Source: Amoebophrya sp. A120
Taxonomy: Eukaryota; Protista; Dinoflagellata
Length of the DNA: 64,000 nt
Assembly (NCBI GenBank): GCA_905178155.1
Contig: CAJINV010000014.1
Coordinates: forward strand, 2,015,888-2,079,887
Direction of reading: 5' to 3'
Shown here: in pieces, positions 1-64,000 of the stretch
Layout of the letters: every line of letters starts with the position of its first letter
Position numbering within the stretch: the stretch's first letter is position 1
Position numbers and translations under genes: made by a program
Notes under the pieces: generated by a model
Databases searched by the model: none
What the model was told of the DNA's origin: nothing
The model's input: the letters and a program-made list of their open reading frames with translations, nothing else

Positions 1-3000
1 AGAGAAGTCCACTCCCTTGCTCAGCCTTGGTCGCTTCCGCCTTCATTTTTCGCTGTTCCTTGTACTGTTTTACGAGTTCCATCCGCTTGTCCTTCGGTAT
101 CTGAGTGACCCAATACTTTTCGAGTTCCTCTTTTCGTTTCTCCACCTCGTCGGTGGCAAGTTGACAGAATTTGTCGTTCTCCAACTCGTATGAACTGCAA
201 AAGTATCGTACTCGTACAAATGCATATACAAATTTATTTCTCAGCATCATCATCATCATCATCATCATCATCATTGAGAAATAAAATTTGTAATGCGGAT
301 TTACCTTAATAAGACAAAGATTTGTAATGTAAGACTTGCATTATATACGAATACGATACTTTTGCACAGGATAACTCGCGTCCGTTTTCGAAAGAGCAGA
401 CCTCTGCCCGCTTGTCGAGCCTCTCTTGCAAAGGAGCGACTCCTATCAAATGCAAAAATGTCTGGGTCTGGAAGAGTTGGAACCTGTGATGCAAACTCTG
501 GAACACGCAAAAACTTTTGTTGCGTGAGCGCCAAAAGCTGTCCATTTCTTGGTCCGCAAGTAGGAAGTTTCTGATGCGGGACAGGCATCATGAGGCGTGC
601 TCAAAACCTGTGATGCTTTTGCCTGCATCAGACGCCATTTGCGTGATCCGAAATATGCATGACAAATCTCGTAATCTTCCAGACCCAGACATTTTTGCAT
701 TTGATAACTCCTGACTCCGGTGCTCCCGGGTCGGCCTGTAGCCACTCTTCTGGCGGCCTCAAAGCCTCCGCTTCCAACGCGTCCATTTTCGCGCTACCAT
801 CCTCGGCGTTTTCAGAATTTATGCATTGCAATTATCATGTAGTTGTTACATGGGTGGTCTACAACTTTTAGAAGTCTATGTTGACATTCGCATTTTTGCA
901 ATAGAGTGGCCCGCCCTTGTTGTAAGTACGGTAGAACATCACCAGCATCAGAAGTTTCGCGGGCCGCCTATTCTTGCTGATTCATACCTGAAGGAGCGCG
1001 TGTATAATGACAAAGAAGTGCCATCAACCTCCGATATTAAAAGAATTCTTGATGGCCATGCATCAATTATCGCATCCATGCGTGACAGCTCTAGGTCTTG
1101 TTGTCCTTCAAATCTTGTCGCGTCACGAATTGTATTGTATCCAGACCCGGACGACAACTACATGTGTGCAATGCATAGCGTTGGGATCCTCGCCATTCAG
1201 GTGCTTCACGTCTTTCAGCGCTTTCTCCTCCCACTTCTCCATGATTTGTTGCGTCTCCAGCGCTATCCTGTGCAAAAGTATCGCACTCGTATATCATGCA
1301 GTCACGAATTACAAATCTTTCTCTTAAACTTAAGTTAAATCAGCATTACAAATTCTATCTCTCATGCTGAGGAAATTTCAATTTGTAATGCATTTATACG
1401 AGTACGACAATTTTGCAATTCATAAGCGCGACCGGGTCCATCACGGAATCTTGGGCGTAATAGGTCGACAGCAGCATGGGCAGTGCCTCCTTGGATTTTT
1501 CCTTGACCTGCTCTAACAGGTCGTCCTCCTGATCTCTTTCCCACCCCGTATCGTTAGAAAAAATCGGCCCTCCCCATATCGACAAGGCACACCTCAGAAA
1601 ATTTGTCATGGTGATTTGTAGCCACAAATCGCATCTGTGATGCAAGAAAGCAACGCCACAGGCTCCGCCCAATGGTGCAGGCGGTTTGTAATGCTGTTGG
1701 GCCTGCTACGGCATAGACGTTCCTCATGCTAAGTGCCTAGGCCAAAACCTCTCGACTCCGGCACGATATGGGCCTGCAGTCCTCTACTGCAAGACAAATC
1801 TGACTTGTGGACGCAAATCCGGCATCACAAATTTCGTTTCGATGTGGGGAGGGGGGATTTTTCCTTGTGATACCCCGCTTGCCAGAACCACGAGGCCCGG
1901 GTTTCCTCGGCGTCGATCGAGGCCAGCAGCTGCCGTTCCGAGGCCATCGCAATCTCCCCGGCACTATGAACTGCAAAAGTATCGTACTCGTATAAATGCA
2001 TTACAAATTTTCTCAGCATGAGAAATAAAATTTGTAATGCTGATTTGCCTTGACAAAGAAATTTGTAATGCAAGACCTGCATTTATACGAGTACGATACT
2101 TTTGCACAGCATAGGCACTTTGTCCCCGCCACTTCAGCAGCTGTCCAGTCAAGCGCGTGAGCGGGGACGTCATTGCGTTATGCTCCATGGTGAACTTCTT
2201 CCAGTCTTTATCACAGGAAAAAAAGTGCTAACGTTATACGGTTCTCCTAGGTTGCAAAAAAGCATGACAGATTTTGCCTAGGATGCATGCTACGCATGAC
2301 AAATTCTGGCACGTTTGGGGATGCATTTCTGCATCATAAATTCCGTTTTTAACGTTGTACACTTTTTCCTGTGATAGTCTTCCACCAGGACCCCGTCCTC
2401 GTCGATCAGCAGCTCCCCTCGTTCGTTGAGCCGCACGCGCGTGCCAATCTCCATTTCCTCCCCGTATCCAGGAAAAAACACCCATCCCCAGCCAATTTTT
2501 TGTGCAAAACATGCATAAGCTCCTGCAGGTTTTTTTTTTTTATGCAAAAAATGAATCATGGGGAAGATGGGTTTTTTTTCCTGGATACCCCGACGTACTG
2601 CCACATGCTTGTTTCGAAAGGCCCCCACCACACCTTTTGCCAGTTGTCATCGCTCTGTCAAATGTAAAAAAAGTGTCTGGGTCTCCTGGAAGAATGCAAC
2701 TTGTGATGCTGCATTTGGATTTCGAAAACAATCTGTATTGCGTGAGCGGCAAAGAGAATGCGATTTTTGCTACGCGGGGAGGGCATCTGTCATGCGGAAT
2801 AGGCATCAAGATGCCCTTAAAACGTCTGTGATGCTAGGGCATGCATATGCAGGCATCATGGGTCATACAAATTATGCATCACAAGTCTCAGAATCTTCCA
2901 GACCCAGACATTTTTGCACTTGATACGCTCTCCAGGGTGGCAATGTCCACCTTCGACAGGAGCCCCGGGCGTCTCCCGACCTTCCCTTCCTCGTCTATGG

Positions 3001-6000
3001 CGTTCTCAAATGTTAACAGATTCGCAGCTGTTACGTGATTTGTCACGCAATAAAACTCTCAGCAGTATCTACATTTTCAAGCTGCTTCGCATGACAAACT
3101 TCCAAAGAGGTAGACAGCATCTAAATTATCTGTGCCAGACTAACCTGCACTTAATGCGAAAGGCGCAAAAATCTTCCGCCGTGCTCTTGCACTTTTGCCA
3201 TTTTTGCATACTTATATACAAATTCATGTAACTACAGTTGAGGATGTAACGCTTGAGAACGCCATATCGTCCAGCTTCTCCTGCAACCGTGTGAAGTCGC
3301 TCGCCACCTTGTAGTGGTAGCCGGAGTAGTCCTCGTACCCCTCCACGCCGTGGCTCGCCATCTTATCGTCGAGGAGCTTCCCCTATCAAGTGCAAAAGTG
3401 TCTGGGTCTGGAAGAATGCAAGTTTGTCATGCTTGTCTCGCATGACTCTTAAATTTGTCATGCACATTACCCAAGACCCCCAGTTTTCTGTCATGCAGAA
3501 ACGCAGTTCGTCATGCAGAATAGGCAACATCAAGAAGCTCAGAAACTTGTCATGCTGAGACAGCACTTGCGGCCTCCTCATGATACGCCACCCAGCGTCA
3601 CAAGTTTCAAGACCCAGACTGCCATTTTTGCATTTGATATCCCCACTTGCTTGTAGTGCGCAATCTGCCGCTCCTGTTGTCGCAGCTTCAGCATTTCCTC
3701 CTCGGACAGGTTGCGACGTCGGTCGAAAGCCACTTGGTCAGCATCGCGCAGGTCGAGGGAAATCCGCTTGGCGCTGCCCCGGCTGATCAGCTTTTTGCTC
3801 GTCTTTTTTGGGTGCATATGGGGGCGTCAGGATCGAAATCGACAAAGTTGAAATAGTTTGTCAAGCACAAGAAAACGCAAGGCACGAACTGACTGTCTTG
3901 CAGGAATGCCAACAGACGAGGCCAACTGTAAGAGCCTGTTTGGGGTTTCAGATTCGATAGAGCTGCTGAAGTAGGATGACAAAAGCAGCTCTCTGTGCCT
4001 AAAGAGCATGACAAATTCGATTTCAATGCTGCCAAAATTCGTCACGCGCCACTTGAAAACTGAATTCCAATTGGTATCGATTTTATGATGGATTACAAAT
4101 CACATTTCAACTTTGTCAATTTCGAAGATCCTGACAGTTCCATAGTGCAGTACTTCCTTGTATTTCTTGCTGTACATCTTGTTTCCGAACCAGAACCAGG
4201 TATCCAGGAAAAAACACTCATCCCTATCGAATTTGTCATGCAAAACATGCATAAAATCCACTATTTGCCATGCAGAAAATGGATGGGGATGGGTGTTTTT
4301 TTCAGGATACCAAGCGCCACCGCCCACGAGCACGGACGCTGCGAGTTGCCGGGGGTCGTGGTAAAGCTGTGTCTGCTGCTCACCGATGGCCTGGACCGAG
4401 TCTCGCGCTGCTTCCATGTGCCCGAAGATTGTATCTTCCGGGTTCTCTCCTGCTTATGCATTGGAAATATGTCTGGGTCTGGAGGAATGCAAGCTTCTCA
4501 TGCTCGTCGTCACACATGATTATGATTCATCTCAAAAAATCTGCAATACACGTCGAGCAGGAAAGCAAAAGCCTCTTGCCTGTCATGCAAAAATGCAGTT
4601 AAATTATGCGAAAAAAAAAGCGAAGCACATTCATAGACGGAGCTCAAAAAATTGGCATGCGTAGCTCCGTTTTTTTCAGTGCGCTCACCAGTAATCCACT
4701 AGCATCGGAACAAGAAATTTCCAGACCCAGACATGATATTTCTCGCACTGCATACTGCTCCATGTCCATCTCCCGGGGATCCGATGGTGTGTTCGGCGTC
4801 GTGGACGTTCTATGAACTGCAAAAGTATCGCACTCGTATAAATGCATTACAAATTTCCCCAGCATGAGAAATTATGCGGATTTACCTGAAGAAAAAAATT
4901 TGTAATGCAAGACCAAGACTTGCATTTATACGAGTACGACACTTTTGCACAGGATACGTTCTGATAATCGTTGACGACCCTCTCGACAGCGTCATGCTTT
5001 TCATTCAACTTTTCGAAGTTGTCGTGGTCGATGCGTATCTTGTTGTCGTCGTGATGTCCCCCATTATTACCTCCTCCTGCGCTTTCGTCGGCGTCGGCGA
5101 CATGGTCTTTAATGTCATCCAGCAAGTCTTTATACTTGTTCGCCTGCGCGTCGAGATCGTCTTGCGACGGATTGTATCAAATGCAAAAATGTCTGGATCT
5201 GGATGAAGGTTGGAACTTGTGATGCTACAAAATCTGAATCATGCAAAAAGACAAATCTGTGTTGCAAGATTAGCAAATGCTGCCCAATTTTGATCAAGTT
5301 GCGAGGCAGTTTCTACTCATGCAGGATAGGCATGATAGTGATCTCACAGATGAATCTGTCATGCTAGGTCCTCCATGACAGATGAGATCGTATGCGTCAT
5401 GGAAAATAACCTGGATGACATAGTCTAGCAGCGTCTTTTGCTGTTCGTGCAATACAGATTTTTGTACCATCCAGATGCAGCATCACAAGTTGCATCCTTC
5501 CAGACCCAGACATTTTTGCAATGCATAGATTGGGATGTTGGTTCTCATCCACGGCGTCTTGGATTTCCGTCAACTGTGTCTGCCATCCTACTACCCGCTC
5601 GTGATCATCACTGTCACCTGCTGTCTGCCTCGCTAAGCCGTCTAAGATGTCCTTCATCGCATCGTGTCTGTCCGTCAAATCGTCGTGCGCGTCTATGGTG
5701 TGTTCCCTCTTAACTTCCGTGAGCACGTTATGGAGGCGCCAGGATTAAAATCGTCAAAGTTGAAATAGTTTGCGACGCATAAAATGCAACCCGCAAAGTG
5801 CCTGTCTTGCAGAGTAGGCAAGGGAGGCAGATCGCAAGCCTGTTGAGGGGTAGAAACTGAGCTGCTAAAGTAGCATGACAAAAGGCGGCTTCCTTACCCA
5901 AACAGCATTACAAACGGGATTTCGACTCTACCAAAATTTGTCACGCGCCACTTGAAAACTAGGCACCAACTGGCGCCCGTTTTAATTCTCCATTGCAAAT

Positions 6001-9000
6001 TATTTCAACTTTGTCGACTTCAATCCTGACACTCCCATACGCGTCAGAGACCAATCTTTCGTACTCGTTCATCTTTGCGTCGTACTTGTCAACGTTTCGC
6101 ACTGTCGCGATCGCGGTGTCAAGTTCTTCTTTTCGCGCCAGCAGAGCCCGTTTGTCGTCTCCGTCCGTGACTTCATTGATCAGCGTATCCACAGTAAATT
6201 TCCCGCACACGACGACGTACAATAAATGCTGTCACTGCATGACATCGTCATCATATTCATCGCCATGTAGTGGACACCCGCACCCAGCGCCACAGGTCAA
6301 GGATCCCCTCCCCGGGGGGTGGGCGAGGAAGCACTTTCGGCGACCTCATCATACAAAACTTGACTCCGATTCTAGTTTAGCATGACAGGCGTTAGTACAC
6401 TGCAAATTGGTCGTGAAATTTGTGATGCATCTTGTGCATGTACGGGAAATTTGTACTTATTGCATACAGCGTCTTCATGCTCGTCTGCATGTCGCGCAGG
6501 TTGTGTTCCTTTTCTTCATCGGCTTGGATCTTGGCGCCCTAGAGGTGTAGGTATTCAGTGCGTCGTGTTGAATAGATCGTAAAGTAGACAGACATCAAAG
6601 GCTTGTTCGTGTGTGCTGTGTAGTAAGGCATAAGTAGGCAAATGACAAGGTCAACAGTTGCAAGTAGCCGGACCAGCGGCCAGAACTACTTATCATGGCG
6701 GCGCTGTTGAGGAGCATGAGCCCCTGTTGCATCATCGAACTCAATGCGTGAAGGACTCGGTTCTTCTATCGGTATTTTTTTTACTTGATAAAAGTGTCAA
6801 ACAAGTAAAACGCTGAATACATAGAAATGGGGGGCGCGACCCCACCAGAGGACCACTGTGCTACGCTCGATTCCTTCGGGCATACTTTGTGCGGAGGGCG
6901 AGGGATGTTACAGCGATCAGGACAATAAATTTCAATTTGTTAACATGGACAGAACCAGTGTGAAACGATGGAGTTTTTTCATCGACCGAACTCGCTTTCT
7001 TTACGACAACACGGCCAAACTCGTACGGGCTCCTTAACATCTGGCACTAGAATACGAATTATACTTAGAAATCGAAATCCATGATCAAAATAAAAAAAAT
7101 ACAATTTCGTCCATGTTGCCCTCGCGCATGTCCTCCTCCATTTCTTTCAGAGTTCCAAGGTGCTGCCTGTCCATGTGTTCCACACTGCTCTATGCATTGC
7201 AAATGTGTAGTCTGGGTCTTGAACAAGAGTTCCATTTCCAACTTGTCATGGTGGTGCTAAGTCTGGATCATGCATAAATCTGCGTTGTATGATTACCAAA
7301 GGTTGTCCACTTTATTTGAACAAGTCAAGTCGAGAGGGACGAGTTTATCGTGCAGGAAAGCCATCATGAGACAGACTTCGCAGAATCTGTCATGCTACTT
7401 CCTGCATTTATTGAGACCTCATGCCGCGTCATGGAACACCTGCATGACAAGTCTTGCAATCTTCAAAAAGATGACCCAGACATGTTTGCAATGCGTATGG
7501 TCCTCAACTCCGCAATTTTATCGTCCGCCGCGTCCATTCTATCCTTTTGACTGTCGATATAGTCTATCAACTGCAATTGCAAATATGTCTGGGTCTCGAA
7601 TGTCATTTGTCATGCATCTCATAAAAAACAAAAAAAGTCTGGAAAAATGCACCCAGAAGCATCACAGATAATTTCGCAAGATCTTCTTGATGCCTATTCC
7701 GCGTAGAGGGTCGCCCTTCATTTTCGCCTGGCAAGATTTATTGGGCAAGAACGTGGTTTGCCATTCATGCAACACAGATTTTTGTACCATTCAGTAGATT
7801 TGGCATGACAAGTTGCCACGTCTTTCCAAAAGAACCAGAATCAGACACATGATTTGCAATGCGTATAGCTCGTCTCCTCGTCCGTCCATGGCCGCGTCGT
7901 AGCTTCTTCGAGCGCCGCTTTTTTGATGACGATTTTTTGCATAAGCACATCCAAATAATCAGACTCACTTTGGTCGTGTTCTTTGATAGGCGCGTCCGAC
8001 CCGAGCACCTCTTTCATGTCGTCACTCGTCCGCAAACTGCCGTTGTCTGGCAGCGCCTTGATCCTCGCCAGCTCGTCGTCCCATCGGTCTTTATTTTCCT
8101 GCAACGTTTGGTCCCAGTCGTACTCCTGCGTCATGTATGGATTGTAAATATGTCTGGGTCTCCTGGAAGGTTGCAACTTGCAATGCTAATTCTGGATCAT
8201 GCAAAAATCTGTGTTGCGTGAGTGCCAAAAGCGGCCCACTTTCAACCAAGTTGGCAGGGAGTTTCTCACGCAGGATAGGCGCGATAGATATAGAACTCTC
8301 ACAGAATCTGTCATGCTATGTCCTACATATTACCAGACCTCATGGGTCATGGAAAACCTGCGTAACAAGTCTGGCATTCTTCCAGACCCAGACATTTTTG
8401 CAGTTGATATCATGATTTGCCCCCCCTGGGGGTTATATTCCAAACTATCGGGTAAATTTGGATCGTTCTCCTTCTCCAGAACGTTTGGATGGTTCTCCAG
8501 CAGTGTGGTGATGTGATTTAAAACGTCGAGTCGCTCGTGTAGCTTATCCGAGCCGTCCGAAACAAAATGTTGAAGTTCGGCGGGCATTGTAGCTTTCTGC
8601 TCATCTAGCTGTTTTTGTAAGTCATCTAGGCGCATTTTGTTGTTATCTATCTGGTCCATACAAAACCCGTAATTGAAGTCTTCTCCGTAGTCCGAATTAG
8701 TGTCTCGTTCATGGCAATACGTTGCATCATGGTTCGTGATATCATCCTGCAAATCGTGGATCTCTTTGCTGGTTTCTTGGTAACGTTCGAGGTGTTCCTT
8801 TTCCTTCTCCCAATCCTCCAGATTCTCCGCCGCAGTGTGTTCGAAGTCATAGTTTTTCAAGAGTTCGTATCAGAGTGCGCAACTGCCCCTCCCCCTCATT
8901 TGTCACGCTAAATACCCAATCCACCCTTTTCCTCTTGGCGATGTTTGCATGGCAATTTCTGGTAGCCCAAATAGCGGCACTTAGACTTACACTCCAGTGC

Positions 9001-12000
9001 AAATTTGTCGTGCACAACCACCGCTCTTGCTATATTGCTGCTCATGCCGTACAAGAAATGAGGGGGAGGGGGAGTTGTGCACTCTCATAGTTCGTCCGTA
9101 TGGGGGTGGGCCTCCAGATCCAGGTACCCGCTCTCCTCCTCGCCAAGTTCCGTCTTCAGCCACTGACCCCAATGGCCATCGTGTTCTCGTATGAGAGTGC
9201 AAATACGACCCTAACCCCCCTCAATCCCCCCCTCGTCAATTTGAAAATACAAACTTCTCTCGCGAACAATCGACATCAGCGGGTCGCCGGAAGAAGGAGG
9301 AATGAAGATAATTCTCCAGGAACAAAAGTCCACCTCCACGACGACGATCATGTAGTTGAGACTGCAGCGCCTTTCGGCGTCATATGCATATGCATGCTGC
9401 AGGAGCTCCTGCGCAATCAAAATAGTGGTGCAATCACGACTACATCTACGCGGGGAAGGAGCCGCGTTCTGCTCGTTTTTTTGTAAAATGGCAAATGACC
9501 GCCACACGACCAGCGAAGTGGTGGAGAGAGAGTTTTCCGTATTGTGCTTTCTCATACCGTCGAGATCTTGCTTGATCTTTATGGCGTACTCAGAGGGAAC
9601 AGTCTACACTGGAACAAAAATGATGCAAAAAGCGGAAATATTTTCATGTTGTGAAAAAATCATCGAAATCAACAACGAGAACAAATGCAAAGTCTACCTC
9701 GACCTCCTACAGGTCTGCATGACAAATTTTGTGAGGATCATCTGAACGACGCGGTTATTTGGACGGTCGCAGATTTGATGTCATCCTAGACTCCATGTTG
9801 GTCGCGAGACAGATTGCCAACGTTTTAGCACCATCGCAAATTGTACGTAGATGTACTTAGTTCCACTCCAGATTATGTTCCACCTGAGCACGTCGTACAG
9901 CCGTTCGTGATGCTATTCCCTGAAAATTGAAAACCCCCATGATCCAATTTGTCGTGCACAGTACCCGCCTGTGGTCCACCACATCAAAAATGATCTTTGC
10001 ACTAGTACCACATCCAATTTATTGTTGAATGCAAATCGTGGAGAAGTAGTAGTAGGATGTGTTTTTGTCATCTTCATCATGCGGTGGAAAATGGATGATG
10101 ATGGTACAACATAATTTTCAGGGAATAGATGTCCTGAATGTTGTCGAGAAGTTCCTTGTTTTTCACCGCTCCGTGTATGATGTTGCCACTCCACTCCTTC
10201 GAATCTCCGTCGGGATTACTGGGATCAATATGGTCCAGTTTGTCCAGCGCCTCCTGGATCTTGTTGATCTCCTCATTGTCCTCTTGTGCATTGCAAAAGT
10301 ATCGTATGATCGCACTCGTTCTCGTATAGATTGCATTATAAATTTTGGCAATTTTGTAAAAATTATGCTGTTTTACTATTTATAGGAAGAAGATTTGTCA
10401 TGCATATTTGCAAGAGTCAGCACGACGAGTCAAATAGGTTTTGCAATGGATACCACGTGTTCTCGCTGGTCTAGACCCACTTCCGTGTTGTGGTCCTCCA
10501 GGGCTTGGATCAGGGTGTCATTATCAAATGCAAACATGTCTGGGTCTCTAATGCTAAAAATGAACGGTAGACGCACTGCACTGCGCAGCTATACATGACA
10601 AATTTTTTGGCTGCCATGTCTTACGTATTCCGCATGGCAAGCTGCGTTTTTGCATGACAGGTAAGAGGGCTTTTTCGTGCCTATGCAACACAGATTCTCG
10701 AGTCATGCCAGACAAGCATGACAAACTTGCACTCTTCCAGACCCAGACACTTTTGCATTTGATAGGCCTTCAGGTCTTGCAAGTCCTGTTTGGTGTGCCG
10801 CAGCGCATCCATGGCATCTGGCTGCTGTTATCGAAGAAAAAAAGTTCGTCACGATCACTTATGCGCATTCTTGCAATACAAAATTGTTTGTCATGCGTAA
10901 AAATGCATCACAGCCAAACTTCATTAGGGATTTCCCTAGTGTTTCTGCAATACAAGGAAAGTTTGTGACGCTGAGAAAATTTGTAATGCAAAGCCTGCAA
11001 GTTAGTGACTGTGACAAACTTTTTTCTCTCCATAACTGTTCCAAAGTATGCAGTACAATTTTTTTCCCGCTCATGTACAAAATGCATCACAAACTTCGCG
11101 GCCAACTTAGAGCATATTTTTTTATTACCACGCATTTGTCATGCTGAATAAGCTCCTACGCTAGTTTTGTCATGCGGAGCCAGCATTTGTACGCGTAGTA
11201 CGGGAATAGACTTACTGTGGATACAAAGTCAGGCCCTCCGCCTCACCGTGAAATAATAGCGGATTGGGCGCGTGGGTACCGTCTCCGTTCAAGTCCCAAA
11301 AGTGCGAACCCGGGTCGTGCACCAACCAGTCGTGCCAGTCTTCCTGATATCAAATGCAAATGTGTCTGGACGTCTGGAAACTTGTGATGCTGGCCGGCGA
11401 GACATGGAGACGCGACAAATGACGGGTCTTCAGCATGACAAGTTTCTGAGGTGCAAGGTGTTGTCTGACAGCATTCAGCATGACAAACTGCGTTTTTGAA
11501 TGACAAACAATTGGAACCTTTGGGCAATATCCTGCATGACAGATTCGGGAGTCATCATGCTAGCAGAGCAACACAAACTTGCACTTTACTTCCAGACCCA
11601 GACATATTTGCCATGCATAGCTGGTCCCACCCGTGTATGACGGCGTTGTTGGTCAAGTCCCGCTATCCTGTGCAAAAGTATCGCACTCGTATTGCAATCA
11701 TGATGCATTACAGATTTTTTTCTTCAGGGAAATCCGCATTACAAATTTTTTATTCCTCATGCTGAGGAAATCATTTGTCATGCATTTATACGAGTATGAA
11801 ACTTTTGCAGTTCATACTCCCAGCGCGTTATCAACTTCGAAGGTGTCCACGACATAGTTCACAAGCCGGTGTGTCATATGTAAAAACGTCCTCACATCCC
11901 CATAGCCAAGTTGGGAACCTAGCAAGACAAGTCAAGTCCACAAGTTTTGGGAGCCACGCATGAGAAGTTGCAGTCCGTAGTGTAGTGCATGTTTTTAGCA

Positions 12001-15000
12001 AGGACAACCGCATTTCAAATCCACCTGCTTATCCTGTTTACAGCATTACAAATTCCAAAACGCGGATGGAAATGCCTCCCATGGAGATGCGCATTACAAA
12101 TTTTCCTGATGAATCGCAAATCTGCATGACAACTATGGAGGGGTGGGGACGTTTTTACTCAGGATACCCTGCCCCATGTAGTCAAAGGGCTGGGTGTATC
12201 CTGTGCAAAAGTATCGTACTCGTACTAATTGCTTTTATGCATTACAAATCTTTTTCGAAAGACAATTCCGCATTACAAATTTAATTTGTAATGCTGAGGT
12301 AATTTGTATTGCAATTTATACTAGTACGATGCTTTTGCAGTTGATAGGGTGACCGTGTCCACCGTCCATTCCACAGTGTTCAGGCCGTAATTTGCTAGGT
12401 CCATCTGCGTATCCTGTGCAAAAGTAATATCGCACTCATACTAGTACAACTACTGATCATCGGAAGACTGCATGACAAATCTTTACCTGGATCTGCGTGA
12501 CAAACTGCTACTGCAACTCTCTTCTTAAGAAAATCCGTCATGCGAATCATACTACTGCGATATTAATACTTTTGCAATGCATACTGTGCGTCGTGTGTGT
12601 CCTCGTCTTTCACGAAATTGACGTACCCGAAGTCTCCGTCCCCAAAGTCAAAATCCCAGTCCTTGTCCCACTGGATGTCAAAGCCGAGTGCGCTTTCAAT
12701 AAGATTTGCCTATCCAGTGTAAATATGCCTGAGTCCTCTGAAACAATTCTGTCGTGACACTGACAGCTCAGCCTGATTGTGATTGACAACTAAATTTATA
12801 TTTATTGCAGCCCAGCATGATCCATCGATCATGAGAGCGAGGTTTTCCAACGCTCTTTCTGAAGACCACACGAGCAAGGATTACAAAATTTAAATTCCGC
12901 TTTTACAATTCAAAAACAGCGTCGCGTGTAGTATCAATCGCCACTCAGCATGTGCATGACGGATGATAGTACACGCGCTACTTCATTTGTTGATGTTGGC
13001 CACACAAGACCGATTCTACAGGGAAAAAAAACAAAGCGCGAAGCAAACATGGCAAGTGCTACTTCCCCGAACCCAGAGATTATATTCACGCTGGATATTG
13101 TATCCAGGAAAAAACATCACCCATCCCCATCCACTTTGTCATGCAAAACATGCACAAGCTGCGGTGTTTGTCATCCAAAAAATGGCTGGGGATGGGTGTT
13201 ATTTTTTCCTGGATATATTGCTGGTGCTTCGACGATGTCATATCAAACAAAAAAGTTGTGTTAACGTTCACGGTTTTCACAGAATGAAGTCACGCGTGAC
13301 AGATCTAGCCTAATCTGCATGCTATACATGACAAATGAATTTGGGCACGTTTTGTGGTCGTGCGTCATTGCATCACAAATTCCGCTAAGGTTAACACTTT
13401 TTCTGTGATATGTCATCGGCGGTGTCCACCAAGAAGTCGCGGCCCTGGGGAACGAGGTGTGATGCCTCGCCCCATGCACCGCCCAAATCGTGCTGTACAA
13501 AAAGTTCGTTTCCTACGTGTGGAAGCGCCAGGCTCGAAATCGACGAAAGTGAGACAACTTACAACGCATGCAGCCGCTACATACCGGTTGATCATGGGCG
13601 ATCACCTTGAACTTCAGCTTCTAAGCGTCGCAAAGCAATATTTTGGAAGCTCCTGAAAGAATCCGACTCACCGCAGTTGTGTTGGCGGCAAACGCGAATG
13701 CTTTTCTAGCGTTGGACCAGAAGTGTCCCTATTGCTACCTCTTGCGGATAGATGTGAAACAGGTGTGCAAACTTCTAAAACTGCATCGATCTGGCCGCGT
13801 TTTGGCACCGCGGTCCGCCTCCTCGGCGCTCTTTTTTTCTAGTCTTTGGTCTCGGGGTGCCGCGCTCGGTTTTTTTTAGCGGAGTCGCTCATGGCAGATT
13901 TTGCCGCAGCGCCGAAAATTATAAACATGGGGCGCCGGCCCTTTTTTCTATGAAAGCACGAGAGGCGAAGCGAGTAGGATAACCTTCTCCGCGCGCGCAG
14001 CGCGCGCGAAAATTTTGTTTCACCTCGCCCCCACTGACGCGGATTTTTTTTCTCTGGTTCCGCCCGGCGGCAGGCCGGCAGCAGCTGTGAGGCACCCGCG
14101 CGGCAGCTGTGCAACAGCCCGCGCAGCAGCCGGAATCAGGTGCGCAACAAGTGCGCAACAAGTGTGCAACAAGTGTGCAACAAGTGCGGATGGGTGTGAA
14201 ATAAGTCCGTTTTCTTTTAGAAAAAGACTTACTTCACACCTATCCGCACTTGTTGCGCACTTGTTGCGCACTTGTTGCACACTTATTGCGCACTTATTGC
14301 GCACTTATTTCACACCTCTCTCACACCTGTGTAACATTTGTCGCGAGCCTGCCCCCAACCGGCCTCACACCTGTCTCGCAGCCGTGCCGCAGGTCCCGCG
14401 CAGCGCACCCTGCGTTGGGGCCGGGCTGTTGCACGGCTGTCGCACAGCTGACCGCGAGGCCTCTCTTTTGCCGCCCGCGAAAAAGTTTGGGGGCCGGGGG
14501 CCTGGCTCTTGACCCGGGCCCGGTGAACCGGTCGGCCCGCGCTCGCCCTAGGCAACCCGAACGCGCGACGGCCCGCGACCACGGGTCTAGCCGACTACTT
14601 CTCGCCGCGTTGTGCATTGTGAAAACGCGACGGCCCATGCGGAACGGGCCACCCCTTTCGTCATGGAAGCTCCTGAAAGAATCCGACTCACCGCAGTTGT
14701 GTTGGCGGCAAACGCGATTGCTTTTCAAGTGCTTGTTTGCGGTAGTTCCTTCCACTTGCACTTCTAAACCTCGGCAAGCTAAGGCTTACTACAACAGCAG
14801 GCCTCGCTTGCCTACTCGCCAATACAGGAGGTTTGTGCTATTAAGCACGACTTTGATTTATTTTATGGGATGCAAAGCTCTTTCAATTTTGACGATTTCA
14901 AACCTGACGCTTCCATAAAACGGATACGGTACCCTGTGCAAACATTTCCACGGGTTTTGCAAGTTGCTCACCAACGTCAAGGACGTTCTCAAGGTTGTTC

Positions 15001-18000
15001 ACCACTGCGTCTTTTATCCAAGAAAAAAACGTTGTTAGTGTAAATTTGTGATGCGCAACCTGCAATATGATTGCGTCTGTCATGCTTGGCATGCATCGTA
15101 GGGCCCATTAAAAGGCGTTTTCACGTACTACCTGCGCATGACAGGTTTTTGCTGTCATGCCAGGCAAATTTGTAATGCTGTTGCTCCAAAAAAGTTACAC
15201 CTACAATGTTTTTTTCTTGGATATCTTTCGCACCAAATGTAGTAACCCACCCCATCCCGAACAAGGTATCTCCGATGTCGCCCGGCATGTCGCCTATATT
15301 GTCAATAAAGCCCTGCTTCGCTTTAGTTCCCTGCCTCCCGGAGGTTCCCTGCCTCGCTGTTTCCTGCCTCGCTGTTTCCTGCCTCGCTGTTTCCTGCCTC
15401 GCTGTTTCCTGCGTCGCTGTTTCCTGCCTCGCTACCTCCGTGTGCGTTCCAGTGGACGTCTCGAGGAAGGTATCCTGTGCAAAAGTACAGCGCTCGTATA
15501 TAAAAATGCACTACAAATTTTCTCAGCATGAGAAATAAAATTTGTAATGCGGATTTACCTAACGAAAAAGATTTGTATGTAATGAATGCCTGCAATTACT
15601 ACGAGTACGATACTTTTGCAGTTCATAGAAGGATGACGCGGGCGCGGCTGCTTCCTCCTGGGTGGCTGCTTCCTCCTGAGCTTGTTGCGTCTCCTTCCTG
15701 CGTATCAAATGTAAAAATGTCTGGGTCTGGAAGAATGCAACTTGTCATGCTAAATCTAAATGATGCAAAAATCTGTGTTGCGTAAGTGCAAAAAGCTGTC
15801 CGCTTTTGACCAAGTCGAGAGGGAGTTTCTCATGCAGGAAAGGCATGATAGAGACCTCCTCAAAAAATCTGTCATGGTGGGTCTCGCATTCCAGACCTCA
15901 TGGGTCATGGAAAACCTGCATCACAAATCTTGCATTCTTCCAGACCCAGACATTTTTACATTTGATACTGCGCATGGCTGCCGTACCGCGAAACCGGTAT
16001 CTCGGCTGGGCTGCAGCGGCATCAGGTAGTGCTAGATCATGATCGTCACCTCTTCCCGGAAGAACGACCTCCGACGCCGTCTCCCTATAATTTTCTTGAT
16101 GTTCCCCCTCCGTTTCACTGCTGCTCGCAATCTTGCCCTTCATCAAATAAACATCGCCGAAAGGAGGAGCATGGGGATCCTCGAGCGCCGGTACTACTTC
16201 TCCTTCATGGTCGCTCGGGGGTTCATCTTGCTTCTCTTCCCTATTCGTTGCAAGAACATCATCGGACGGAACAGCGTGGTCTTCACTGTGGCTCCTCTGT
16301 TGTAGTGCAGCCAACCTCGCACTCCCACGCAGGTTATTTTTCCGATGAATCTTCTTCGTCGTTGCCGCGGTTGCCGTTGCGCCACCAGCAGAAACTACTC
16401 CGTCTGACGACCACGAAGACCACGGAAAAAGAGCGGAAGACCCTACTTCTCGCCAATTATGGTTGCGCTAGGTCGTTGGGAATCGGCAAGATGGAAATGG
16501 CATGCAAGGATGTAAAAGATTGAAGATACCGGCCGGGCTACAATTTCTCGAAGCGGCCGCGCACGACAGATTTAGGGTTCGTCTTTATCCAACTTGCATT
16601 TGCCATGCTGCTTGGACGAGCAAAGCAGACGACTTCTGTCGTGCACTTCTATCACTAACACCAAATTATAACAGGCTGCAATCGACCTCAAATGCCATCA
16701 CTGCACGACAGGCTGCACTCTGTGCCTCACATTTCATGCATCGCCAATCTTTTCCTCTTTGTCGATATCCACCAATCTGACGCTGCCATACCGAGCTTTA
16801 TTGTCGTAGTGCTCGTCCTCGTCCGGTGCATACAGATTTTTGATGTGCAGATTATTGTACAAGGAGCTCCTCCTGGAGGTTTTAGCGCCAGCCGCGCGAG
16901 GCAAGCCGCTCGTGGTACTCGTACTGAAGGGTCGCGCAGATCTATCACAGGAAAAAACTGCTTCACTGCAAGGATTTTATACGCAACTTTTGCACGACCA
17001 TCACTAGTTTGTGCAAAACTTGCAATACTTCGGCTCTTCTACTTGTGCCGCTGTGTTGTTGCATATAATTATGCATCCTCTGCATGACTAAGCACATCAA
17101 GTCTACGGTGAAAGAGTTTTTTCCCTACGATACGATGCTAGAAGTTGCACCGCGTCGATATCTTCGCTGTATCTGTTTACTGAATAATTCAGATCTCTTT
17201 GCCCGGCGTGGGGGGTCTCCTCACTATCGTGCCCGTCACTTCGCATCATCACGGCGGCTCGCCTCCGCGCCCGCCGCGCTAGCACCTCCCGCAGCGCGTA
17301 CGCTTGTCGCAGCTTCCGCTTCAGCCGCCGGATCTTCAGCGCCCGTCGAAGCACGAACATGGTTATGAGAACCAAGTACAAAGCATCCAAGGAAAAAACT
17401 GTCTCAGAAGTCTCAAATCTTTGCAGACTCACTATTAAGGCAACACGAATTTCAGTTTCGGTTTAGCATGACACACAAATAAACTTGTGAAGTGTCAGTA
17501 GACTACACATGCCTGCGATAAAAGCATACCTGGCAGACACCTTTCATCTTGAATGTGCAGAAGCATGACAAAAAACTGAAAGTTAGTGTCTTAAGCAGCG
17601 TTTGCATTACAAGTTGGGACTGAGACATTTTTCTTTCGTGATACAAAGTGACGATCACTTTCCACCAGGAGAAGCGCGAGGAGGATGTTGACCGCCGTGA
17701 TTGCAGCTTCATCTGCTTCTTATCATCTTCTTCACAAAAAGTACCTCGCCTCTGCAGGTGCGACGCTCCTGCTCCTTCTGCTGGAAAAGAGCGTTCATCT
17801 GCTCCCGTGGAGGTGCTCGGTCCGGTACTAGACAGCGCTGGTGCTGTTGTGGCGTTGTAGGTAGTTGCACCGTCCTCCACTGCGCTGATCGCGCTGGTCT
17901 CACCACCTAGCGCATCACCGCGGCTGTTTGCTCGGTCCGCATCAGCATCCCATGGATGTTGTAGCTCGAGTTGCAGCGGCGCAGTCAGCGACTCCTCATT

Positions 18001-19590
18001 GTTTGTGCTTCCTGCTCGAAAATGGGCGGGTCTCTTGTCGCACATCAGTTCCTTCCACCAGCGAAAAGACAACAAACGTCTACGACGCGATGAAAGAAGA
18101 GTCCTCGTCGAAAAAGTAGTTGTAGTTTCTGCAGCCCGAGGATCGTCATCCTTGCTGCGAACAAAGGAACTGCGCATCATCATCAGGTGTCGCCGTAAAC
18201 AACTTGGCAAGCAGCAGCTTGTTGCGCGGCTTGCGGAAGCAGGTGCAACTTCTTCGGGCGGGACTTCATCTACACGGGGACGAGGCGACGTCACAGCACT
18301 CTTGGAGGAGCTCTTCTTTTTTTTCTTTTTCTTCTGTGAGTTACTGTGAGCTGCCTTCGTTTTTGTTACTCGAGTTACGGTGTCCGGCGGAATCATTGGT
18401 TCTCGATTGTACAACTGCAGCTCCCCCTGGCGCGGCTGGTCTTGCGTAGCAGAGGACTGGTAGCGGTCGACCTGGTGCTGCACCGCTGGACCTCCGCTTC
18501 TACTTGGATTTGGATTTGCAGCAGGGTGCTGTACTAGATCTGCAGCAGTACTATGGCGCTCTCAAGCGTTAGAATCAATGAAATGATCCCTGTAGAAGTT
18601 AGATGAAGATTTTGTATATGGTTCAAGAGTCGCAGACGCAAAAGCCTGGACCACGACCACTTTATCTTTAAATTCAATATATACGCTCGTTGCATTTATA
18701 CAAATGTGGTGGACGTAGAATCTTCAAGAAAAAATCGCACCTTGCATTTATGCAAAAAATCAAAAAAATACATAGCGATCGCGCAACGGCAATACATAGC
18801 GATCAGTCAGCACCAGTGTGTTAACGCTTGTGATGAGAACGCCATACACAGTACACGTCGAAGCGGAAACTTTTCCTCCGGCCACTTGGACATCATTTTT
18901 CGTCTCGTGACGGTACTCATCATGTTGTTGCAAGTGGATCGGAACCCTCTCCAAACTTGTACTGGATGTGCTGGAGTTGTTGTTCCTGTTCCTATTTTGA
19001 TTTTGTTGCACACTAACACTAGCCATGCCTGTCGCCCCTTGCTCCTTGTCAACGGTGGTGGTCTCGCGTGCAGCATCTCCTCCTGAACGAGCGGCCGAAA
19101 CGCCTTTGTTGCGATGATCTGCATGATCTGATGTGCAAACTACGGACTGCAGTGCGTCGTGTCGAGGCACGATCGTCGAGGAGATGTAGTTGGGCACCTC
19201 CTCCGACCTCCTGAAATTACCATGTTCTGCGCCCGGTCGTGCTGACAGGGCCGCAGTGGAGGCTGTCGCGCTCCTCGCGCTCGTCATCCTCTCTTCAGCT
19301 AGTGCAGCTGTTCGAGGACGTACTAGATCTCCATCTAATTCGGGCTCGGCGATCACAGCTGTCGCCTGAGCGGGGGCTAGCTGAATCGTGCTGCTGTTTG
19401 ATGTGCTCTTTCTTGTGGTCATTTCTGACTCGACGACAAGAACTTGATCCGTCATAATTCCTTTTCTCCCGCTTACAATCTTCTTGTGCACGTCCGATTC
19501 CATGATGGGTAGTCGTTCTCGCTCCCACTTCGGAAGATGTGCAGAGTTTCTGGCTTCTGCGACGTCCACCACTTCGCGAGGAAAGGCTGA
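1..19590 (-). CDS. Large multi-exon hypothetical protein (>2,200 aa in window; low-complexity N-terminal part, one predicted TM helix, long acidic/coiled-coil region); 46 introns; 3' end lies outside the window, 5' end uncertain
   Basis: Removing each TIR element plus one 5-bp repeat gives one stop-free frame by manual translation, e.g. ...SWWKVIVTL|YLVLITMFVLRRALK...PESGV|APLQERLDK...NGRE|LENDKFCQ.... No known domain recognised. Confidence 0.85.
189..373. mobile_element. Introner, family A (TATnnnnTGCAAAAGTATCGTACTCGTA)
   Basis: TIR; TSD ACTCG/ACTCG; internal (CAT)n expansion; removal restores frame. Confidence 0.95.
444..706. mobile_element. Introner, family B (TATCAAATGCAAAAATGTCTGGGTCTGGAAG)
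   Basis: About 30-bp perfect TIR; TSD ACTCC/ACTCC; frame restored. Confidence 0.95.
820..1177. mobile_element. Introner, decayed B-like
   Basis: TATGCATTGCA...TGCAATGCATA; repeat GCGTT at 806-810 and 1178-1182 (9-nt offset); frame restored. Confidence 0.8.
1264..1424. mobile_element. Introner, family A (opposite orientation)
   Basis: TATCCTGTGCAAAAG...TTTTGCAATTCATA; TSD AGCGC. Confidence 0.93.
1549..1872. mobile_element. Introner, family C
   Basis: Imperfect TIR (CCCTCCCCATATCGA/TCGATGTGGGGAGGG); TSD CCCCG. Confidence 0.88.
1965..2113. mobile_element. Introner, family A
   Basis: TIR; TSD GGCAC. Confidence 0.95.
2209..2376. mobile_element. Introner, family D (TATCACAGGAAAAAGTG..AACGTT)
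   Basis: TIR; TSD GTCTT. Confidence 0.93.
2465..2587. mobile_element. Introner, family E (TATCCAGGAAAAAACACCCATCCCC)
   Basis: TIR; TSD CCCCG. Confidence 0.93.
2656..2925. mobile_element. Introner, family B
   Basis: TGTCAAATG...CACTTGATA; TSD CGCTC. Confidence 0.92.
2996..3266. mobile_element. Introner, family F (TATGGCGTTCTCAA)
   Basis: 14-bp perfect TIR; TSD TCGTC. Confidence 0.92.
3384..3639. mobile_element. Introner, family B
   Basis: TIR; TSD TCCCC. Confidence 0.92.
3817..4144. mobile_element. Introner, family G (TATGG..GCGTCAGGATCGAAATCGACAAAGTTGAAAT)
   Basis: TIR; TSD GTGCA. Confidence 0.92.
4201..4309. mobile_element. Introner, family E
   Basis: TIR; TSD CCAGG/CCAAG. Confidence 0.9.
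4455..4754. mobile_element. Introner, family B
   Basis: TIR core ATGTCTGGGTCTGGA; TSD CTGCT. Confidence 0.9.
4811..4956. mobile_element. Introner, family A
   Basis: TIR; TSD CGTTC. Confidence 0.95.
5175..5527. mobile_element. Introner, family B
   Basis: TIR; TSD GATTG. Confidence 0.93.
5729..6039. mobile_element. Introner, family G
   Basis: TIR; TSD CACGT/CGCGT; interior similar to 3817-4144. Confidence 0.9.
6186..6466. mobile_element. Introner, family H (TATCCACAGTAAATTTCCCG)
   Basis: Imperfect TIR; TSD CAGCG; frame restored. Confidence 0.85.
6541..7117 (-). other. Non-canonical intron without recognisable TIR
   Basis: Flanked by direct repeat GCCCT; removal joins ...DMREG|AKIQAD... in frame. 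Confidence 0.7.
7191..7497. mobile_element. Introner, family B (diverged)
   Basis: TIR; TSD TGCTC/TGGTC. Confidence 0.88.
7565..7865. mobile_element. Introner, family B (diverged)
   Basis: Imperfect TIR; TSD TAGTC/TAGCT; frame restored. Confidence 0.82.
8136..8409. mobile_element. Introner, family B
   Basis: TIR; TSD TCATG. Confidence 0.92.
8868..9089. mobile_element. Introner, family I (TATGAGAGTGCACAACTCCCCCTCCCCCTC)
   Basis: TIR; TSD GTTCG. Confidence 0.93.
9190..9556. mobile_element. Introner, I-like (decayed)
   Basis: TATGAGAG...TTCTCATA; TSD decayed but removal of element plus 5 nt keeps frame. Confidence 0.78.
9580..9897. mobile_element. Introner, F-like (decayed)
   Basis: TATGGCGTACTCAG / CTGAGCACGTCGTA; no TSD match left, frame kept with +5 nt. 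Confidence 0.7.
9914..10127. mobile_element. Introner, family E2 (TATTCCCTGAAAATT)
   Basis: 15-bp perfect TIR; TSD GATGC/GATGT. Confidence 0.9.
10285..10452. mobile_element. Introner, A-like (decayed)
   Basis: TGTGCATTGCAAAA...TTTTGCAATGGATA; TSD CCTCT/CCACG; frame kept. Confidence 0.8.
10522..10764. mobile_element. Introner, family B
   Basis: TIR; TSD GTCAT/GGCCT; frame kept. Confidence 0.88.
10829..11034. mobile_element. Introner, family J
   Basis: AGAAAAAAAGTTCGTCAC / GTGACAAACTTTTTTCT; TSD GCTGT/ACTGT. Confidence 0.85.
11047..11223. mobile_element. Introner, family H
   Basis: End TTACTGTGGATA is the reverse complement of the 6186 start; TSD CAAAG. Confidence 0.85.
11348..11619. mobile_element. 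Introner, family B
   Basis: TIR; TSD CCTGA/GCTGG; frame kept. Confidence 0.87.
11664..11816. mobile_element. Introner, family A (opposite orientation)
   Basis: TIR; TSD CCCGC/CTCCC; frame kept. Confidence 0.88.
11872..12166. mobile_element. Introner, family K
   Basis: GTAAAAACGTCC / GGACGTTTTTAC; TSD CGGTG/CCCTG; frame kept. Confidence 0.82.
12197..12346. mobile_element. Introner, family A (opposite orientation)
   Basis: TIR; TSD GGGTG. Confidence 0.93.
12410..12583. mobile_element. Introner, A-like
   Basis: TIR; TSD CTGCG/CTGTG. Confidence 0.88.
12711..13097. mobile_element. Introner (TATCCAG...CTGGATA) whose right TSD is interrupted by a second element
   Basis: TIR; left TSD TTGCC, right TSD reconstructs to TTGCT after removing 13101-13215. 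Confidence 0.82.
13101..13215. mobile_element. Introner, family E, inserted across the end of the previous element
   Basis: TIR; TSD TATTG at 13096-13100 and 13216-13220. Confidence 0.92.
13241..13410. mobile_element. Introner, family D
   Basis: TIR; TSD TGTCA. Confidence 0.9.
13644..14729. repeat. About 66-bp direct repeat pair (13644-13709, 14664-14729) bracketing the insert
   Basis: TGGAAGCTCCTGAAAGAATCCGACTCACCGCAGTTGTGTTGGCGGCAAACGCGA... twice, 1020 bp apart, 2 mismatches. Confidence 0.93.
14138..14306. repeat. Long palindrome whose arms contain 11-bp tandem repeats
   Basis: (GTGYGCAACAA)x4...GCGGATGGGTGTGAAATAAGTC / GACTTACTTCACACCTATCCGC...(TTRTTGCRCAC)x5; centre near 14217. Confidence 0.93.
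15015..15223. mobile_element. Introner, family L (TATCCAAGAAAAAAAC)
   Basis: TIR; TSD TCTTT. Confidence 0.92.
15349..15434 (-). repeat. Coding 15-bp tandem repeat, (ARQET)n
   Basis: CTGCCTCGCTGTTTC units; ARQET is the frame continuous with the flanking exons. Confidence 0.85.
15471..15627. mobile_element. Introner, family A (opposite orientation)
   Basis: TIR; TSD GAAGG. Confidence 0.94.
15703..15967. mobile_element. Introner, family B
   Basis: TIR of more than 35 bp; TSD CTGCG. Confidence 0.95.
16458..16790. mobile_element. Introner, decayed
   Basis: TATGGTTGCG / CGCTGCCATA; TSD CCAAT/CCGAG; frame kept. Confidence 0.68.
16943..17132. mobile_element. Introner, D-like
   Basis: TATCACAGGAAAAAAC / GTTTTTTCCCTACGATA; TSD AGATC/CGATG; frame kept. 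Confidence 0.78.
17384..17643. mobile_element. Introner interrupting the TM-coding segment
   Basis: Imperfect TIR (TGTCTCAG/CTGAGACA); TSD CAAAG. Confidence 0.85.
18552..18846. mobile_element. Introner, family F
   Basis: TATGGCGCTCTCA / TGAGAACGCCATA; repeat AGTAC with 3-nt offset on the right. Confidence 0.85.
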
Positions 19591-21078
19591 TATGCACTGT
19601 CTGGGCCAAAACTGCAGCGGGAGAAGCTCAGGCTCGCAAGAAGAAGTTGCACGTACAATTCCTCGTGCACAAGAAAGAGCAAGCGACGATCCCTTGGTAG
19701 TTCAAATTTTCGCGAAATAATTCCTCGTTGTTTTTGTTTTGCGGTCTCTTCGTAGATAGTACACACCGTTAGGGTAGTTGGAATGAAGAAGAAGTAGATG
19801 CTACTCAACGAACTGGTACTGAGTCGCCATAATTAGTAGTAAAGCTTTCGTGGCGACTTGAAAACGAAACTTCGCAGATATGATTTTCTAGTTCCCAATC
19901 GCAATCCCATCTTCAGCTAAAGCTGCTGCCAGATCATGCTACAGGAACGTGCTTAGTCGTATTTACTAGTACTTATTAGCAAACTCGAGTCGAGGAAATG
20001 CAGCAGAGCACGAAGATGAATATGAATTTTTCATATCGAGCACTTCTACATTTTTTCTTGTGGACAAGTGGAAATTGATGTTGATTCTGGAGCTAGACAA
20101 AGTCAAAGTCTGTCAAAGCGGACGCATACATTACTGTCTTACTTTACGTAACGAGTAGCGATTTGTCTTCCTTCGCTCGGAAGTAGCCATCGGTGGTTCT
20201 TTGTAGTCGAGTTTTCTGTTTGCTGCGACTCCGACTGCGATCCCTAGTGACACTGAGACGATGTTCCGACAGATTTGAGCAGATTTTCTTCCCTCGTTGT
20301 TTTTCATTTTCTCCCTAGCTATCTCGACTACAACGACTTCGACAGCTGGCGTGTGCAGCTTTCTCTCTACTTCTCTGTGCTTCCGCACGCGAAGCACACA
20401 TAATAGACGAAGATGATCGATCATGCACGCGAAGAGCCTGGAACGAAGCAATAAAAAGAACGACCTGCAAAATAGAACAATCATCATCCTGGTGATGATC
20501 ATCTTCCTTGCTCTATTACGAGGACGATAGGGGTGACGACAACGACGAACACTCAATCTGTCTTGAACAATCCGCACGGGAGACAATAAAGCCTGCGAGC
20601 AGCTACATCTCCCCCACGGATTGCACAAGAACTGAAGCATGCGCGATTATGTGGGTTGCCATGCACTCTGCAAAAGCTTTACCACGCTGGCTAGGATCAT
20701 CTTTAGAGCTGCAATCGTATAGGTGCATGAAAACAAGTGGTAGAGAAAAATGATGTTCCCAGGAGGACCAGAAATGTCCGAAATGATCAATGAAGAGCGA
20801 GGATCCGAAAAGTGAAGCAAAACGTGTTCTACTTCTCCACGGCAAGAAGAGGAGAGCAAAAGAAGTCTATCTTATGCTACGGCTCGTCCTTGCTTGTCCA
20901 GTTGCTGTCCAGCTGCAGCTTCTTTCTGCCTGTATCATCATCTGCATTTCGAGGACACGGACCTGATAATCCTGCTCTGGGAGAAAAACGACAACATGAA
21001 GACCTGTCAACACTTTTGTTGCAGACCTGTCAACACTTTTGTTGACCACCCTGCATGTTGATCCCCAACATAATAAAT

Positions 21079-23209
21079 TCATGCCGCCGTGGTCGTGCAC
21101 ACTTCCATTTTTTCCAGCTCCTGCTTTTTCTCCGTCTTCGGGCCGAGTTTGAGTTTCAGTTTCTTCTTCTCCGCGCCCTTGGCCTTCAGCGTGGCGTTGC
21201 GGGCGAGTTCCTTGCCGAACACAGACACGATCTCCGCATGCTTCTTCAGTTCCTTCTCCGCCTGCGTTTCGCGCTTCTTCACCAGGTTCGCCAGCCGCTT
21301 CTTGTGGAATCGCACCTTGCGCACCTGCCGTATCTGCTGGATCCGCTTCATGGCCTGAATCGTCTTAATCCACAGGTTGCGGTCGTACCGCACCGGTTCG
21401 TTGCGCCGTTTCTCGAATTCGAAGGTCTTGTCCAGCACCATCTCCTTACCGCGGTACCTACAATTTTATTTTATTCGGGGGTGAGTTTTTCGAGCCGATT
21501 GGCTTGTTGATCAATAGAAGCTTGAGATGAAATTAGAGACATACGTCGCGGACTTCGTGTCAATAGTACTGCAAGTATCAGCCAAACAGATTCCTTTATT
21601 TATTGTCACGAGATCAACATGCAAAGAGGACTCTTTTTCTTTCAGTCTCCATCTTTAGTACTACTATGCATTTACCGTCTGCGAAAGATAAGCAGATCTC
21701 GTTATGGATGCAGTTGCAGATCATGAATATGAATAAATGAAAATAAATCACGCTTGATTATTATGACGGCAGTAACGTGCCCAACAGGCAAGTTACCCAA
21801 AGGGTTACGGTTTTTTTTTTTCGGTGTAAATAAGGTAGTGGTATATTGACTAGCTAGTAAAAGTGATTTGTTTTTAGCTAGGTTAATAGCTTATCTTTAT
21901 AAGGCGTTTTTTACAGCTTCCGGGACGCTACATCGCCGATATCCAGCTCCACGGATTCGCCGCAGAACCCTAGCAAAAAACCGAGGAAGAGCCCCATGGC
22001 GTAGCGTCTGTCTACTGCCCGCGCTTTCCATTGTGCGTGGCCTGTGGAAGGTTTGGCGCAGCTAGCCGCATCCAGGGGATGGCTGACGGCAAGCCGGCAC
22101 GGTAGACACGCAAAGCCGCGCGCCCTGCTTATGAGAAAAGGCTGAGCAGCGTGCCATCTGCTGCCAGGGGGGGTTCGCCAAAAAGCACCCGCAAGCCAAG
22201 TGCAACATGGTCCGCAGGCCGCGGCCTGCAGGGCCGCAGGCGAGAGGCGGGGGCGCGAGGGGGGGTCCGCGGGAGGGGGTCCACACAGGGCCTCCCGTAG
22301 GGCATATTTTTACCCCTAGCCCCGACGCTGTGGTCGTTTTGTCCCTTGCCAAAAAGGGGGCATCTCGGAGGGGCATCGCGGACGGGGATCCCGGACTCTC
22401 GTGTTGTCCTGTGTGAGGTCAATCTGCCCAGGTAGGAACACAACGAAGCCGGGGCGCTTTGGATAGCCTCACAAAATGGCTCCCAAGCTCGGCGGAAAGC
22501 GGCAGCAAGGCACAAACAAAACACAGAAAAGGGCGGCAAGGTGCGACACGGCCGTCGCAATTATGTCGCCCCGCTGCCTCGCCACGGGAAGCTGGCCGCC
22601 GATCCTCTGCCCCCTGCGAAGCTTCGTGCCCTATCTGCGCCACGCCTTCGTGTGCAGTATCCCGCCGCCCCGGCGTGGAGACACCCGAGGCGAATCCGTG
22701 GAGCTGAATATCGGCGGAGTAGCGTCCTGAAACCCTTAAAAAACGCCTTTTCTAGCTACTTAAATTATATAACTAGTTCAACTGCCTATCTTATAGAAAT
22801 ATCTATATCATATATCTAAGACACACCGAAATTTTTTTTTTGATCCCCCATGGGTAAGTTGGGCGTTGGGCACGTTGCTGCCGTCATAATTATGCGCTGG
22901 CCGAGGACGTCGAGGTGATCTTGAACGCACTTGTCTTCTTGTGACCTCCACACCGCAAGGAGTTTCAATTTCTCACCGACAGAAAATGAACAGGCAATGA
23001 ATAAAATGTATAAAAAAAATCGTTCAAATTTTTATGTACTTTCTGCTGGCCTTGGTCCACTTGAGTTTCTTCGGGTTGTGGCGCATTTTGAAGTGCGCGT
23101 GGCACTTCCCGCTGCAGAAGCGGAACGTCTTGCAATCATTCCGCACAAACATCGTCCCGTGCCCGGGATAGACGTTACAACTGCAGTACCAGCACTTTTC
23201 GATCCTCAT
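21079..23209 (-). CDS. RLP24: Ribosome biogenesis protein RLP24 / RSL24D1 (L24e family); exons 23040-23209 and 21079-21457
   Basis: [50 protein letters not shown] plus [26 protein letters not shown]; joined by a canonical GT-AG intron (21458-23039). Confidence 0.95.
21762..22888. mobile_element. 1.13-kb non-autonomous TIR element inside the canonical RLP24 intron
   Basis: TATGACGGCAGTAACGTGCCCAAC / GTTGGGCACGTTGCTGCCGTCATA; perfect TSD ATTAT; second inverted pair 21901-21961 vs 22689-22749; GC-rich core. Confidence 0.92.
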
Positions 23210-26200
23210 TTTGCTGCTGCTGGTCGGAAGGCGTGGTCAAACAAAAAAAAGAGAAGCCTTGAGATACTCCTCGCGAAACTTTTCTGCAGAACGTGATCTA
23301 GTTGCAAGAAACACTAGTAAAAATAGTAGAGCCAATGATGTTGAAGATCCCAGTTGGAATGATACTGATAGTATACAGTGAATAGATTGAAGTCGTCCTT
23401 GTCGTGTTGCATGATACTGTGGAAGTTTTAACAACCTCCCTCTCAAAACTTCGTCCTGACTTTTTTCCTAGCGAGAGGCTGCATGGAACAATACCACCTA
23501 TCTGTCTCCTCGTACAACAAGCCTGGAGTTTATTGGTAATATTTGAAAGAAATTCTTGAGAAAAATATCACTGAGATTCATCAAACTAAAGTAACAAATT
23601 ATTGAGCTGGAAGAGAACCACAGTTTGGTTCTTCGCACAAGATCATAATTTTCTTGCATGATGCGCTGGGCTGCATATTTCTACTACAGGATCGGTGTGG
23701 TCTACTTTGGACTCATTATACAACCATTTCAGCTTCTGATCCTACCGCTTTAAGTGGGCTAGATTTCTTTCTCGATGGAGCGATTTGGAAATGTCTTTCA
23801 TGCCACGATAGCTGCTCTGTTGAACTTGATTTTGCCTCGTAGTCTAGTACTTCCACTACATTCTGGGTGGATCATAATCATGAGCACAGAGTGGCGGGGG
23901 CCGGGTCAGTCTTTTTCATTTTTTCGGAACGGGTACTTATGCGGATCGACAGAATCATGCAGAAGAAGGCTTAAGAAACCGCTCTTGCCGATGGATGAAA
24001 ACAAGGCGACATGAATATACAACGGCCGATCTACCACCTATTTCTTGATCACTTCCGTTCCCGTTGTCCTCCAACTCGTAGCGATAGCGTGACCGGATTG
24101 GAGATCGAGCAAAATTTCAGATCCTTGTGGTCCACACTGGTTTGCGCTTGCCTCTTCCGTCAGACAAGATGACACGTGTTGTGTAAAAAGTAAAAAGTAA
24201 TAGAGAGACCACAGGTCCTTACCGTTACGCTTATGAATTTCTATTTGGGTAGCCCTATCATCTAAAATGCTGCGCATGGTCTTCTCAGGCAGCACCACCG
24301 AGGATGAATAAACACCACTCGCTGCAAACACCTTTGTGCTTTCAGAACTCCAGCAATTTCTTCACAACAACGTCTTCACCCCGTAAAGATTGTTTTTTGG
24401 ATTTGGTTTTTCAAAATGGGTTGTGGTCGATCTCAACATTCTTCGTTTCTATGAAAACGCAACCACTAAAAGTGTTTCTTTCTTTATTATGTCTGACTGA
24501 ACGATATCAACGCAATATCTCACTTTCTGTTACTTTGGCTAACTATAGCTGTACATAAACAGAACTACCAATCGATAAAATACAACTTAGATTCCCGCTA
24601 CTAATACTTAAATTACACTTCATTTTTTTTATTTTTTTTCACCAATAGGAATAAAGCAGCTAGTTCTTCTGGTACAATAGACACGCCTTTCATAATAACA
24701 ATAAGTAAGCTGCACCTGCAGAAACTATAACGGTCGTCCAAAATTAGGCTGGTGTGGTCATAAAGGCTGTAAACAACTCAGGCAAACATCATCAAGAGAG
24801 GGGGCTTTTTCCACTTTTTTCCCGAACTCCTCGATCTTGTTTTGAGATAAAATTTACGAAAAAAATCATGATAGGCTGCCAGTCCAGATTCTCATTCTCA
24901 ACCAGTCGCAACTCCATGTTCGTACAGCAGCGAATAAAGCTGCTTCAGTTTCAACAGTTTCTCATCGATTCTTGCACGAGTAAACGCTGGCGGGTGGTGC
25001 TGTCATTGTTTCCTACTCCGTGCAGCCGGAATTTCAGTTCTCGTTGAAATGCTGTAGTTTCTGCAGAGGGTAGAGCAAACTTGCTGTAGGTGGTCCACTT
25101 ATTGCTGCTTTCGAAAAAATAAACTAGAACGTCATAAAGCACGAGAGCCATTTGGTTCGCTCGCCAAAGAATTTCATAGGTTTTTGATATTTCGCAGAAG
25201 GTGGGTTTGCTTGAAGTTTTTTCGCAGTGCGTTTTGTTTTCCAGAACAAACACCGCGAATGAGCTCCTGCTCCAGTCATACTCATAATACACATAGCAGA
25301 AGGCTTTGCAATAAAATTTTTGTTAGACTTTTATTCCTAATAATACCTTCTTTTTCGCAACGGCAACAAGGACATATAATTCGAATAGTAGTGATCTTGC
25401 TCTCTACCTACAATCAAAGTTGCGTCAGTGCAGTCGGCCCGAAGCGATGCCTTCTCTGTTTTTGCAACAGAAATAAATGCACCGCGTCCGACGGACTCTT
25501 TCAACTTTTCGCAAACATAATTTTACTGAATGTCCTCTCTTGATTTGATACTCTTCAGAATCAGAAAATAGCAAAAAAAGCAGGCTTGTCAAGGGATATT
25601 AAAGTTATGTCTAGCGCTCAAACAACATATTTTCCGAATAGAAGCTACCGGCTGCACGAAATGGCGTATGTAATACCTAGCTACGTCTTTCTACTGCCAT
25701 GACGGAAGAGGTCGCTTTAGGTGCTTGAGTAACGTTTCAAGTCCAGTAGGACCAAGTGCAAAAGTACAACCGGGTTGAATCAGGAAATAGCGATACTTAA
25801 GTTCAGGCTGCTGCAACTGGAAGACCTTTCCTTTTTGTTTAGAGCAATTAATTTTTATTTTCAAGACCACTTACTCTACTGTCACTGAGATAGCAAAAAT
25901 GAAAACGATAGGCTCATTTATTACTCCAACTAAAAAATAGAGCAACAACGCAGGCGGTTTCGGAATAGCAATACAGAGACAAGAACATCATTGTAAGGTA
26001 GTGCCGCAAAATTAGTTTTCTCCCGTCGAAAGCGAGATAGTAGCTGTAGAAGTAGTATGGTAAAAAAGTACTATTACTTAGAGCAGAACATGGAGACAAA
26101 ATTGTCATCATCAGTGCGGAGCAGGTAATGCGGGAGCCTTTTCGCCCTAACGCAAACGAAAATTTAAATACAAATACAACGTACAAACCAAATAAGCTTC

Positions 26201-26313
26201 TGTACATCTTGTTCAAAAAAAATTGGTAAACTTTTCCGACAACAGGCACGACTTATCAAGCTGTGCGACTCGTCCGATCTTTTCCAGACCTTCCAAATCG
26301 CTTCGTCTTTGAC

Positions 26314-26572
26314 TATGAGAGTACACACCTCCCCCACCTCCGCGCCTCTTCTGCCATGCAAGATACCAAATCCACATCTTCTTCTTTGTCTTGCCTGTAA
26401 AGAGACTGTCTGGTGCATGATAAATTTTGGAACTTCAAACAGTGCTAGTGCAATTTGTGTGCTGCACATTTGTCATGATGTGGAGACACGACATTTCTGC
26501 CGCTGCTTGTGTTGCTGCTGATGCCTGCTTCCAAATGGGGGGGACGGATGGGGGATATTGTGCAATCTCGTA
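26314..26572. mobile_element. Family I element (host context unclear)
   Basis: TATGAGAGTACAC.../...GTGCAATCTCGTA; TSD TTGAC/CGGAC. Confidence 0.7.
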
Positions 26573-26915
26573 CGGACTTGAAAGCCAACAATAGGTGGTG
26601 GGCGTCGTGGTGCCAGGTGCTAGTGCTACTTCTATGGATATTACAAATGTTGAAAGGAATCAGCATACAGCTACGCAACAAGTTTGAGCAGCGACTGTAT
26701 CAATATTCTACTTTGGAGATCATGAGGATGTCGCCTTTAGAGTCTTCGCTAGTCTCCATACCTACGAGGCAGGTCGCAGAAGTCGCTTTTTTTTTCTTAA
26801 CAATCAGCTTTATTCTTCTCTTCTTTTTTTATATCGGTCCCAAGTATGATTTATATATGATAGATCAGGCAACATAGAATTTGTAGAACAAAAGCAAATC
26901 ATCTTCACCATCCCG

Positions 26916-29900
26916 CTAAACGGAAATGAGCGGTAGACCATTCTGTTGATCCTGCTGCTGCTGCTGTTGGTGTTGCCCTTTCGAGGAAACTGTTGCAGAG
27001 GACGAGGCTTGTAATTCCGCTGGGAGCTGTTGCTGTACTACGCTGTTGGTCATTCCAACAGGCTGCTGGTTGATCTGCATATGTTTGTTGTTCAGGAGCA
27101 TGTTGTAGTCCGACGTCATAGAGGAAGTTCTTGGTTGCCCTCGTCCCGCCCCTGTAACTGCCGTGCTACTGTTCTTGTGCATGTCGGTCATAATCTGCTG
27201 TTGAAAGTCGAGACTGAACAAGGAGGCGGTAGAAGCTGAAGCAGTAGAGCCACTCGTCCCTCCTGCAACAGCTGTACCGGCCGCCCCCAACAATGAAGAT
27301 CCAGAGGAGAGCCCCTGACGCGCCAGGTCCGTTCGTGTGAGGCTGCTGTTGTTGACCACATTCGTGTTCGATAGTAAAGACGCGGTAGAGTGTATCACAG
27401 AAAAAAAGTGCCGTGTAAGTACACAAGAACTGACTCTGTAGCAGGAGCAGCATCTGCATCTTCACAAATTCATTCTGCATGACAGAAGAAACCTGTCATG
27501 CGCGCGACCTGGTAAGTGAATGTGATAAGAGCACACATGTTGAAACTAGGCTATGAGGGCGCACTTGCAGTCTTATGCCGAGTGTGAGTACTTACAACTA
27601 CCCTGATGCACTGTCCGCATCACAGAGAACTCACACTTACACAGTTTTCTTGCATAGAGTTGGCGGAAAAAAGAAATTTGGTGAAGTCTCCGACATTGTT
27701 CTGGTAATCGTGTTCCTGGTCGTGCAGGTTGATGTTACTGATGTTCTCCGCGCCCCCAAGCAGAGTTGCGTTTGCGGTCGCCGTCGCTGTATTTTTATAT
27801 ATCATGGTGTACTAAAAACGACGCATCTGGATGTGCTGATTTAGTTGAGTCGTGCAGTTTTAAAGAAGAACTATTTCCACGCACTAAAGGAACTGGTGGT
27901 CAGAATCTGAGAACGAGAAGTCTGCTGCTGACCACAGAATTGCTGAGTAGATGTGGTAGAAATTTGCTGCTGGTCGTGGCCCTGCTGCAGCACGTGCTGC
28001 TGTTGCGCAATATTGTCGTAAATCGATTGCAAAGTCGTAGAAAGCATACCATTCAGATTCGGTCTGGCTGTGAAAACAAGCTGCTGGTGACTTTGGTCTT
28101 GATTTTGGGTCGTGAGCATCATGGAGGACGAGTTGGACTGCTCGTCGACGAATTGAGATTGTGGCTGGTACTCCTGTCGTGATGACAGTTGTGACAGCAG
28201 CATCCCGGCGGCCCCGTTTGGAATCGTCCCTGTACACGAAGAGCTATTCGCATTCGCATTCGCGCCAATATTATTCGTAGCACAGGAAGTGGTAGCTGCT
28301 CCACCCGTAGAAGTTGTAGCACCGAAGAGATTAGAAGGAATGACACAGGCTTGCTGGTGGACCAAGGAACTACCGCACACAGTGTTGCTGTTTTGAAGAT
28401 CTTGTAGCAACGAGGACCCGTTCGTGAAAAGATTTTGCTGGTTGAAGTTGTCAGTAGTTGGTACTGGGAATTGGTGATTTAGAACAGGATCACTTTCCGT
28501 CGACTGCTGTACATGTTGGTCCGTTTGATTAGGCGGACGAAAAAATGAATGCAACTGTTGCTCGCGTTGGTTCTCGTCGGAAGTCGTCTCATTCACCTCC
28601 TCCGAGGCTGCTGACGCTAAAGCTCGTCCATTAACGTCATCAAATTTATTTTCATATTGATCTTCGATCATTCCCCCGCCAGGGAAATGATCCCGATGTT
28701 GATCCCGTTGATATAATTGATGCGCCACCGCGTCGTGCTGCGCCTGGTGCTCGGCTTCGACCATGCGATTGTAGTGGTCGTGCTGGCGATCATTTTGTTC
28801 GTACGATCTCCCGTAGTAGCAGGCTTCAACATCATTGCTGCTCGTCCCCACCTGCTCGTCATAGTTGTAATAACTGGAATAAGTTGTAGCTCCATGTTGA
28901 TCATGCTGGTTATGGTCGTCGTGGTAAAAAGTGTTGTAGGTGGCCTGGTAGTTGTTGTACTTCTGCTCAGAATGAACCCAGTTGCTCTGGTATTACAATG
29001 AAAAATGCCCCCGCCCCAGCAATTGGCAGCATTTGTATTGCAAACCTTTCCAATGAAAACATTCCCGCCTTGCGTGTATATGTATAAGCGTCGCAAATTC
29101 TCCATACTGAATAGCTCAAATCTCTCTTGCAAAGGAGCCCAACAGCAGGCGGGTCTGTTATGCAAAAGATAGCTTGCGCAATTAGATTCTGCGTCAGAAA
29201 GGGTCGTAGTTCTTTCACGCAAGACAAAAAGCTCTGATTTGGAAACTTTGCATGAGAAACTTTTTCAAATTCCTGGGTGGGGGCATTTTTAATTGTAATA
29301 TCTGCGCTGCCATGTAACTCAACTGCTCTGCCGCTTCTTCGTAACCAGGTGTAGTTTCCAAGTTGTAGCTATGAGAGTGCACCACAACTCCCGCCCCTCC
29401 CCCGCATTTGTACTATGGCATGAACGGCAACACAAGCAACAGCAGAAAAGGGGCTTTCGCATGACAAACACAAATCTGCATGCGGATTGTAGTATTATTT
29501 GAGGTTCCAAAATTCGTCATGCTAGCAGTGCTTCCGAGCAAGGTGTGACTTCGTTACTTTGCACGACACCAAATGAGGGGGAGGGGGACGAGTTGTGCAC
29601 TCTCATAGTAGCGCATGCGCAGGTACTCTTTTTCGATTCCGACGTCGGTCAACTGGATTAGTATCAACATGAAATAAACAAGTGCCCCACGACGAGACCC
29701 ACAGGCCGCAAGTAGTTCAAAGTATTTGTTTCTATTTGGAGTCCTGCATTATAAACTCTGATCTACGTGAAAATAAATCATAGATAGCTATAGCAGCCTG
29801 CTATCTACTATGATTTTCCATTACAATCATTTTCCCATTCTGCGACGATCAAGGCACTTTATTTATTCTCTGTTGTTAATCGGGTTATTTTCTTCTTCCT

Positions 29901-32900
29901 TCGACGGGCGAAAGGACAGCGGGCAGGCGTCTTCGAACTTGTACTTGTACCGATTTTTGTACAGGTGAGACAGGATTTCCCCATGAGACTGCAGTCGGCT
30001 GGCCTCTACCTTTAGGTACTTGTGGATGTTATGCACTACGAGTTTCTAATTTATTTACCGTAGTACAATAGTACAAAATTTTCATGCATGAAGATGATTC
30101 TGCGTAGAACGGAATGGGAACCCAGCGGACAATGGTAAAACTATTGTGGTCATGCTGTTGAGTCAGGCAGATGCTGTTCATACAGGAGGAACAGAACTGT
30201 GTAAAAATTGTAAATCAAGTCGTCGAGTCGCATTCAATGCTATATGCGACCGTGATGTAATATTCTAAATTCTAGTACTAGACCGCGCACGTGCATGCTG
30301 TCAGGACGGTATTAAATTAGAACTTGTACAAGATTTGATAGGTGTAGTGCCGTTCGAATTGCCCGTTGTGCAGCGCTTCCGCGACTTTGTGGGCGGCCTT
30401 GGTGCCCCAAAAGCAGACGTGAGCGTAGCCCAGCGACTGAGACGTCAAAACGTCCACCGGCACGTAGAAGTAGGCAAGTTGCCACCGCTCGACGCCGCAC
30501 ACCTCAAGCATGTCCTCCAGGAACTCGTCACGGTAATACCTGTGGGTTGCATTCGTAGCACCAGTCCCAGTCGAGATGCCTCGCGCATCCATGTTGCTGA
30601 CAAACACAACTAATATTCTAGCAGGCTACTAGCTACTCAGTACAACTTGGTTCTCTCGTCCTCCTGATGCAGCGGTATGCGATTGCAACGAGACTACATT
30701 CTGATCAACAGTCTGTGCGCTTTTTGTTTTTCATCGTAGTTCATCAAAATAAAAGCTTCTGCTTTATACTGGTTCGAAATGTTGCGGATGATGATGGAAA
30801 ACACCGAGTCCGGCACGTCAAATTCCTTCGGCAACGGCGGCAAATTCCTATGCCCTAAAAATTAACCATCGGCGTCCAATTTGTCATGCAAAACATGTAA
30901 GTAAGTTCAGTGCTTGTCATGCAGAAAATGGACGGGGAAGGTTAATTTTCAGGAAATAATTCCGGTTATTTGCGTAGACGAACAGCTTCCAGTCGCGCGC
31001 TTCGGGGTCCTCCCGGTCACGCCGCACGACGACCCGCTCCGATATCAAGCAAAAAAATGTAAATGTTAACGTTAACGGTTTTCTTCATTGGTTGGAAATA
31101 TGCATGAGAAATTTTGCCCTATGCATGACAAATTTGGGCGCGTTTTCTGATGCATTACTGCAGCACAAATTGCGCTAACGCTAACACTTTTTCCTTCGAT
31201 ATCCGATAAATCTCGATCACGGTGCTCACGCGTGCTAAAAGTCCGCTTGCCACTGCTCTTTCCGCCCTTGAAGTAAAGATATGACTGGGGTAAAAGGATG
31301 CTAGCATACCACTAGATTATCATTAGCGCCACGAATATATTAATTTGCGGATATTTTTTTCTGATGTTGTCTGTGCAACCACCACGCAACTGCGGTTGTA
31401 GAACTATGGATCATACCTGTCTGGCACGATGTTGCCTCAAACATCTCAAAGGCTTGGCTTCTGCTATCTAATTTGGGCAGCTCACGTAGGACTAGGACCA
31501 TCATGGAAAGCTACGTAAGTATAGGGTATGCTAGTAGGTAGAAAGTTGTGTGGGATACGATCATGCCACCTTTTCCTTTGGACTTGGAGGAGACGGGGTC
31601 AACGTTGAAAGACGAAGACAAACCTGACATCATGCATCATGATAACAATAAAATACAGAAGATTACAAACATCATTAAATTCTTTTCATCATTCATAATC
31701 TCAAGCATATTTTCCTTCTGTGTGCAGCATTGCTGAAGTAGACGAAAAGGCGAAAACGGAAAGACAACTACTAAACATCTGGTCCTCGTCGTCGTCGCGG
31801 CTAGCCGAGCGACGAGTATAATTCAAAAAATGACTTCTAGAAGTAAAAACTACTAAAATCTTGACCGGCAGTTGATGTGACATCACGGTCCGTGGTACTA
31901 GCACCTCCTCCCGCCCGTCGGTCCCAATATTGCTCCGATGTGCGCTTGTTCTTCCAGGAAGTAGATGATCCGCGGCCGGCGCTTCGCGGCTTCTCGCCGC
32001 GCCAATTGTACGAGTTGTACTTCGACATGTTTTTGCGGCCGGAAACGTGGTACTGGTGGTGTTCACCCCCATCTTGTTCGCCGTAGCTGGCCTCTGCAAT
32101 GGCAGAAGAATGTTGGGGATAAAACTGGTCGGCGGCGGCGTAATAATCTTCGTGCTGGTCAACATGACCTTCACCCACGTTTTTCTGATCCGAGTTCTTG
32201 TTGTTTTTACCCCCGCAGTATTGTAATTGTTCCTCGCGCTCACGAATCTCGGCCGCGTGGTCGTACGCAGACACAGTCATTTGGTGCAGCTGGGAAACGT
32301 CCTGAGCATCTTCATCCTGGAGGTTTTGCAATTCAGGTCCAGGTCGTGCCACCTGTTGTTCAGCATTGCCTTTAATGTTTTTTTGCGCGGCGTGCTTATT
32401 GTAGTACTGGCACTGGTCACCTTGCTCTGACGCGGCCACCTCCCCTTGGAGGCCTTCCTGCGTTGTTGTACAAGGAGTCGCGCAAGTGCTAGTACGGCGA
32501 GGACCCTGGTGCGGGACCAGGTGGTCATCCTTACTGTTCTTGCAGGCTGTTGGCACTTTTTGAAGAAGCGATGTTGAATCAAACCTCGCTGGTATCACAA
32601 GAAAAAGTGTTAACGTTAACGGTTTTCACAGATCGCAGTCATGCATCACAAATGTAGCCCAATATGCATGCTACGCATGACAAATTCTTACACGTTTTGT
32701 GATGCATTGCTGCATCACGAATTCCGTTAACTTTAACACTTTTTCCTGTGATAGCTGGCGGAGGTTTCGACGGTGCAGCTTCTTCATCCGTGCAGAAGTT
32801 CTTCGACGCAAGATGATGAACAACAGAGCTTTCTTGATGTTTTTCGTCCACCTGATCATGGAAGTTAGTCCGCTGAGTTTTTGTGCATCTCACCTTCTTG

Positions 32901-35900
32901 TCGTAGGAGCTGCAGGTGTTATCTTATGCTGTGCAAAACAAAGTATCGTACTCGTATATATAAATGCATTACAAATTTCCTTAGCATGAGAAATAGAATT
33001 TGTAATGTTGATTTGCCTTGATATTGATAAAGAAATTTGTAATGCAAGACCTGCATTTATACGAGTACGATACTTTTGCACAGGATATATTTCCTCTGGT
33101 CGTTTCCACGTCAAAGTGCACTTGCTCCGTCATCTTCTCAACCACGATGTCAGAATGAAGATTCCACGACGAGTCAGCATTTTCAAGATTCCCTGTTGTC
33201 GTGGTCGTGTGGACAACAAGATTTGCGCTGTCGCTGCCCGCGTTCTTGGCCGAAGACTTCGATTTATTGGTGTCAACACAGCACGAAGACGCCTCGTGGT
33301 CCTCGATTTTATGTAAGTCTTCAGCTGCATGCTCTTCCGATGTTGAACTGCAAAAGTTAGTGGGCACCTTCAGATTGCAGGACGAGCTGGTTCTTTCGGA
33401 GACGGAGTCTGCGTCCGAGCTGGTTCTTTCTGCGTCCTCCCGGGGCGGCACGTCCGTGCTTTCCGCGGCCGAACCGCGGTGGTTCGGATATGAGAGTGCG
33501 CAAGCAAGAACTATAATCCTCCCCCTCATTTATTCAAGAACCCTCCCCCTCATTTATTCAAGAACGGCATGAGGAGATTTTTGAGCAACAGAAGCAGGGG
33601 CAGAAATGTGGCTGCCGCATAAAAAGTTTACGCGGAGACGATTTTAGTACTGATTGACAACGTGGTTCCGAAATTCGGCATGCAGACAGTGTGTGCTTGA
33701 ACTTGAAGACGCACTACAGGTACAGGCACATAAAATCATGTGTCTGTGGTGTAATAAGTTCTGCATCTTCTACAACTTATGAATGAGGAAGAGGGCTGAT
33801 CTTTGTGCACGACTCATCATCTTCTCATATCGGACTCATCTGAAACTGCACGTAGGTGTGGTCCGGCACAATGCGCATCTCGGGGAGCCAGTGCATCTGC
33901 TTGTTCTCGGGAATCTGGTTGGTGCTTTCCAGGTAGGACCTCACCTGCTGTTGGTGCAAGGCGACCTGCTCCAGGAACAAACTGTCATAGCCGCCGAGCT
34001 CAACTTTGCTCCTGGGCGGCGGGTAGAAATGCTCACCGTCCTCGCCCATCATGTCGCTTCTTCGTGAAGTAGGCACTCCAGAGGCGTTCGCCCCGTAGCT
34101 ACCGTGTAGTTCCTCCATGTTCTCAATGCTGTCCCCCCGGCCGTCTTTTCCCTGACGATCCGTAGATGGGCTCAGCGTTGTGTTCGGCGGTGACAACGAG
34201 TGGACCATCCAGGAAAAACCACCCATCCACATCCAATTTGTCATGCATACCCGACTGCACATCCAATTTGTCATGCAAAACACGTATCAAGTCCTGTGCT
34301 TCGCATGCAAAAAAATGGAACGGGATGGGTTTTTTTCTGTGGATATGGAAGGTCGTGCAGCTACTCTTGCAGCGCCCCCGGTTGGAGTTGACCAACAGCT
34401 GACGAGTATGCTATAGGAAATTTGCTCCCACAGTCCTCCGCTGGTGCGTACAAATTATGCGGTCTCTGCATGACAAACTTTTCCGCTAATCCACCTGCTC
34501 AGCATGTTACAGGTGGGGACACGATCATCTACGTTGGCGAATGAATTGGAGATGCAAGAATGATTTGTACGTCTGCGGGTATGGAAAGCGAAAATCTGTA
34601 TAAAAGCGTAACGACCAAGACGATGCGAGGACATTCTCCTGGTCGTCCGTGCCCTTCGATATTCCTTGAAAACTAATCATCCCCATCCAGCTTGTCATGC
34701 GAGACATGGAGCAAAGTCGACTTTTGTCATGCAGAAAGTAGATGGGGATGGTTATAATGATTTTCAGGGGATATAATTCCATCCGGAGCCGTGTGAATCA
34801 GATCCATTCGTACGTCCTCCTCGTGCAGCTCTTCGTCGCTACGGCCTTTATGACACCCTCAGAATGGAAATCCTCAAAGTGGAAATGATTTGTGATGCAT
34901 GAACTGCGACACCAAAAAGACTGTATTGCAGAGAGCGCAATGGAGGCCGACTATAGTACTTCTACGGGTTCAGAATTGGGCTGCTGATTAGCATGAGAGA
35001 AGGGCACCCCTTTGCCTAACTAGCATGACAGACACGTTTTGAGTGCCCGGGAAATTTGTCATGCGCCGACTAGAAATGGTGCTCCAACTGGAGTCGTTTT
35101 TTTGCATTACAAATTATTTTCACTTTGAGGATTTCCAACCTGAGGCTTTCATAGCCTCGAGTGAAGTACGACAAGGATCCTTCATGCGTCAAGGCCGCCG
35201 GTCGCCGCCCGCGGCAACGACGGGTAAGGGCTGCTGCCTCCGCGGAGATCGTGGAGTTAATCGCCACAGAGTCGCCACCAGCTCCAGAGAAGTTCGGGGA
35301 CCCCGAGCACGGAGAGGTATGAGACGTGCGGCTGGTTCCGCCACCACAGGTGTCGTGAAAGGAGGCACTGTATCCAATGCAAAAGAGTGTGGGTCTGGAA
35401 CATTGCGAGATTTGTCATGCTTGTCTGGCATGACCAAAAAGTTTGTGATGCGTGTCCAAGAAGAGACCCTTTTGCCTGTCATGCAAAAACGCAGCTTGTC
35501 ATGCGAAAAACGCAACACAAAGAAGCCGCGCAGACATTTCGCATGCTTGGCTGTGCATTACAGAGCATTCACTATTCCCAACGCAGCACTACAAGTTTCC
35601 AGACTCAGACATTTTTGCATTTGATACACTGCCGTTACCGGTATTCTCCCGTGGAATGACGAGAATGCTGCTGATATTGTTGAAACAAGACACGTCAGAG
35701 CCTGGACGAGTTGTAGTGAGAGCGGAGGTGGACGCAGCACTGCAGTTGATCTGCGACGTGGACTGCAAGCCAGCATCGAGCGGTAGATACTGAGCCGAAG
35801 AGTTGTGGTCTTCGCTCAGTGTTGTCAGGCTGCAGCTCGAGGTGCACTGGGACACGCGGGAAGCAGTAGAATCCACTTGCTGTTGCTGCTGTAAAAAGCC

Positions 35901-37376
35901 ACAAGAGTTGTAGAGCCCCTGGTGCTGCGAGAAGTTGTTGTACATGAGATTGTTGTTGGAGGATGTGTGGCAGTAGAGGAGAGTCGGCATCGTTAACAGG
36001 GACGCAGTGCTGTTGTTGCTACTCAGAATGTTGCTATTGCAGCTGGTTCGCGGAGCTGGAGGGAGAAGGCTCGGACAGGTGGAGAGGTTGTCGTTGTTGC
36101 TCGTTCCGAGATAGTGATCGCTAGTAGTCGTGCTTGTCGTATAATTTGTGCAAAGAACACCAGTACTCGACCAGCAAATCGGCGGCAGCGGTGGCGGAAG
36201 CTGCGGCTGCTGTTGGTGCTGGTGGTCCGTAAGTAGATGTGTTCCGGTGCTAGCTGAGAGCGCCGCTGCGGTTGCAGTAGATCGTTCATTGTGATTCTGA
36301 ATACTGTCGTTAAAAATAACGGGCCGCGCACCTCCGCCAGAAGACAGTGTGCTCGTAGAAGCCTGGTGGTTCATGTTCATGAGCAGCATGTTTTGGAACA
36401 GCTGGCTGTCAATCTCTTGCAAGCGTCTCACCAGACTTTCCTCCGTGATCGCCGACGTTGCTGTTGCAGGTTGGTGCTGCTGCGCTTGTTGCACTGTGGT
36501 CTCAATGGTGGAAGACGACGTCGTATGCTGTCGCGTAAGTGGGCAAAGACTATCTAGTCCGCCCGAAGACAAACTCGTGTTCAGGCTACTGTAGGAACTT
36601 CGGTCTACTTCATGAGGAAGCTGGGCAACTACAGCGGGGTCTGTTGTAGCTCCGATGACGGGTCGTCCATCTCCAGCAGCTGCACATGGTTGCTCCTGTA
36701 GCAGCCCGCCTACTAGCTGCCCCACTGCACCACCCGCTCCTGCCATGCACATGCTTGTTGACAATCCGCCACTAACTACAGTGCCATCACTGTTCAGCGG
36801 TGCTGCGTTCGCAGGCAATAAACCTCCTGAGGACTGCGCCCGCTGCTCGTCTACAAACTGCGGGAGAGCTGCGCAGCTCGTTGCGACCGCAGACGACGGA
36901 GGGTGCTCCAAATTGTAGAGATTATTTGTTGTTGACAATGTGTAGTTATTACAAGTTGTACCGATGAAGGTCGACGTGCTCGCGCTATTCGTCGGGTAGA
37001 TGAAGTGCTGATCATTCTTCGAAGAAACCAAACTGCCCATGCTATCGTGTGACCTGTTCTTGTTCATCATGGTGTTCGCGAAAGGAGCTCCGACAGCAGC
37101 GGCTGCATTGTAGACCATTGTTCCAGAAGATTCACCACCTCCATGAGTCAACATTTGGTTAGCAAGAACTGGCGCGCCATCAAGCTGGTGGTTCTGAAAC
37201 TGCGGCGAAAAATATGGGACGATGGGTTGGTTGCTCACGGTAGTCGACGCAATGGGGTGATGTACGTGGTCGTTCGCTGGAGGGGCACAAGTAGAGGACG
37301 AGATCGCGGCGGGTAGAAACGTCGTAGCAACCGCATTGCAGTGCTGGTGCTCTATGAAACCAAAAGTTATCTCCAT
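26916..37376 (-). CDS. Large multi-exon Mei2-like RRM protein with S/T/Q/N-rich flanks; both ends approximate
   Basis: Spliced frame gives SIIIRNISNQY...RYYRDEFLEDML...AYFYVPVDVLTSQSLGYAHVCF...KYLKVEASRLQSHGEILSHLYKN, resembling the Mei2 C-terminal RRM. Most junctions were checked in frame; those near 27.85, 30.63 and 34.45 kb are unresolved. Confidence 0.72.
27393..27656. mobile_element. Introner, D-like
   Basis: Imperfect TIR; TSD GAGTG/GAGTT; frame kept (ANS|TAS). Confidence 0.8.
28991..29300. mobile_element. Introner, family P (TATTACAAT.AAAAATGCCCCC)
   Basis: TIR; TSD TCTGG/TCTGC; frame kept. Confidence 0.9.
29370..29607. mobile_element. Introner, family I
   Basis: TIR; TSD GTAGC. Confidence 0.92.
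29662..29878. mobile_element. Introner, decayed
   Basis: TATCAACATGAAATAA / TTATTCTCTGTTGTTA; TSD ATTAG/ATCGG; joins NNP|IQLTD in frame. Confidence 0.6.
30030..30340. mobile_element. Introner splitting the RRM
   Basis: TTCTAATTTA..TACCGT inverted pair; TSD GATGT/GGTGT; frame kept. Confidence 0.82.
30849..30958. mobile_element. Introner, E2-like
   Basis: TIR; TSD ATTCC. Confidence 0.87.
31043..31201. mobile_element. Introner, family D
   Basis: TIR; TSD TCCGA. Confidence 0.88.
32593..32753. mobile_element. Introner, family D
   Basis: TIR; TSD GCTGG. Confidence 0.93.
32925..33087. mobile_element. Introner, family A
   Basis: TIR; TSD TATCT/TATTT. Confidence 0.92.
33489..33829. mobile_element. 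Introner, I-like
   Basis: TATGAGA...TCTCATA; TSD TCGGA; internal tandem duplication CCTCCCCCTCATTTATTCAAGAAC. Confidence 0.88.
34206..34345. mobile_element. Introner, family E
   Basis: TIR; TSD TGGAC/TGGAA. Confidence 0.87.
34660..34773. mobile_element. Introner, family E2
   Basis: TIR; repeat TTCGA/TTCCA with 3-nt offset. Confidence 0.8.
34849..35153. mobile_element. Introner, G-related
   Basis: TGGAAATCCTCAAAGTG / CACTTTGAGGATTTCCA; TSD GCCTT/GCCTC. Confidence 0.9.
35371..35626. mobile_element. Introner, family B
   Basis: TIR; TSD CACTG. Confidence 0.92.
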
Positions 37377-39992
37377 TGAGGCAAACCAATTTTTCTGTTC
37401 CTGTTACGGGATTATTCTCATGTTGCCACGGCTATGGTCGTGATGTAGTAGTTGCCAAAAAACTGAGTAATTTCATAATCAGCGGTTCAACTTCTACAGC
37501 GATTCCGGCAGGGTGGCAACACCCGCATAAACACAAAGTCATTTTGATTTGCCCAGCACAAAATTTGCAGTGATAACATGGCTATCGATGCTGGAACCAC
37601 CTGAGGAAAGGGAAAAATGGAAATTTTCTTTTGTGTCGTGCTGTCGGAAACGATTTCATGAGCCGCATCATTGCCCCCCTACCAGCGGTTTCGAAAATTT
37701 CTTACGGCAAACAAGTACATGTACAGCACTCAGGAAACAGAAATCTCAGCAGCGAAAGTAATTCTTTTGTTTTTCAATGTGATCATGAAAGGAATGTTCT
37801 AGATGAAGGGGAGACAGTGGCAGTGCACTTCTAGTTCTATTTCATATCACAGGGGCACTTCATACCAGCAGAACCAGTGTTCTTGTTGTTTCCCGTCATC
37901 TGCAGAAATCCTTGCTCTTGCTGCGGCAAGTTCGACTGTCCGTGAGAAGTAACGCCATCGCTGTTAGACGTCGACGCTCCAAACCCGGCCACGAGCCTAG
38001 ACTCGGAGGTAGACATATCTACAGCTGCTGCTGCTCCACCACGTGTTATGATGGTGCAAAAACCACACAAAAACACTGCCACTTTCGCAGACCTTGACCT
38101 TTTCATGGGGAGAAACCCGAACAAAAAATCATGCTGCAAAATGAAGCTGTAAAACGAACAGGAAGAGATTGAATACATACAGCCGCATCATGACGATCGT
38201 GAAGATCCGGCTTGATGTATGATTGTTGCAACCTCCTCAAGCGTTCTAGCTACCTACGTAGACAGCATGCATGTTCGTACCTCGATAAGTACATCGTAGC
38301 AAGCTGCAATTGCGGAAACTGCCTGGCAATGGTGTGATAAGTTTGCACCGGCGGATATTCACCATTCCGACGTGTCGGCGTTTGTGTCGTGGAATTTGCG
38401 TTGTTGGAACAGGAAAACAAGAAGCCGAAGAGCCTCTTCGGAAGAGGTCGTCGTGGTAGACACGGATATAATCGAAAGATGCTGCAGCTCTTAGAGATCT
38501 GTTTGAAAATACTACTACTTCTTTGTACGAAAGAGAAATAAGACCAACAAGTAGCAGTTGAACTTGGGGTGTGATGCTGAGGACGCGCTGTCTCTGTGCT
38601 TGTCCTTCACACCACCAGAAGCACACGTTCTTTAGTACTACGTGCTGTCGTCCTTGTACACTTCAACTTTCGTCTCTACTAACTTCGTTGTTAAGTGAAG
38701 AACTTCTAGTGCTACTGGAGATGGAAGACGCGGGCATAGAATCAGAATCAGATATAAAAAAATGTACCAAAACCAATAGGAAAAGGACCTCTTACGTTGT
38801 TCAAAAAGAGCAAGAACAGCATGAATATCAACTGCAGGTGCCGCCTTCTGCTAGTAAGAACTCCTGCTGAAATATCAGCACTGATACATTTAAGTGCACG
38901 CGAAGATCTGGTCCAATCGTAATGAAATTGAATCGATGAGCTAGGTACTTAGACTGGCAGCAGCAGCCCTCGCCGTGTGTGGCCACGCATCATCCATGTC
39001 AAAAAAAAAAAAACCTTTTTTTCTGCGAACACAGAGGCACTGACAACGCAACGCTCTTACTTCCTGGGACACGCGCCGTGAACATGAGCCTTAAAGACCC
39101 ATGCTCACACGTGTTCTTACTTTAGCTCCTGCGCGGATTTGTGGGCTGTGGTGTGCGTGCAGGGCTTTGCACGATTCCAGGCCGGTCGTATACATATTCA
39201 TATTGCCCAACACGAATATCTTTAGCATATATCAAAAATCAAAAACATCACGGTAAACAATTCAAAACAAATTCAAGCAGGTTCATTTGTGTGGTAATGA
39301 TTTGGTCTTAGTTACTACAGTGTACATATCCACCATCAGAAGTCGAAGTCGCCGCCTTCGATACGAGATATCGTCGCCACGCATCGTCGGGCAGAAAGTT
39401 GAGAGCTCCACACTGTCGTCGAGAAAAATACTCCGTATTCTAGCACATAGCATACATTTTCACCAGCTATTGTGGTTGGGCGCGAGCGCGTCGTGGCTTA
39501 ATATGATAATCCTCATGGTCGTGCTGAGTCAAGCTTCATACACCATCTCCTGATGCAGCAGCTGCGACGTAACAATTACAGTGAACATACAAACCTTGTG
39601 CTGGTGGTATGTGTAGATATGCTCCAAGATGAACTCTTCACCACTGTCAAAAAAGAAAATGATGCTTCATGCCAGCACGATTTTTCTCCCGTAGGATAGA
39701 CTCAACATCATTTCATTCAACATTACCCCGCCGAGTGAAGAAGCCTGTAGTAGTACAGCAGCTGCGGCTACTAGTGACTTGCTATACGTGGTTAGAACTT
39801 GCACGGTCTCTCCTCGTGAATGGGCGGACTCCCACAACACGACTCGAAAAAGACCCTTTGAATCGGAAAACTCTTTAGTTTTCCACACCTTTCGGTTGAT
39901 TCTTTTACTTGAGCAAGCGAAGCAGCGTAGTGTCACGGCGCGATAGACGAGGACTCCTTGTCGATTTTTCCTCGTCCACCCTAGCCTTAGTC

Positions 39993-42900
39993 TTAGTCAC
40001 AGCTCATGGACCTTCGCCCCCAGGTGCGGCGCGAGACTCTGGCGCTGGCACGTGCGGCGCTGGTGGCATGATTCTGGTCTTCGACATCTTCTACGTGAAC
40101 AGTAGCGGCTGCTGTTCCTCTTCCTTCTTCATGATGCGTGGAGCCGTCCGCAGTCGAAGCCTCGTCCAGCTGCAGTCCGCTCGAAGTCTTAATACTACTG
40201 CCGCACTGACGAGGAGGACGACCCTCCGGCTTTTGCTTTTCTCGGAGCTCCTGTTGCTCGTCGCTGTTCACAGAAGTGGCCACCATCAAATCTACTTCAT
40301 CCCTGCTTGCGTCAGAAATTCCTGCAGCTACACCGGTGCACTTTGCCGTGGTCAGCACCGTCCTGGAAGATGATGATGTTGTTGATGATGCGTGGGACTT
40401 TATTTCGTTTTGCGACATCAAATTCCCCGACGAGGACGACCCAGTTCCACAGGTGGCGGTTGTTTTGCGCAGATGGTGCGCTGCGGCTCCACTCGCTGCA
40501 TAATTGGTTGTAGAACTACTACTTCCACTCGTGCTGCAGGTGGAATTGGAGGTCGTCACGAAGCAGTCCCGTTGAATCGACCGCATCAACAGCTTTTCAG
40601 CTTTTCGCAGTCTTCTGAAGTACTTGCGCCGCTTGGTCAGCACCGGACTGGCCGACCGACTCTCGTTGCCCTTCATGCGCTTTAGCACGTTCTTGATCGC
40701 CAGAAAATCAAACACGTCCGTCATGTTACTGTAGTTGGTATCCAGTTTCGCAGACGCTTTTGCCCACCTCTCCTCCACCGACGCCACTCCTCCTGTGGAG
40801 ACGACAGGTCGTGGTCCCGCCGACGATGCAGCGGATAAGCTTTTCTTGTTTTGATCCTGGTGTTGAAGAAGATCCTGTATCCCGCGTTTCTCCTGCTCCT
40901 CGGCGGTAGTTGCTGCAAACGAGCTGGTATCCTGTGCAAAAGTATCGTACTCGTAGTCATTGCAAACATGCATTACAAATATCCATCCCAAGGCAAAACA
41001 GCATGACAAATTCCCTTTGTCATGCTGAGCTAATTTGTATTGCAATTTATACTAGTACGATGCTTCTGCAATTCATAGGTGGACCTTCCCGACGTCGACG
41101 TTCCACCGCCGCTACTGCGTCCGCTGATGTTCTTTGAGGTCGAGGACGGAAAAGCTGCAAATGATCCGGTTTCTGCTTTTGCCTTCTCCGACGTGTTCTG
41201 TTGCTGCTGCTCCAACGAAGACAAAAAATTGTACAGCGAAACGCGCTTCTTGTTCCTTTTTGCCTGTTGCAACTGCTTCTGTTTCAGAGCTTCCTGTCGC
41301 CGAAATTGCCGTGTGGCTGGACTTTCTTCGTTCTTCCGTCGTGTTGAGGTTGATTTCTTCTTTTTACTTCCTATTTTCATCCGGGAAGCAGGTTCTTCAT
41401 TCGGCGCGCGGGAATCCGTCTTGCTTGCGGCCGCAATGCTAGAAGTCATCAGGGCTCCTGTATTGCAGCTGCTCGTGTAGTCTACTGCGTCCTCATACGG
41501 AACCGCAGCTGCTTTTGTTTCGTCGCAGTCATTGGAGCTCTTCAAAACGTCGACTCTGGAGGCGGTGCAGGTCGACCCAGCAGGTCCAGAACTGTGGCCC
41601 CTCTGTCCAATACCGCTGGAGCGAAGATCCAGCTTGTGTGACGCGGTGGCACAACGCTCGACGAGAGCAGTGTCGACGCCTTTTTCATCAGTAGAAGTAA
41701 GAGTAGAGCCAGTACAATTATCCGGTCGTGCTGTTGAGCTGCGAGTGCCACTTTCTACTTGCAGCATCCTTTGCTGCTCGTCAGGGTCCACCATGGCATC
41801 TTCAAGTCCTTCGCTTTTTTTGCCCTCTCCCGCCCTGCAGGAGATAGACACGCCGGAAGACGAAGAGGATGATCCGCCACTGGAGATGGTGCTAGTATTC
41901 GTTTTCCCACTGCGCGCATCCTCCTCGTCGCTTTCCTCATCATCCCCGCCCGAACTGCTCGTCAGCTCGCATAGCCCCAGATCCTCGTAATACTGCAGGA
42001 ATGTCTTGGGAATTGCCTGTACGTGGCTACTATCCACTGCAAAAGCAACGCGGTCGCACTCATCACAATCATGCATGATGACAGATCTGCCTCCAAAACC
42101 TATACAAATTCTGCAGAAAAAACTGCAGCTTCATCTTGAAAAAAACTTGCCATGCTGCACTTAAGTCTAGTGGTGGTGCTGGTGGTACAGCGATGCAGCT
42201 CGTTTTGCAATGCGTAGCTGGGTCCAAAAGCCGCCCGCTTCGCGACCTTGCGTCGCTCCTGCTTGATGCGCTCCAGTTCGGCCTGGATCCGGGGATTCGG
42301 GCCCAAAAACTGTTCCTGTTTCTTGGACAAATTTTTCAAAAACGAGAACCGGTCGGATTCCAGAGATTTCGGATTTTTGATGATAACGCTTCTATTTTTA
42401 GACGAGGAAGAAGTACTGTCGTACGAAAGCACATTCGTTGTTCCTGCAGTAGCAGCACTGGAGGACGAAAAGCTGTTGCCGAGCCACTCCAGTCGGCGCT
42501 GCTTTACCAAGCCCTTGTTGCTAGTCTCCTCCAGGATAGTGGTGCGGCGGGCGCCAGCGATAGAAGCGGCATTGACGGCGGTCGACCGGCGCTGGCCATC
42601 GCAAGAAGACCAGGTAGACGATGTGATGCTGGTTGCCGAGTCTCCTTTTGGCAGCTTGAACTTAAAAAAGTTATCCCTGAGAAGCATCCGGCTTTTCCGA
42701 TTCAGCCGTTCCTGGAGTTGATGGTCTTGGCGCAATTCTTTGGCGCAGCTCGTCGTATTTGTCATGGTGTTGCGGTTGTTCGATGATGTGCCAGGACCAT
42801 CATTCGCGCTTTCGCGCCTGTCCGCGGCGGTGCCATCTTCGCCGAACGCTGGAGGGTTCGAATCTGAACAGAAATTCTGGAAGATATCGGGTACGTATAA

Positions 42901-45900
42901 CAAGTAGAGTGCACAAGAACGACCCGCAAGGGTCTATCTCGTTTGAAGGGCGGCAAACGGCCCAACATGGACAGGAGAAGCAACATAATGTTTCTGTTTA
43001 GCCTCTCCCTCTGCGTGACAAATTTTTTTTAAAATTCCTTTGATGATCAGTATTTGCGGCGTGGCATGTCAATTTCATCGGTTCGGCTGCGAAATCTTAT
43101 GGTCATGCAAGATAAAATAAGATTTTTATGCTGTGAAAAACAAATAAGTAGCGTCAGCAGCTCGAGTGGTCGAGCTCCTGTTTTCGAATGACAATGTAGC
43201 ACCAGAAGGGGCGACCACGTCGAGGGGACTAGTTGTCGTGCACTCATCTCGTAGTAAGCCGATTCTGCTGGACGTGCTGCTCCCATCGAAAATTGAGGAC
43301 AGGTTGCTGTCCTTGTAGCTGCGCTTGCTGCCGGTGCTGAAGATGTTAGACCCATGGTTTCGCGAAGACGTCCACGTGTTGGAGTTCTTGGTTGCCCGAA
43401 AGTTGGAAATGATCGAGCTCCACCTTCCCACGGCTTCTTTCGTCTTGTCTCTAGTATTCGCCGACGCGGCGCCATCAACGTCCACGTGGTCAAGCGGAGA
43501 ATGATCTCCAGGAGTAACAGGAGCTGCGGATGAAGAGCCCGGTCCTGTTCCCGCCGTAGGACAAGCGCTACTAGTTCTTCTTGTACAGCTCCCCCCTTGA
43601 TGCCCGTCCTCCACTGCCACTGTTGTAGCACGACCTTCTACAATCGTCCCAAGCTCGTCTTCTCTTTGCTGTGGCGGTTGGAGGTTCTCCTGCTGGGCCG
43701 TCCCGAGCTCCAGAAAATCAGATAAGAACGCGTCCTGTTTTATTCCAAGAACCTGCTCGTCTTGAGAGTGTGCCTTGATGTTGGCCTCTTCATCGATTCT
43801 AATTGCCGTCGTGGTTGCAGAGTTTTTGCCTGATGAAGGTACTGGAACTGGTATTCCTGGCGCCCGAGTATTTCCTGCTCCTTGATTTCGCTGCTCATCG
43901 TCGTCGAGCAGCCTGGCAGTAAAAGCCCCAGGCTCAGAGCTCCGCCGTGTCCTGCTTCGCCGGCGGCCTACCGAGCTCAAGCTCAACCTGTTGCTGAAGA
44001 GATGCATTGAATCCGCGTTGTCTTCCAATTCGGACTATGCATCGCAAAAGCATCGCACCCTCATAGTACTTCTAAGGCTCTTGTCGAAATTCCATTCCAA
44101 ATTTTCGCAGCAGCGCAGAGAGATAACGTGCACTTTGTCATGCAAATTTAGGTAAGCCGCAATCGCAAACTAGTGGTCAAGGTCATGCACAGTTGCAGCT
44201 CATATGAGCACCACGATACAACTGCATTTGCATGGGATACCGGCACAGAATCCGGAGAGGACGAGTGCTGCACGGATGCAGTAGCAGAGTTAGAATTACT
44301 AGCACCCGATCCCGCACACTTACTGGTCGGCACCGCATTGCGATACCCCGGTAGCAGGTCGCCCATGTCAAAGATCTTCCGTTGGCGCGCTTGCCCTGAA
44401 AGAACAGGTAGACTTTCGCGATTGTTTGTGTTTCCAACGCCACTACTGCGAGGAGTACCGGTTGCAGTTCTCCCCTCGTCGATCATGTTGTTTTCTTTCT
44501 GCCCAGAGGAGGACAAGGCCGCTAGGAGGTGGCTCGTACTGGTTGATGTACTAAAATCCTCTTTATTTCCGGTCGTTCCCAGTATATGTCCGGAAGACAG
44601 CACGTCGCTTCGGTCCCGGCTAGACATCAAATCCAGAAAAGACACCGACTTGCAGGACTCCGACGGCGTGGCCGCCTGCTCGCTCCGCACACCCGTGGTC
44701 CTGCGGCCAGCGTGTTGTAGCTGAAAGCTCGTTCGTTTCTGTTGGGAGTTCAGCGTCGACCGGCGGTTCTTTCTGAGGATCGACCGCAAATGCAGAATCT
44801 CGTCCTCCACGTGGACAACGGAAGCTGAGGTGGACGCACCTGATAACTGTTGTTGATCTGTGTCCGCTGGTGCTGGTCGTGTCGTGCCAGGAGCAGGGCT
44901 TGCTTTTTTACTTGTGTTTGTACTATTAACCCGAACAGTAGACGTACCCGATTGGAGTTGATTGTCAAGATGTTCACTTCCCATCTCGTCTGTTGTACTT
45001 CCTTGTATCAGCAACGCGTTGGATGGTGATGTCAATCCCGCCCTTGTTTTCATCTTCTCCACTTCGCTACCATCCACTTCATTACCCGGAGCTGCGAGAT
45101 TTCTCCCGCCAAGAAGAACACGAAACGTCGTTGCAGGGGGAATGTCAGCTGCTACACCGGCAGCACCCGCCGCACCTCCATCGCTAGAGAAGGGTCGCAC
45201 TTTTGTTGCCGCTGCGTGCTTACTGTGATGAGAGGAGGTTGCGGCTTTTTTATTTCCTGGGACGAGGACACGAAACTGGCTCTCCTCGTCCTGCTCTTCT
45301 CGCTGGGTGGTGGAAGTGGATGTCCCGGAGCTACAACTACTTCCACGACTCGCTCCCCCGGTGTGTCTGCGACGTCGGTCGTGCTGGGAGCGAGGTTTTC
45401 TTCGGGACACGCGGAATTCAGGCAGGGAAGATGATGGGTCCTTCTCGTTTCTACTGTTCGCATCAAGATTTACTGCATCGGTTACCGTAGAACTTGATGT
45501 AGTGCTCGACGAAAAGGCGCTCGCTGCGTCCTCGTCGTCCATGCCTTCTACATGCGCTTTTGGATAATTTTTTCCACCCTCGCGTGCCTTCTTGCTACGG
45601 TCGCCCTTCAGCTTCTTTCTCGCCCCCGTGTTCATCGGAGCAGGCTTGCCATCAGCCATGTGAACACGAATACAAAGGCCGCTCCCTGCCTCTTCCCCGT
45701 TGTCAGTAACGTCTTCACCTTCACTGGACGACGAAGAGCTTGTGCCCGTTTGCTCTTGGCTGGAACTGGTCCCAGAGCTGCTGCTGCTGCTGGTGCTCCC
45801 GTCTGCGGATCCGGACAGTGCATCGTCGGAAGACTGCTCCTCGGACTCTGAATTGGTTCCAATATCCTGAGGATAGAAACCATCGCTGGACAAGACCTCC

Positions 45901-48900
45901 CCGCCCCCTCCCGTGTTCTTGCCCTTCCATGAATGCATCAAACTCAATACAATTTTACAATTTCTCGAAGTACACATTAGAGGCTCGTCACACTGCTTCT
46001 GCGACCTTGTTCGCTACAGAGTAAGTCGAAGAGAGCTAGGTCGATTGCGCGTCTCGCAGCACAACAAGGAGGAGGAGCTTGTGCCGTGCAGAAAATTATG
46101 TGGTAAATCCAATGCGGGACTCGCATGAGTGACAAATGCTGTGATTATTTCATGTGGAAGTCGTGGGGGTGGAGATCATAACCCTGCGCATTTTCTCCCA
46201 GGATAGTGCCCTCCAGATTCCTCTTCTTCAGAAGTAGCCCCCTCCTCGCTACCACTGCCGCTAGACTGCTCGTCACTAGTATCTTCATCGTCAACATGGA
46301 GGCAGCCTCGGGATTGGCTCCTGGACGAAGCGTGAGCTGCGCACAGATCTTCTTGATCCTGACCGACTTTTTCGGTTGTATGATCCTCCCCCTTTTGATG
46401 ATCCTTACGATCTCGTCGACGTGGCGATTGACCACCAGTATTTTCGACATCAAGTGCAAGTTCTTTCCTTCTTGCCGCCGGTGCACCCCCGCCCCTCAAA
46501 ATGAACTCCTTCTTGGTTTCCCAAATGTTGTTTCCTCGTCCGGCCGCGCCGCGATCGTCTTCAGACGTCGAGCACGAAGCTATCGTACGAAAACAAAACG
46601 TCGTGTGAGTAATCTGAAGTCGTGAAGATCTTGTAGGACAACTCGAGTGTTGGCATAAGTAATCAAATAAATTGACATCGCGGGACTCGTAGTCGCATGA
46701 TGAGAGAGACAGAAATATCTGCAGCCCTGCAGTGTGCATAATTTGAATTTCGCACAAGCGAATGAGAAACAAAAACATGGCTTCATGTAAGAAAAGTTGT
46801 GCTTGTTCCCACTTCCGGTCTTCCATGTGTAGCAAGAGGCATCTTCAGGTCTGTGCGTGTAGTTTTTGCATGATTTGCAACACAGATTCACGACAATTAT
46901 GAAGCTGCGGTTTTATCGTGCGATAAGCTCGCTCTCTTCCACAATCACCGAAAGTTGCGCCTCGTCGGAAGAAAAGCTCGTCGAGTTGCTTGAGCTCCCC
47001 TCGCATGCATCGCAAATATGTCTGGCAGTGCTTGGGCGACATGGCTGTAGAAAGCATTGTGCGGCATGTTGCGAATGCACACCTCCGAAAAAATCAGCTC
47101 TATCATGCTGAATGTGAATGATTTTACTTCTTCTTGTGCATTACAGAGGTCTGCAAAAATCAACTTTGTCATGGTCGGCTGCTTAGTACTGTGGTATGCT
47201 CATCATCGACGAAGGAGCATCAGAACTTTCCGGACCTCCCAGACATCCTATTTGCCGTTGATACCTCGCTCGACGACGAACTGGTCGACGAACCGTCGCC
47301 GTGCTTCCTTTCCCCAGGCGTATGCATTGCAAAAGTTGTATAAGTAGTGAGTCATCGCACTTCATCTAAACGAAATCGCATTACGAGTTTTTGCACAAAT
47401 AAAGAATTTAACTCGAACCTGGAGACCAGACCTGTCATGCTAAAGTAGTACCACGACTACAATTTTTACGATACTTTTGCAGGAGATAACTCGAGGTCCG
47501 CAGCAGCAACTTGCTCCTTCTGGTCCCTGAGCCGGAAGAAATTCTTGCGCTTGACTTGCCGCGCAATGTCAGCGAACTGTCGAAGTCCTCCAACTGTTTC
47601 ATCAGATGCTCGGGCAGCCCGTCCTGACACCCCCAGACCACGCTCGAGGACACGTTGCACGAGGCTGAATTTCTATGCATTGCAGAAGTGCAGTTGCCGT
47701 TGCCGTACGTAGTAGCAATTGCATTTACAACTTTTTGGAAGACAAGCGGGATTTTATTAATTGTAAAAGTAAATCTAAATGGTGACTTACCTCAAAAACT
47801 TCATGGACGAGAGTCGTCATGCACCATTGCAATCATTCCTACGTACGAGTACTAGTACAGGAGTAGGCTTACAACTTTTGCACAGGATAATGTGAAGTCC
47901 GCTGCAACTGGTTCTTAATCGGATTATTCAGCACAAAGGAGGGGTTGCTCGTGACCACCATATCTGGGACCTGGAGCAAGGACGGCGTCGAGGGTCCAAG
48001 CGACGTCGTCGACGACCGAGTGCAGCTGCTAGCCGTGCTTGTTTTCGCGTTCCCAGTAGTGCTTCGACCACTACTTTCCCGGCTCGGCCTCGCCATTCTG
48101 GATGTTGTTGACGCAGCACTGCTAGTTGACGTCCGGCTCTGTGCAGCAGACGAGGTAAGCGAGAGGTGACCAGTTTTTCGTGATTCAGTACAACTTGATG
48201 TGCCCTCCGAGCATATTTGGCTGCATGAGCTCAGCGACGCCGTGGTGCGCCCCAGCGTATTCGGCGTTGCACAGTTCGACGACGTCACGGTGTTCTCAGA
48301 CAGTGAGTGGTCTTCTGCGCTTTGATGTTCCTGTCGCTGGAGAATCTCGTGCGAACAATTTCTTTCCGCTTCGACAATCTGGTAAGGCGAAGTACTGTTG
48401 CTCGTTCTTAGGTCTACTGCTGCGTCACTCCTCTTCCGCCGATCCTTCTTCTTGAGCAACACAAATGACGGAGCCGCTCCTCGCGAATCCTTGCTTGCCT
48501 CGCCAGGTAGTACCGCAGTGGAGTGGTTGCTTGTTTCGGCTTGTTGCACCGTCCCAAATTTGTCCGTCTTCGTTCGCGAAGAAAAATCCAGTTCGTTCTT
48601 GTCTGTCCTGCTTCGACGAGCCCTGTCTCTTCGTCGTCCACCGTCGTCTTTGCTTCTTCGGCCAGTGAAACTGCTGCGTCCCTCCAAGCAGGTAGTAGAA
48701 TCCTCGGAGTCCTCATCTTCCGATGCGCTGCTCGACCCCGAATCGGAGTCAGAGGACGAGGCAGCGGCAACGTAGTTTTTCCCCGACTTCTTCTGCGCAG
48801 TTCTCGCTTCCCGACGCATTCGCTCTAAGTGCGCCTCCGTCACCGGGACCAGTTTTAGAGTGGAAGTAGGACAGGGTCTAGTACTCATACTAGTTCTACT

Positions 48901-51900
48901 TTGCTCCACCTCGGAGGTGATCGATGGCGAGAAAGAACGGGTCCTCCTGGAGGTTGTGTCTCCAGCATCTCGACCGCACTCACGCGGGCCCACTTCTGGC
49001 GCTGCCGTTCCCGCTGAAGAGGCCGACCACGTGGAGCTCGACAAACTCGTCATCATTTCCCCGTAGTAGGAACGGTAAAAACCACTGCCATTGATGTTCA
49101 TTGACGTTGCGTTCCGGCCGTGCGTGCTTCTTTCTCCCGCAAACGCGGAAGCGTCTCCTGCTGCGTCACACGGAAGCTCCGCTATTTTTGCGGTAGGGCT
49201 CCTGCAACGTCGCTGGTCTTGCAGCAGGTCAACAGCGCTACGGCTACAATTTGAGACGAACAACTCGCCACTAGTTCTTGTCGTTGTTGGTGCCGTGCCG
49301 CAACCTGTCTTGTTTAACAAGCCTTCGTGTTGATCTTGTCCGCCCACGACCATGATCTCATCAGGTAAGATGTCCAAATCTGCCTTGGTGCTCTGGTGTG
49401 ATGTGCCGGACTGTCCACCGCTCGTTGCAGTTTGTGTGAGGCTCGAGTGCGACCGTGCTGACTCTTCAACAGCAGGAGCATCATCTGGTCCCGTGCAGCT
49501 GGTTCCTCCGTCCTCGTTGTCGTTGCGAAAATCTGTGCTCATCCACCGCTCCTGGCAATTTTTCATGGCCCGCTCCTGGACAAAGGAAAGGACTTTTTTC
49601 TTCCAGTATTCATCAGAAAAAAACGATCTTATTCTCGAGCTTCCAGGGTCAGGCAAGTACAGGCGTGAGTGCTGGGACGGTCGCTACACAAAGCAAAGGG
49701 AAGCAGGTGATATCAAGCTCGTCGCTTTGATCTACTTCCCGAAAAAAAAAAAATTCCCGCAAATCAGAAATCATGTCTTCTGAGGATCAGATGTTATGCT
49801 TATGGTTATGCAGGAAGTTTTTCCCGGCCTGAACTAATATCCAGCACCCAGTAACGCCTGCCTCAAGACCGTTACCCAGAGCAGCGAGAACTACGTCGCA
49901 CGATCCTTATACCAAGATAACAGTGCCAATTCGTGTTCTGCTGCACCTGACCCTCGTCCCAACTGCAGCGGACTGCGTACCAAAACAGTCGAGTCCGTAA
50001 GAAAAGTGCCCACCAGAACTGGCGTGACGCCCATCCAGAAGTCGTGTACGATGTTGGTTTTGGGGTCGGTATCAAGGAAGAGCAGCTTCACTTGAGTATC
50101 AGCAGTTGTTTCCTCCTCGGAAGTTGCACATGGTGGCGGAGTCTTCAGATTGCCTCCTTCAACGGCTCCGAAAGCGTTGTATTCCGCCAGCAAGCGTGTG
50201 AGCAGCTGCTGCCCTTCTTTTGCGACCGCAGTTGAAATTATGGAACGTGACGACTTTTGTTTTAGCCTGCCTCGCGGCACGATCATCAAGAGATAGCCCC
50301 ACGTGCAGGTGCACGTGCTTTTTTTATGCATGCTTCTCATCTGTAGTCATGGGACTGGTCGTGTGCGATCTCCGTGCATGCAATTCAATCATGCGGCATT
50401 GAAACTCGGCTGCTCCGTCAGCATCACCTTCACCAACGATTTCGATATCGATCCACATAAATTTTACAATCATGTTCATGTAAAGTAATGGAACAAGTTG
50501 CCACAGGCCATACTCTTGTCGATGCGAACTGGAAGACGGTTCATCGATCTCGGTGCGAGCGGGAACGATCGTGCTGCAGTAGTCCCGACTGCCTGCAGCT
50601 GTGAAAAACGTGATAAATCACAGGAATGATCAGCAGGCACGCCAAGAATGCTATCAAGATGCTTCTGCTCATCGTCGACATGATCGCCCACTATCACTGA
50701 CACGAGCTCGTGCTCGTGTGTCTCGTTGCACGCAAGAAGGATCGCCTCTGGATCCGTTGGACTTGGACTACACAAGGTGCCACAACTCGGCTGAAAATAA
50801 ACTTTGGACAGTTGTAGTTCCGCGTCGTCGCCCGTGTCTGACGGTGGTCTTCCTGCTTGAAATTTCCTCGACGTCCGACAGCGCGTTCGTTCCATGGACG
50901 CAATTTCCCTGCGAGCTTCTTCGACCAGGGCCTCGCCCTCTGCTTCGAAGCCGTAGAGCCCTTCGATTTGTCGCCGTTTGCATTCCAACTTGTACCGCTC
51001 GGCGAAGAATTTTTCCACATGAAGATGCACAGAAGGTTCTTCGGCCGCGTGTACGTCTTGTGGCAACGCCCCGCGAGTAGAGTCGTCGCTAGAGGTTTCC
51101 TCGCTTTTGTTGTAGCTGTGGGTAGGTGGATCCGCATTTTCTGCAGGTCGTCGCATGCATGATGTGCTTCTTCTTGATCGTCGCACCCCCGGCAAATCCT
51201 GTTGGCTGAAAAGCAGCTCCCGGTTCTGCAGGGTGCGCAGGCGGGCCACTGCCTCTCGAAAGACACGCGCGTCCGCCTTTATTGGCGGCGTCGCAGCAGC
51301 ACCGACATGTTGACCATCCTCCATTTCGCCCGTGCTTTTCGAACTTCGCTTCGATGGCCGCCTGGAAGTAGCTGCACTAGTGGTCGTCCCCGCTGCTACC
51401 AGCGCCTCGGCTGAGGATGTTTTCGTTAGCACCGTCACGGAGGCGCGCGAATGCGCGTCTTGCTCCACGATGAGACACGTGTCCTCCTCTTCGTCCAAAT
51501 GTGGCAGAGAAAATTGACTCGATTCAAGAGCAAAACGAGGGTGGTTGTGCGCAAGCTATTCTGGAGGTGCGCTGGCTTGTAGTTCCGCGGGGCTGGTGTC
51601 GGTGCTCTTCTTCATGTAACAGCAACAAAAGTCATTTCCATGCATACATCAAAGAGACTTGAGGAATTTCTGAGGATGAGAATGTTGAAGCTCCTTTGCA
51701 TGCACGCTCTTCCTATCGAGGTGGACACTGATACTTTATTGAAGATGCGACCGTGGTGCCGTCGCGCAGTCACCAACGCTTTTACTTCCGCTTTAGTTTA
51801 TTTCTACGAGAAGGAAAGGAGCCCCTACCCCTAGTACCTCTCGCCTTGCTGCTTGCTATGTAAGCCTTCCATAACTACATGCATAGCTACTCTACTCGAA

Positions 51901-54363
51901 ATGCTGGCGACAGCTGCCACACGACGAACTATACTCTTGTACAACCCAGATGAGCCTTGCCTTGATCAAGAATTCCAACAGGATACACTTTGGAGCAGAT
52001 GATGGTGCAGTGGGTCAAGCGCCGGTCCAGTCGGAAGCGGATCTTCGTGTTCAGGTGCAAGCTGCTCGGAGGAAATCGAAATGTTAAACGAAAATCTTGA
52101 GCAATAACAAGACGGCCAAAGTTATCATGACCAGGAGGTCCTCTCAACCGTACAACTACAAAGGCTGACCGCTTGAGCGCAGTCGTCGTACTAGAACCTG
52201 GGGATTTTGATTCTCTAGCATGATCAATGGCCCAGCACTGTTGGCTCAGGATTTTTCTGTGCGATATCCCATACACCACCGGGAGGGGACGTCTGACGAG
52301 TTCTTTTTTTCGGTGGTCTTCGAATGTTGTTGACCACTTTCTTCTCCAATTTCTACCGCAGCTGAGGGTGGTGCTCGTGAGCGAGCTAGTCTCTGTAGTT
52401 CATCCAGCTGAACTCCTACTTCGTTCACCGTTGTGCCGCTCGTCGACGCGCTCATTCCCCGCAGAGTACTAGAGCCGTTTTGTGCCGCTGACGCCTTGAG
52501 CGCCGTGCTGCCTGTTTCTTTCTCGTGGTCCGAAGCAGGGGGCAGCGTCGGCAAAAGAAATGGCTCGTTGTCAGGGTCGAGAAACAGGAAGATCTCCGTG
52601 CCCAGCTCGTAAAAAACTGGGTGGTGGTCGACCACATTTTGAAGATCTCCATCTTCGATCATAGGTCGTTGGTGTTGGACTCCATAAGGACTCTGACAGG
52701 ATGAGTTGAGACGCTGCGACGTTGTCGATCTTGCAACGCCATCAAAGCTCGTCGTCGTCTGTCTCAGAGCAGGTCGTACTACGTCAGCGTCATGCTCATG
52801 GTCAGTGGTAGTTTCTTCATGATCGGCTGTAAGAGCACGACTTGCTCGTGCGTTTATGTCTCGTCCATATCCTGTGGTAGCATCAGCAACATTCCAATTT
52901 TCTGCAGGGGGTCGCGTTCTCTTTTCCGGCCCCTGAACGCCGTGGAAAAGTTCCAGAGCATGGGTGTACGTCCAAACAGAATAACGTAGGTAGTTTGCAG
53001 TGGTAGGACGAGCACGAGCTGCAAGGGCAAGGCCGTCTTCAACATTTGTATTTCCACCGACAGTATCTTTTTCTTCGTGACCACTCTGAGGCGAGGAAGT
53101 AGGAGCAGCAGGCCGCCCTCGGTCGATCCCAACAATGATCCCCCGACGGATTTCGACCATGGCGCTTCTTGCGAATGGGAGTGAGATAGAGCTGAGAAGG
53201 TGACGTCACAAAAGCAGAAGCGCGATCGAGATCTTGTTCTTTACTCAACCGGTCCGCTGTCCGTATGATGATCGTCGTAGCCGGAAATCATGATGCGGTA
53301 AACGGAAAATCTGCGGGAGAGAAGCCACTGCGTCGACAACTTCTACTGCCGCGCGCACCTTTCAACACTTCTTCGAGAACGAGAACGAACAAGAGGGAGG
53401 CACTTCTGCAGTGACAAGCTTCTCTGACAGTGGACGAGGGCTAAGTTCCTCATCCTGGTTGCAGTGGTAACATGATGTCCACCAAGAACAACTTCGCGGC
53501 CCAGCAATTATGCTCTTCTAGCTCGTACATCAGCAACACGCTGCTGGTAGGATACGGCACGTCGGTCGTAAACGTAATTGTGCTACGATTTTCATAATTT
53601 CGGCAGTCCTTACCTAGCGCAGCGCGAGTTCTTTCATCAACATCAACAGAGGCCTGCACTTACAATCATGCCTCCAACAATCACAATCAGCCCAAACAAA
53701 GTCTAGGACAAGCGAAAGCAAGGTGCCTTGGAAGCTAGTATCCGCTGCAACTTCACGGACAGAGCAATACGGTCCCCAGCACTCGACGCCGCGCCAAAAG
53801 TGCGACGCGCTGTACTATATGAAAACTCAGGATCAAAGAAATTATTATCGAGTTGTTCTACTGCTTGTGGGAGCACGATAACGAACATCTCTAGAAGAAG
53901 TAATCGGATCACTATTCGTTCCTTTGCCACCAGGGGTTGCCCAGAACCATCAAAATTCGCCACCAAGCCGAGGCTTCAATAAAGACACACCTGACAGAGC
54001 CTGGCGCATTGTAGTTGTGGTGCACGGCATCTAATAAATGAACGACAGAGCTGCAGGAGAACGAAGCGGCTCTCTCGTGGTGGCTTCAAGAACCGTAGAT
54101 CTTCACGTTAGCACACTGGAACACATACGCGGAGGCCCACACGACGGACAGTGTGCTAAAGACGCGGGGCCCACGCGACATTTCGGGAGGAACAATGTTG
54201 GCCACTGCAGAAGCGCCCTATCTTTTTTGGTTTTACATGCAAGACTGCCAGTTGAAATTGTACTTACTTCGAAAACAATGCGCAAGATGGTCCGTCGTGA
54301 TGTAGAGGTGTTTCGATACACATGAGTAAAGGGCTGCACTTGTTGCATTCCCATTTGCAACAA
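39993..54363 (-). CDS. Large Ser/Thr-rich hypothetical multi-exon gene (possibly more than one gene); boundaries approximate
   Basis: Chain of long minus-strand ORFs (350, 348, 267, 300, 609, 595, 340, 304 aa) separated by 100-400 bp gaps with decayed element ends; only a few junctions verified. Confidence 0.55.
40928..41077. mobile_element. Introner, family A (opposite orientation)
   Basis: TIR; TSD GCTGG/GGTGG; frame kept. Confidence 0.9.
47321..47488. mobile_element. Introner, A-like (decayed)
   Basis: TATGCATTGCAAAAGT / ACTTTTGCAGGAGATA; TSD AGGCG/ACTCG. Confidence 0.72.
47674..47889. mobile_element. Introner, A-like (decayed)
   Basis: TATGCATTGCAGAAGT / ACTTTTGCACAGGATA; TSD ATTTC/ATGTG; frame kept. 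Confidence 0.75.
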
Positions 54364-54574
54364 AGAGTTCTAGTACATCAAGAGCACAATAAAATCAATC
54401 ACGTGCATCTCCCTCGCTGCCCGCCAGAAGCAGAAGCATTCTTCGTCACCACGCACCAGAAGCTTTATCGTCCACCTCGCCCGCCCCACGACCGTACGTC
54501 GTTTACAAAGAACACCTTCACGACATCTTCTTCTTGTATTTTCTCGTCCTCGTCCACCACGCATTATATTTCCA

Positions 54575-57500
54575 TCACAGCTTGTGCGATTTGACGACGG
54601 TAGTGCGGATGCCGGTCATTTCGCCCGAGTAGAGATTCTCCGCGGTGCGCATGGTTTGCACGACGGTCTTCCGCTTCTTGACCGCCTTCTCGTACTTTCG
54701 GCGGTGCTTCACACGGCTGTTGCGGTCCTTCTTGGGCCGGATGCGCACCAGCCCCTTGTTCTGCAGAATCTTTTTTGTCGCGAACCGCTGCTCCCCGTCC
54801 TCTAGCTCCAGGTGCTGCTTCTGTCCCTCGGTCAAGCTACCAGGGTCCACCGCGGTCAACGCGGTCTTTTCCTTTGTGCCTTTGGCACCAAACCCTAACA
54901 CTTCTGACGTTGCCTTTTTCTTCCCGTGTTTTGTTTTCTTCAGCATCTCCTCCTCCTGCTGTTCCTTCGGATTGCTTCCGTGGTCCTCGCCCTCCTCGTC
55001 CGCGGCAAAGAAGTCCGCCGGAAGCGAGTCCTCAATGCGGACGTTTTTCGCACTCCGCTGCTTGAACTCCACCTGGGCGTCCCCCGTCTTCTGGCGCGAG
55101 CTCTTGGAGAGAGTCGCGCCGCTGGAGGTCGTCATGGTATCCGACAGCAACTTCTGCCCCTTGGTCATGTGGCTATCCTCACGAAATCTTGAAAGTGTTT
55201 GTCTTTTGCAGTCGGTTCGGTGCAATTGCATATTTTACCATAAAAGACTTTTATCTGTGTTGCATCTTTGTGATCAAGATTTGATCAATCATGGCCGTCG
55301 TGTTGCTATTATGCATATGCTTTATTTGCTTTTCCTTTATCCTTTGATACTCAGGATACCTACAACGCTTATGGTTATGTAGCATGAAATTCGCATGACG
55401 GAGACTTATTGTGGCGTCTAAAATTACATGCATGTGTCTAGAATCTATTGTTCTTTACGCGTCGCCGTCTCGTTCCTCTATTCAACACTGCAAGATTTCG
55501 CTTTGATATTACTGCTGCAGCTGCTTTTGTCCTTTCTTCTCGGGTCGCGCGCCCAGCGTCGCGTCGTGGTACGGACATTCCTTCTGCAGCGAAATCTGGT
55601 TGCGCGGCTTCGGTATCCTGTGGAAAAATCGCGATCGTGTCGTACCTACGACCACACAAGGAGAACGCGCCACAAATTGCGATCTGTAATTCAATCTTGT
55701 TTGTAGTGGACACAACATCGGTATTAGACACTCATAGTACAGACGTGTGGTTGCATGTTCTTCGTTGCTCTTGCAAATTATTTACAGCGCATGACACCAT
55801 GTATAGTTTCCCCACGTAGTTGAAGTTGCATTTGTAAACGACGCGCATGACAAATTTTATTGGCCGCGACGTCTATCTGTGCTGGAGGTGGAAGTTGGCA
55901 CTACGATTCAAACATATCAGTTTCCTTTGGATAGGTCTCACAGCACCATTGCCGTTCTTGTCCGCGCTCTTGACCTTCTTCCCCAGGGACGCGGCGCCAG
56001 TGTCCGCTGGTTCTGCTTTTCTCTTGCAGGAGGACACAGATTTATTCGCTTCACTTCCGCCAGCAGGCATTGTTGGATCTTCATTTGAAGCGGCCGCTAG
56101 TGCATTCTCTTCTGGAGTGACGGTGCTTCGTTCTTTCTTCGTCTTCACAGAGGTAGATCCGGTAGCTGCGTGCTTCTTCGAGCTGGTTGTCAACCTCGCG
56201 GTTCCCGCCTCGCTCGCGGAATCAATGCCATCAAGACCACCAAAAACATCTTCAGAGTGGTCACTTTCCTCCTCCTCATCCTCCGCGTCTGAGGAACCGT
56301 CCAGCTCGATGCTGTTCTCGCTCGCTTCTGCGTCCTCGTCCTCCGGGTCCACAGGTGCATGAAGATCCTGTTCTTCTTCATCTTCTGTTCCGCTTCCGCC
56401 CAGGCACTCCACCAACATGTCGTCCTTGTCCGCATACTCGACCTTCAGCTCCTTCAGGGCGAGGATCTGCTCGAAGACCGGGTGCTGGGTGATATACTTC
56501 TGCGTGCTCTCGAAAGGAGATAACTTGGAGGACGTTACTGGGTTCTTGTTTCCCGAAAGAGTCGCTGTGGTCCTGCTGCCCATGATGCCAGCCGCGGAGG
56601 GTGTGCTGCTCGAGCACAAACTCGACACTGTACCTGTTCAAGAATATTTGAAGATGGAACAATACAACTCTTCACAGTCGAAGCAGTAGCAGGATACTGC
56701 CCGCTACTTCTGGTCGGTACAGCACTTCTTCTACTACTACCCGCAAGAAATAATATCAAGTATCTCGGCGCAACATCTCACAGAATGAGTTTCCCTTCTC
56801 TTACTTTCATATACAATGATCTTCACAGCCTCTAGTTGTACTTACACATCTTCAAACACAGGTATGCTGTCGCGCAAAATATTTATAAATCGTCTACCTT
56901 TTTCCGCACCTTCCAGGACTTCGCAGACGCTGTCCTTTTTCAAGTGCAGGTAGAACGAGAGAAACGCCAAGTACTGCTTGGCAAACGAGCTTGTATCACA
57001 AGGCAAATTGGAACTGCGCTGCTTCTACAAGTGAATAGTGACACTAATCATGGTAGAGAAATTTGCTCACCCTCTTCTTCTTCTACACTTCATTAGCCGT
57101 TCTCTCTTCTTAATTTTCGCGAACCGACTGCACAGCTCGACCTTTTTTATTTATGTATATGTCTTTGCAGCACAGCCCCACTCCTTGTGTCCCTGTGATA
57201 GATTCTCGCGTCCACGAAAGTCTTCAGCTCCGGTCCCATGTCTTGCGCAAAGGCTTTGTCCGCTTCAAACCGGTCGCTGCACGGCAGCAGGTGCTGCTGC
57301 AGAAAGTTCATCTCCCCTACGTATTCCTGCAACAGTCCCTGCAGCTCCGGTGCGTTCTTGCTGAGCCAAAACTGCTTGTTCCGCGCAGTGATGGCGTTGC
57401 TTGCCGAACGGGTCGCCGTACATCTTTTGTTAGTAGTGCTCGCGGAGTCATTGTCATTGTTCTTGGGTTTATTTTTCTCTATTTGATTCTCTGCCGCGAC

Positions 57501-58392
57501 CACAAGAGAGCCTTCTTCTTGTTCGTTTTTACCTCCGCTGGGAGCTGCATTCATCTGGTCGTCCCTCGTTTGCGTCTGCGCGGTGGTGGTTGCATGTTCA
57601 GCAAGACGTGCTAGTCCGTCCGCATCTGCTGCTCTCAGGGGGCTTTGTTCTTCTTCTTTCCCCGCAGCGAAGTTTTTATTTTCGCAACTTCTGCGTGCAA
57701 GCAGAGACGATGACCCGTCGGTTGCAGCATCGTCAATACTTCTTAATAACTTACTTCGTGCAGCTTGTCCTCCTCCGACGGAATGAGAGGGCTGTTCGTC
57801 CGATTCCGAGCTGCTGCTGTCGTCTTCGTGAAACAAGTTTCTCGCTTGGGTGAGCAGTTTTTGCCGGTTCTCCTGAGCAAAAACGTCCCCGTACCGTAAC
57901 AAAGTAGATGCGGAGTTTCGCTTCATTCAGTAGACTATTCTTCGTTAGAAGTAGTCATGTCATGGTTGGAAGTAGTCATGGCTTGTTCTAGCTTCTATCG
58001 TGACATCATCAGAAAATGTCATTTTCCCAAATCGTGCTTAATAGCCCGTGACAAGGTTCAATTCTCGAAATATCTCGTCCAGTAAATAAAAACTAAGCAT
58101 CGATGACTTTCACTCTCATTGGGCCAGGCATGACAAGCGTCTCGTTTTCTGGGGAACAAGAATGCAAGTTTGCGCACAAAGTTGTTTTGGAATCGCGGGG
58201 ACGTTTTTGCACCGGGTACCGCTTCTCTGCCTTTTCCCGGAGCTCCTTTTCTGCGTCAGACAGATCCGCGGCCGATTCCGCATCGGAACCCCCGTAGTAT
58301 TCCGCTGCCTTCTTGCCCCAGAACACCTCCTTCTCCAGCGGAAACTGCTGCTCGCTTTCCGAGAAATCACCGGAATCTTCGGAATGAGACAT
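54575..58392 (-). CDS. UTP3: SAS10/UTP3 small-subunit processome component, multi-exon
   Basis: N-terminal WGKKAAEYYGG; central APELQGLL and HPVFEQILAL; C-terminal Sas10 domain RFATKKILQNKGLVRIRPKKDRNSRVKHRRKYEKA...YSGEMTGIRTTVVKSHKL. Confidence 0.92.
55174..55508. mobile_element. Decayed introner in UTP3, now bounded by GT-AG
   Basis: CGAAATCTTG..AGTGTT inverted pair with TAT/ATA ends; minus-strand GTAA at 55512 and AG at 55173; frame kept. Confidence 0.8.
55614..55933. mobile_element. Decayed introner in UTP3
   Basis: TATCC..GGAAA / TTTCC..GGATA ends; no TSD match; removal of element plus 5 nt keeps frame. Confidence 0.55.
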
Positions 58393-61206
58393 TTTCTGTT
58401 TAGTGTCGTGAAAAGACCGTCCAGGAGTGAACTTGGTAAAACTGCTGGATGGATACTGCACCAAGAGGAGAAACAAAGGAATACAAGAGGATGAGGACCG
58501 CAACTGAATACACTATATCAAATAAAAGAAGGAACTCCTTCCGAGCCTGTGCATCTGCTAGTCACACTTTTCTCATCATCCACTGTGGTCACCTGCAGAA
58601 ATGAAATAAAATAGAAATATGAGTCGATCTTCAAATACACTTACAGCCACTTCTCGAGCCTGCTTCGTCGAAAATATTATAATATTTGAACCCACCATCC
58701 AACATTGACACGACACCATAGTGCGTCAAAAGCTTGACAAGGAACACAACAAGATCCGTTACTATTTATCGAGTGTTGATGACCAGATCGAATGTGGACT
58801 TCCTCGTCAGAAACAATTCCGTTTCTTTTCTCCGTGCGCTGGCCTCCAACACGAGGCCATGATAAGTGGGACCGAGTCGTTGATCCTAATTTCAATCAAT
58901 GTGTTTTGCAGATCCTACAGTATTATTGAGTCTACTTCTCGCGTTATTTTGTGATCTTGTTGTTGATTTTTATGTAGGTGCTACTGTTACGTTGTCGCCT
59001 GCATTATCAGTGTATTCAAATTCATGCACTGCTCTGTAATACTCACAAGCCGCGATGATCCATGTTCCGTTTGTCGGACGCTGATCTCCCAGTAGTCTAG
59101 CCTTTTACTAGTGCACTTTGATGCTTGCTTCATCTTCATCAGAGATCGTTCCACTTCGACATTTGGTGCGACAGGCGAATGATTGCCAAAGACGAGGGAG
59201 AAGATCGAGCGCTGGATCATCGACGGGGAGTCACCAGGTTTTCTTTAGGACACGAAGTGAGGACATCAAGAAGAGCAATAATTTTGAATAAATAAAATGC
59301 AAGCACAAGAAGCCGGCGCTGGGCGGGCAATAAACGAACACAATATCAATAAATAGAAATAGAGGATGTTGCGCAGATGAAACAACGCGTCACTAAGGCA
59401 TTTTTTTTTTCTCGAAAGTCATCTCGTAGGGGGGGGAAAGTAAAAAACATCTCGTAAGTTACGTCCTCATCGCGAAGCGATAAGAGACTACGTAGCGTGC
59501 GCAATTGCAACAGAGTGTCGCAGTGCCAATAAAGCTGCCTATCTGACTGAAGCTGCAGTTTGTTTTAGTTATACTCGATTTCAGATTTTAGAGCTTCATT
59601 CTTTCTCGAGCCGGAAGAAAAGCATCATACTGCAACTGCAACTACGAACGCTCGTGACACACCACAACACAAAAAGAAAAACTAGAACTTCGATCGAGAT
59701 CGATGGCATTTACGACACCACACAATAGCTTTCTTTCTGTTTCTTCCAGCTAGAGCTACAGCTTCGGCATATTAGTCTCGAGCTGAGTACTAAAGTAACG
59801 GCTGATCGACCCGCGGAAGGAATTGGATTCGCGTTCTGTATTCATATTTTTATTTTGTCCTTCCACATCGAGCAGCTTCCACATTCATAAACACTGTTGC
59901 CTGTGGGTATGCTCCAACACCGATGGGAGTTGATACGCAACTATAACGACCCTTCCTCAGGTTATAACGGGCTAACATTTCACTGCAAAAGAAACAGCTC
60001 AAGGCGGCCCGATTGTTACAGTTCAGGATGACTTTTGAGATCTCACGACTAAAAGCCACGACCAGATTGCAACCGCAAAAATATAGCTACACTTAGGCTT
60101 TCGATGTTCATGTTTATTTTTATCGCGTTTTTCACAATTTCCCTACTAGAAGAAGCTTATATAATATTAATCAGGTCACGTTTTCGGGAGGGTCAACGCG
60201 ATCATCGATGCTCTATTTTATCTTCATTACAATGTAAAGTTGTGACTTGACTTATCAAAAAAAAGAAGAAGAAGAAGAAGAAGAAGGACCTTTAGAAGAA
60301 CAAAAAGATGTATTGCAATGTAAAATTGTGACTTGAATTTATCAAAAAAGATCAATCTTTGTTGTAGAAGGTGAAGGAAAAAAAAATGGTGCACAGTTGT
60401 ACTAATTAGGTTTTTACTTCTTTTTTTCATAACAAATTTGCTCTTCCAGTTTCACGATACACCCACAAAAATCTGCTCTTTGAGGGGGGCTCAGAGACAA
60501 AGCCTGGATCTCGGGCGCAGCTTGTTCTTGAGCCTGTAAGCGAAGTTAACAAAACACGCGATTGATATGCGCGGGGCAAGGTTTTGCACAAAAAAAAGTA
60601 CGGAAGCCAAAACGATATAGGAGAGTTCTTTTTGCTGCAGACCACACCAGCTGCCACAGCTGGCTTGCGAGTCTGTGCTAGCTACTTCGAGAGCGGGGGC
60701 CCATTCTCTGCGTCGGATTCGGCGGCCTGCCTTTCGGCTTCGTAAACAGTCGCGCGCTTCTCCAGGTCCAGTTCCGGGCTGCGCTTGCTGGATTTCGTGG
60801 AATTTCTTGCCCCCGCCTTCAATGGTCGACAATTTTCGTGGCCGATTTCGTCGGCGGCTTTTGATTATAGACTGCAAGCTTTAACTTGTCGAGGCCGGGG
60901 ATTATCACGGCGCGACGGGAGATGCGTCGTGGTATACTAACTGTCCTCGTATCCATGCAAAAAGAGCCTGAGCCGCTAGCACCACTACATTTCTGGTACA
61001 GATAGGGCGGGCTTCGGCTGTCGCTTTCTGAATCTGAGTGTAAATCCGGAATGCACGACTCAGGAAGTAGGAGTTTTTTTCCAGTAAAATGAGGACGACA
61101 GGAATGATCTCAAATTTTGATATCTATCAAGCAGGTCCTGATAGACAAAAAAAAGTTAGTTGCTACCCATCCAGACAAAAGTCCTGCTCTTCCCCAAACC
61201 TGACAC

Positions 61207-61959
61207 TCACCTTGCGGCCGATATCAATTTCTCCTCCTCGTCCGCCAGCAAGTCCTTGCTGCTCCAAAAGATCGCGAGCGCAACGCAAAAACCCCAGATG
61301 ATAAACGCGGACGCCACGCTCGCGACGAGGGTTCTGAGGTGCAAAAAAACCGCTGAAATGCCGGCGGAGTGGATGCTTTCAGCCATTGTCTGACTCCCGT
61401 CGAATCCGGTGACGGTAGACTTCTCTGCTGGAGGTAGTGAATGCGCGAAAAACGAGCTCCCCCTTGGCCCCGGCGTCTCGAGAAATGCGAACCCGGAACG
61501 CAGCACAACAGACCCCGGCGGGACGACTTGGTTGGTCCTGCTTATCACGCGTTGATCCTTCGCGTCTTTGAAGCCCCCGGGCGGCAGGACCTGCAGAGGT
61601 TGACCTTGAGGATGCGTTTCTGGGCTGCATGTGTCGCATTGCAGATCTGCATGCGTGTTCCGCTTAGGGAACAAGTCATCGGCCGTTTGTGAACCTTGTA
61701 CGAAGCTCATGTGCTGCTCCTGGTCTAAAGAGACCCAAAGGGGGAGTTTTTCTCTATCTCTTACTTCTCCTAGCCTATCTTCACTTATTTCGGTATCTTC
61801 AATAGGAAGGGTGTCCAGGTCCAACACGAGGCTCTCGGCCACGGGGTTCCTTGCGTGTTTCACTTTCTTAAGGATCCCGAGCATTAATCTTGCTGGCGAA
61901 GGATCCGCATAGCCAGCCACGTTGAACGCCACGTCAACGGAGTACCCGCTGAACTGCAT
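61207..61959 (-). CDS. Hypothetical 250-aa protein with C-terminal hydrophobic segment
   Basis: Uninterrupted ATG-started ORF with ordinary composition; no recognised domain. Confidence 0.45.
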   Translation of the reverse strand: MQFSGYSVDVAFNVAGYADPSPARLMLGILKKVKHARNPVAESLVLDLDTLPIEDTEISEDRLGEVRDREKLPLWVSLDQEQHMSFVQGSQTADDLFPKRNTHADLQCDTCSPETHPQGQPLQVLPPGGFKDAKDQRVISRTNQVVPPGSVVLRSGFAFLETPGPRGSSFFAHSLPPAEKSTVTGFDGSQTMAESIHSAGISAVFLHLRTLVASVASAFIIWGFCVALAIFWSSKDLLADEEEKLISAAR

Positions 61960-62169
61960 GCGATTTTCCTGCAGCCTCCGCGCGACGTGCTCCTGCGGCG
62001 CCTCCTCGCCAATGATAGAGAGTGGCCCGGCCGCGGCCGGTGGGGTTGGTCATAGCATGCGCGGAAGAATGAAAGCCTGCGGCTTTTGTGCTAAACCGAC
62101 GTGATTCAACTTCAAGAATAGACTTGCTTTTTTTCGAAAGCGAAAGAGAAAAAAAAGAATGAAACAACT

Positions 62170-64000
62170 AGCCCCGGCCATTTCCGAAACCGATGAAGCT
62201 GATGAGTTTGCCACTTGGCAAATTCATCAGCGGCGCCAGCTTTGCCCCCGGATTTCCGAAATTTGGCAATCTTATCAGCGTCACCAGCTTCGCCAATTTT
62301 TCCGGGAGGTTTGCCAAATTTGAAAACTTCATCAGCTTCACCCGCTTCGCCACTCTTGCCGGATTTGCGAAATCTAGCAAACTCATCAGCTTCATATCAT
62401 CGGCTTCGGGAATGGGCGGGGCCCCTTATGCCCGGCGCGCGCCACGCGCGCCTAACATAAGCGGCGCGCGAGATCCTGCAAAACGTAAAAAGGGAGGGGG
62501 GATCCTGCAAAACGCAAACAGAGGGGGGGCAAGCTCCGCGAAAAAGCGCCGCGGGCGCGCGTTCTTCGGGATCTCACCCAAGCCGCCGGTAGCGCCCCCC
62601 CCTTTTTCGCGGAGCTCCAGCAGCTTTGCCTGCTTTTTGGGATTTGCCAAATTTGGCAAACCCACCAGCTTCATCAGCTTCACCGGCTTCGGAATAAACC
62701 GAGGCCCCTCATGTTCGGCGCGCGCGCCGCGCGCGTACGTTTTACAAGGTTCGGCGGCCCCTGCCGCCGCCGGTAGGTTTTCTCCCCTGGCCAAACACAT
62801 CGACGAGGACCCCGCCCCCCTCTTTCATTACCCTGCCAGGAATCATATCGGGCAATGACTTTCTTTCCGCTTTAAAGTTGATTTTCGGAAAATCGGAGAC
62901 GGAAACGGCGCCCACAGAACAAGGAGCGTTTTTTTCTTAGGGTAGGAACGCAAAGCCCGATAGTACGGCGCCTTCTCTCTGGACCCCGGGCAAAAAATGC
63001 GGGGAGTCGCCTTGTAACACAACAAACCACAAGCACAAAACACTTGCCCGAAACGCTTCACAAGTTTTTTTTCAAGAATCCCAACGCGTGGCACTTCTTC
63101 AAAACTTTCCGCGATTTTTCCAAAAGCCTCCCAATCGAACTCCTCCGGCCCTTTGGAAGAAGTTGGAGGCCATCCAGGGTTCGAAATCTTTGGCGAGTCT
63201 CGGGAAACTTTTCTTCAAGCGCTGTCACGTTTTGTCTTTGGAAGCCGGAATGCAACACGCAAAAAATTTCTCCGTGTTTGTATTGTTGTTAACACAATCC
63301 GCTCCAGAATTATCTGCAAAGCCCTGTGCCACGTCGGGAATGGATGAGGGGCGCGGAAAATTTCAAAATGCGAGCCATCCACCCCCAGGCCGAGCGATGC
63401 GACCCAAGTCATAGAGGCGACAACAGCGCTCAATCGCAGAACACTGCCCCAAAGCTTTTCAGAAGTTTTCGGAAATTATATGCAAAGCAGCCTTCTCCGA
63501 ACTTTTGGAAGAAGTCAGCTGGAGCCCGCCCAGGGTTCGGGGCGTTTGCAAAGTTCTGGAAAAATTTCATTGCAGTGCGCTCGCTCTTTGTCTTTTCTTT
63601 ACAAACCGGAACGCAACCCGCTAAAATAATCCCCGACGGAATTACTTACGCAGCCCTGCACCCCCCCGGGATCCGGTGAAAAGCGCCTAAAAAGCGCGCG
63701 CAAGAAATTTCTATTTCCCGGCAAAGCGACGAGGCCACAGGGCCGGCAACGGCGATCGCCATCGCTTCACACTCGACAAACAAACAAACATGGAGCGGCC
63801 AATAATACCTTTCCGGACCCGACCCGAAATGCTCCGGCTGGCTCCTTGGAGGCTAGGCGGGAAATTCCCAAAACAACGAAGAAAACGCAGGCGCCGAAAA
63901 TATTGCCCCCCCGCCAATCAGGGGGCCCGTCCTGTTTGACTTCGAGAACCTTTCGGCCGGGTTTAATTAATAACAAGGCCCGGCGGCCCATGCGCTTCTG
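62170..64000. repeat. GC-rich degenerate repeat region, possibly the interior of a large mobile element
   Basis: Recurrent CATCAGCTTC and GCCAAATTTG motifs; imperfect duplications about 62385-62460 vs 62670-62745 and about 63110-63330 vs 63460-63660. Confidence 0.6.

Follow-up and report, generated by a model that had tools for sequence, protein, structure and literature searches.

The introners of Amoebophrya sp. A120 have inverted repeats that start with TAT followed by a stretch of A, lie between direct repeats of 3–5 nt, occur in families and have non-GT-AG ends, and single genes that hold tens of introns have already been published for this strain (Farhat et al. 2021, PMC7789003; Gozashti et al. 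2025, PMC12130899). Farhat et al. 2021 (PMC7789003) describe where splicing falls with respect to the hairpin as variable or unknown and report no dinucleotide signature; in Table S4 of that study, all nine predominant non-canonical sites of A120 are NT-NN and all nine of strain A25 are TT-NN. The ILE class 12 of Polarella glacialis has a 5-nt target-site duplication (TSD) and canonical GC-AG ends (Roy et al., bioRxiv 10.1101/2020.10.14.339549). Where this class takes the form NNAGG, the last TSD base and the first base of the element together make up the donor, and the acceptor stops at TSD position 4; the TSD must supply the G and the AG, and the introns occur in one orientation and several frames. 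The nonconventional introns of euglenids (Nomura et al. 2025, PMC12501133) have non-GT-AG ends, paired termini, a proposed MITE-like origin and a cut set by spacing, with CAG/CTG at +4 to +6, a 3′ spacer of 5–6 nt and a purine after the intron. In Fritillaria borealis, a majority of transposon-derived non-GT-AG introns is handled by an adapted U2 spliceosome (PMC13326754; PMC11282704), with AG-AC and AG-AT as preferred ends; U1 is retained, and roughly half the termini fit isosteric pairs (PMC13326754). In Giardia, Trichomonas and Spironucleus, the branch point is fused to the 3′ splice site, at an invariant short distance from the 3′ cut, and base pairing joins the intron ends (PMC6679479).

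The window analysed here, a stretch of 64,000 nucleotides, comes from the same organism as the A120 introners, since exon 21124-21456 of the neighbour gene RLP24 encodes a sequence that matches a protein of Amoebophrya sp. A120 at 100% identity (84% for A25). Positions 1-19590 hold, on the minus strand, one gene with 45 elements bounded by terminal inverted repeats (TIRs) and one ordinary GT-AG intron without TIRs (6539..7102, backed by the frame and by the database protein P0034), which is the count of 46 introns, 45 of them TIR/TSD, given in the original prediction. Once the element plus 5 nt is deleted at each site by script, 2,311 codons are stop-free from 19701 to the window edge (2..19701, minus strand, in agreement with P0034), or 2,245 codons counted from the first Met at 19503, near the roughly 2,260 codons claimed; the intronic share of the gene span, put at about 65%, was computed as 65.2%. 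Removal of the element plus 0, 1, 3, 4, 6 or 7 nt gives less than 450 codons. Same-frame removals are also long (1,686 codons for +2, 2,266 for +8 and 2,221 for +11), so the 5 nt are not fixed by the frame alone; the removal length is fixed by the repeat length, the contigs and P0034 together. P0034 equals the last 1,114 residues of the spliced frame (1,114/1,114 identical, across 28 introns) and runs on for 1,844 residues past the end of the window-derived frame, so the window holds the 5′ part of the gene only, and the whole product is predicted to be an acidic protein of about 4,090 aa continuing beyond the window. P0034 begins just after a 7-nt micro-exon (11036..11042), and its model lacks as many as about 1,130 codons at the N-terminus, which are largely covered by transcript-like contigs. 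Judging from the open frame, a single gene would span the tandem repeat near 15340-15440, for which a bridging contig is absent among the contigs listed. No Pfam family was found for P0034, there was no usable Atlas match for the identity of the protein, and exon 8411-8860 had no match among proteins of 264–2000 aa. The similarity to P0035 (E 1e-5, coiled coil) was set aside as compositional.

On the plus strand, the 45 elements start with TAT (40), TGT (4) or CAT (1) and end with ATA (42) or GTA (3), as had been described. The 5-bp direct repeats said to flank them are exact at 25 of the 45 (mean identity 0.82), whereas 7 elements have one mismatch, 10 have two and 3 have four to five (9190, 9580 and 18552); other duplication lengths (2-4 and 6-9) are exact at 0–2 elements, with identity of 0.21–0.32. 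A strict scan of 1-19600 returned 22 TIR/duplication elements against a mean of 0.02 (maximum 1) in 100 Markov controls, and of the 44 elements that were folded, 40 have a terminal hairpin with z < -2. The 63 elements of the window include families of 12, 9, 5, 4, 3 and 2 members with copies at most 89% identical, and these families recur in the loci L001-L127, none of which covers the gene studied here. Element orientation relative to inferred transcription is random and both orientations are used; an orientation bias of families was rejected on their splits of 36/39, 17/23 and 13/14. The elements are thus Amoebophrya A120 introners, with TAT inverted repeats of 8–20 nt, 5-bp direct repeats, families and non-canonical removal, a class already known, as the original prediction had stated by pointing to Farhat et al. 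2021. A MITE-like anatomy (TIRs, 5-bp duplication, short length, repeated families both ways round) holds, and the label of non-autonomous DNA transposon appears apt on anatomical grounds, while no transposase was found among the 31 window ORFs scanned. Those ORFs, including the ones of two long elements, had no Pfam match, Rfam gave no match within the window, and Farhat et al. 2021 (PMC7789003) did not find a cognate transposase in A120 either. Ginger DNA transposons (TGTNR termini, 4-bp TSD, 5 bp in TDD-4/5) were set aside, as the termini here are TAT and the TSD length fits TDD only. The internal motif CATNACARA occurs 63 times within 12 kb of element sequence and never in exons, and with no strand bias (33 vs 30) it was not assigned as a splicing motif; an apparent CNNNG target preference (C in 22 and G in 18 of 45 in the gene) vanished in 265 loci copies.

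Junctions are backed by transcript-like contigs or P0034 for 43 of the 46 introns (42 of the 45 TIR introns). A junction is informative where its duplication is imperfect, so that the register k, in mRNA sense, can be narrowed (n=18); k=1 denotes an intron N-TAT...ATA-NNNN, whose ends lie 1 nt upstream of the 5′ TAT and 4 nt downstream of the 3′ ATA. The TIR introns, all on the minus strand, are given here with their element, terminal dinucleotides and, at informative junctions, compatible k in brackets. P0034 matches 185..374 (189-373, TT-AG), 440..707 (444-706, TT-AG), 816..1178 (820-1177, CT-TT, k 0-1), 1260..1425 (1264-1424, TT-GC), 1545..1873 (1549-1872, GT-GG), 1961..2114 (1965-2113, CT-GC), 2205..2377 (2209-2376, CT-GA), 2461..2588 (2465-2587, GT-GG), 2652..2926 (2656-2925, GT-GC), 2992..3267 (2996-3266, AT-CG), 3380..3640 (3384-3639, AT-GG), 3813..4145 (3817-4144, CT-CA), 4197..4310 (4201-4309, GT-TG), 4451..4755 (4455-4754, GT-CA), 4807..4957 (4811-4956, GT-AC), 5171..5528 (5175-5527, CT-AT), 5725..6040 (5729-6039, GT-GT, k 0-1), 6182..6467 (6186-6466, GT-CT), 7187..7498 (7191-7497, AT-GC, k 0-2), 8864..9090 (8868-9089, CT-AA) and 9186..9557 (9190-9556, GT-AG, decayed duplication, k 1-2). 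Both joined contigs and P0034 back 7561..7866 (7565-7865, AT-CT, k 0-3), 8132..8410 (8136-8409, AT-TG), 9576..9898 (9580-9897, GT-GA, no repeat left, uniquely k=1), 9910..10128 (9914-10127, CT-AT, k 0-4), the 11-nt exon between the latter two (9899..9909), 10281..10453 (10285-10452, GT-AG, k 0-2) and 10518..10765 (10522-10764, CT-GA, k 0-1). Joined contigs cover 10825..11035 (10829-11034, TT-AG, k 1-5), the 7-nt micro-exon, 11043..11224 (11047-11223, GT-TT), 11344..11620 (11348-11619, CT-AG, k 1-4), 11660..11817 (11664-11816, GT-GG, k 0-1), 11868..12167 (11872-12166, GT-CC, k 0-1), 12193..12347 (12197-12346, CT-CC), 12406..12584 (12410-12583, GT-CA, k 0-3), 13237..13411 (13241-13410, AT-AC), the 1.4-kb intron 13514..14918 (13518-14917, TT-TA, with a nested insert of about 1 kb, uniquely k=1), 16939..17133 (16943-17132, GT-TC, k 1-4), 17380..17644 (17384-17643, GT-TT) and 18548..18847 (18552-18846, GT-AC, decayed duplication, uniquely k=1). 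They also cover a nested pair removed over a total span of 12707..13218, in which the donor end of the outer element (12711-13097, k 0-4) is split by an inner TIR intron, 13097..13216 (13101-13215, AT-AT), inserted in that end; this pair and the 7-nt exon are processed exactly in the spliced contig. The frame alone delimits 15011..15224 (15015-15223, AT-AG), 15467..15628 (15471-15627, CT-TT) and 15699..15968 (15703-15967, GT-CA), and at 16454..16791 (16458-16790, GT-TG) a contig piece ends at 16452 and the summed length fits.

The exon-exon joins are present in contigs of runs X5-X7, while DNA-like contigs of run X1 retain the elements with 0 differences (15945-19800 and 9065-10412, among the contigs listed). 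Precise removal at the RNA level, as originally proposed, is therefore likely and supported, with the RNA status of the joined-exon runs (X5-X8) being a program's guess and P0034 possibly sharing the same data. In the second contig comparison, run X8 gave no joints and the long X5 contig was not recovered at 99% likeness. In the RNA raw-read runs X9 and X10, the exons were uncovered (218 and 4 reads, all aligned only in part); the X9 reads stack on one TIR, with flanks differing from those of the gene, and neither run carries weight for or against removal. No lariat or splicing intermediate was seen.

Register k=1 is compatible with all 18 informative junctions, three of them uniquely, compared with 11 for k=0, 10 for k=2, 7 for k=3, 5 for k=4 and 1 for k=5. 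It was stated as a prediction before the second contig comparison, in which 11 of 11 junctions then fitted (probability 2.6e-4 by chance if k were uniform). Six junctions are incompatible with the loss of an entire repeat copy (k=0 or 5). The mirror register k=4 is excluded by 13 although element orientation is random, which means that the polarity follows the transcript. All 18 junctions come from one gene and one strand and span several unrelated element families. Thus, the RNA is very probably cut at one fixed, strand-polar register, and what is new relative to Farhat et al. 2021 is that one register fits all 18 junctions with imperfect duplications.

At this register, most junctions lack GT-AG, as had been claimed: it occurs in 3 of the 46 introns, that is, two of the 45 TIR introns and the ordinary one, and in 8 of 265 loci copies (GT in 80/265, AG in 19/265). 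The further claim that no fixed splice dinucleotides are needed stands for positions +1, -2 and -1, which are unconstrained, but not in full, as the register is single and U+2 and A-7 are kept. U is found at +2 in 45/45 introns of the gene and 251/251 loci copies and is invariant across the 296 coding-context copies. In coding-like loci copies found by end-blind detection, variants number 0/251 at +2, 0/251 at -7 and 8/251 at +4. Among the 296 copies of gene and loci together, A-7 never varied, whereas its partner U+4 did so in 11 (p=0.001; 8 vs 0 in the strict set, p=0.008), a pattern noticed post hoc, with loci strands called by a codon model rather than from transcripts. The one -7 variant given by an earlier detection, L040, is apparently a false call. 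The asymmetry between +2 and -5 is weak (0 vs 5, p=0.06; 0 vs 1 in the strict set). All 16 first-last base combinations are present, with G-G in 26 of 310 against 32.9 expected and A-C in 27 of 310, near expectation, and the first exon base after the intron is G in 98, A in 89, C in 75 and T in 48 cases, so there is no purine rule. The idea that old copies have been selected for GT or AG was rejected, the position-5 mismatches in the loci being balanced (G upstream in 4 cases, downstream in 4). The ordinary donors in the window, GTAT in the 6539-7102 intron and GTAC in the RLP24 intron, match N-TAT/N-TAC.

Set against the published description of A120 introners, those analysed here show a constant duplication length of 5 bp, a fixed register and conservation of U+2 and A-7. 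The geometry is the same as in the NNAGG form of Polarella class 12, whereas the TSD is free here, both orientations are used and the frame is one. The non-GT-AG ends, paired termini, MITE-like origin and spacing-set cut are shared with the euglenid introns, but TAT/ATA lies at +2 to +4, the spacer is 4 nt and a purine rule is lacking; the euglenid code N3CDG...CH'GN5-6 with R after the cut does not describe these introns, which end N-TAT...ATA-N4. With Fritillaria borealis they share the transposon-derived non-GT-AG majority, while their first and last bases are unconstrained. The short fixed distance to the 3′ cut and the pairing of intron ends recall Giardia, Trichomonas and Spironucleus, which keep a full branch motif and AG where a single A, a candidate branch point, stands here. 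Of the features of U2-type introns, U+2 is present, and neither a GT/GC donor with an AG acceptor nor a G-G or A-C pair is the rule.

On balance, we lean towards removal of the introners from pre-mRNA at the fixed register by a modified spliceosome that uses the terminal hairpin as a ruler, and catalysis by a spliceosome of some kind is itself probable. A TIR transposon would enter coding DNA either way round and duplicate 5 bp, and its symmetric TIRs are predicted to fold into an RNA hairpin in either orientation. Loss of N-TAT...ATA-NNNN, the element plus 5 nt, then restores the coding sequence exactly, as seen at the 18 junctions. In a GUA-like donor, the conserved U+2 would come from the first T of the TIR, and A-7, with which the 3′ ATA begins, may be the branch adenosine, a candidate put forward tentatively from the sequence pattern. 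The 3′ cut would be placed by distance instead of by AG, the hairpin ruler replacing G(+1) and AG as splice signals. Points in favour are the kept U+2 and A-7 and the resemblance of the ordinary donors to N-TAT/N-TAC, and Farhat et al. 2021 (PMC7789003) report U2, U4, U5, U6 and 83 out of 89 spliceosomal proteins in A120. The same study did not detect U1, and spliceosomal splicing depends on the first-last base pair according to a 2026 paper (PMC13326754), both of which count against a spliceosome. So does the hairpin itself, whose pairing (mean probability 0.65–0.72 at +2 to +4 and -7) would hide these bases. The strongest form of the proposal, in which neither G(+1) nor the 3′ AG nor the first-last pair matters to the A120 spliceosome and it reads only U+2 and a branch A from the TAT/ATA ends, cutting 6 nt from that A, is doubtful.

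The main rival keeps the same RNA-level register and assigns it to a non-spliceosomal, structure-guided endonuclease and ligase, as proposed for euglenids, with U+2 and A-7 as bases recognized by protein; we regard it as a possibility to be taken seriously, though not as the probable one. The unconstrained first and last bases, the absence of AG as a rule, the stable hairpin, the undetected U1 and the exact processing of the 7-nt exon and the nested pair all suit it, and Euglena introns use a motif-plus-spacer code (N3CDG...CH'GN5-6) with non-spliceosomal factors and circles proposed (PMC12501133). It accounts less well for kept bases that resemble a GUA donor and a short-distance branch A, for T at +2 in both Amoebophrya strains and for the two TIR introns that are GT-AG at the same register, and the same geometry is spliceosomal in Polarella. 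The cut might instead vary genome-wide, the single register being peculiar to this gene or to the building of contigs and gene models. Inverted repeats reported 1–5 nt from splice sites with no clear dinucleotide signature (Farhat et al. 2021, PMC7789003), the origin of all 18 junctions in one gene and the dropping of rare variants by contigs point that way; yet the several unrelated families, the T at +2 in 9/9 top A120 sites (Table S4) and the fact that alignment ambiguity in a 5-bp repeat would yield the reported 1–5 nt spread make it improbable. Excision at the DNA level (IES-like, or transposon excision in some cells), with the joined contigs derived from such DNA, is more improbable still. 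The transposon anatomy favours it, X5-X8 are not on record as RNA, and retention read among the contigs listed leaves room for a minority of joined DNA forms. Against it, the X1 contigs carry the elements unbroken, and P0034 and the TIR-intron joins imply that the GT-AG intron was removed as well. Moreover, the 6 junctions that exclude k=0 or 5 oppose it, as do the 13 that exclude the mirror register, which should arise in half of the cases from a DNA cut with two-fold symmetry.

The single polar register makes the open question of splicing in this organism testable, and would allow gene models to be corrected, for example at the N-terminus of P0034. If the removal is spliceosomal, the first-last intron base pair would be dispensable, and the invasion of coding DNA by transposons without a target-site requirement would be explained. 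Furthermore, if the reading of U+2 and a branch A is true, any TAT element that duplicates 5 bp would make a perfect intron wherever and whichever way round it inserts, and one rule would cover the tens of thousands of splice sites now called ‘variable’.

The minus-strand gene at about 1-19701 carries 46 introns. A search for repeat-flanked inverted termini, followed by curation, gives the split of the original prediction, 45 terminal-inverted-repeat (TIR) elements and one other intron; the latter is GT-AG, has no TIRs and lies at 6539-7102 (minus strand). The elements measure 109-387 bp apart from a single 1,400-bp copy. Under strict detection criteria 22 of them are recovered in 1-19600, whereas 100 Markov controls average 0.02. 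Of the predicted 5-bp direct repeats, the length stands as the only one present (mean identity 0.82, against only 0.21-0.32 at lengths 2-4 and 6-9), but the repeats are exact in 25 of 45 elements and imperfect in 20, with one mismatch in 7, two in 10 and four or five in 3. When each element is taken out with 5 nt, a frame of 2,311 codons stays open between 19701 and the edge of the window, against the roughly 2,260 claimed, and the intronic share of 1-19590 is 65.2%, matching the earlier 65%. Removal lengths that break the frame leave fewer than 450 codons, but +2, +8 and +11, which keep it, also give long frames (1,686, 2,266 and 2,221 codons), so the 5 nt are not fixed by the frame alone. 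The protein is acidic, would reach about 4,090 aa with Met 19503 as its start, and had no family match in protein comparisons and a Pfam scan that included P0034, the database protein matching the spliced frame.

TIRs, the constant 5-bp duplication, the grouping into families and the occurrence in both orientations fit non-autonomous TIR transposons. A Pfam scan of the 31 window ORFs found no transposase, and the element termini do not match those of Ginger DNA transposons (PMC2836005). The internal motif CATNACARA, possibly a transposase-binding subterminal repeat, occurs in 34 of 45 elements (189-18846) in both orientations and is absent from the exons and the GT-AG intron. The 1.4-kb intron contains a GC-rich insert of about 1 kb (13644-14729) that is multi-copy in the DNA-like contig set X1; it is bounded by 66-bp direct repeats (13644-13709 and 14664-14729) and includes an inverted repeat of 155 bp at 14140-14293. 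Another TAT...ATA element, 1,127 bp long (21762-22888), lies inside the GT-AG intron of the neighbouring RLP24 gene (21124-23210, minus strand); it has a 5-bp duplication, contains an internal inverted repeat and shows no Pfam match in its ORFs. One RLP24 exon is 100% identical to a protein named Amoebophrya sp. A120 and 84% to that of A25.

The claim of precise removal is borne out for 43 of 46 introns by contigs and P0034 combined. Among the matches listed (16 pieces and 15 joints, with 21,110 and 3,088 further), X5 contigs, taken as RNA by an automatic guess, join 8130|8410, 17376|17642 and 18547|18848, and X1 contigs cross the elements unbroken with 0 differences (15945-19800, 9065-10412). 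The likewise transcript-like X6 and X7 contigs add ten joints across 10128-15014, retaining a 7-nt exon and leaving 13644-14831 without depth. P0034 agrees with the spliced translation at every one of 1,114 residues, a stretch crossing 28 introns; it may share underlying data with the contigs, and it extends 1,844 residues past the window edge. For introns 15015, 15471 and 15703 the basis is the frame only. The 5' contig stops near 15384 and the 3' contig starts near 15377, both within a tandem repeat, so that we infer continuity of the gene there from the open frame; this 15-nt repeat (15340-15440, minus strand) encodes RQETA-type units. The exons are not covered by reads of the RNA runs X9 and X10. 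P0034 starts at Met 10812, just past the 7-nt micro-exon, and since frame and contigs reach far upstream (10812-19503, minus strand) its gene model looks truncated. X9 reads match the TIR family of 15703-15787 with other flanks while the gene itself is absent from X9, which means that some other strain or species transcribes a related element.

Removal is precise, polar and at a fixed register. The register k counts the bases taken from the right-hand repeat copy (plus strand) and is readable in the product only where the copies differ. Junction 18547|18848 is uniquely k=1, and k=1, then set as a prediction, fitted 11 of 11 informative X6/X7 junctions (2.6e-4 under uniform k). Both contig analyses and P0034 together give 18 informative junctions among the 20 imperfect repeats, leaving out 4201 (silent in the protein) and 16458 (not among the junctions listed); k=1 fits 18, k=0 11, k=2 10, k=3 7, k=4 5 and k=5 1, and three are uniquely k=1 (9580, 13518, 18552). 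The mRNA-sense intron is N-TAT...ATA-NNNN; 13 junctions rule out the mirror register and six the loss of a whole repeat copy. The same register is kept in the 1.4-kb copy with its nested insert and in copies without a remaining repeat. In the stwintron-like nested pair 12711/13101 (12707-13218, minus strand), one element lies inside the donor end of another, and the product is that of inner-first or one-step removal, not outer-first. At least 17 further TAT...ATA elements lie in downstream minus-strand genes (26314-57200), where end variants at 26572, 34206 and 47004 have the same polar direction; an element-like stretch between 5-bp repeats at about 46080-46205 seemingly lacks one terminal triplet and would be a natural test case if spliced.

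Loci with the same element families (127 of about 190 stretches, from one other assembly) show element orientation to be random relative to inferred transcription (36/39, 17/23, 13/14), so the polarity goes with the transcript, as expected of a process acting on RNA. In their strand-called copies, positions +1, -2 and -1 are unconstrained (GT 80/265, AG 19/265, GT-AG 8/265). All 16 first-last base combinations are present with no G-G or A-C excess; independence is rejected both for their table (p=0.0008) and for the mirror control (p=0.007). C at both first and last position is rare (8 of 310 vs 18.1 expected), a deficit which the mirror control lacks. Detection that ignored the terminal triplets gave 415 copies, or 395 after de-duplication and flank limits, split into 251 coding-like, 89 not coding-like and 55 intermediate, excluded. 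Variants at +2, +3 and +4 number 0, 2 and 8 in the coding-like copies, and 4, 2 and 0 at the mirror positions -5, -6 and -7; the non-coding-like copies vary everywhere (3, 3, 3 and 3, 6, 4). Including the gene at 1-19701, +4 vs -7 gives 11 vs 0 (p=0.001; strict subset 8 vs 0, p=0.008) and +2 vs -5 gives 0 vs 5 (p=0.06; strict 0 vs 1), the A-7 pattern being noticed post hoc and the strands called by a codon model trained on that gene. One copy found in a previous detection round did vary at -7, but it is AT-rich and probably a false call. Since +4 varies and -7 does not, A-7 would be kept for its own identity rather than for pairing with U+4. Hence the idea that no fixed splice dinucleotides are needed holds for +1, -2 and -1, but not for the kept U+2 and A-7 and the single register. 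Independently of these counts, Table S4 of Farhat et al. lists nine predominant A120 non-canonical sites, all NT-NN and eight NT-AN (PMC7789003), which we infer to be the expected pile-up of the k=1 register if strands are mixed; its nine A25 sites are all TT-NN, and the A25 inverted repeat starts TTA.

A variable cut position, in keeping with the Fig. 3 legend of Farhat et al., which terms the sites variable and unknown (PMC7789003), is improbable. DNA-level excision, named in the original prediction as the refuting alternative, is retained as highly improbable, since X1 keeps the elements, the mirror register is excluded and polarity tracks the transcript. We lean towards a spliceosome that would dispense with G(+1) and AG and use the terminal hairpin, predicted with z < -2 in 40 of 44 elements (12 shuffles each), as a ruler, because U+2 is kept, ordinary donors in the window (GTAT and GTAC) resemble N-TAT/N-TAC, and U2, U4, U5 and U6 are reported for A120 (PMC7789003). 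Polarella class 12 introners have the same geometry but require an NNAGG target (bioRxiv 10.1101/2020.10.14.339549), which suggests that theirs is the ancestral state. A-7 is a tentative branch-point candidate, its proposed spacing resembling the fixed short branch-to-acceptor distances of diplomonads (PMC6679479). Against the spliceosome, the first-last base pair that spliceosomes are said to require (PMC13326754) is unconstrained here, the hairpin masks the kept bases, and U1 was not detected in A120 (PMC7789003). The unconstrained first-last pair, the stable hairpin and the undetected U1 favour non-spliceosomal cut and ligation, with a precedent in the Euglena route (PMC12501133; review PMC11282704); this serious rival is possible rather than probable, and the donor-like kept U+2 and the Polarella geometry speak against it.

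The element class is already known, as had been stated, and so is its density: Farhat et al. (2021) described A120 inverted repeats starting TAT, with 3-5 nt direct repeats and 29,850 copies (PMC7789003), and Gozashti et al. (2025) noted that individual A120 genes can carry introner introns by the tens (PMC12130899). The fixed register and the U+2/A-7 conservation were not found in the portions of the literature searched, including PMC12005148 and PMC11453091, a search that did not extend to paywalled articles, supplementary files on bioRxiv, the Gozashti datasets, the Curr Biol paper of Roy et al. in its final form or the figures of Farhat et al., of which Figs S19-S25 may show part of the pattern. 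The objects are known, but the fixed register is a rule that makes their hitherto unexplained splicing directly testable.

Follow-up and report, generated by a model that had tools for sequence, protein, structure and literature searches.

Introners of Amoebophrya A120 have been described as elements of ~240 nt whose inverted repeats (IRs) consist of TAT, seven variable bases and an A-run, which are flanked by direct repeats of 3-5 nt (5 bp in the legend of Fig. S19), show xT 5' dinucleotides (Table S4) and sit in unidirectional gene blocks (Farhat et al. 2021, PMC7789003), and the elements of the window, i.e., the whole 64-kb stretch of DNA analyzed here, are alike in all of these respects. 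No transposase is reported for A120 in the text of that study, in which both the movement and the splicing of Amoebophrya introners are called open, and that text deals only with terminal IR/DR motifs and a hairpin, an internal cross-family motif or a spacing rule being absent from it; “GCAT” has 0 matches in the text of its supplement, whose Figures S19, S24 and S25 could show the motif in examples. For the Ginger-like A120 family 38, “5-bp TSD, TA/TA termini” and integrase-like homology are given by Gozashti et al. (2025, PMC12130899; 20 of the 58 rows of the A120 supplement were compared), and TDD-4/5 share the 5-bp TSDs of the window elements (Bao et al. 2010, PMC2836005). Gingers, in contrast, have TGTNR ends and mostly 4-bp TSDs (PMC2836005), whereas the window elements have TAT...ATA ends and a 5-bp TSD, with no Gypsy-integrase-like DDE transposase found among 150 of 466 long ORFs, i.e., the 4-5 bp TSD is there and the TGTNR termini are not. 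Neither “subterminal” nor “binding site” occurs in the main text of Gozashti et al., and “subterminal” is likewise absent from the text of Bao et al.

As for internal arrays, the ends of Tn7 bound by TnsB (Kaczmarska et al. 2022, PMC9308760) similarly combine a short terminal sequence with an internal, weakly conserved array, the spacing of which matters and differs between the two ends; Tn7, however, is bacterial and has 22-bp sites, with one array per family bound by its own transposase, whereas here a 10-bp site is common to families with unrelated TIR cores, occurs in mixed orientations and fills an element of 110-320 bp. The subterminal repeats of MITEs and of hAT/CACTA elements, as in Emigrant/Lemi1 (Loot et al. 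2006, PMC1636448), occur in either orientation and are bound cooperatively, their arrangement affecting the complex, but repeats of that type copy the 3' half of their own TIR, whereas the window motif crosses families and is not the TIR core; a helical rule, absent from the text of that account, is present in the introners studied here. Of the hallmarks of a subterminal array, conserved repeated sites and constrained spacing are thus found, and confinement to the ends or derivation from the TIR is not. Literature searches returned no paper that appears to describe the window motif.

The motif-bearing introners (Table 1) have the TAT...ATA termini and 5-bp TSD of the published A120 type, with an IR of TAT, 7 variable nt and at least 3 A (the A-run being weaker or absent in families 7, 8, 13 and 16) and a TSD without base preference; RNA contigs skip the element plus 5 nt.

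Table 1. Introners, introns and motif sites of the window (the RNA joints listed are 15 of 66; + and - after a position give the orientation of a site)
Feature	Position	Strand	Sites and remarks
Family-1 introner	189-373		TAT..ATA, TSD ACTCG, strong site 287(-); RNA skip 190 = element+5
Family-0 introner	444-706		483-, 568-, 607-, 657+
Old non-canonical intron, no family match	816-1178	-	TAT/ATA ends kept; one strong site 945+
Family-1 introner	1264-1424		Orientation opposite to 189-373; 1343+, 1358-, 1382-
Family-4 introner	1549-1872		1602-/1634- (32 apart), 1685-, 1789+/1822+ (33 apart)
Family-1 introner	1965-2113		1998+, 2016+, 2031-/2062- (31 apart)
Family-18 introner	2209-2376		2262+/2294+ (32 apart), 2331+
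Family-11 introner	2465-2587		Good TIR and TSD, no site of at least 8; skipped in RNA contigs nonetheless
Family-0 introner	2656-2925		2700-, 2732-, 2786-, 2825-, 2876+
Family-8 introner	2996-3266		3089+
Family-2 introner	3384-3639		3423-, 3454- (31), 3487- (33), 3507-, 3546-, 3595+
Six introners, 3817..6039	3817-4144, 4201-4309, 4455-4754, 4811-4956, 5175-5527, 5729-6039		Sites include pairs 4232-/4264-, 5449+/5480+, 5873+/5905+
Seven copies, 6287..10452	6287-6465, 7191-7497, 7565-7865, 8136-8409, 8868-9089, 9914-10127, 10285-10452		
Orphan site in 6287..10452	9717	+	
Ten introners, 10522..13410	10522-10764, 10829-11034, 11047-11223, 11348-11619, 11664-11816, 11872-12166, 12197-12346, 12410-12583, 13101-13215, 13241-13410		Site pairs 31 apart: 10685/10716, 11135/11166, 11705/11736, 12239/12270
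Five introners, 15015..17643	15015-15223, 15471-15627, 15703-15967, 16458-16790, 17384-17643		Site pairs 31 apart: 15045/15076, 15741/15772
Predicted old intron	18552-18849	-	Family-8-like TIR visible, no site of at least 9; splicing inferred from flanking ORFs
Thirteen copies, 26314..35626	26314-26572, 27393-27656, 28991-29300, 29370-29607, 30849-30958, 31043-31201, 32593-32753, 32925-33087, 34206-34345, 34407-34610, 34660-34773, 34849-35153, 35371-35626		Site pairs 29219/29250, 32643/32675, 34691/34723, 35411/35442
Family-1 introner	40928-41077		40970+/41001+ (31 apart), 41016-, 41034-
Decayed copies, 42031..47889 (strong site)	42031-42216 (42146-), ~42900-43250 (43013+), 44036-44239 (44134-), 46817-46925 (46877+), 47004-47263 (47138+), 47321-47488 (47431-), 47674-47889 (none)		
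Old non-canonical intron, Sas10 gene	55170-55509	-	RNA-supported; best site 11.4
Old intron	55610-55934	-	RNA-supported, unambiguous ends C/TAT...ATA+CCGA; one site 55845+
Canonical GT-AG intron, control	56634-56897	-	No site of at least 8
Old non-canonical intron	56990-57201	-	RNA-supported, TAT/ATA ends kept; best site 8.6
Decayed family-3-like intron	57865-58219	-	RNA-supported; one site 58128+

The 64-kb window holds 67 exact matches to GCATNACAAA (33 on the plus and 34 on the minus strand, i.e., in both orientations, as the original prediction had it), the shuffled sequences having a mean of 1.01 and a maximum of 4, and 65 of the 67 lie inside element-family-homologous sequence, which makes up 13.4 kb of the 64 kb, the remaining two (9717 and 55845) being located in introns without a family match. 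Its fuller form, GCA[T/A][G/C/T]ACA[A/G][A/G], is present in 513 of 516 elements and in all 20 families with at least three members, among which there are about a dozen different TIR cores, so the claim that the motif crosses families with different TIRs holds; so does its claimed rarity in exons, as strong sites (PWM score of at least 12) occur at 14.3/kb in element introns vs. 0.07/kb in exons (167 kb), with zero matches at this score in the 9.9 kb of intergenic window DNA. That there should be several motifs per element is true of the degenerate motif, at least one strong site being found in 54 of the 57 near-full-length window copies, and not of the exact 10-mer, which the same 57 copies contain zero times (16 copies), once (23), twice (12) or three times (6). 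Core bases are 3-4 times better conserved than their neighbors across all divergence bins, and at the motif position N (G 486, T 216, C 176 and A 9; n=887) A is almost avoided. The sites are spread over the whole element, are distinct from the TIR core of the family and take up new orders and orientations from one family to another.

The arrangement of the sites follows the turns of the helix. Same-orientation pairs at 31-33 bp account for 26 of 96 (null mean 3.8, maximum 13 in 5000 draws) and were found in 16 of the 20 families, 17 further same-orientation pairs at 30-33 bp being present in 36 small or singleton clusters, and the mean pair spacing is 31.8, or 3 x 10.6. The position relative to the ends was proposed earlier as a check; measured from the terminus, first sites start at ~31, 42 or 53 bp, and the offsets of those lying TTTGT-first (n=25), with step classes assigned by hand, give 10.44 bp per step and an intercept near 0. 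The phase of these offsets (R=0.82) was matched by 0 of 20000 uniform draws, as was the phase after collapsing them by TIR type (15 values; R=0.87, 0/20000). The orientation of the site nearest to the end is variable (25 TTTGT-first and 13 GCAT-first among 40 ends), with no clear phasing of the GCAT-first offsets, and spacers of different families have almost nothing in common in sequence (identity 0.30, against 0.24 after shuffling). Inserted copies changed the length of their 31-33 spacers no less often (0.127 vs. 0.113 changes for every 10 nt).

Core constraint and fixed helical spacing point to the shared protein-binding site suggested by the original prediction, and it seems probable, judging from sequence, that the motif at whole helical turns is a double-stranded DNA site for one protein common to all families, likely serving a transposition complex. 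Families in which all strong sites face one way insert both ways in exons (23:21 in family 3, 9:11 in family 5 and 6:5 in family 11), and motif strands on the transcript are balanced in element introns (154 vs. 149); the occurrence of one-way families in both transcript orientations, together with the helical spacing, therefore argues for a protein site on double-stranded DNA, and the fixed pre-mRNA strand predicted for a single-stranded splicing signal is not seen in families 3, 5 and 11. The putative binder and whatever holds the terminus would share one face of the helix. Since TIR positions 16-29 vary (about a dozen types) and the site is constant, the binder might be an integrase-like transposase acting through a conserved domain, or else a host cofactor serving several transposases, the array presumably being kept in active templates by selection for mobility and eroding after insertion. 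A Pfam scan of 150 of the 466 long ORFs (~0.7 Mb) gave no transposase or integrase, internal coding ORFs were identified in none of the elements, and the TIR pattern had 0 matches in viral contigs, where the 33 matches to the motif-pair pattern were dismissed because they seem to be unrelated repeats, none of them matching a complete element. A 10-bp site with a 31-32 bp geometry, common to unrelated TIR cores, provides both a bait and a half-turn control for the missing protein. It also hints that a single factor is required by tens of thousands of “unrelated” introners.

It seems to be chiefly the termini that direct splicing, the 5' cut falling 1 base before TAT and the 3' cut 4 after ATA. 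The terminal rule N/TA...A..NNNN/ (slashes marking the cuts) fits all 18 RNA-supported non-canonical introns, 3 of which have no strong site and are spliced nonetheless; these 18 joints come from contigs (runs labeled “RNA?”) also skipping a GT-AG intron, and RNA contigs give window joints outside 41.2-54 kb, which has no RNA cover. One joint (3855-4105) was discarded, since it reflects a copy located elsewhere that has an internal deletion. Splicing as the main role, one of the two offered by the original prediction, sits poorly with a motif that is strand-indifferent, does not covary, is absent from those three introns and from 41 of 49 GT-start introns (first 120 nt), and is lost at a neutral or near-neutral rate when copies are dated by their TSD; the core signal by which introners are removed from transcripts is likely another one. 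Under the terminal rule, the likely splice signal is distinct from the internal array, and gene models of this lineage would become more precise with its use.

The motif had also been said to persist in four decayed introns with little TIR left, two of whose sites (44134 and 55845) are indeed exact, the other two (43013, GCGTGACAAA; 58128, GCATGACAAG) having one mismatch; each is the sole strong site left in its intron, young copies having 4-6. An outlasting of the TIR by the motif was not borne out, because the ends of those introns are still recognizable (44036-44239 and 57871-58217 match family models, and 55610-55934 keeps TAT/ATA). Nor does persistence favor splicing, as the oldest copies have lost ~65% of their sites, which is near neutral on the TSD clock: 0.35+-0.04 of the sites are kept at a TSD mismatch of 0.26, and neutral simulation keeps 0.47 at d=0.10, 0.32 at 0.15 and 0.24 at 0.18. 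In the proposed comparison with neighboring sequence the core does diverge less, yet much of the neighbor divergence is older than the insertion, which confounds the test; the added core divergence on the TSD clock, 0.55 of neutral (95% CI 0.36-0.82), is confounded by pre-insertion divergence likewise, and the ~3-fold higher than neutral site retention of old copies in a matched-model-score simulation, which the TSD calibration supersedes, by subfamily divergence. Both values may reflect selection after insertion. All sites are lost in only 4 of 487 exon copies, and no window-orthologous locus was found among the loci compared.

It is possible, if unlikely, that the site was co-opted for splicing, with a host protein on intron DNA, or on nascent RNA close to the 5' end, helping to define the non-canonical 5' splice site, perhaps besides mobility. 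Core divergence is lower at the 5'-most site (0.033, 94/2841) than at the 3'-most one (0.051, 143/2829; within-family permutation p=0.0013, one of ~15 contrasts), and also in the oldest third (0.046 and 0.080, with 0.091 for inner sites), but the advantage is regional, non-motif bases at most 60 nt from the ends showing it as well (0.093 vs. 0.109, p=0.007), and outright loss is alike for the two sites (60 vs. 70 of 487 exon copies, p=0.37). Scores are slightly higher for sites in which the RNA strand reads TTTGT (p=0.033, again one of ~15 contrasts), whereas survival in old copies is strand-neutral (41/112 vs. 44/117), introns without a strong site are spliced, and core divergence is the same in coding (0.048) and non-coding (0.049; 27 copies) contexts; the corresponding contrasts for TAT and TIR were left unused, being biased by misaligned ends, which disrupt the reading frame. 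Among 49 GT-start introns without a family match, 41 have no strong site in their first 120 nt, and the other 8 contain 11 (0.75 in shuffles), of which 9 are TTTGT-sense and some form 32-33 bp pairs, as co-option might predict; the location of the only motif-less TAT element within a predicted canonical intron and the failure to detect U1 snRNA in A25/A120 in the text of Farhat et al. (2021, PMC7789003) also fit. A weak, transcript-polarized extra retention of the 5'-most site might hint at a secondary splicing role. The TSD bases showed no shift toward GT/AG. Somewhat more speculative still is the notion of one host protein that reads the helical DNA code, licenses transposition and, when bound near the 5' end in the course of transcription, aids non-GT splicing in place of U1 snRNA; the code would then mark introns at the level of DNA, and any element bearing it could serve as an intron whichever way it is inserted.

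Any protein that binds or wraps double-stranded DNA would be compatible with helical phasing and strand indifference, and the array could accordingly act on chromatin, by positioning nucleosomes or viral-type nucleoproteins or as the site of a silencing or anti-silencing factor, and thereby aid survival or accessibility and not catalysis; this is improbable, as the phase is tied to the element terminus, for which a terminus-bound complex is the simpler account, the motif is missing from intergenic DNA and rare in exons, and a weak 51-bp ladder of family lengths (p ~0.02) is not replicated in 25 singletons. A functionless relic of one ancestral element end, or of 31-32 bp tandem duplications, is more improbable yet and largely refuted by the selective conservation of the core, along with the avoidance of A at N and spacers that keep their length and not their sequence between sites whose orientations and orders differ by family, even if spacers resemble one another a little more than shuffled ones do and TIR cores are common to families 0/2/5 and 4/12, which are therefore not independent. 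Hardly any more credible is a single-stranded RNA signal, either branch-point-like or a stem formed with the reverse complement of the motif itself: the motif contains T-N-A-C, the branch-point consensus resembles UnAC, and predicted folds place motif bases in pairs more often (0.74 vs. 0.61, with 306 of 832 sites pairing with another site), but one-orientation families are spliced both ways, so half of the insertions are without a sense copy, and facing sites show no covariation for pairing (agreement at position 5, 81 observed and 78 expected, n=195). Three helical turns take ~33 bp in A-form and nearer 31-32 in B-DNA, which the 31-32 spacing mode suits better.

Six long TAT/TSD pairs were found as well, three of which prove to be neighboring elements or elements with insertions and were rejected as long elements, and two others (L048 and L040) have weak TIR scores. 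One of the six is the motif-less TAT/5-bp-TSD element mentioned above (21762-22888), so that the motif was dispensable for the movement of at least one element of this kind (n=1).

Recurrence of the motif on both strands, as proposed in the original prediction, is borne out by 67 exact matches to GCATNACAAA in the window (33 plus, 34 minus; 1.01 expected), the short elements holding it starting with TAT, finishing with ATA and having 5-bp duplications on either side. This anatomy matches that of the Amoebophrya A120 introners of Farhat et al., which makes A120 the probable host, and the elements themselves are already known. Together with five bases, elements are skipped in contigs of runs labelled 'RNA?', a single 11,146-nt contig skipping at least 14 of them, and a second one skipping four plus a GT-AG intron of the Sas10 gene. 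A TIR pattern search provided 133 loci, all from assembly JACKZZ01 (634 kb once overlaps were removed), a set biased towards families 0, 2 and 5 (numbered clusters of elements) by the pattern chosen. Scanning for TIR plus TSD gave 516 elements, 34 of them within the window (false calls in reversed sequence: 2 in the window, 2 in 49 kb), which formed 56 clusters, 20 with at least three members, and profile searches gave 651 near-full-length copies, decayed ones included.

Expectation-maximisation returned the motif GCA[T/A][G/C/T]ACA[A/G][A/G] with weakly T-rich flanks; a strong site (score of at least 12) is present in 513 of the 516 elements, the exact 10-mer in only 391, and among 887 exact matches 9 have A at position 5. 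Rare in exons, as the original prediction had it, the motif reaches 14.3 sites/kb in element introns (81/83 with a site) vs. 0.07 in exons and 0 in 9.9 kb of intergenic DNA, intron and exon calls beyond the RNA joints being those of our own coding model; predicted introns without a family match have 1.08 sites/kb (8/51 with a site; shuffles 0.23). As TIR segment 16-29 is of about a dozen unrelated types across families, the shared site was not copied from a family TIR. In the family consensuses, these types are often two tandem 5-7-mers, a build that suggests putative family-specific binders beside the shared site.

Among same-orientation pairs in family consensuses, 26 of 96 are 31-33 bp apart (null mean 3.8, maximum 13 among 5000), such pairs being found in 16/20 families. 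Spacers are nearly unrelated (between-family identity 0.30 vs. 0.24 shuffled). For convergent pairs the spacing has its peak at 33, for divergent ones at 46-50. The first site reads TTTGT inward at 25/40 ends, starting at 31-33, 39-43 or 52-54, and these offsets fit 10.44 bp per step with an intercept near zero (R=0.82, 0/20000 draws; R=0.87 when collapsed by TIR type to 15 values); GCAT-first ends (n=13) showed no clear phasing. Set against the helix values of B-DNA and A-form RNA, the mean direct spacing of 31.8 (3 x 10.6) is closer to the former. We infer the binding, the nature of the binder and its role in mobility alike: one protein would, rather probably, bind the array as double-stranded DNA, phased to the terminus, and the array would be required for mobilisation, being maintained in active templates and eroding once inserted. 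No candidate binding protein was seen among the 150 of 466 ORFs scanned.

Tn7 is a known case of spaced internal arrays, as are Emigrant, hAT and CACTA elements, and Gozashti et al. describe A120 family 38 as Ginger-like, with a 5-bp TSD and TA/TA ends; the elements here do not have the TGTNR termini of Ginger. In the literature and supplement text searched, we found nothing that describes an internal motif shared across families and helically phased. The array offers bait and controls for tracking down the mobilising or splicing factor that is missing.

A transcript strand could be assigned to 499/651 copies; the window calls were minus in 45/47, as expected, by a model partly trained on the window. 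In families 3, 5 and 11 all strong sites point one way, and copies lie with:against transcription at 23:21, 9:11 and 6:5; facing terminal sites, moreover, do not covary (position 5 agreement 81 vs. 78 expected). This makes an RNA signal, whether single-stranded or based on pairing, unlikely. Families 1, 2, 4 and 6 are skewed in their orientation to transcription (49:33, 43:25, 24:12, 6:15), without following motif strand.

The original prediction held that persistence in old copies would favour a splicing role. The core does diverge less than its neighbours (0.04-0.12 where they show 0.08-0.40) and would pass for persistent by the test proposed there, but TSD mismatch, zero at insertion, follows core rather than neighbour divergence, so that much of the latter is older than insertion. 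Measured by this TSD clock as a ratio to neutral, added divergence comes to 0.55 (0.36-0.82) in the core, 1.14 at degenerate motif positions, 0.80 in TIR 16-29 and 0.27 in TAT. In the 42 oldest copies (TSD mismatch 0.26) a fraction of 0.35 of the sites survives, vs. 0.47, 0.32 and 0.24 in neutral simulation at d=0.10, 0.15 and 0.18, and retention in intermediate age bins is somewhat above expectation (0.46, 0.67); decay is therefore neutral to mildly slowed. No protection of spacer lengths after insertion was seen.

The main rival to a DNA-bound array serving mobilisation, namely its co-option for 5' splice-site definition, seems to us rather unlikely. Core divergence is indeed lower at the 5'-most than at the 3'-most site (94/2841 vs. 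143/2829, permutation p=0.0013, among about 15 contrasts run), with the contrast sharpest among old copies (0.046 vs. 0.080), yet a smaller 5' advantage also marks non-motif bases near the 5' end (0.093 vs. 0.109, p=0.007), and outright loss is alike at both ends (60 vs. 70 of 487). Co-option is also favoured by the loss of every site in only 4/487 exon copies, by slightly higher scores of TTTGT-on-RNA sites (p=0.033), by a motif-less TAT/5-bp-TSD element lying within a predicted canonical intron, and by GT-start introns without a family match, 8/49 of which have strong sites (9/11 TTTGT-sense). The latter may be aged introners, since GTAT is their commonest start (27/49 among GGTA introns); such starts, together with kept motif pairs, hint from sequence that some canonical introns could have this origin. 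Three of 18 RNA-supported non-canonical introns lack a strong site.

The splice signal would lie at the element termini: the 18 non-canonical joints are all consistent with an intron starting 1 nt before TA(T) and ending 4 nt after A(T)A, in agreement with the xT donors of Table S4 of Farhat et al. Terminal positions 1-2 change less at the 5' end (0.012 vs. 0.033), and position 3 (A at -7) changes less at the 3' end (0.014 vs. 0.045), making +2U, +3A and -7A conservation transcript-polarised; the -7 A could be a candidate fixed-distance branch point in place of AG.

Coordinates of individual features (window positions unless a locus outside it, L004 or L032, is named)
Position	Feature	Observation	Reading
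2465-2587	RNA-supported non-canonical intron	no site of at least 8	
13644-14729	66-nt direct repeat, copies 1020 apart	surrounds 11-nt tandem repeats	apparently inserted into split family-13 element
14140-14293	73-nt palindrome	formed by the 11-nt repeats	
15703-15787	about 160 reads of RNA run X9, which otherwise leaves the window uncovered	related element end, other flanks	unspliced copy from another locus
21762-22888	TAT...ATA element, ATTAT TSD, 48-nt TIR	in predicted GT-AG intron of L24e-family gene; no motif, no homologue among loci	
21892-22758	element nested in 21762-22888	inverted arms 70 nt	
34206-34345	family-11 copy	30-bp internal tandem duplication doubles motif site (34237, 34267)	
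55170-55509	RNA-supported non-canonical intron	no site of at least 12	
55610-55934	non-canonical joint	unambiguous	
56990-57201	RNA-supported non-canonical intron	no site of at least 12	
62050-64000	GC-rich, repetitive, non-coding	no motif, no homologue among loci	possibly another mobile element
L004:370-480	predicted GT-start intron without TIR	motif pair 32-33 bp apart	
L004:2216-2335	predicted GT-start intron without TIR	motif pair 32-33 bp apart	
L032:2352-2476	predicted GT-start intron without TIR	motif pair 32-33 bp apart

What the first reader, a model, noticed from the sequence alone, without database searches (positions are those of the whole stretch)
189..15627. The same family is tolerated in both orientations within one gene
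Seen: family A has asymmetric ends (TATGAAC vs TATCCTG). Copies at 189, 1965 and 4811 face one way; 1264, 11664, 12197 and 15471 face the other; all preserve frame. Inference: splicing depends on symmetric information such as the TIR stem rather than a linear donor/branch/acceptor, reminiscent of structure-defined nonconventional introns of euglenids.
Basis: partly seen in the sequence, partly recalled or inferred. Interest (0 to 1): 0.75.

Follow-up and report, generated by a model that had tools for sequence, protein, structure and literature searches.

The report
Transposon introns cut by hairpin ruler
In a marine parasite (Amoebophrya), small jumping-gene copies lie in both directions inside one long gene and are missing from assembled transcripts either way; where the junction can be pinned, the cuts fall 1 base before and 4 bases after the element, which likely means that the cell measures from the element's paired ends, a testable rule for a known but unexplained kind of intron.

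Summary
Mostly real, and a known kind. The window matches Amoebophrya sp. A120 (99% protein match). Family A is one of its published TAT…ATA introners (Farhat 2021). A minus-strand gene holds 43 such elements with 5-bp target duplications (TSDs). Removing each plus 5 nt, and one GT-AG intron, gives 1,752 stop-free codons. Transcript-like contigs skip element+5 nt at 12 of 12 listed introner joints, including 189, 1965, 4811 and the opposite-facing 1264. Corrections: 15471 has its interior in the 189 direction, and frame is kept by removal, not by length. In fetched loci family A lies 55:54 with versus against the gene. Both-orientation introners are published for Polarella and Aureococcus. Not found in print: copies with decayed TSDs fix the cut at −1/+4 from the element. 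Only 2 of 43 can be read GT/GC-AG. The terminal triplets are constrained unequally (intron +2 U unchanged in 336 of 336), so recognition is not purely symmetric. Best guess: a U1-less spliceosome guided by the hairpin; lariat versus circle is untested.

The parts
1..17460 (-). Host gene of unknown function (acidic, D/E-rich). 44 modelled exons, 5,258 nt, 1,752 codons without a stop. It runs off the window at base 1; its 5' end beyond about 16454 is not resolved.
   Evidence: contig coordinates; no Pfam hit in 4 of 4 exons tested
189..373 (.). Family A introner, orientation 1, with an internal CAT-triplet expansion; intron 185-374 under the -1/+4 rule
   Evidence: joint skipping 190 nt in X1, X2, X4
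1264..1424 (.). Family A introner, orientation 2; intron 1260-1425
   Evidence: joint skipping 166 nt in X1, X2, X4
1965..2113 (.). Family A introner, orientation 1; intron 1961-2114
   Evidence: joint skipping 154 nt in X1, X2
4811..4956 (.). Family A introner, orientation 1; intron 4807-4957
   Evidence: joint skipping 151 nt in X1, X2, X4
11664..11816 (.). Family A introner, orientation 2, TSD decayed to 3 of 5; removal inferred
   Evidence: frame and exact contig length; no joint row shown
12197..12346 (.). Family A introner, orientation 2; removal inferred
   Evidence: frame and exact contig length; no joint row shown
12410..12583 (.).
15471..15627 (.). Family A introner with the ends of orientation 2 and the interior of orientation 1; removal inferred
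   Evidence: contig ends at 15383 as predicted
9580..9897 (.). Old introner with no TSD left (0 of 5); its junction fits only the -1/+4 cut
   Evidence: table 5c, reproduced by one register only
9190..9556 (.). Old introner (TSD 1 of 5); junction allows a cut at -1 or -2 only
5729..6039 (.). Introner whose junction allows 0 or -1 only
820..1177 (.). Introner whose junction allows +1, 0 or -1 only
10829..11223 (.). Two introners (10829-11034, 11047-11223) around a 7-nt exon (11036-11042); the junction excludes register 0
12711..13215 (.). Overlapping pair: 13101-13215 inserted across the end of 12711-13097
13518..14917 (.). 1.4-kb introner with a GC-rich insert, removed as one intron (inferred)
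   Evidence: frame and contig length; zero depth at 13751-14850
6539..7102 (-). Canonical GT-AG intron, 564 nt, absent from the same contig
   Evidence: contig coordinates; ends printed

Best explanation
These are Amoebophrya A120 introners, miniature inverted-repeat transposons with a 5-bp target duplication that lie in both orientations and are missing, with 5 extra bases, from transcript-like contigs; they are likely removed as introns by a modified spliceosome that would take its positions from the paired element ends. Shown: removal of element+5 nt in both orientations, and a cut 1 nt before the first TAT and 4 nt after the last ATA wherever the junction is informative. Because 1+4 equals the 5-bp duplication, the mRNA returns to the pre-insertion sequence at any site and in either direction, so insertion costs the protein nothing. 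Inferred: the hairpin replaces U1 and the terminal G and AG in bringing the ends together, while the machine still reads a few bases in a polar way (U at intron +2, A at +3, A at -7). Speculative: the A at -7 is the branch nucleotide, with the 3' cut at a fixed distance from it.
For: 12 of 12 listed introner joints skip element+5 nt (15 of 105 joints were shown, the other 3 join repeat copies). One uniform register of the 7 tried reproduces the 27 letters between 9186 and 10128; 9190, 9580 and 10829 exclude 0, and 820, 5729 and 9580 exclude 2 or more. Contig coordinates keep a constant offset to the model at 5 of 5 testable anchors, and the predicted 31-mer breaks at 15383 and 15377 equal the contig ends. 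Only 2 of 43 elements can be read GT/GC-AG; 61 different end pairs occur among 293. Orientation 55:54 in family A, both orientations in all 9 families with more than one copy. Terminal triplet changes among 336 elements, 5' versus mirror 3' position: 0:5, 2:8, 10:1 (chi-square p 0.00035, small counts); directly oriented rows only 0:3, 1:8, 7:0. Interior T>C and A>G rates differ little (0.0148, 0.0116). A GT-AG intron is absent from the same contig. Farhat 2021 found U2, U4, U5, U6 and most spliceosomal proteins but no U1 in A120.
Against: No lariat, circle or inhibitor data. No U2-type branch motif is shared in either orientation (CTRAY in the last 60 nt: 5 of 55 and 2 of 53), and the stem would have to be opened. 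A hint of drift to G at +1 and AG at the end in this gene (18 of 43, 7 of 43; p 0.09, 0.05) did not repeat in 293 other elements (G 93 versus mirror 92; AG 27, same as the next register). All junctions come from one minus-strand gene, from contigs and not raw reads, 2 samples of 1 study, and the runs are only guessed to be RNA. The register is not pinned inside family A itself. The polar pattern rests on 26 changes, some of which may be boundary miscalls, and each pair alone is weak (p 0.06, 0.11, 0.012).
Confidence: 0.52

Rival explanations
1. A spliceosome-independent nuclease and ligase (euglenid-like, or tRNA/IRE1-like) recognises the hairpin with its 1-nt and 4-nt overhangs, cuts both sides and joins the exons, releasing a circle or linear intron.
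For: No G or AG requirement, no branch motif, no orientation bias; strong hairpins in both orientations; fixed geometry; 7-nt and 11-nt exons between hairpins; U1 not found. Euglenid nonconventional introns also have a stem set back by fixed distances and are released as circles.
Against: Pairing-breaking T>C changes are commoner at the termini than wobble-keeping A>G ones (15 versus 4), and the terminal helix of family A often does not form in the predicted fold (first base paired with the last in 2 of 7). The invariant +2 U recalls spliceosomal 5' sites. No such enzyme is known here.
Confidence: 0.33
2. A sequence-specific adaptor, such as a domesticated transposase or end-binding protein, reads the TAT-N7-AAA motif at both ends and positions the cuts; RNA pairing is a by-product of the inverted repeat.
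For: The motif is shared across families; terminal mismatches are tolerated; polar constraint.
Against: The two arms of one element match better than arms of different elements (10.0 versus 7.2 of 13 positions; biased upward because the detector required matching arms). Farhat found no transposase in A120. Old copies with drifted motifs (9580) are still cut exactly.
Confidence: 0.1
3. The elements are cut out of DNA (somatic excision or a retrocopy), and the contigs without them are DNA.
For: Runs X1, X2 and X4 are only guessed to be RNA; no DNA run was laid as a control.
Against: Those runs have zero depth at 13751-14850 and low depth (2-5) on unspliced pieces against 87 on the joined contig; a GT-AG intron is missing too; the junction at 9580 has no flanking homology; other runs hold 0.77 of the words of the unspliced stretch; Farhat's introns are supported by RNA-seq.
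Confidence: 0.03
4. Each orientation carries its own conventional donor, branch point and acceptor.
For: This is how both-orientation introners of Polarella and Aureococcus work.
Against: 2 of 43 elements in the gene and 5 of 293 elsewhere read GT-AG; the skip length is element+5 whatever the letters.
Confidence: 0.02

Closest known systems
Introner elements among the non-canonical introns of Amoebophrya sp. A120 (Farhat et al. 2021, PMC7789003; read: abstract, sections 10, 11, 12, 16, keyword passages, supplement legends; figures not seen)
   Same: Same organism by protein match; inverted repeats starting TAT, 7 looser bases, then an A run; 3-5-nt direct repeats; hairpin model; tens of thousands of copies.
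   Different: The text calls splice positions relative to the hairpin variable and the border unknown, and gives no orientation analysis in the passages found. Here: fixed -1/+4 register, exact 5-nt removal, no orientation bias, polar end constraint. Figs 3, S19, S21 and S23 could not be seen and may show part of this.
Both-orientation introners of Polarella glacialis and Aureococcus anophagefferens (bioRxiv 10.1101/2020.10.14.339549, passages; Aureococcus only as cited there)
   Same: Inverted-repeat transposons with TSDs that make introns in either orientation and restore the mRNA.
   Different: They use GT/GC/GA and AG sites from the element or TSD, often in several registers, and are biased to one orientation. 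The A120 elements need neither site and show no bias.
Nonconventional introns of euglenids (review PMC11282704, section 6 and passages)
   Same: Non-canonical ends, stem set back from the ends by fixed distances, TSD-like repeats, MITE origin proposed.
   Different: Stem starts at +4 and ends at -6 with CAG/CTG; circles shown there, untested here; unrelated lineage.
Non-canonical introns of Fritillaria borealis (via PMC11282704, section 6)
   Same: MITE-derived introns with TIR and TSD, removed by an adapted spliceosome.
   Different: Mostly AG-AC or AG-AT ends; here only the +2 base is fixed.

Membership tests
Amoebophrya A120 introner elements | Host is Amoebophrya sp. A120 | tested here: met
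   RLP24-like exon 99% identical to an A120 protein, 83% to A25
Amoebophrya A120 introner elements | Inverted repeat starting TAT, then 7 looser bases and an A run | tested here: met
   position tables for 43 and 293 elements
Amoebophrya A120 introner elements | 3-5-nt direct repeat at the boundaries | tested here: met
   perfect 5-bp TSD in 24 of 43 in the gene
Amoebophrya A120 introner elements | Repeated family, removed from transcripts at non-GT-AG ends | tested here: met
   RNA status of the runs is a guess supported by coverage
Canonical-site TIR introners (Aureococcus/Polarella type) | GT/GC/GA donor and AG acceptor from element or TSD | tested here: not met
   2 of 43 readable as GT/GC-AG
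Canonical-site TIR introners (Aureococcus/Polarella type) | Intron creation in either orientation | tested here: met
Euglenid nonconventional introns | CAG at +4..+6 pairing with CTG at -8..-6 | tested here: not met
   stem runs from +2 (TAT) to -5 (ATA)
Euglenid nonconventional introns | Released as full-length circles, not lariats | not testable with these tools
   only assembled contigs of the right strain were available; raw run X9 does not hold the gene
U2-type spliceosomal introns | Branch point and lariat | tested here: inconclusive
   no shared CTRAY motif; near-invariant A at -7 is only a candidate

The most novel reading that the evidence does not exclude
Amoebophrya A120 runs a general 'transposon eraser': a splicing activity that measures 1 base out on the 5' side and 4 bases out on the 3' side of any TAT…ATA hairpin, matched to the 5-bp duplication of its transposons, and needs only a U at +2 and an A at -7. 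Any insertion, in either direction and at any coding site, is then silent in the protein. The chemistry could be a spliceosome that has dropped U1, G+1 and AG, or a new non-spliceosomal pathway.
Probability: 0.55. Interest if true: 0.75.

Novelty: already known. Interest (0 to 1): 0.5.

Why it matters
How Amoebophrya removes more than 60% of its introns without GT-AG, and apparently without U1, has been open since 2021. A fixed -1/+4 register gives exact intron ends, so it predicts the junction of a lariat (first base joined to the A at -7) and of a circle, and makes the question directly testable in existing RNA data. It would also correct gene models where the TSD has decayed, since the register then changes the encoded residues, and it explains why these elements can fill genes at no cost to the protein.

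Tried and rejected
No whole genome was held, so statistics come from the window and 93 fetched loci. My first guess, giant-virus stem-loop introns, found no paper and fell. A candidate element at 6767-7106 was dropped: contig coordinates put it inside a 564-nt GT-AG intron. Open frame alone does not fix the skip length or register: removing 2 or 8 extra bases can also give no stops, and registers 1-5 all do; the contigs decide. Enrichment of G at +1 and AG at the 3' end was borderline in the gene and did not repeat. A 477-nt match in L037 is two neighbouring elements of the same families, not a related gene (tblastn empty). No pair of register-informative copies from one family in opposite orientations was found; 7565, which faces against six family B copies, still excludes the flipped register. 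Raw run X9 gave 218 partial reads on repeats only: no evidence either way. No run is on record as an RNA holder. Host protein: no Pfam hit in 4 exons, no homolog among proteins of 264-2000 aa (weak, the protein is probably longer). No Rfam hit in 1-20000. Rows dropped: of 410 unique elements in the loci, 117 had no gene strand and were left out; 213 were oriented by their own open frame and 80 by agreement within the locus. Literature searches without a statement of the register or of orientation for Amoebophrya.
Full report
What is there. The first 17 kb of the window are dense with short elements that begin TAT, end ATA, have inverted ends and are flanked by a 5-bp direct repeat. An RLP24-like exon at 21082-21465 is 99% identical to a protein of Amoebophrya sp. 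A120 and 83% to A25. Farhat et al. 2021 (PMC7789003; sections read) describe these elements in A120: non-canonical introns with inverted repeats starting TAT, then seven looser bases and an A run, with 3-5-nt direct repeats. The object is therefore already known.

The observation. All seven copies are present. By their interiors, 189, 1965 and 4811 face against 1264, 11664 and 12197. Copy 15471 has the ends of the second group and the interior of the first. End swaps are common: among 109 family A copies in other loci, 69 have the usual end pair, 29 another pair and 11 could not be classed. Four more families occur in both directions in this gene: 444/2656/5175/7191/8136/15703 against 7565; 3384/4455 against 10522/11348; 3817/5729 against 16458; 6186 against 11047. 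The copies do not keep the frame by length; each brings stops if retained.

Removal from transcripts. Runs X1, X2 (one sample) and X4 (a second sample, same study) are guessed to be RNA. Their coverage fits that: zero depth at 13751-14850, and one contig at depth 87 that lies only on exons. Of 105 joints, 15 were shown. Twelve are introner joints and all twelve skip element+5 nt, among them 189 (190), 1965 (154), 4811 (151) and the opposite-facing 1264 (166). The other three join repeat copies on other contigs. No joint row was shown for 11664, 12197 or 15471. Their removal is inferred from length: the model of 43 introners plus one GT-AG intron (6539-7102) keeps a constant offset to the contig at 5 of 5 testable anchors. 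It places the start of the main contig at 15377 and the end of the upstream contig at 15383, which are the two bases where a 31-mer assembly must break in the tandem repeat. The model gives 1,752 codons without a stop. Its part upstream of 16454 rests on frame alone, and the upstream contig holds more sequence than I modelled.

Where the cuts fall. With a perfect TSD the junction can slide, which is why the published borders look variable. Old copies with decayed TSDs remove the ambiguity. Let k be the number of bases before TAT that go with the intron. The junctions allow k = -1..1 at 820, -1..3 at 4201, 0..1 at 5729, -2..3 at 7565, 1..2 at 9190, 1 only at 9580 and 1..6 at 10829. Only k = 1 fits all, and only k = 1 of seven uniform registers reproduces the 27 letters between 9186 and 10128. 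The intron is thus N-TAT…ATA-NNNN. At 9580 no TSD is left, so the cut follows the element and not flanking homology. One plus four equals the 5-bp duplication, so a fresh insertion leaves the mRNA unchanged. The rows for 9190 and 9580 come from one sample, that for 10829 from X1 alone. The register is not pinned within family A, whose four observed joints have perfect TSDs.

Wider sample. A 29-base pattern found 93 loci in one other assembly, with 461 elements (410 unique); shuffles gave 0 against 158 in the first 30 loci. Gene strand was assigned by open frame for 213 and by agreement within the locus for 80 more; 117 were dropped. There is no RNA for these loci. Family A lies 55:54 with versus against the gene (36:40 in direct rows), and no family is biased. 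Ends are free: 2 of 43 elements in the gene can be read GT/GC-AG, 5 of 293 elsewhere read GT-AG, with 61 end pairs; no branch motif is shared. A hint of drift to G and AG in the gene did not repeat.

Symmetric or linear? Both orientations fold into long hairpins. But a signal inside an inverted repeat is present in both orientations anyway, so orientation alone cannot separate stem from sequence. The terminal triplets give a test. Among 336 elements, changes at the first 5' base versus its 3' mirror are 0:5, at the second 2:8, at the third 10:1 (p 0.00035, small counts; direct rows 0:3, 1:8, 7:0). Interior T>C and A>G rates are close, and a single strand bias cannot give both directions. So U at intron +2, A at +3 and A at -7 look constrained beyond symmetry, and pairing-breaking changes are tolerated. 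This rests on 26 changes, a few possibly boundary errors, and the window's variant copies were picked by a gap search.

Mechanism. Best supported (0.52): a spliceosome that has lost U1 (reported missing) and uses the hairpin to set positions while still reading +2 U; the A at -7 could be the branch. From memory, not from a call: branch points at a fixed 6-8 nt from the 3' end occur in Yarrowia, Giardia and Trichomonas. Main rival (0.33): a nuclease-ligase route like that suspected for euglenid nonconventional introns, which leave as circles. A motif-binding adaptor (0.10), DNA excision (0.03) and hidden conventional sites (0.02) are less likely.

Novelty. Introners that work in either orientation are published for Polarella and Aureococcus, with ordinary splice sites and a bias to one orientation (bioRxiv 10.1101/2020.10.14.339549, passages). 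The 2025 introner survey covers A120 but required same-orientation matches (PMC12130899, passages); the 2022 survey allowed both (PMC9860276, passages and section 7). I found no statement of the fixed register, the lack of bias or the polar constraint for Amoebophrya (PMC11453091, passages). The figures of Farhat 2021 were not visible and most subscription papers are not searched. Earlier notes of this scan report similar introns in Prorocentrum; I did not check them. Interest 0.5.

Noticed in passing
window 12707-13216: Element 13101-13215 inserted across the end of 12711-13097. The contig fits removal of the transcript-upstream one first, which rebuilds the TAT of the second; the other order would differ by one base. 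Tentative: a single mismatch could be hidden in the alignment.
   Followed up: partly
window 11036-11042, 9899-9909, 9558-9575, 13219-13236: Micro-exons of 7, 11, 18 and 18 nt between neighbouring hairpin introns, present in the transcript contig.
   Followed up: partly
window 13518-14917: A 1.4-kb introner holding a GC-rich insert of about 1 kb with a long central hairpin of 11-bp repeats (14133-14311), between two 66-bp direct repeats at 97% (13644-13709, 14664-14729). An unknown mobile or recombined element.
   Followed up: partly
window 21762-22888: A 1,127-bp TAT…ATA element with a perfect 5-bp TSD and a second inner inverted repeat (21892-21961 / 22689-22758), between the exons of the RLP24-like gene; no match in the fetched loci.
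   Followed up: partly
window 15471-15627 and loci L001-L093: Family A ends and interiors are shuffled (29 of 98 classifiable copies), suggesting exchange or inversion between the inverted repeats.
   Followed up: partly
window 3855-4105: A very deep contig (depth 890-1924 in X1, X2) matches both ends of element 3817-4144 but skips 249 nt: probably a short, highly expressed relative from elsewhere.
   Followed up: no
window 6539-7102: The one GT-AG intron contains a decayed TAT-like element (6767 to about 7106) whose end lies at the GT donor; possibly an introner turned conventional.
   Followed up: no
window 15329-15433 and 245-273: A coding 15-bp tandem repeat (ARQET units), and a CAT-triplet expansion inside the family A copy at 189.
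   Followed up: no
window 27000-48000: Further introners at much lower density (for example 28991, 29370, 30849, 31043, 32593, 32925, 34849, 35371, 40928, 47321); density differs sharply between genes.
   Followed up: no
window 54575-57926 (-): Long open frames resembling a Sas10/Utp3-type protein (label recalled from the look of the translation, not tested).
   Followed up: no
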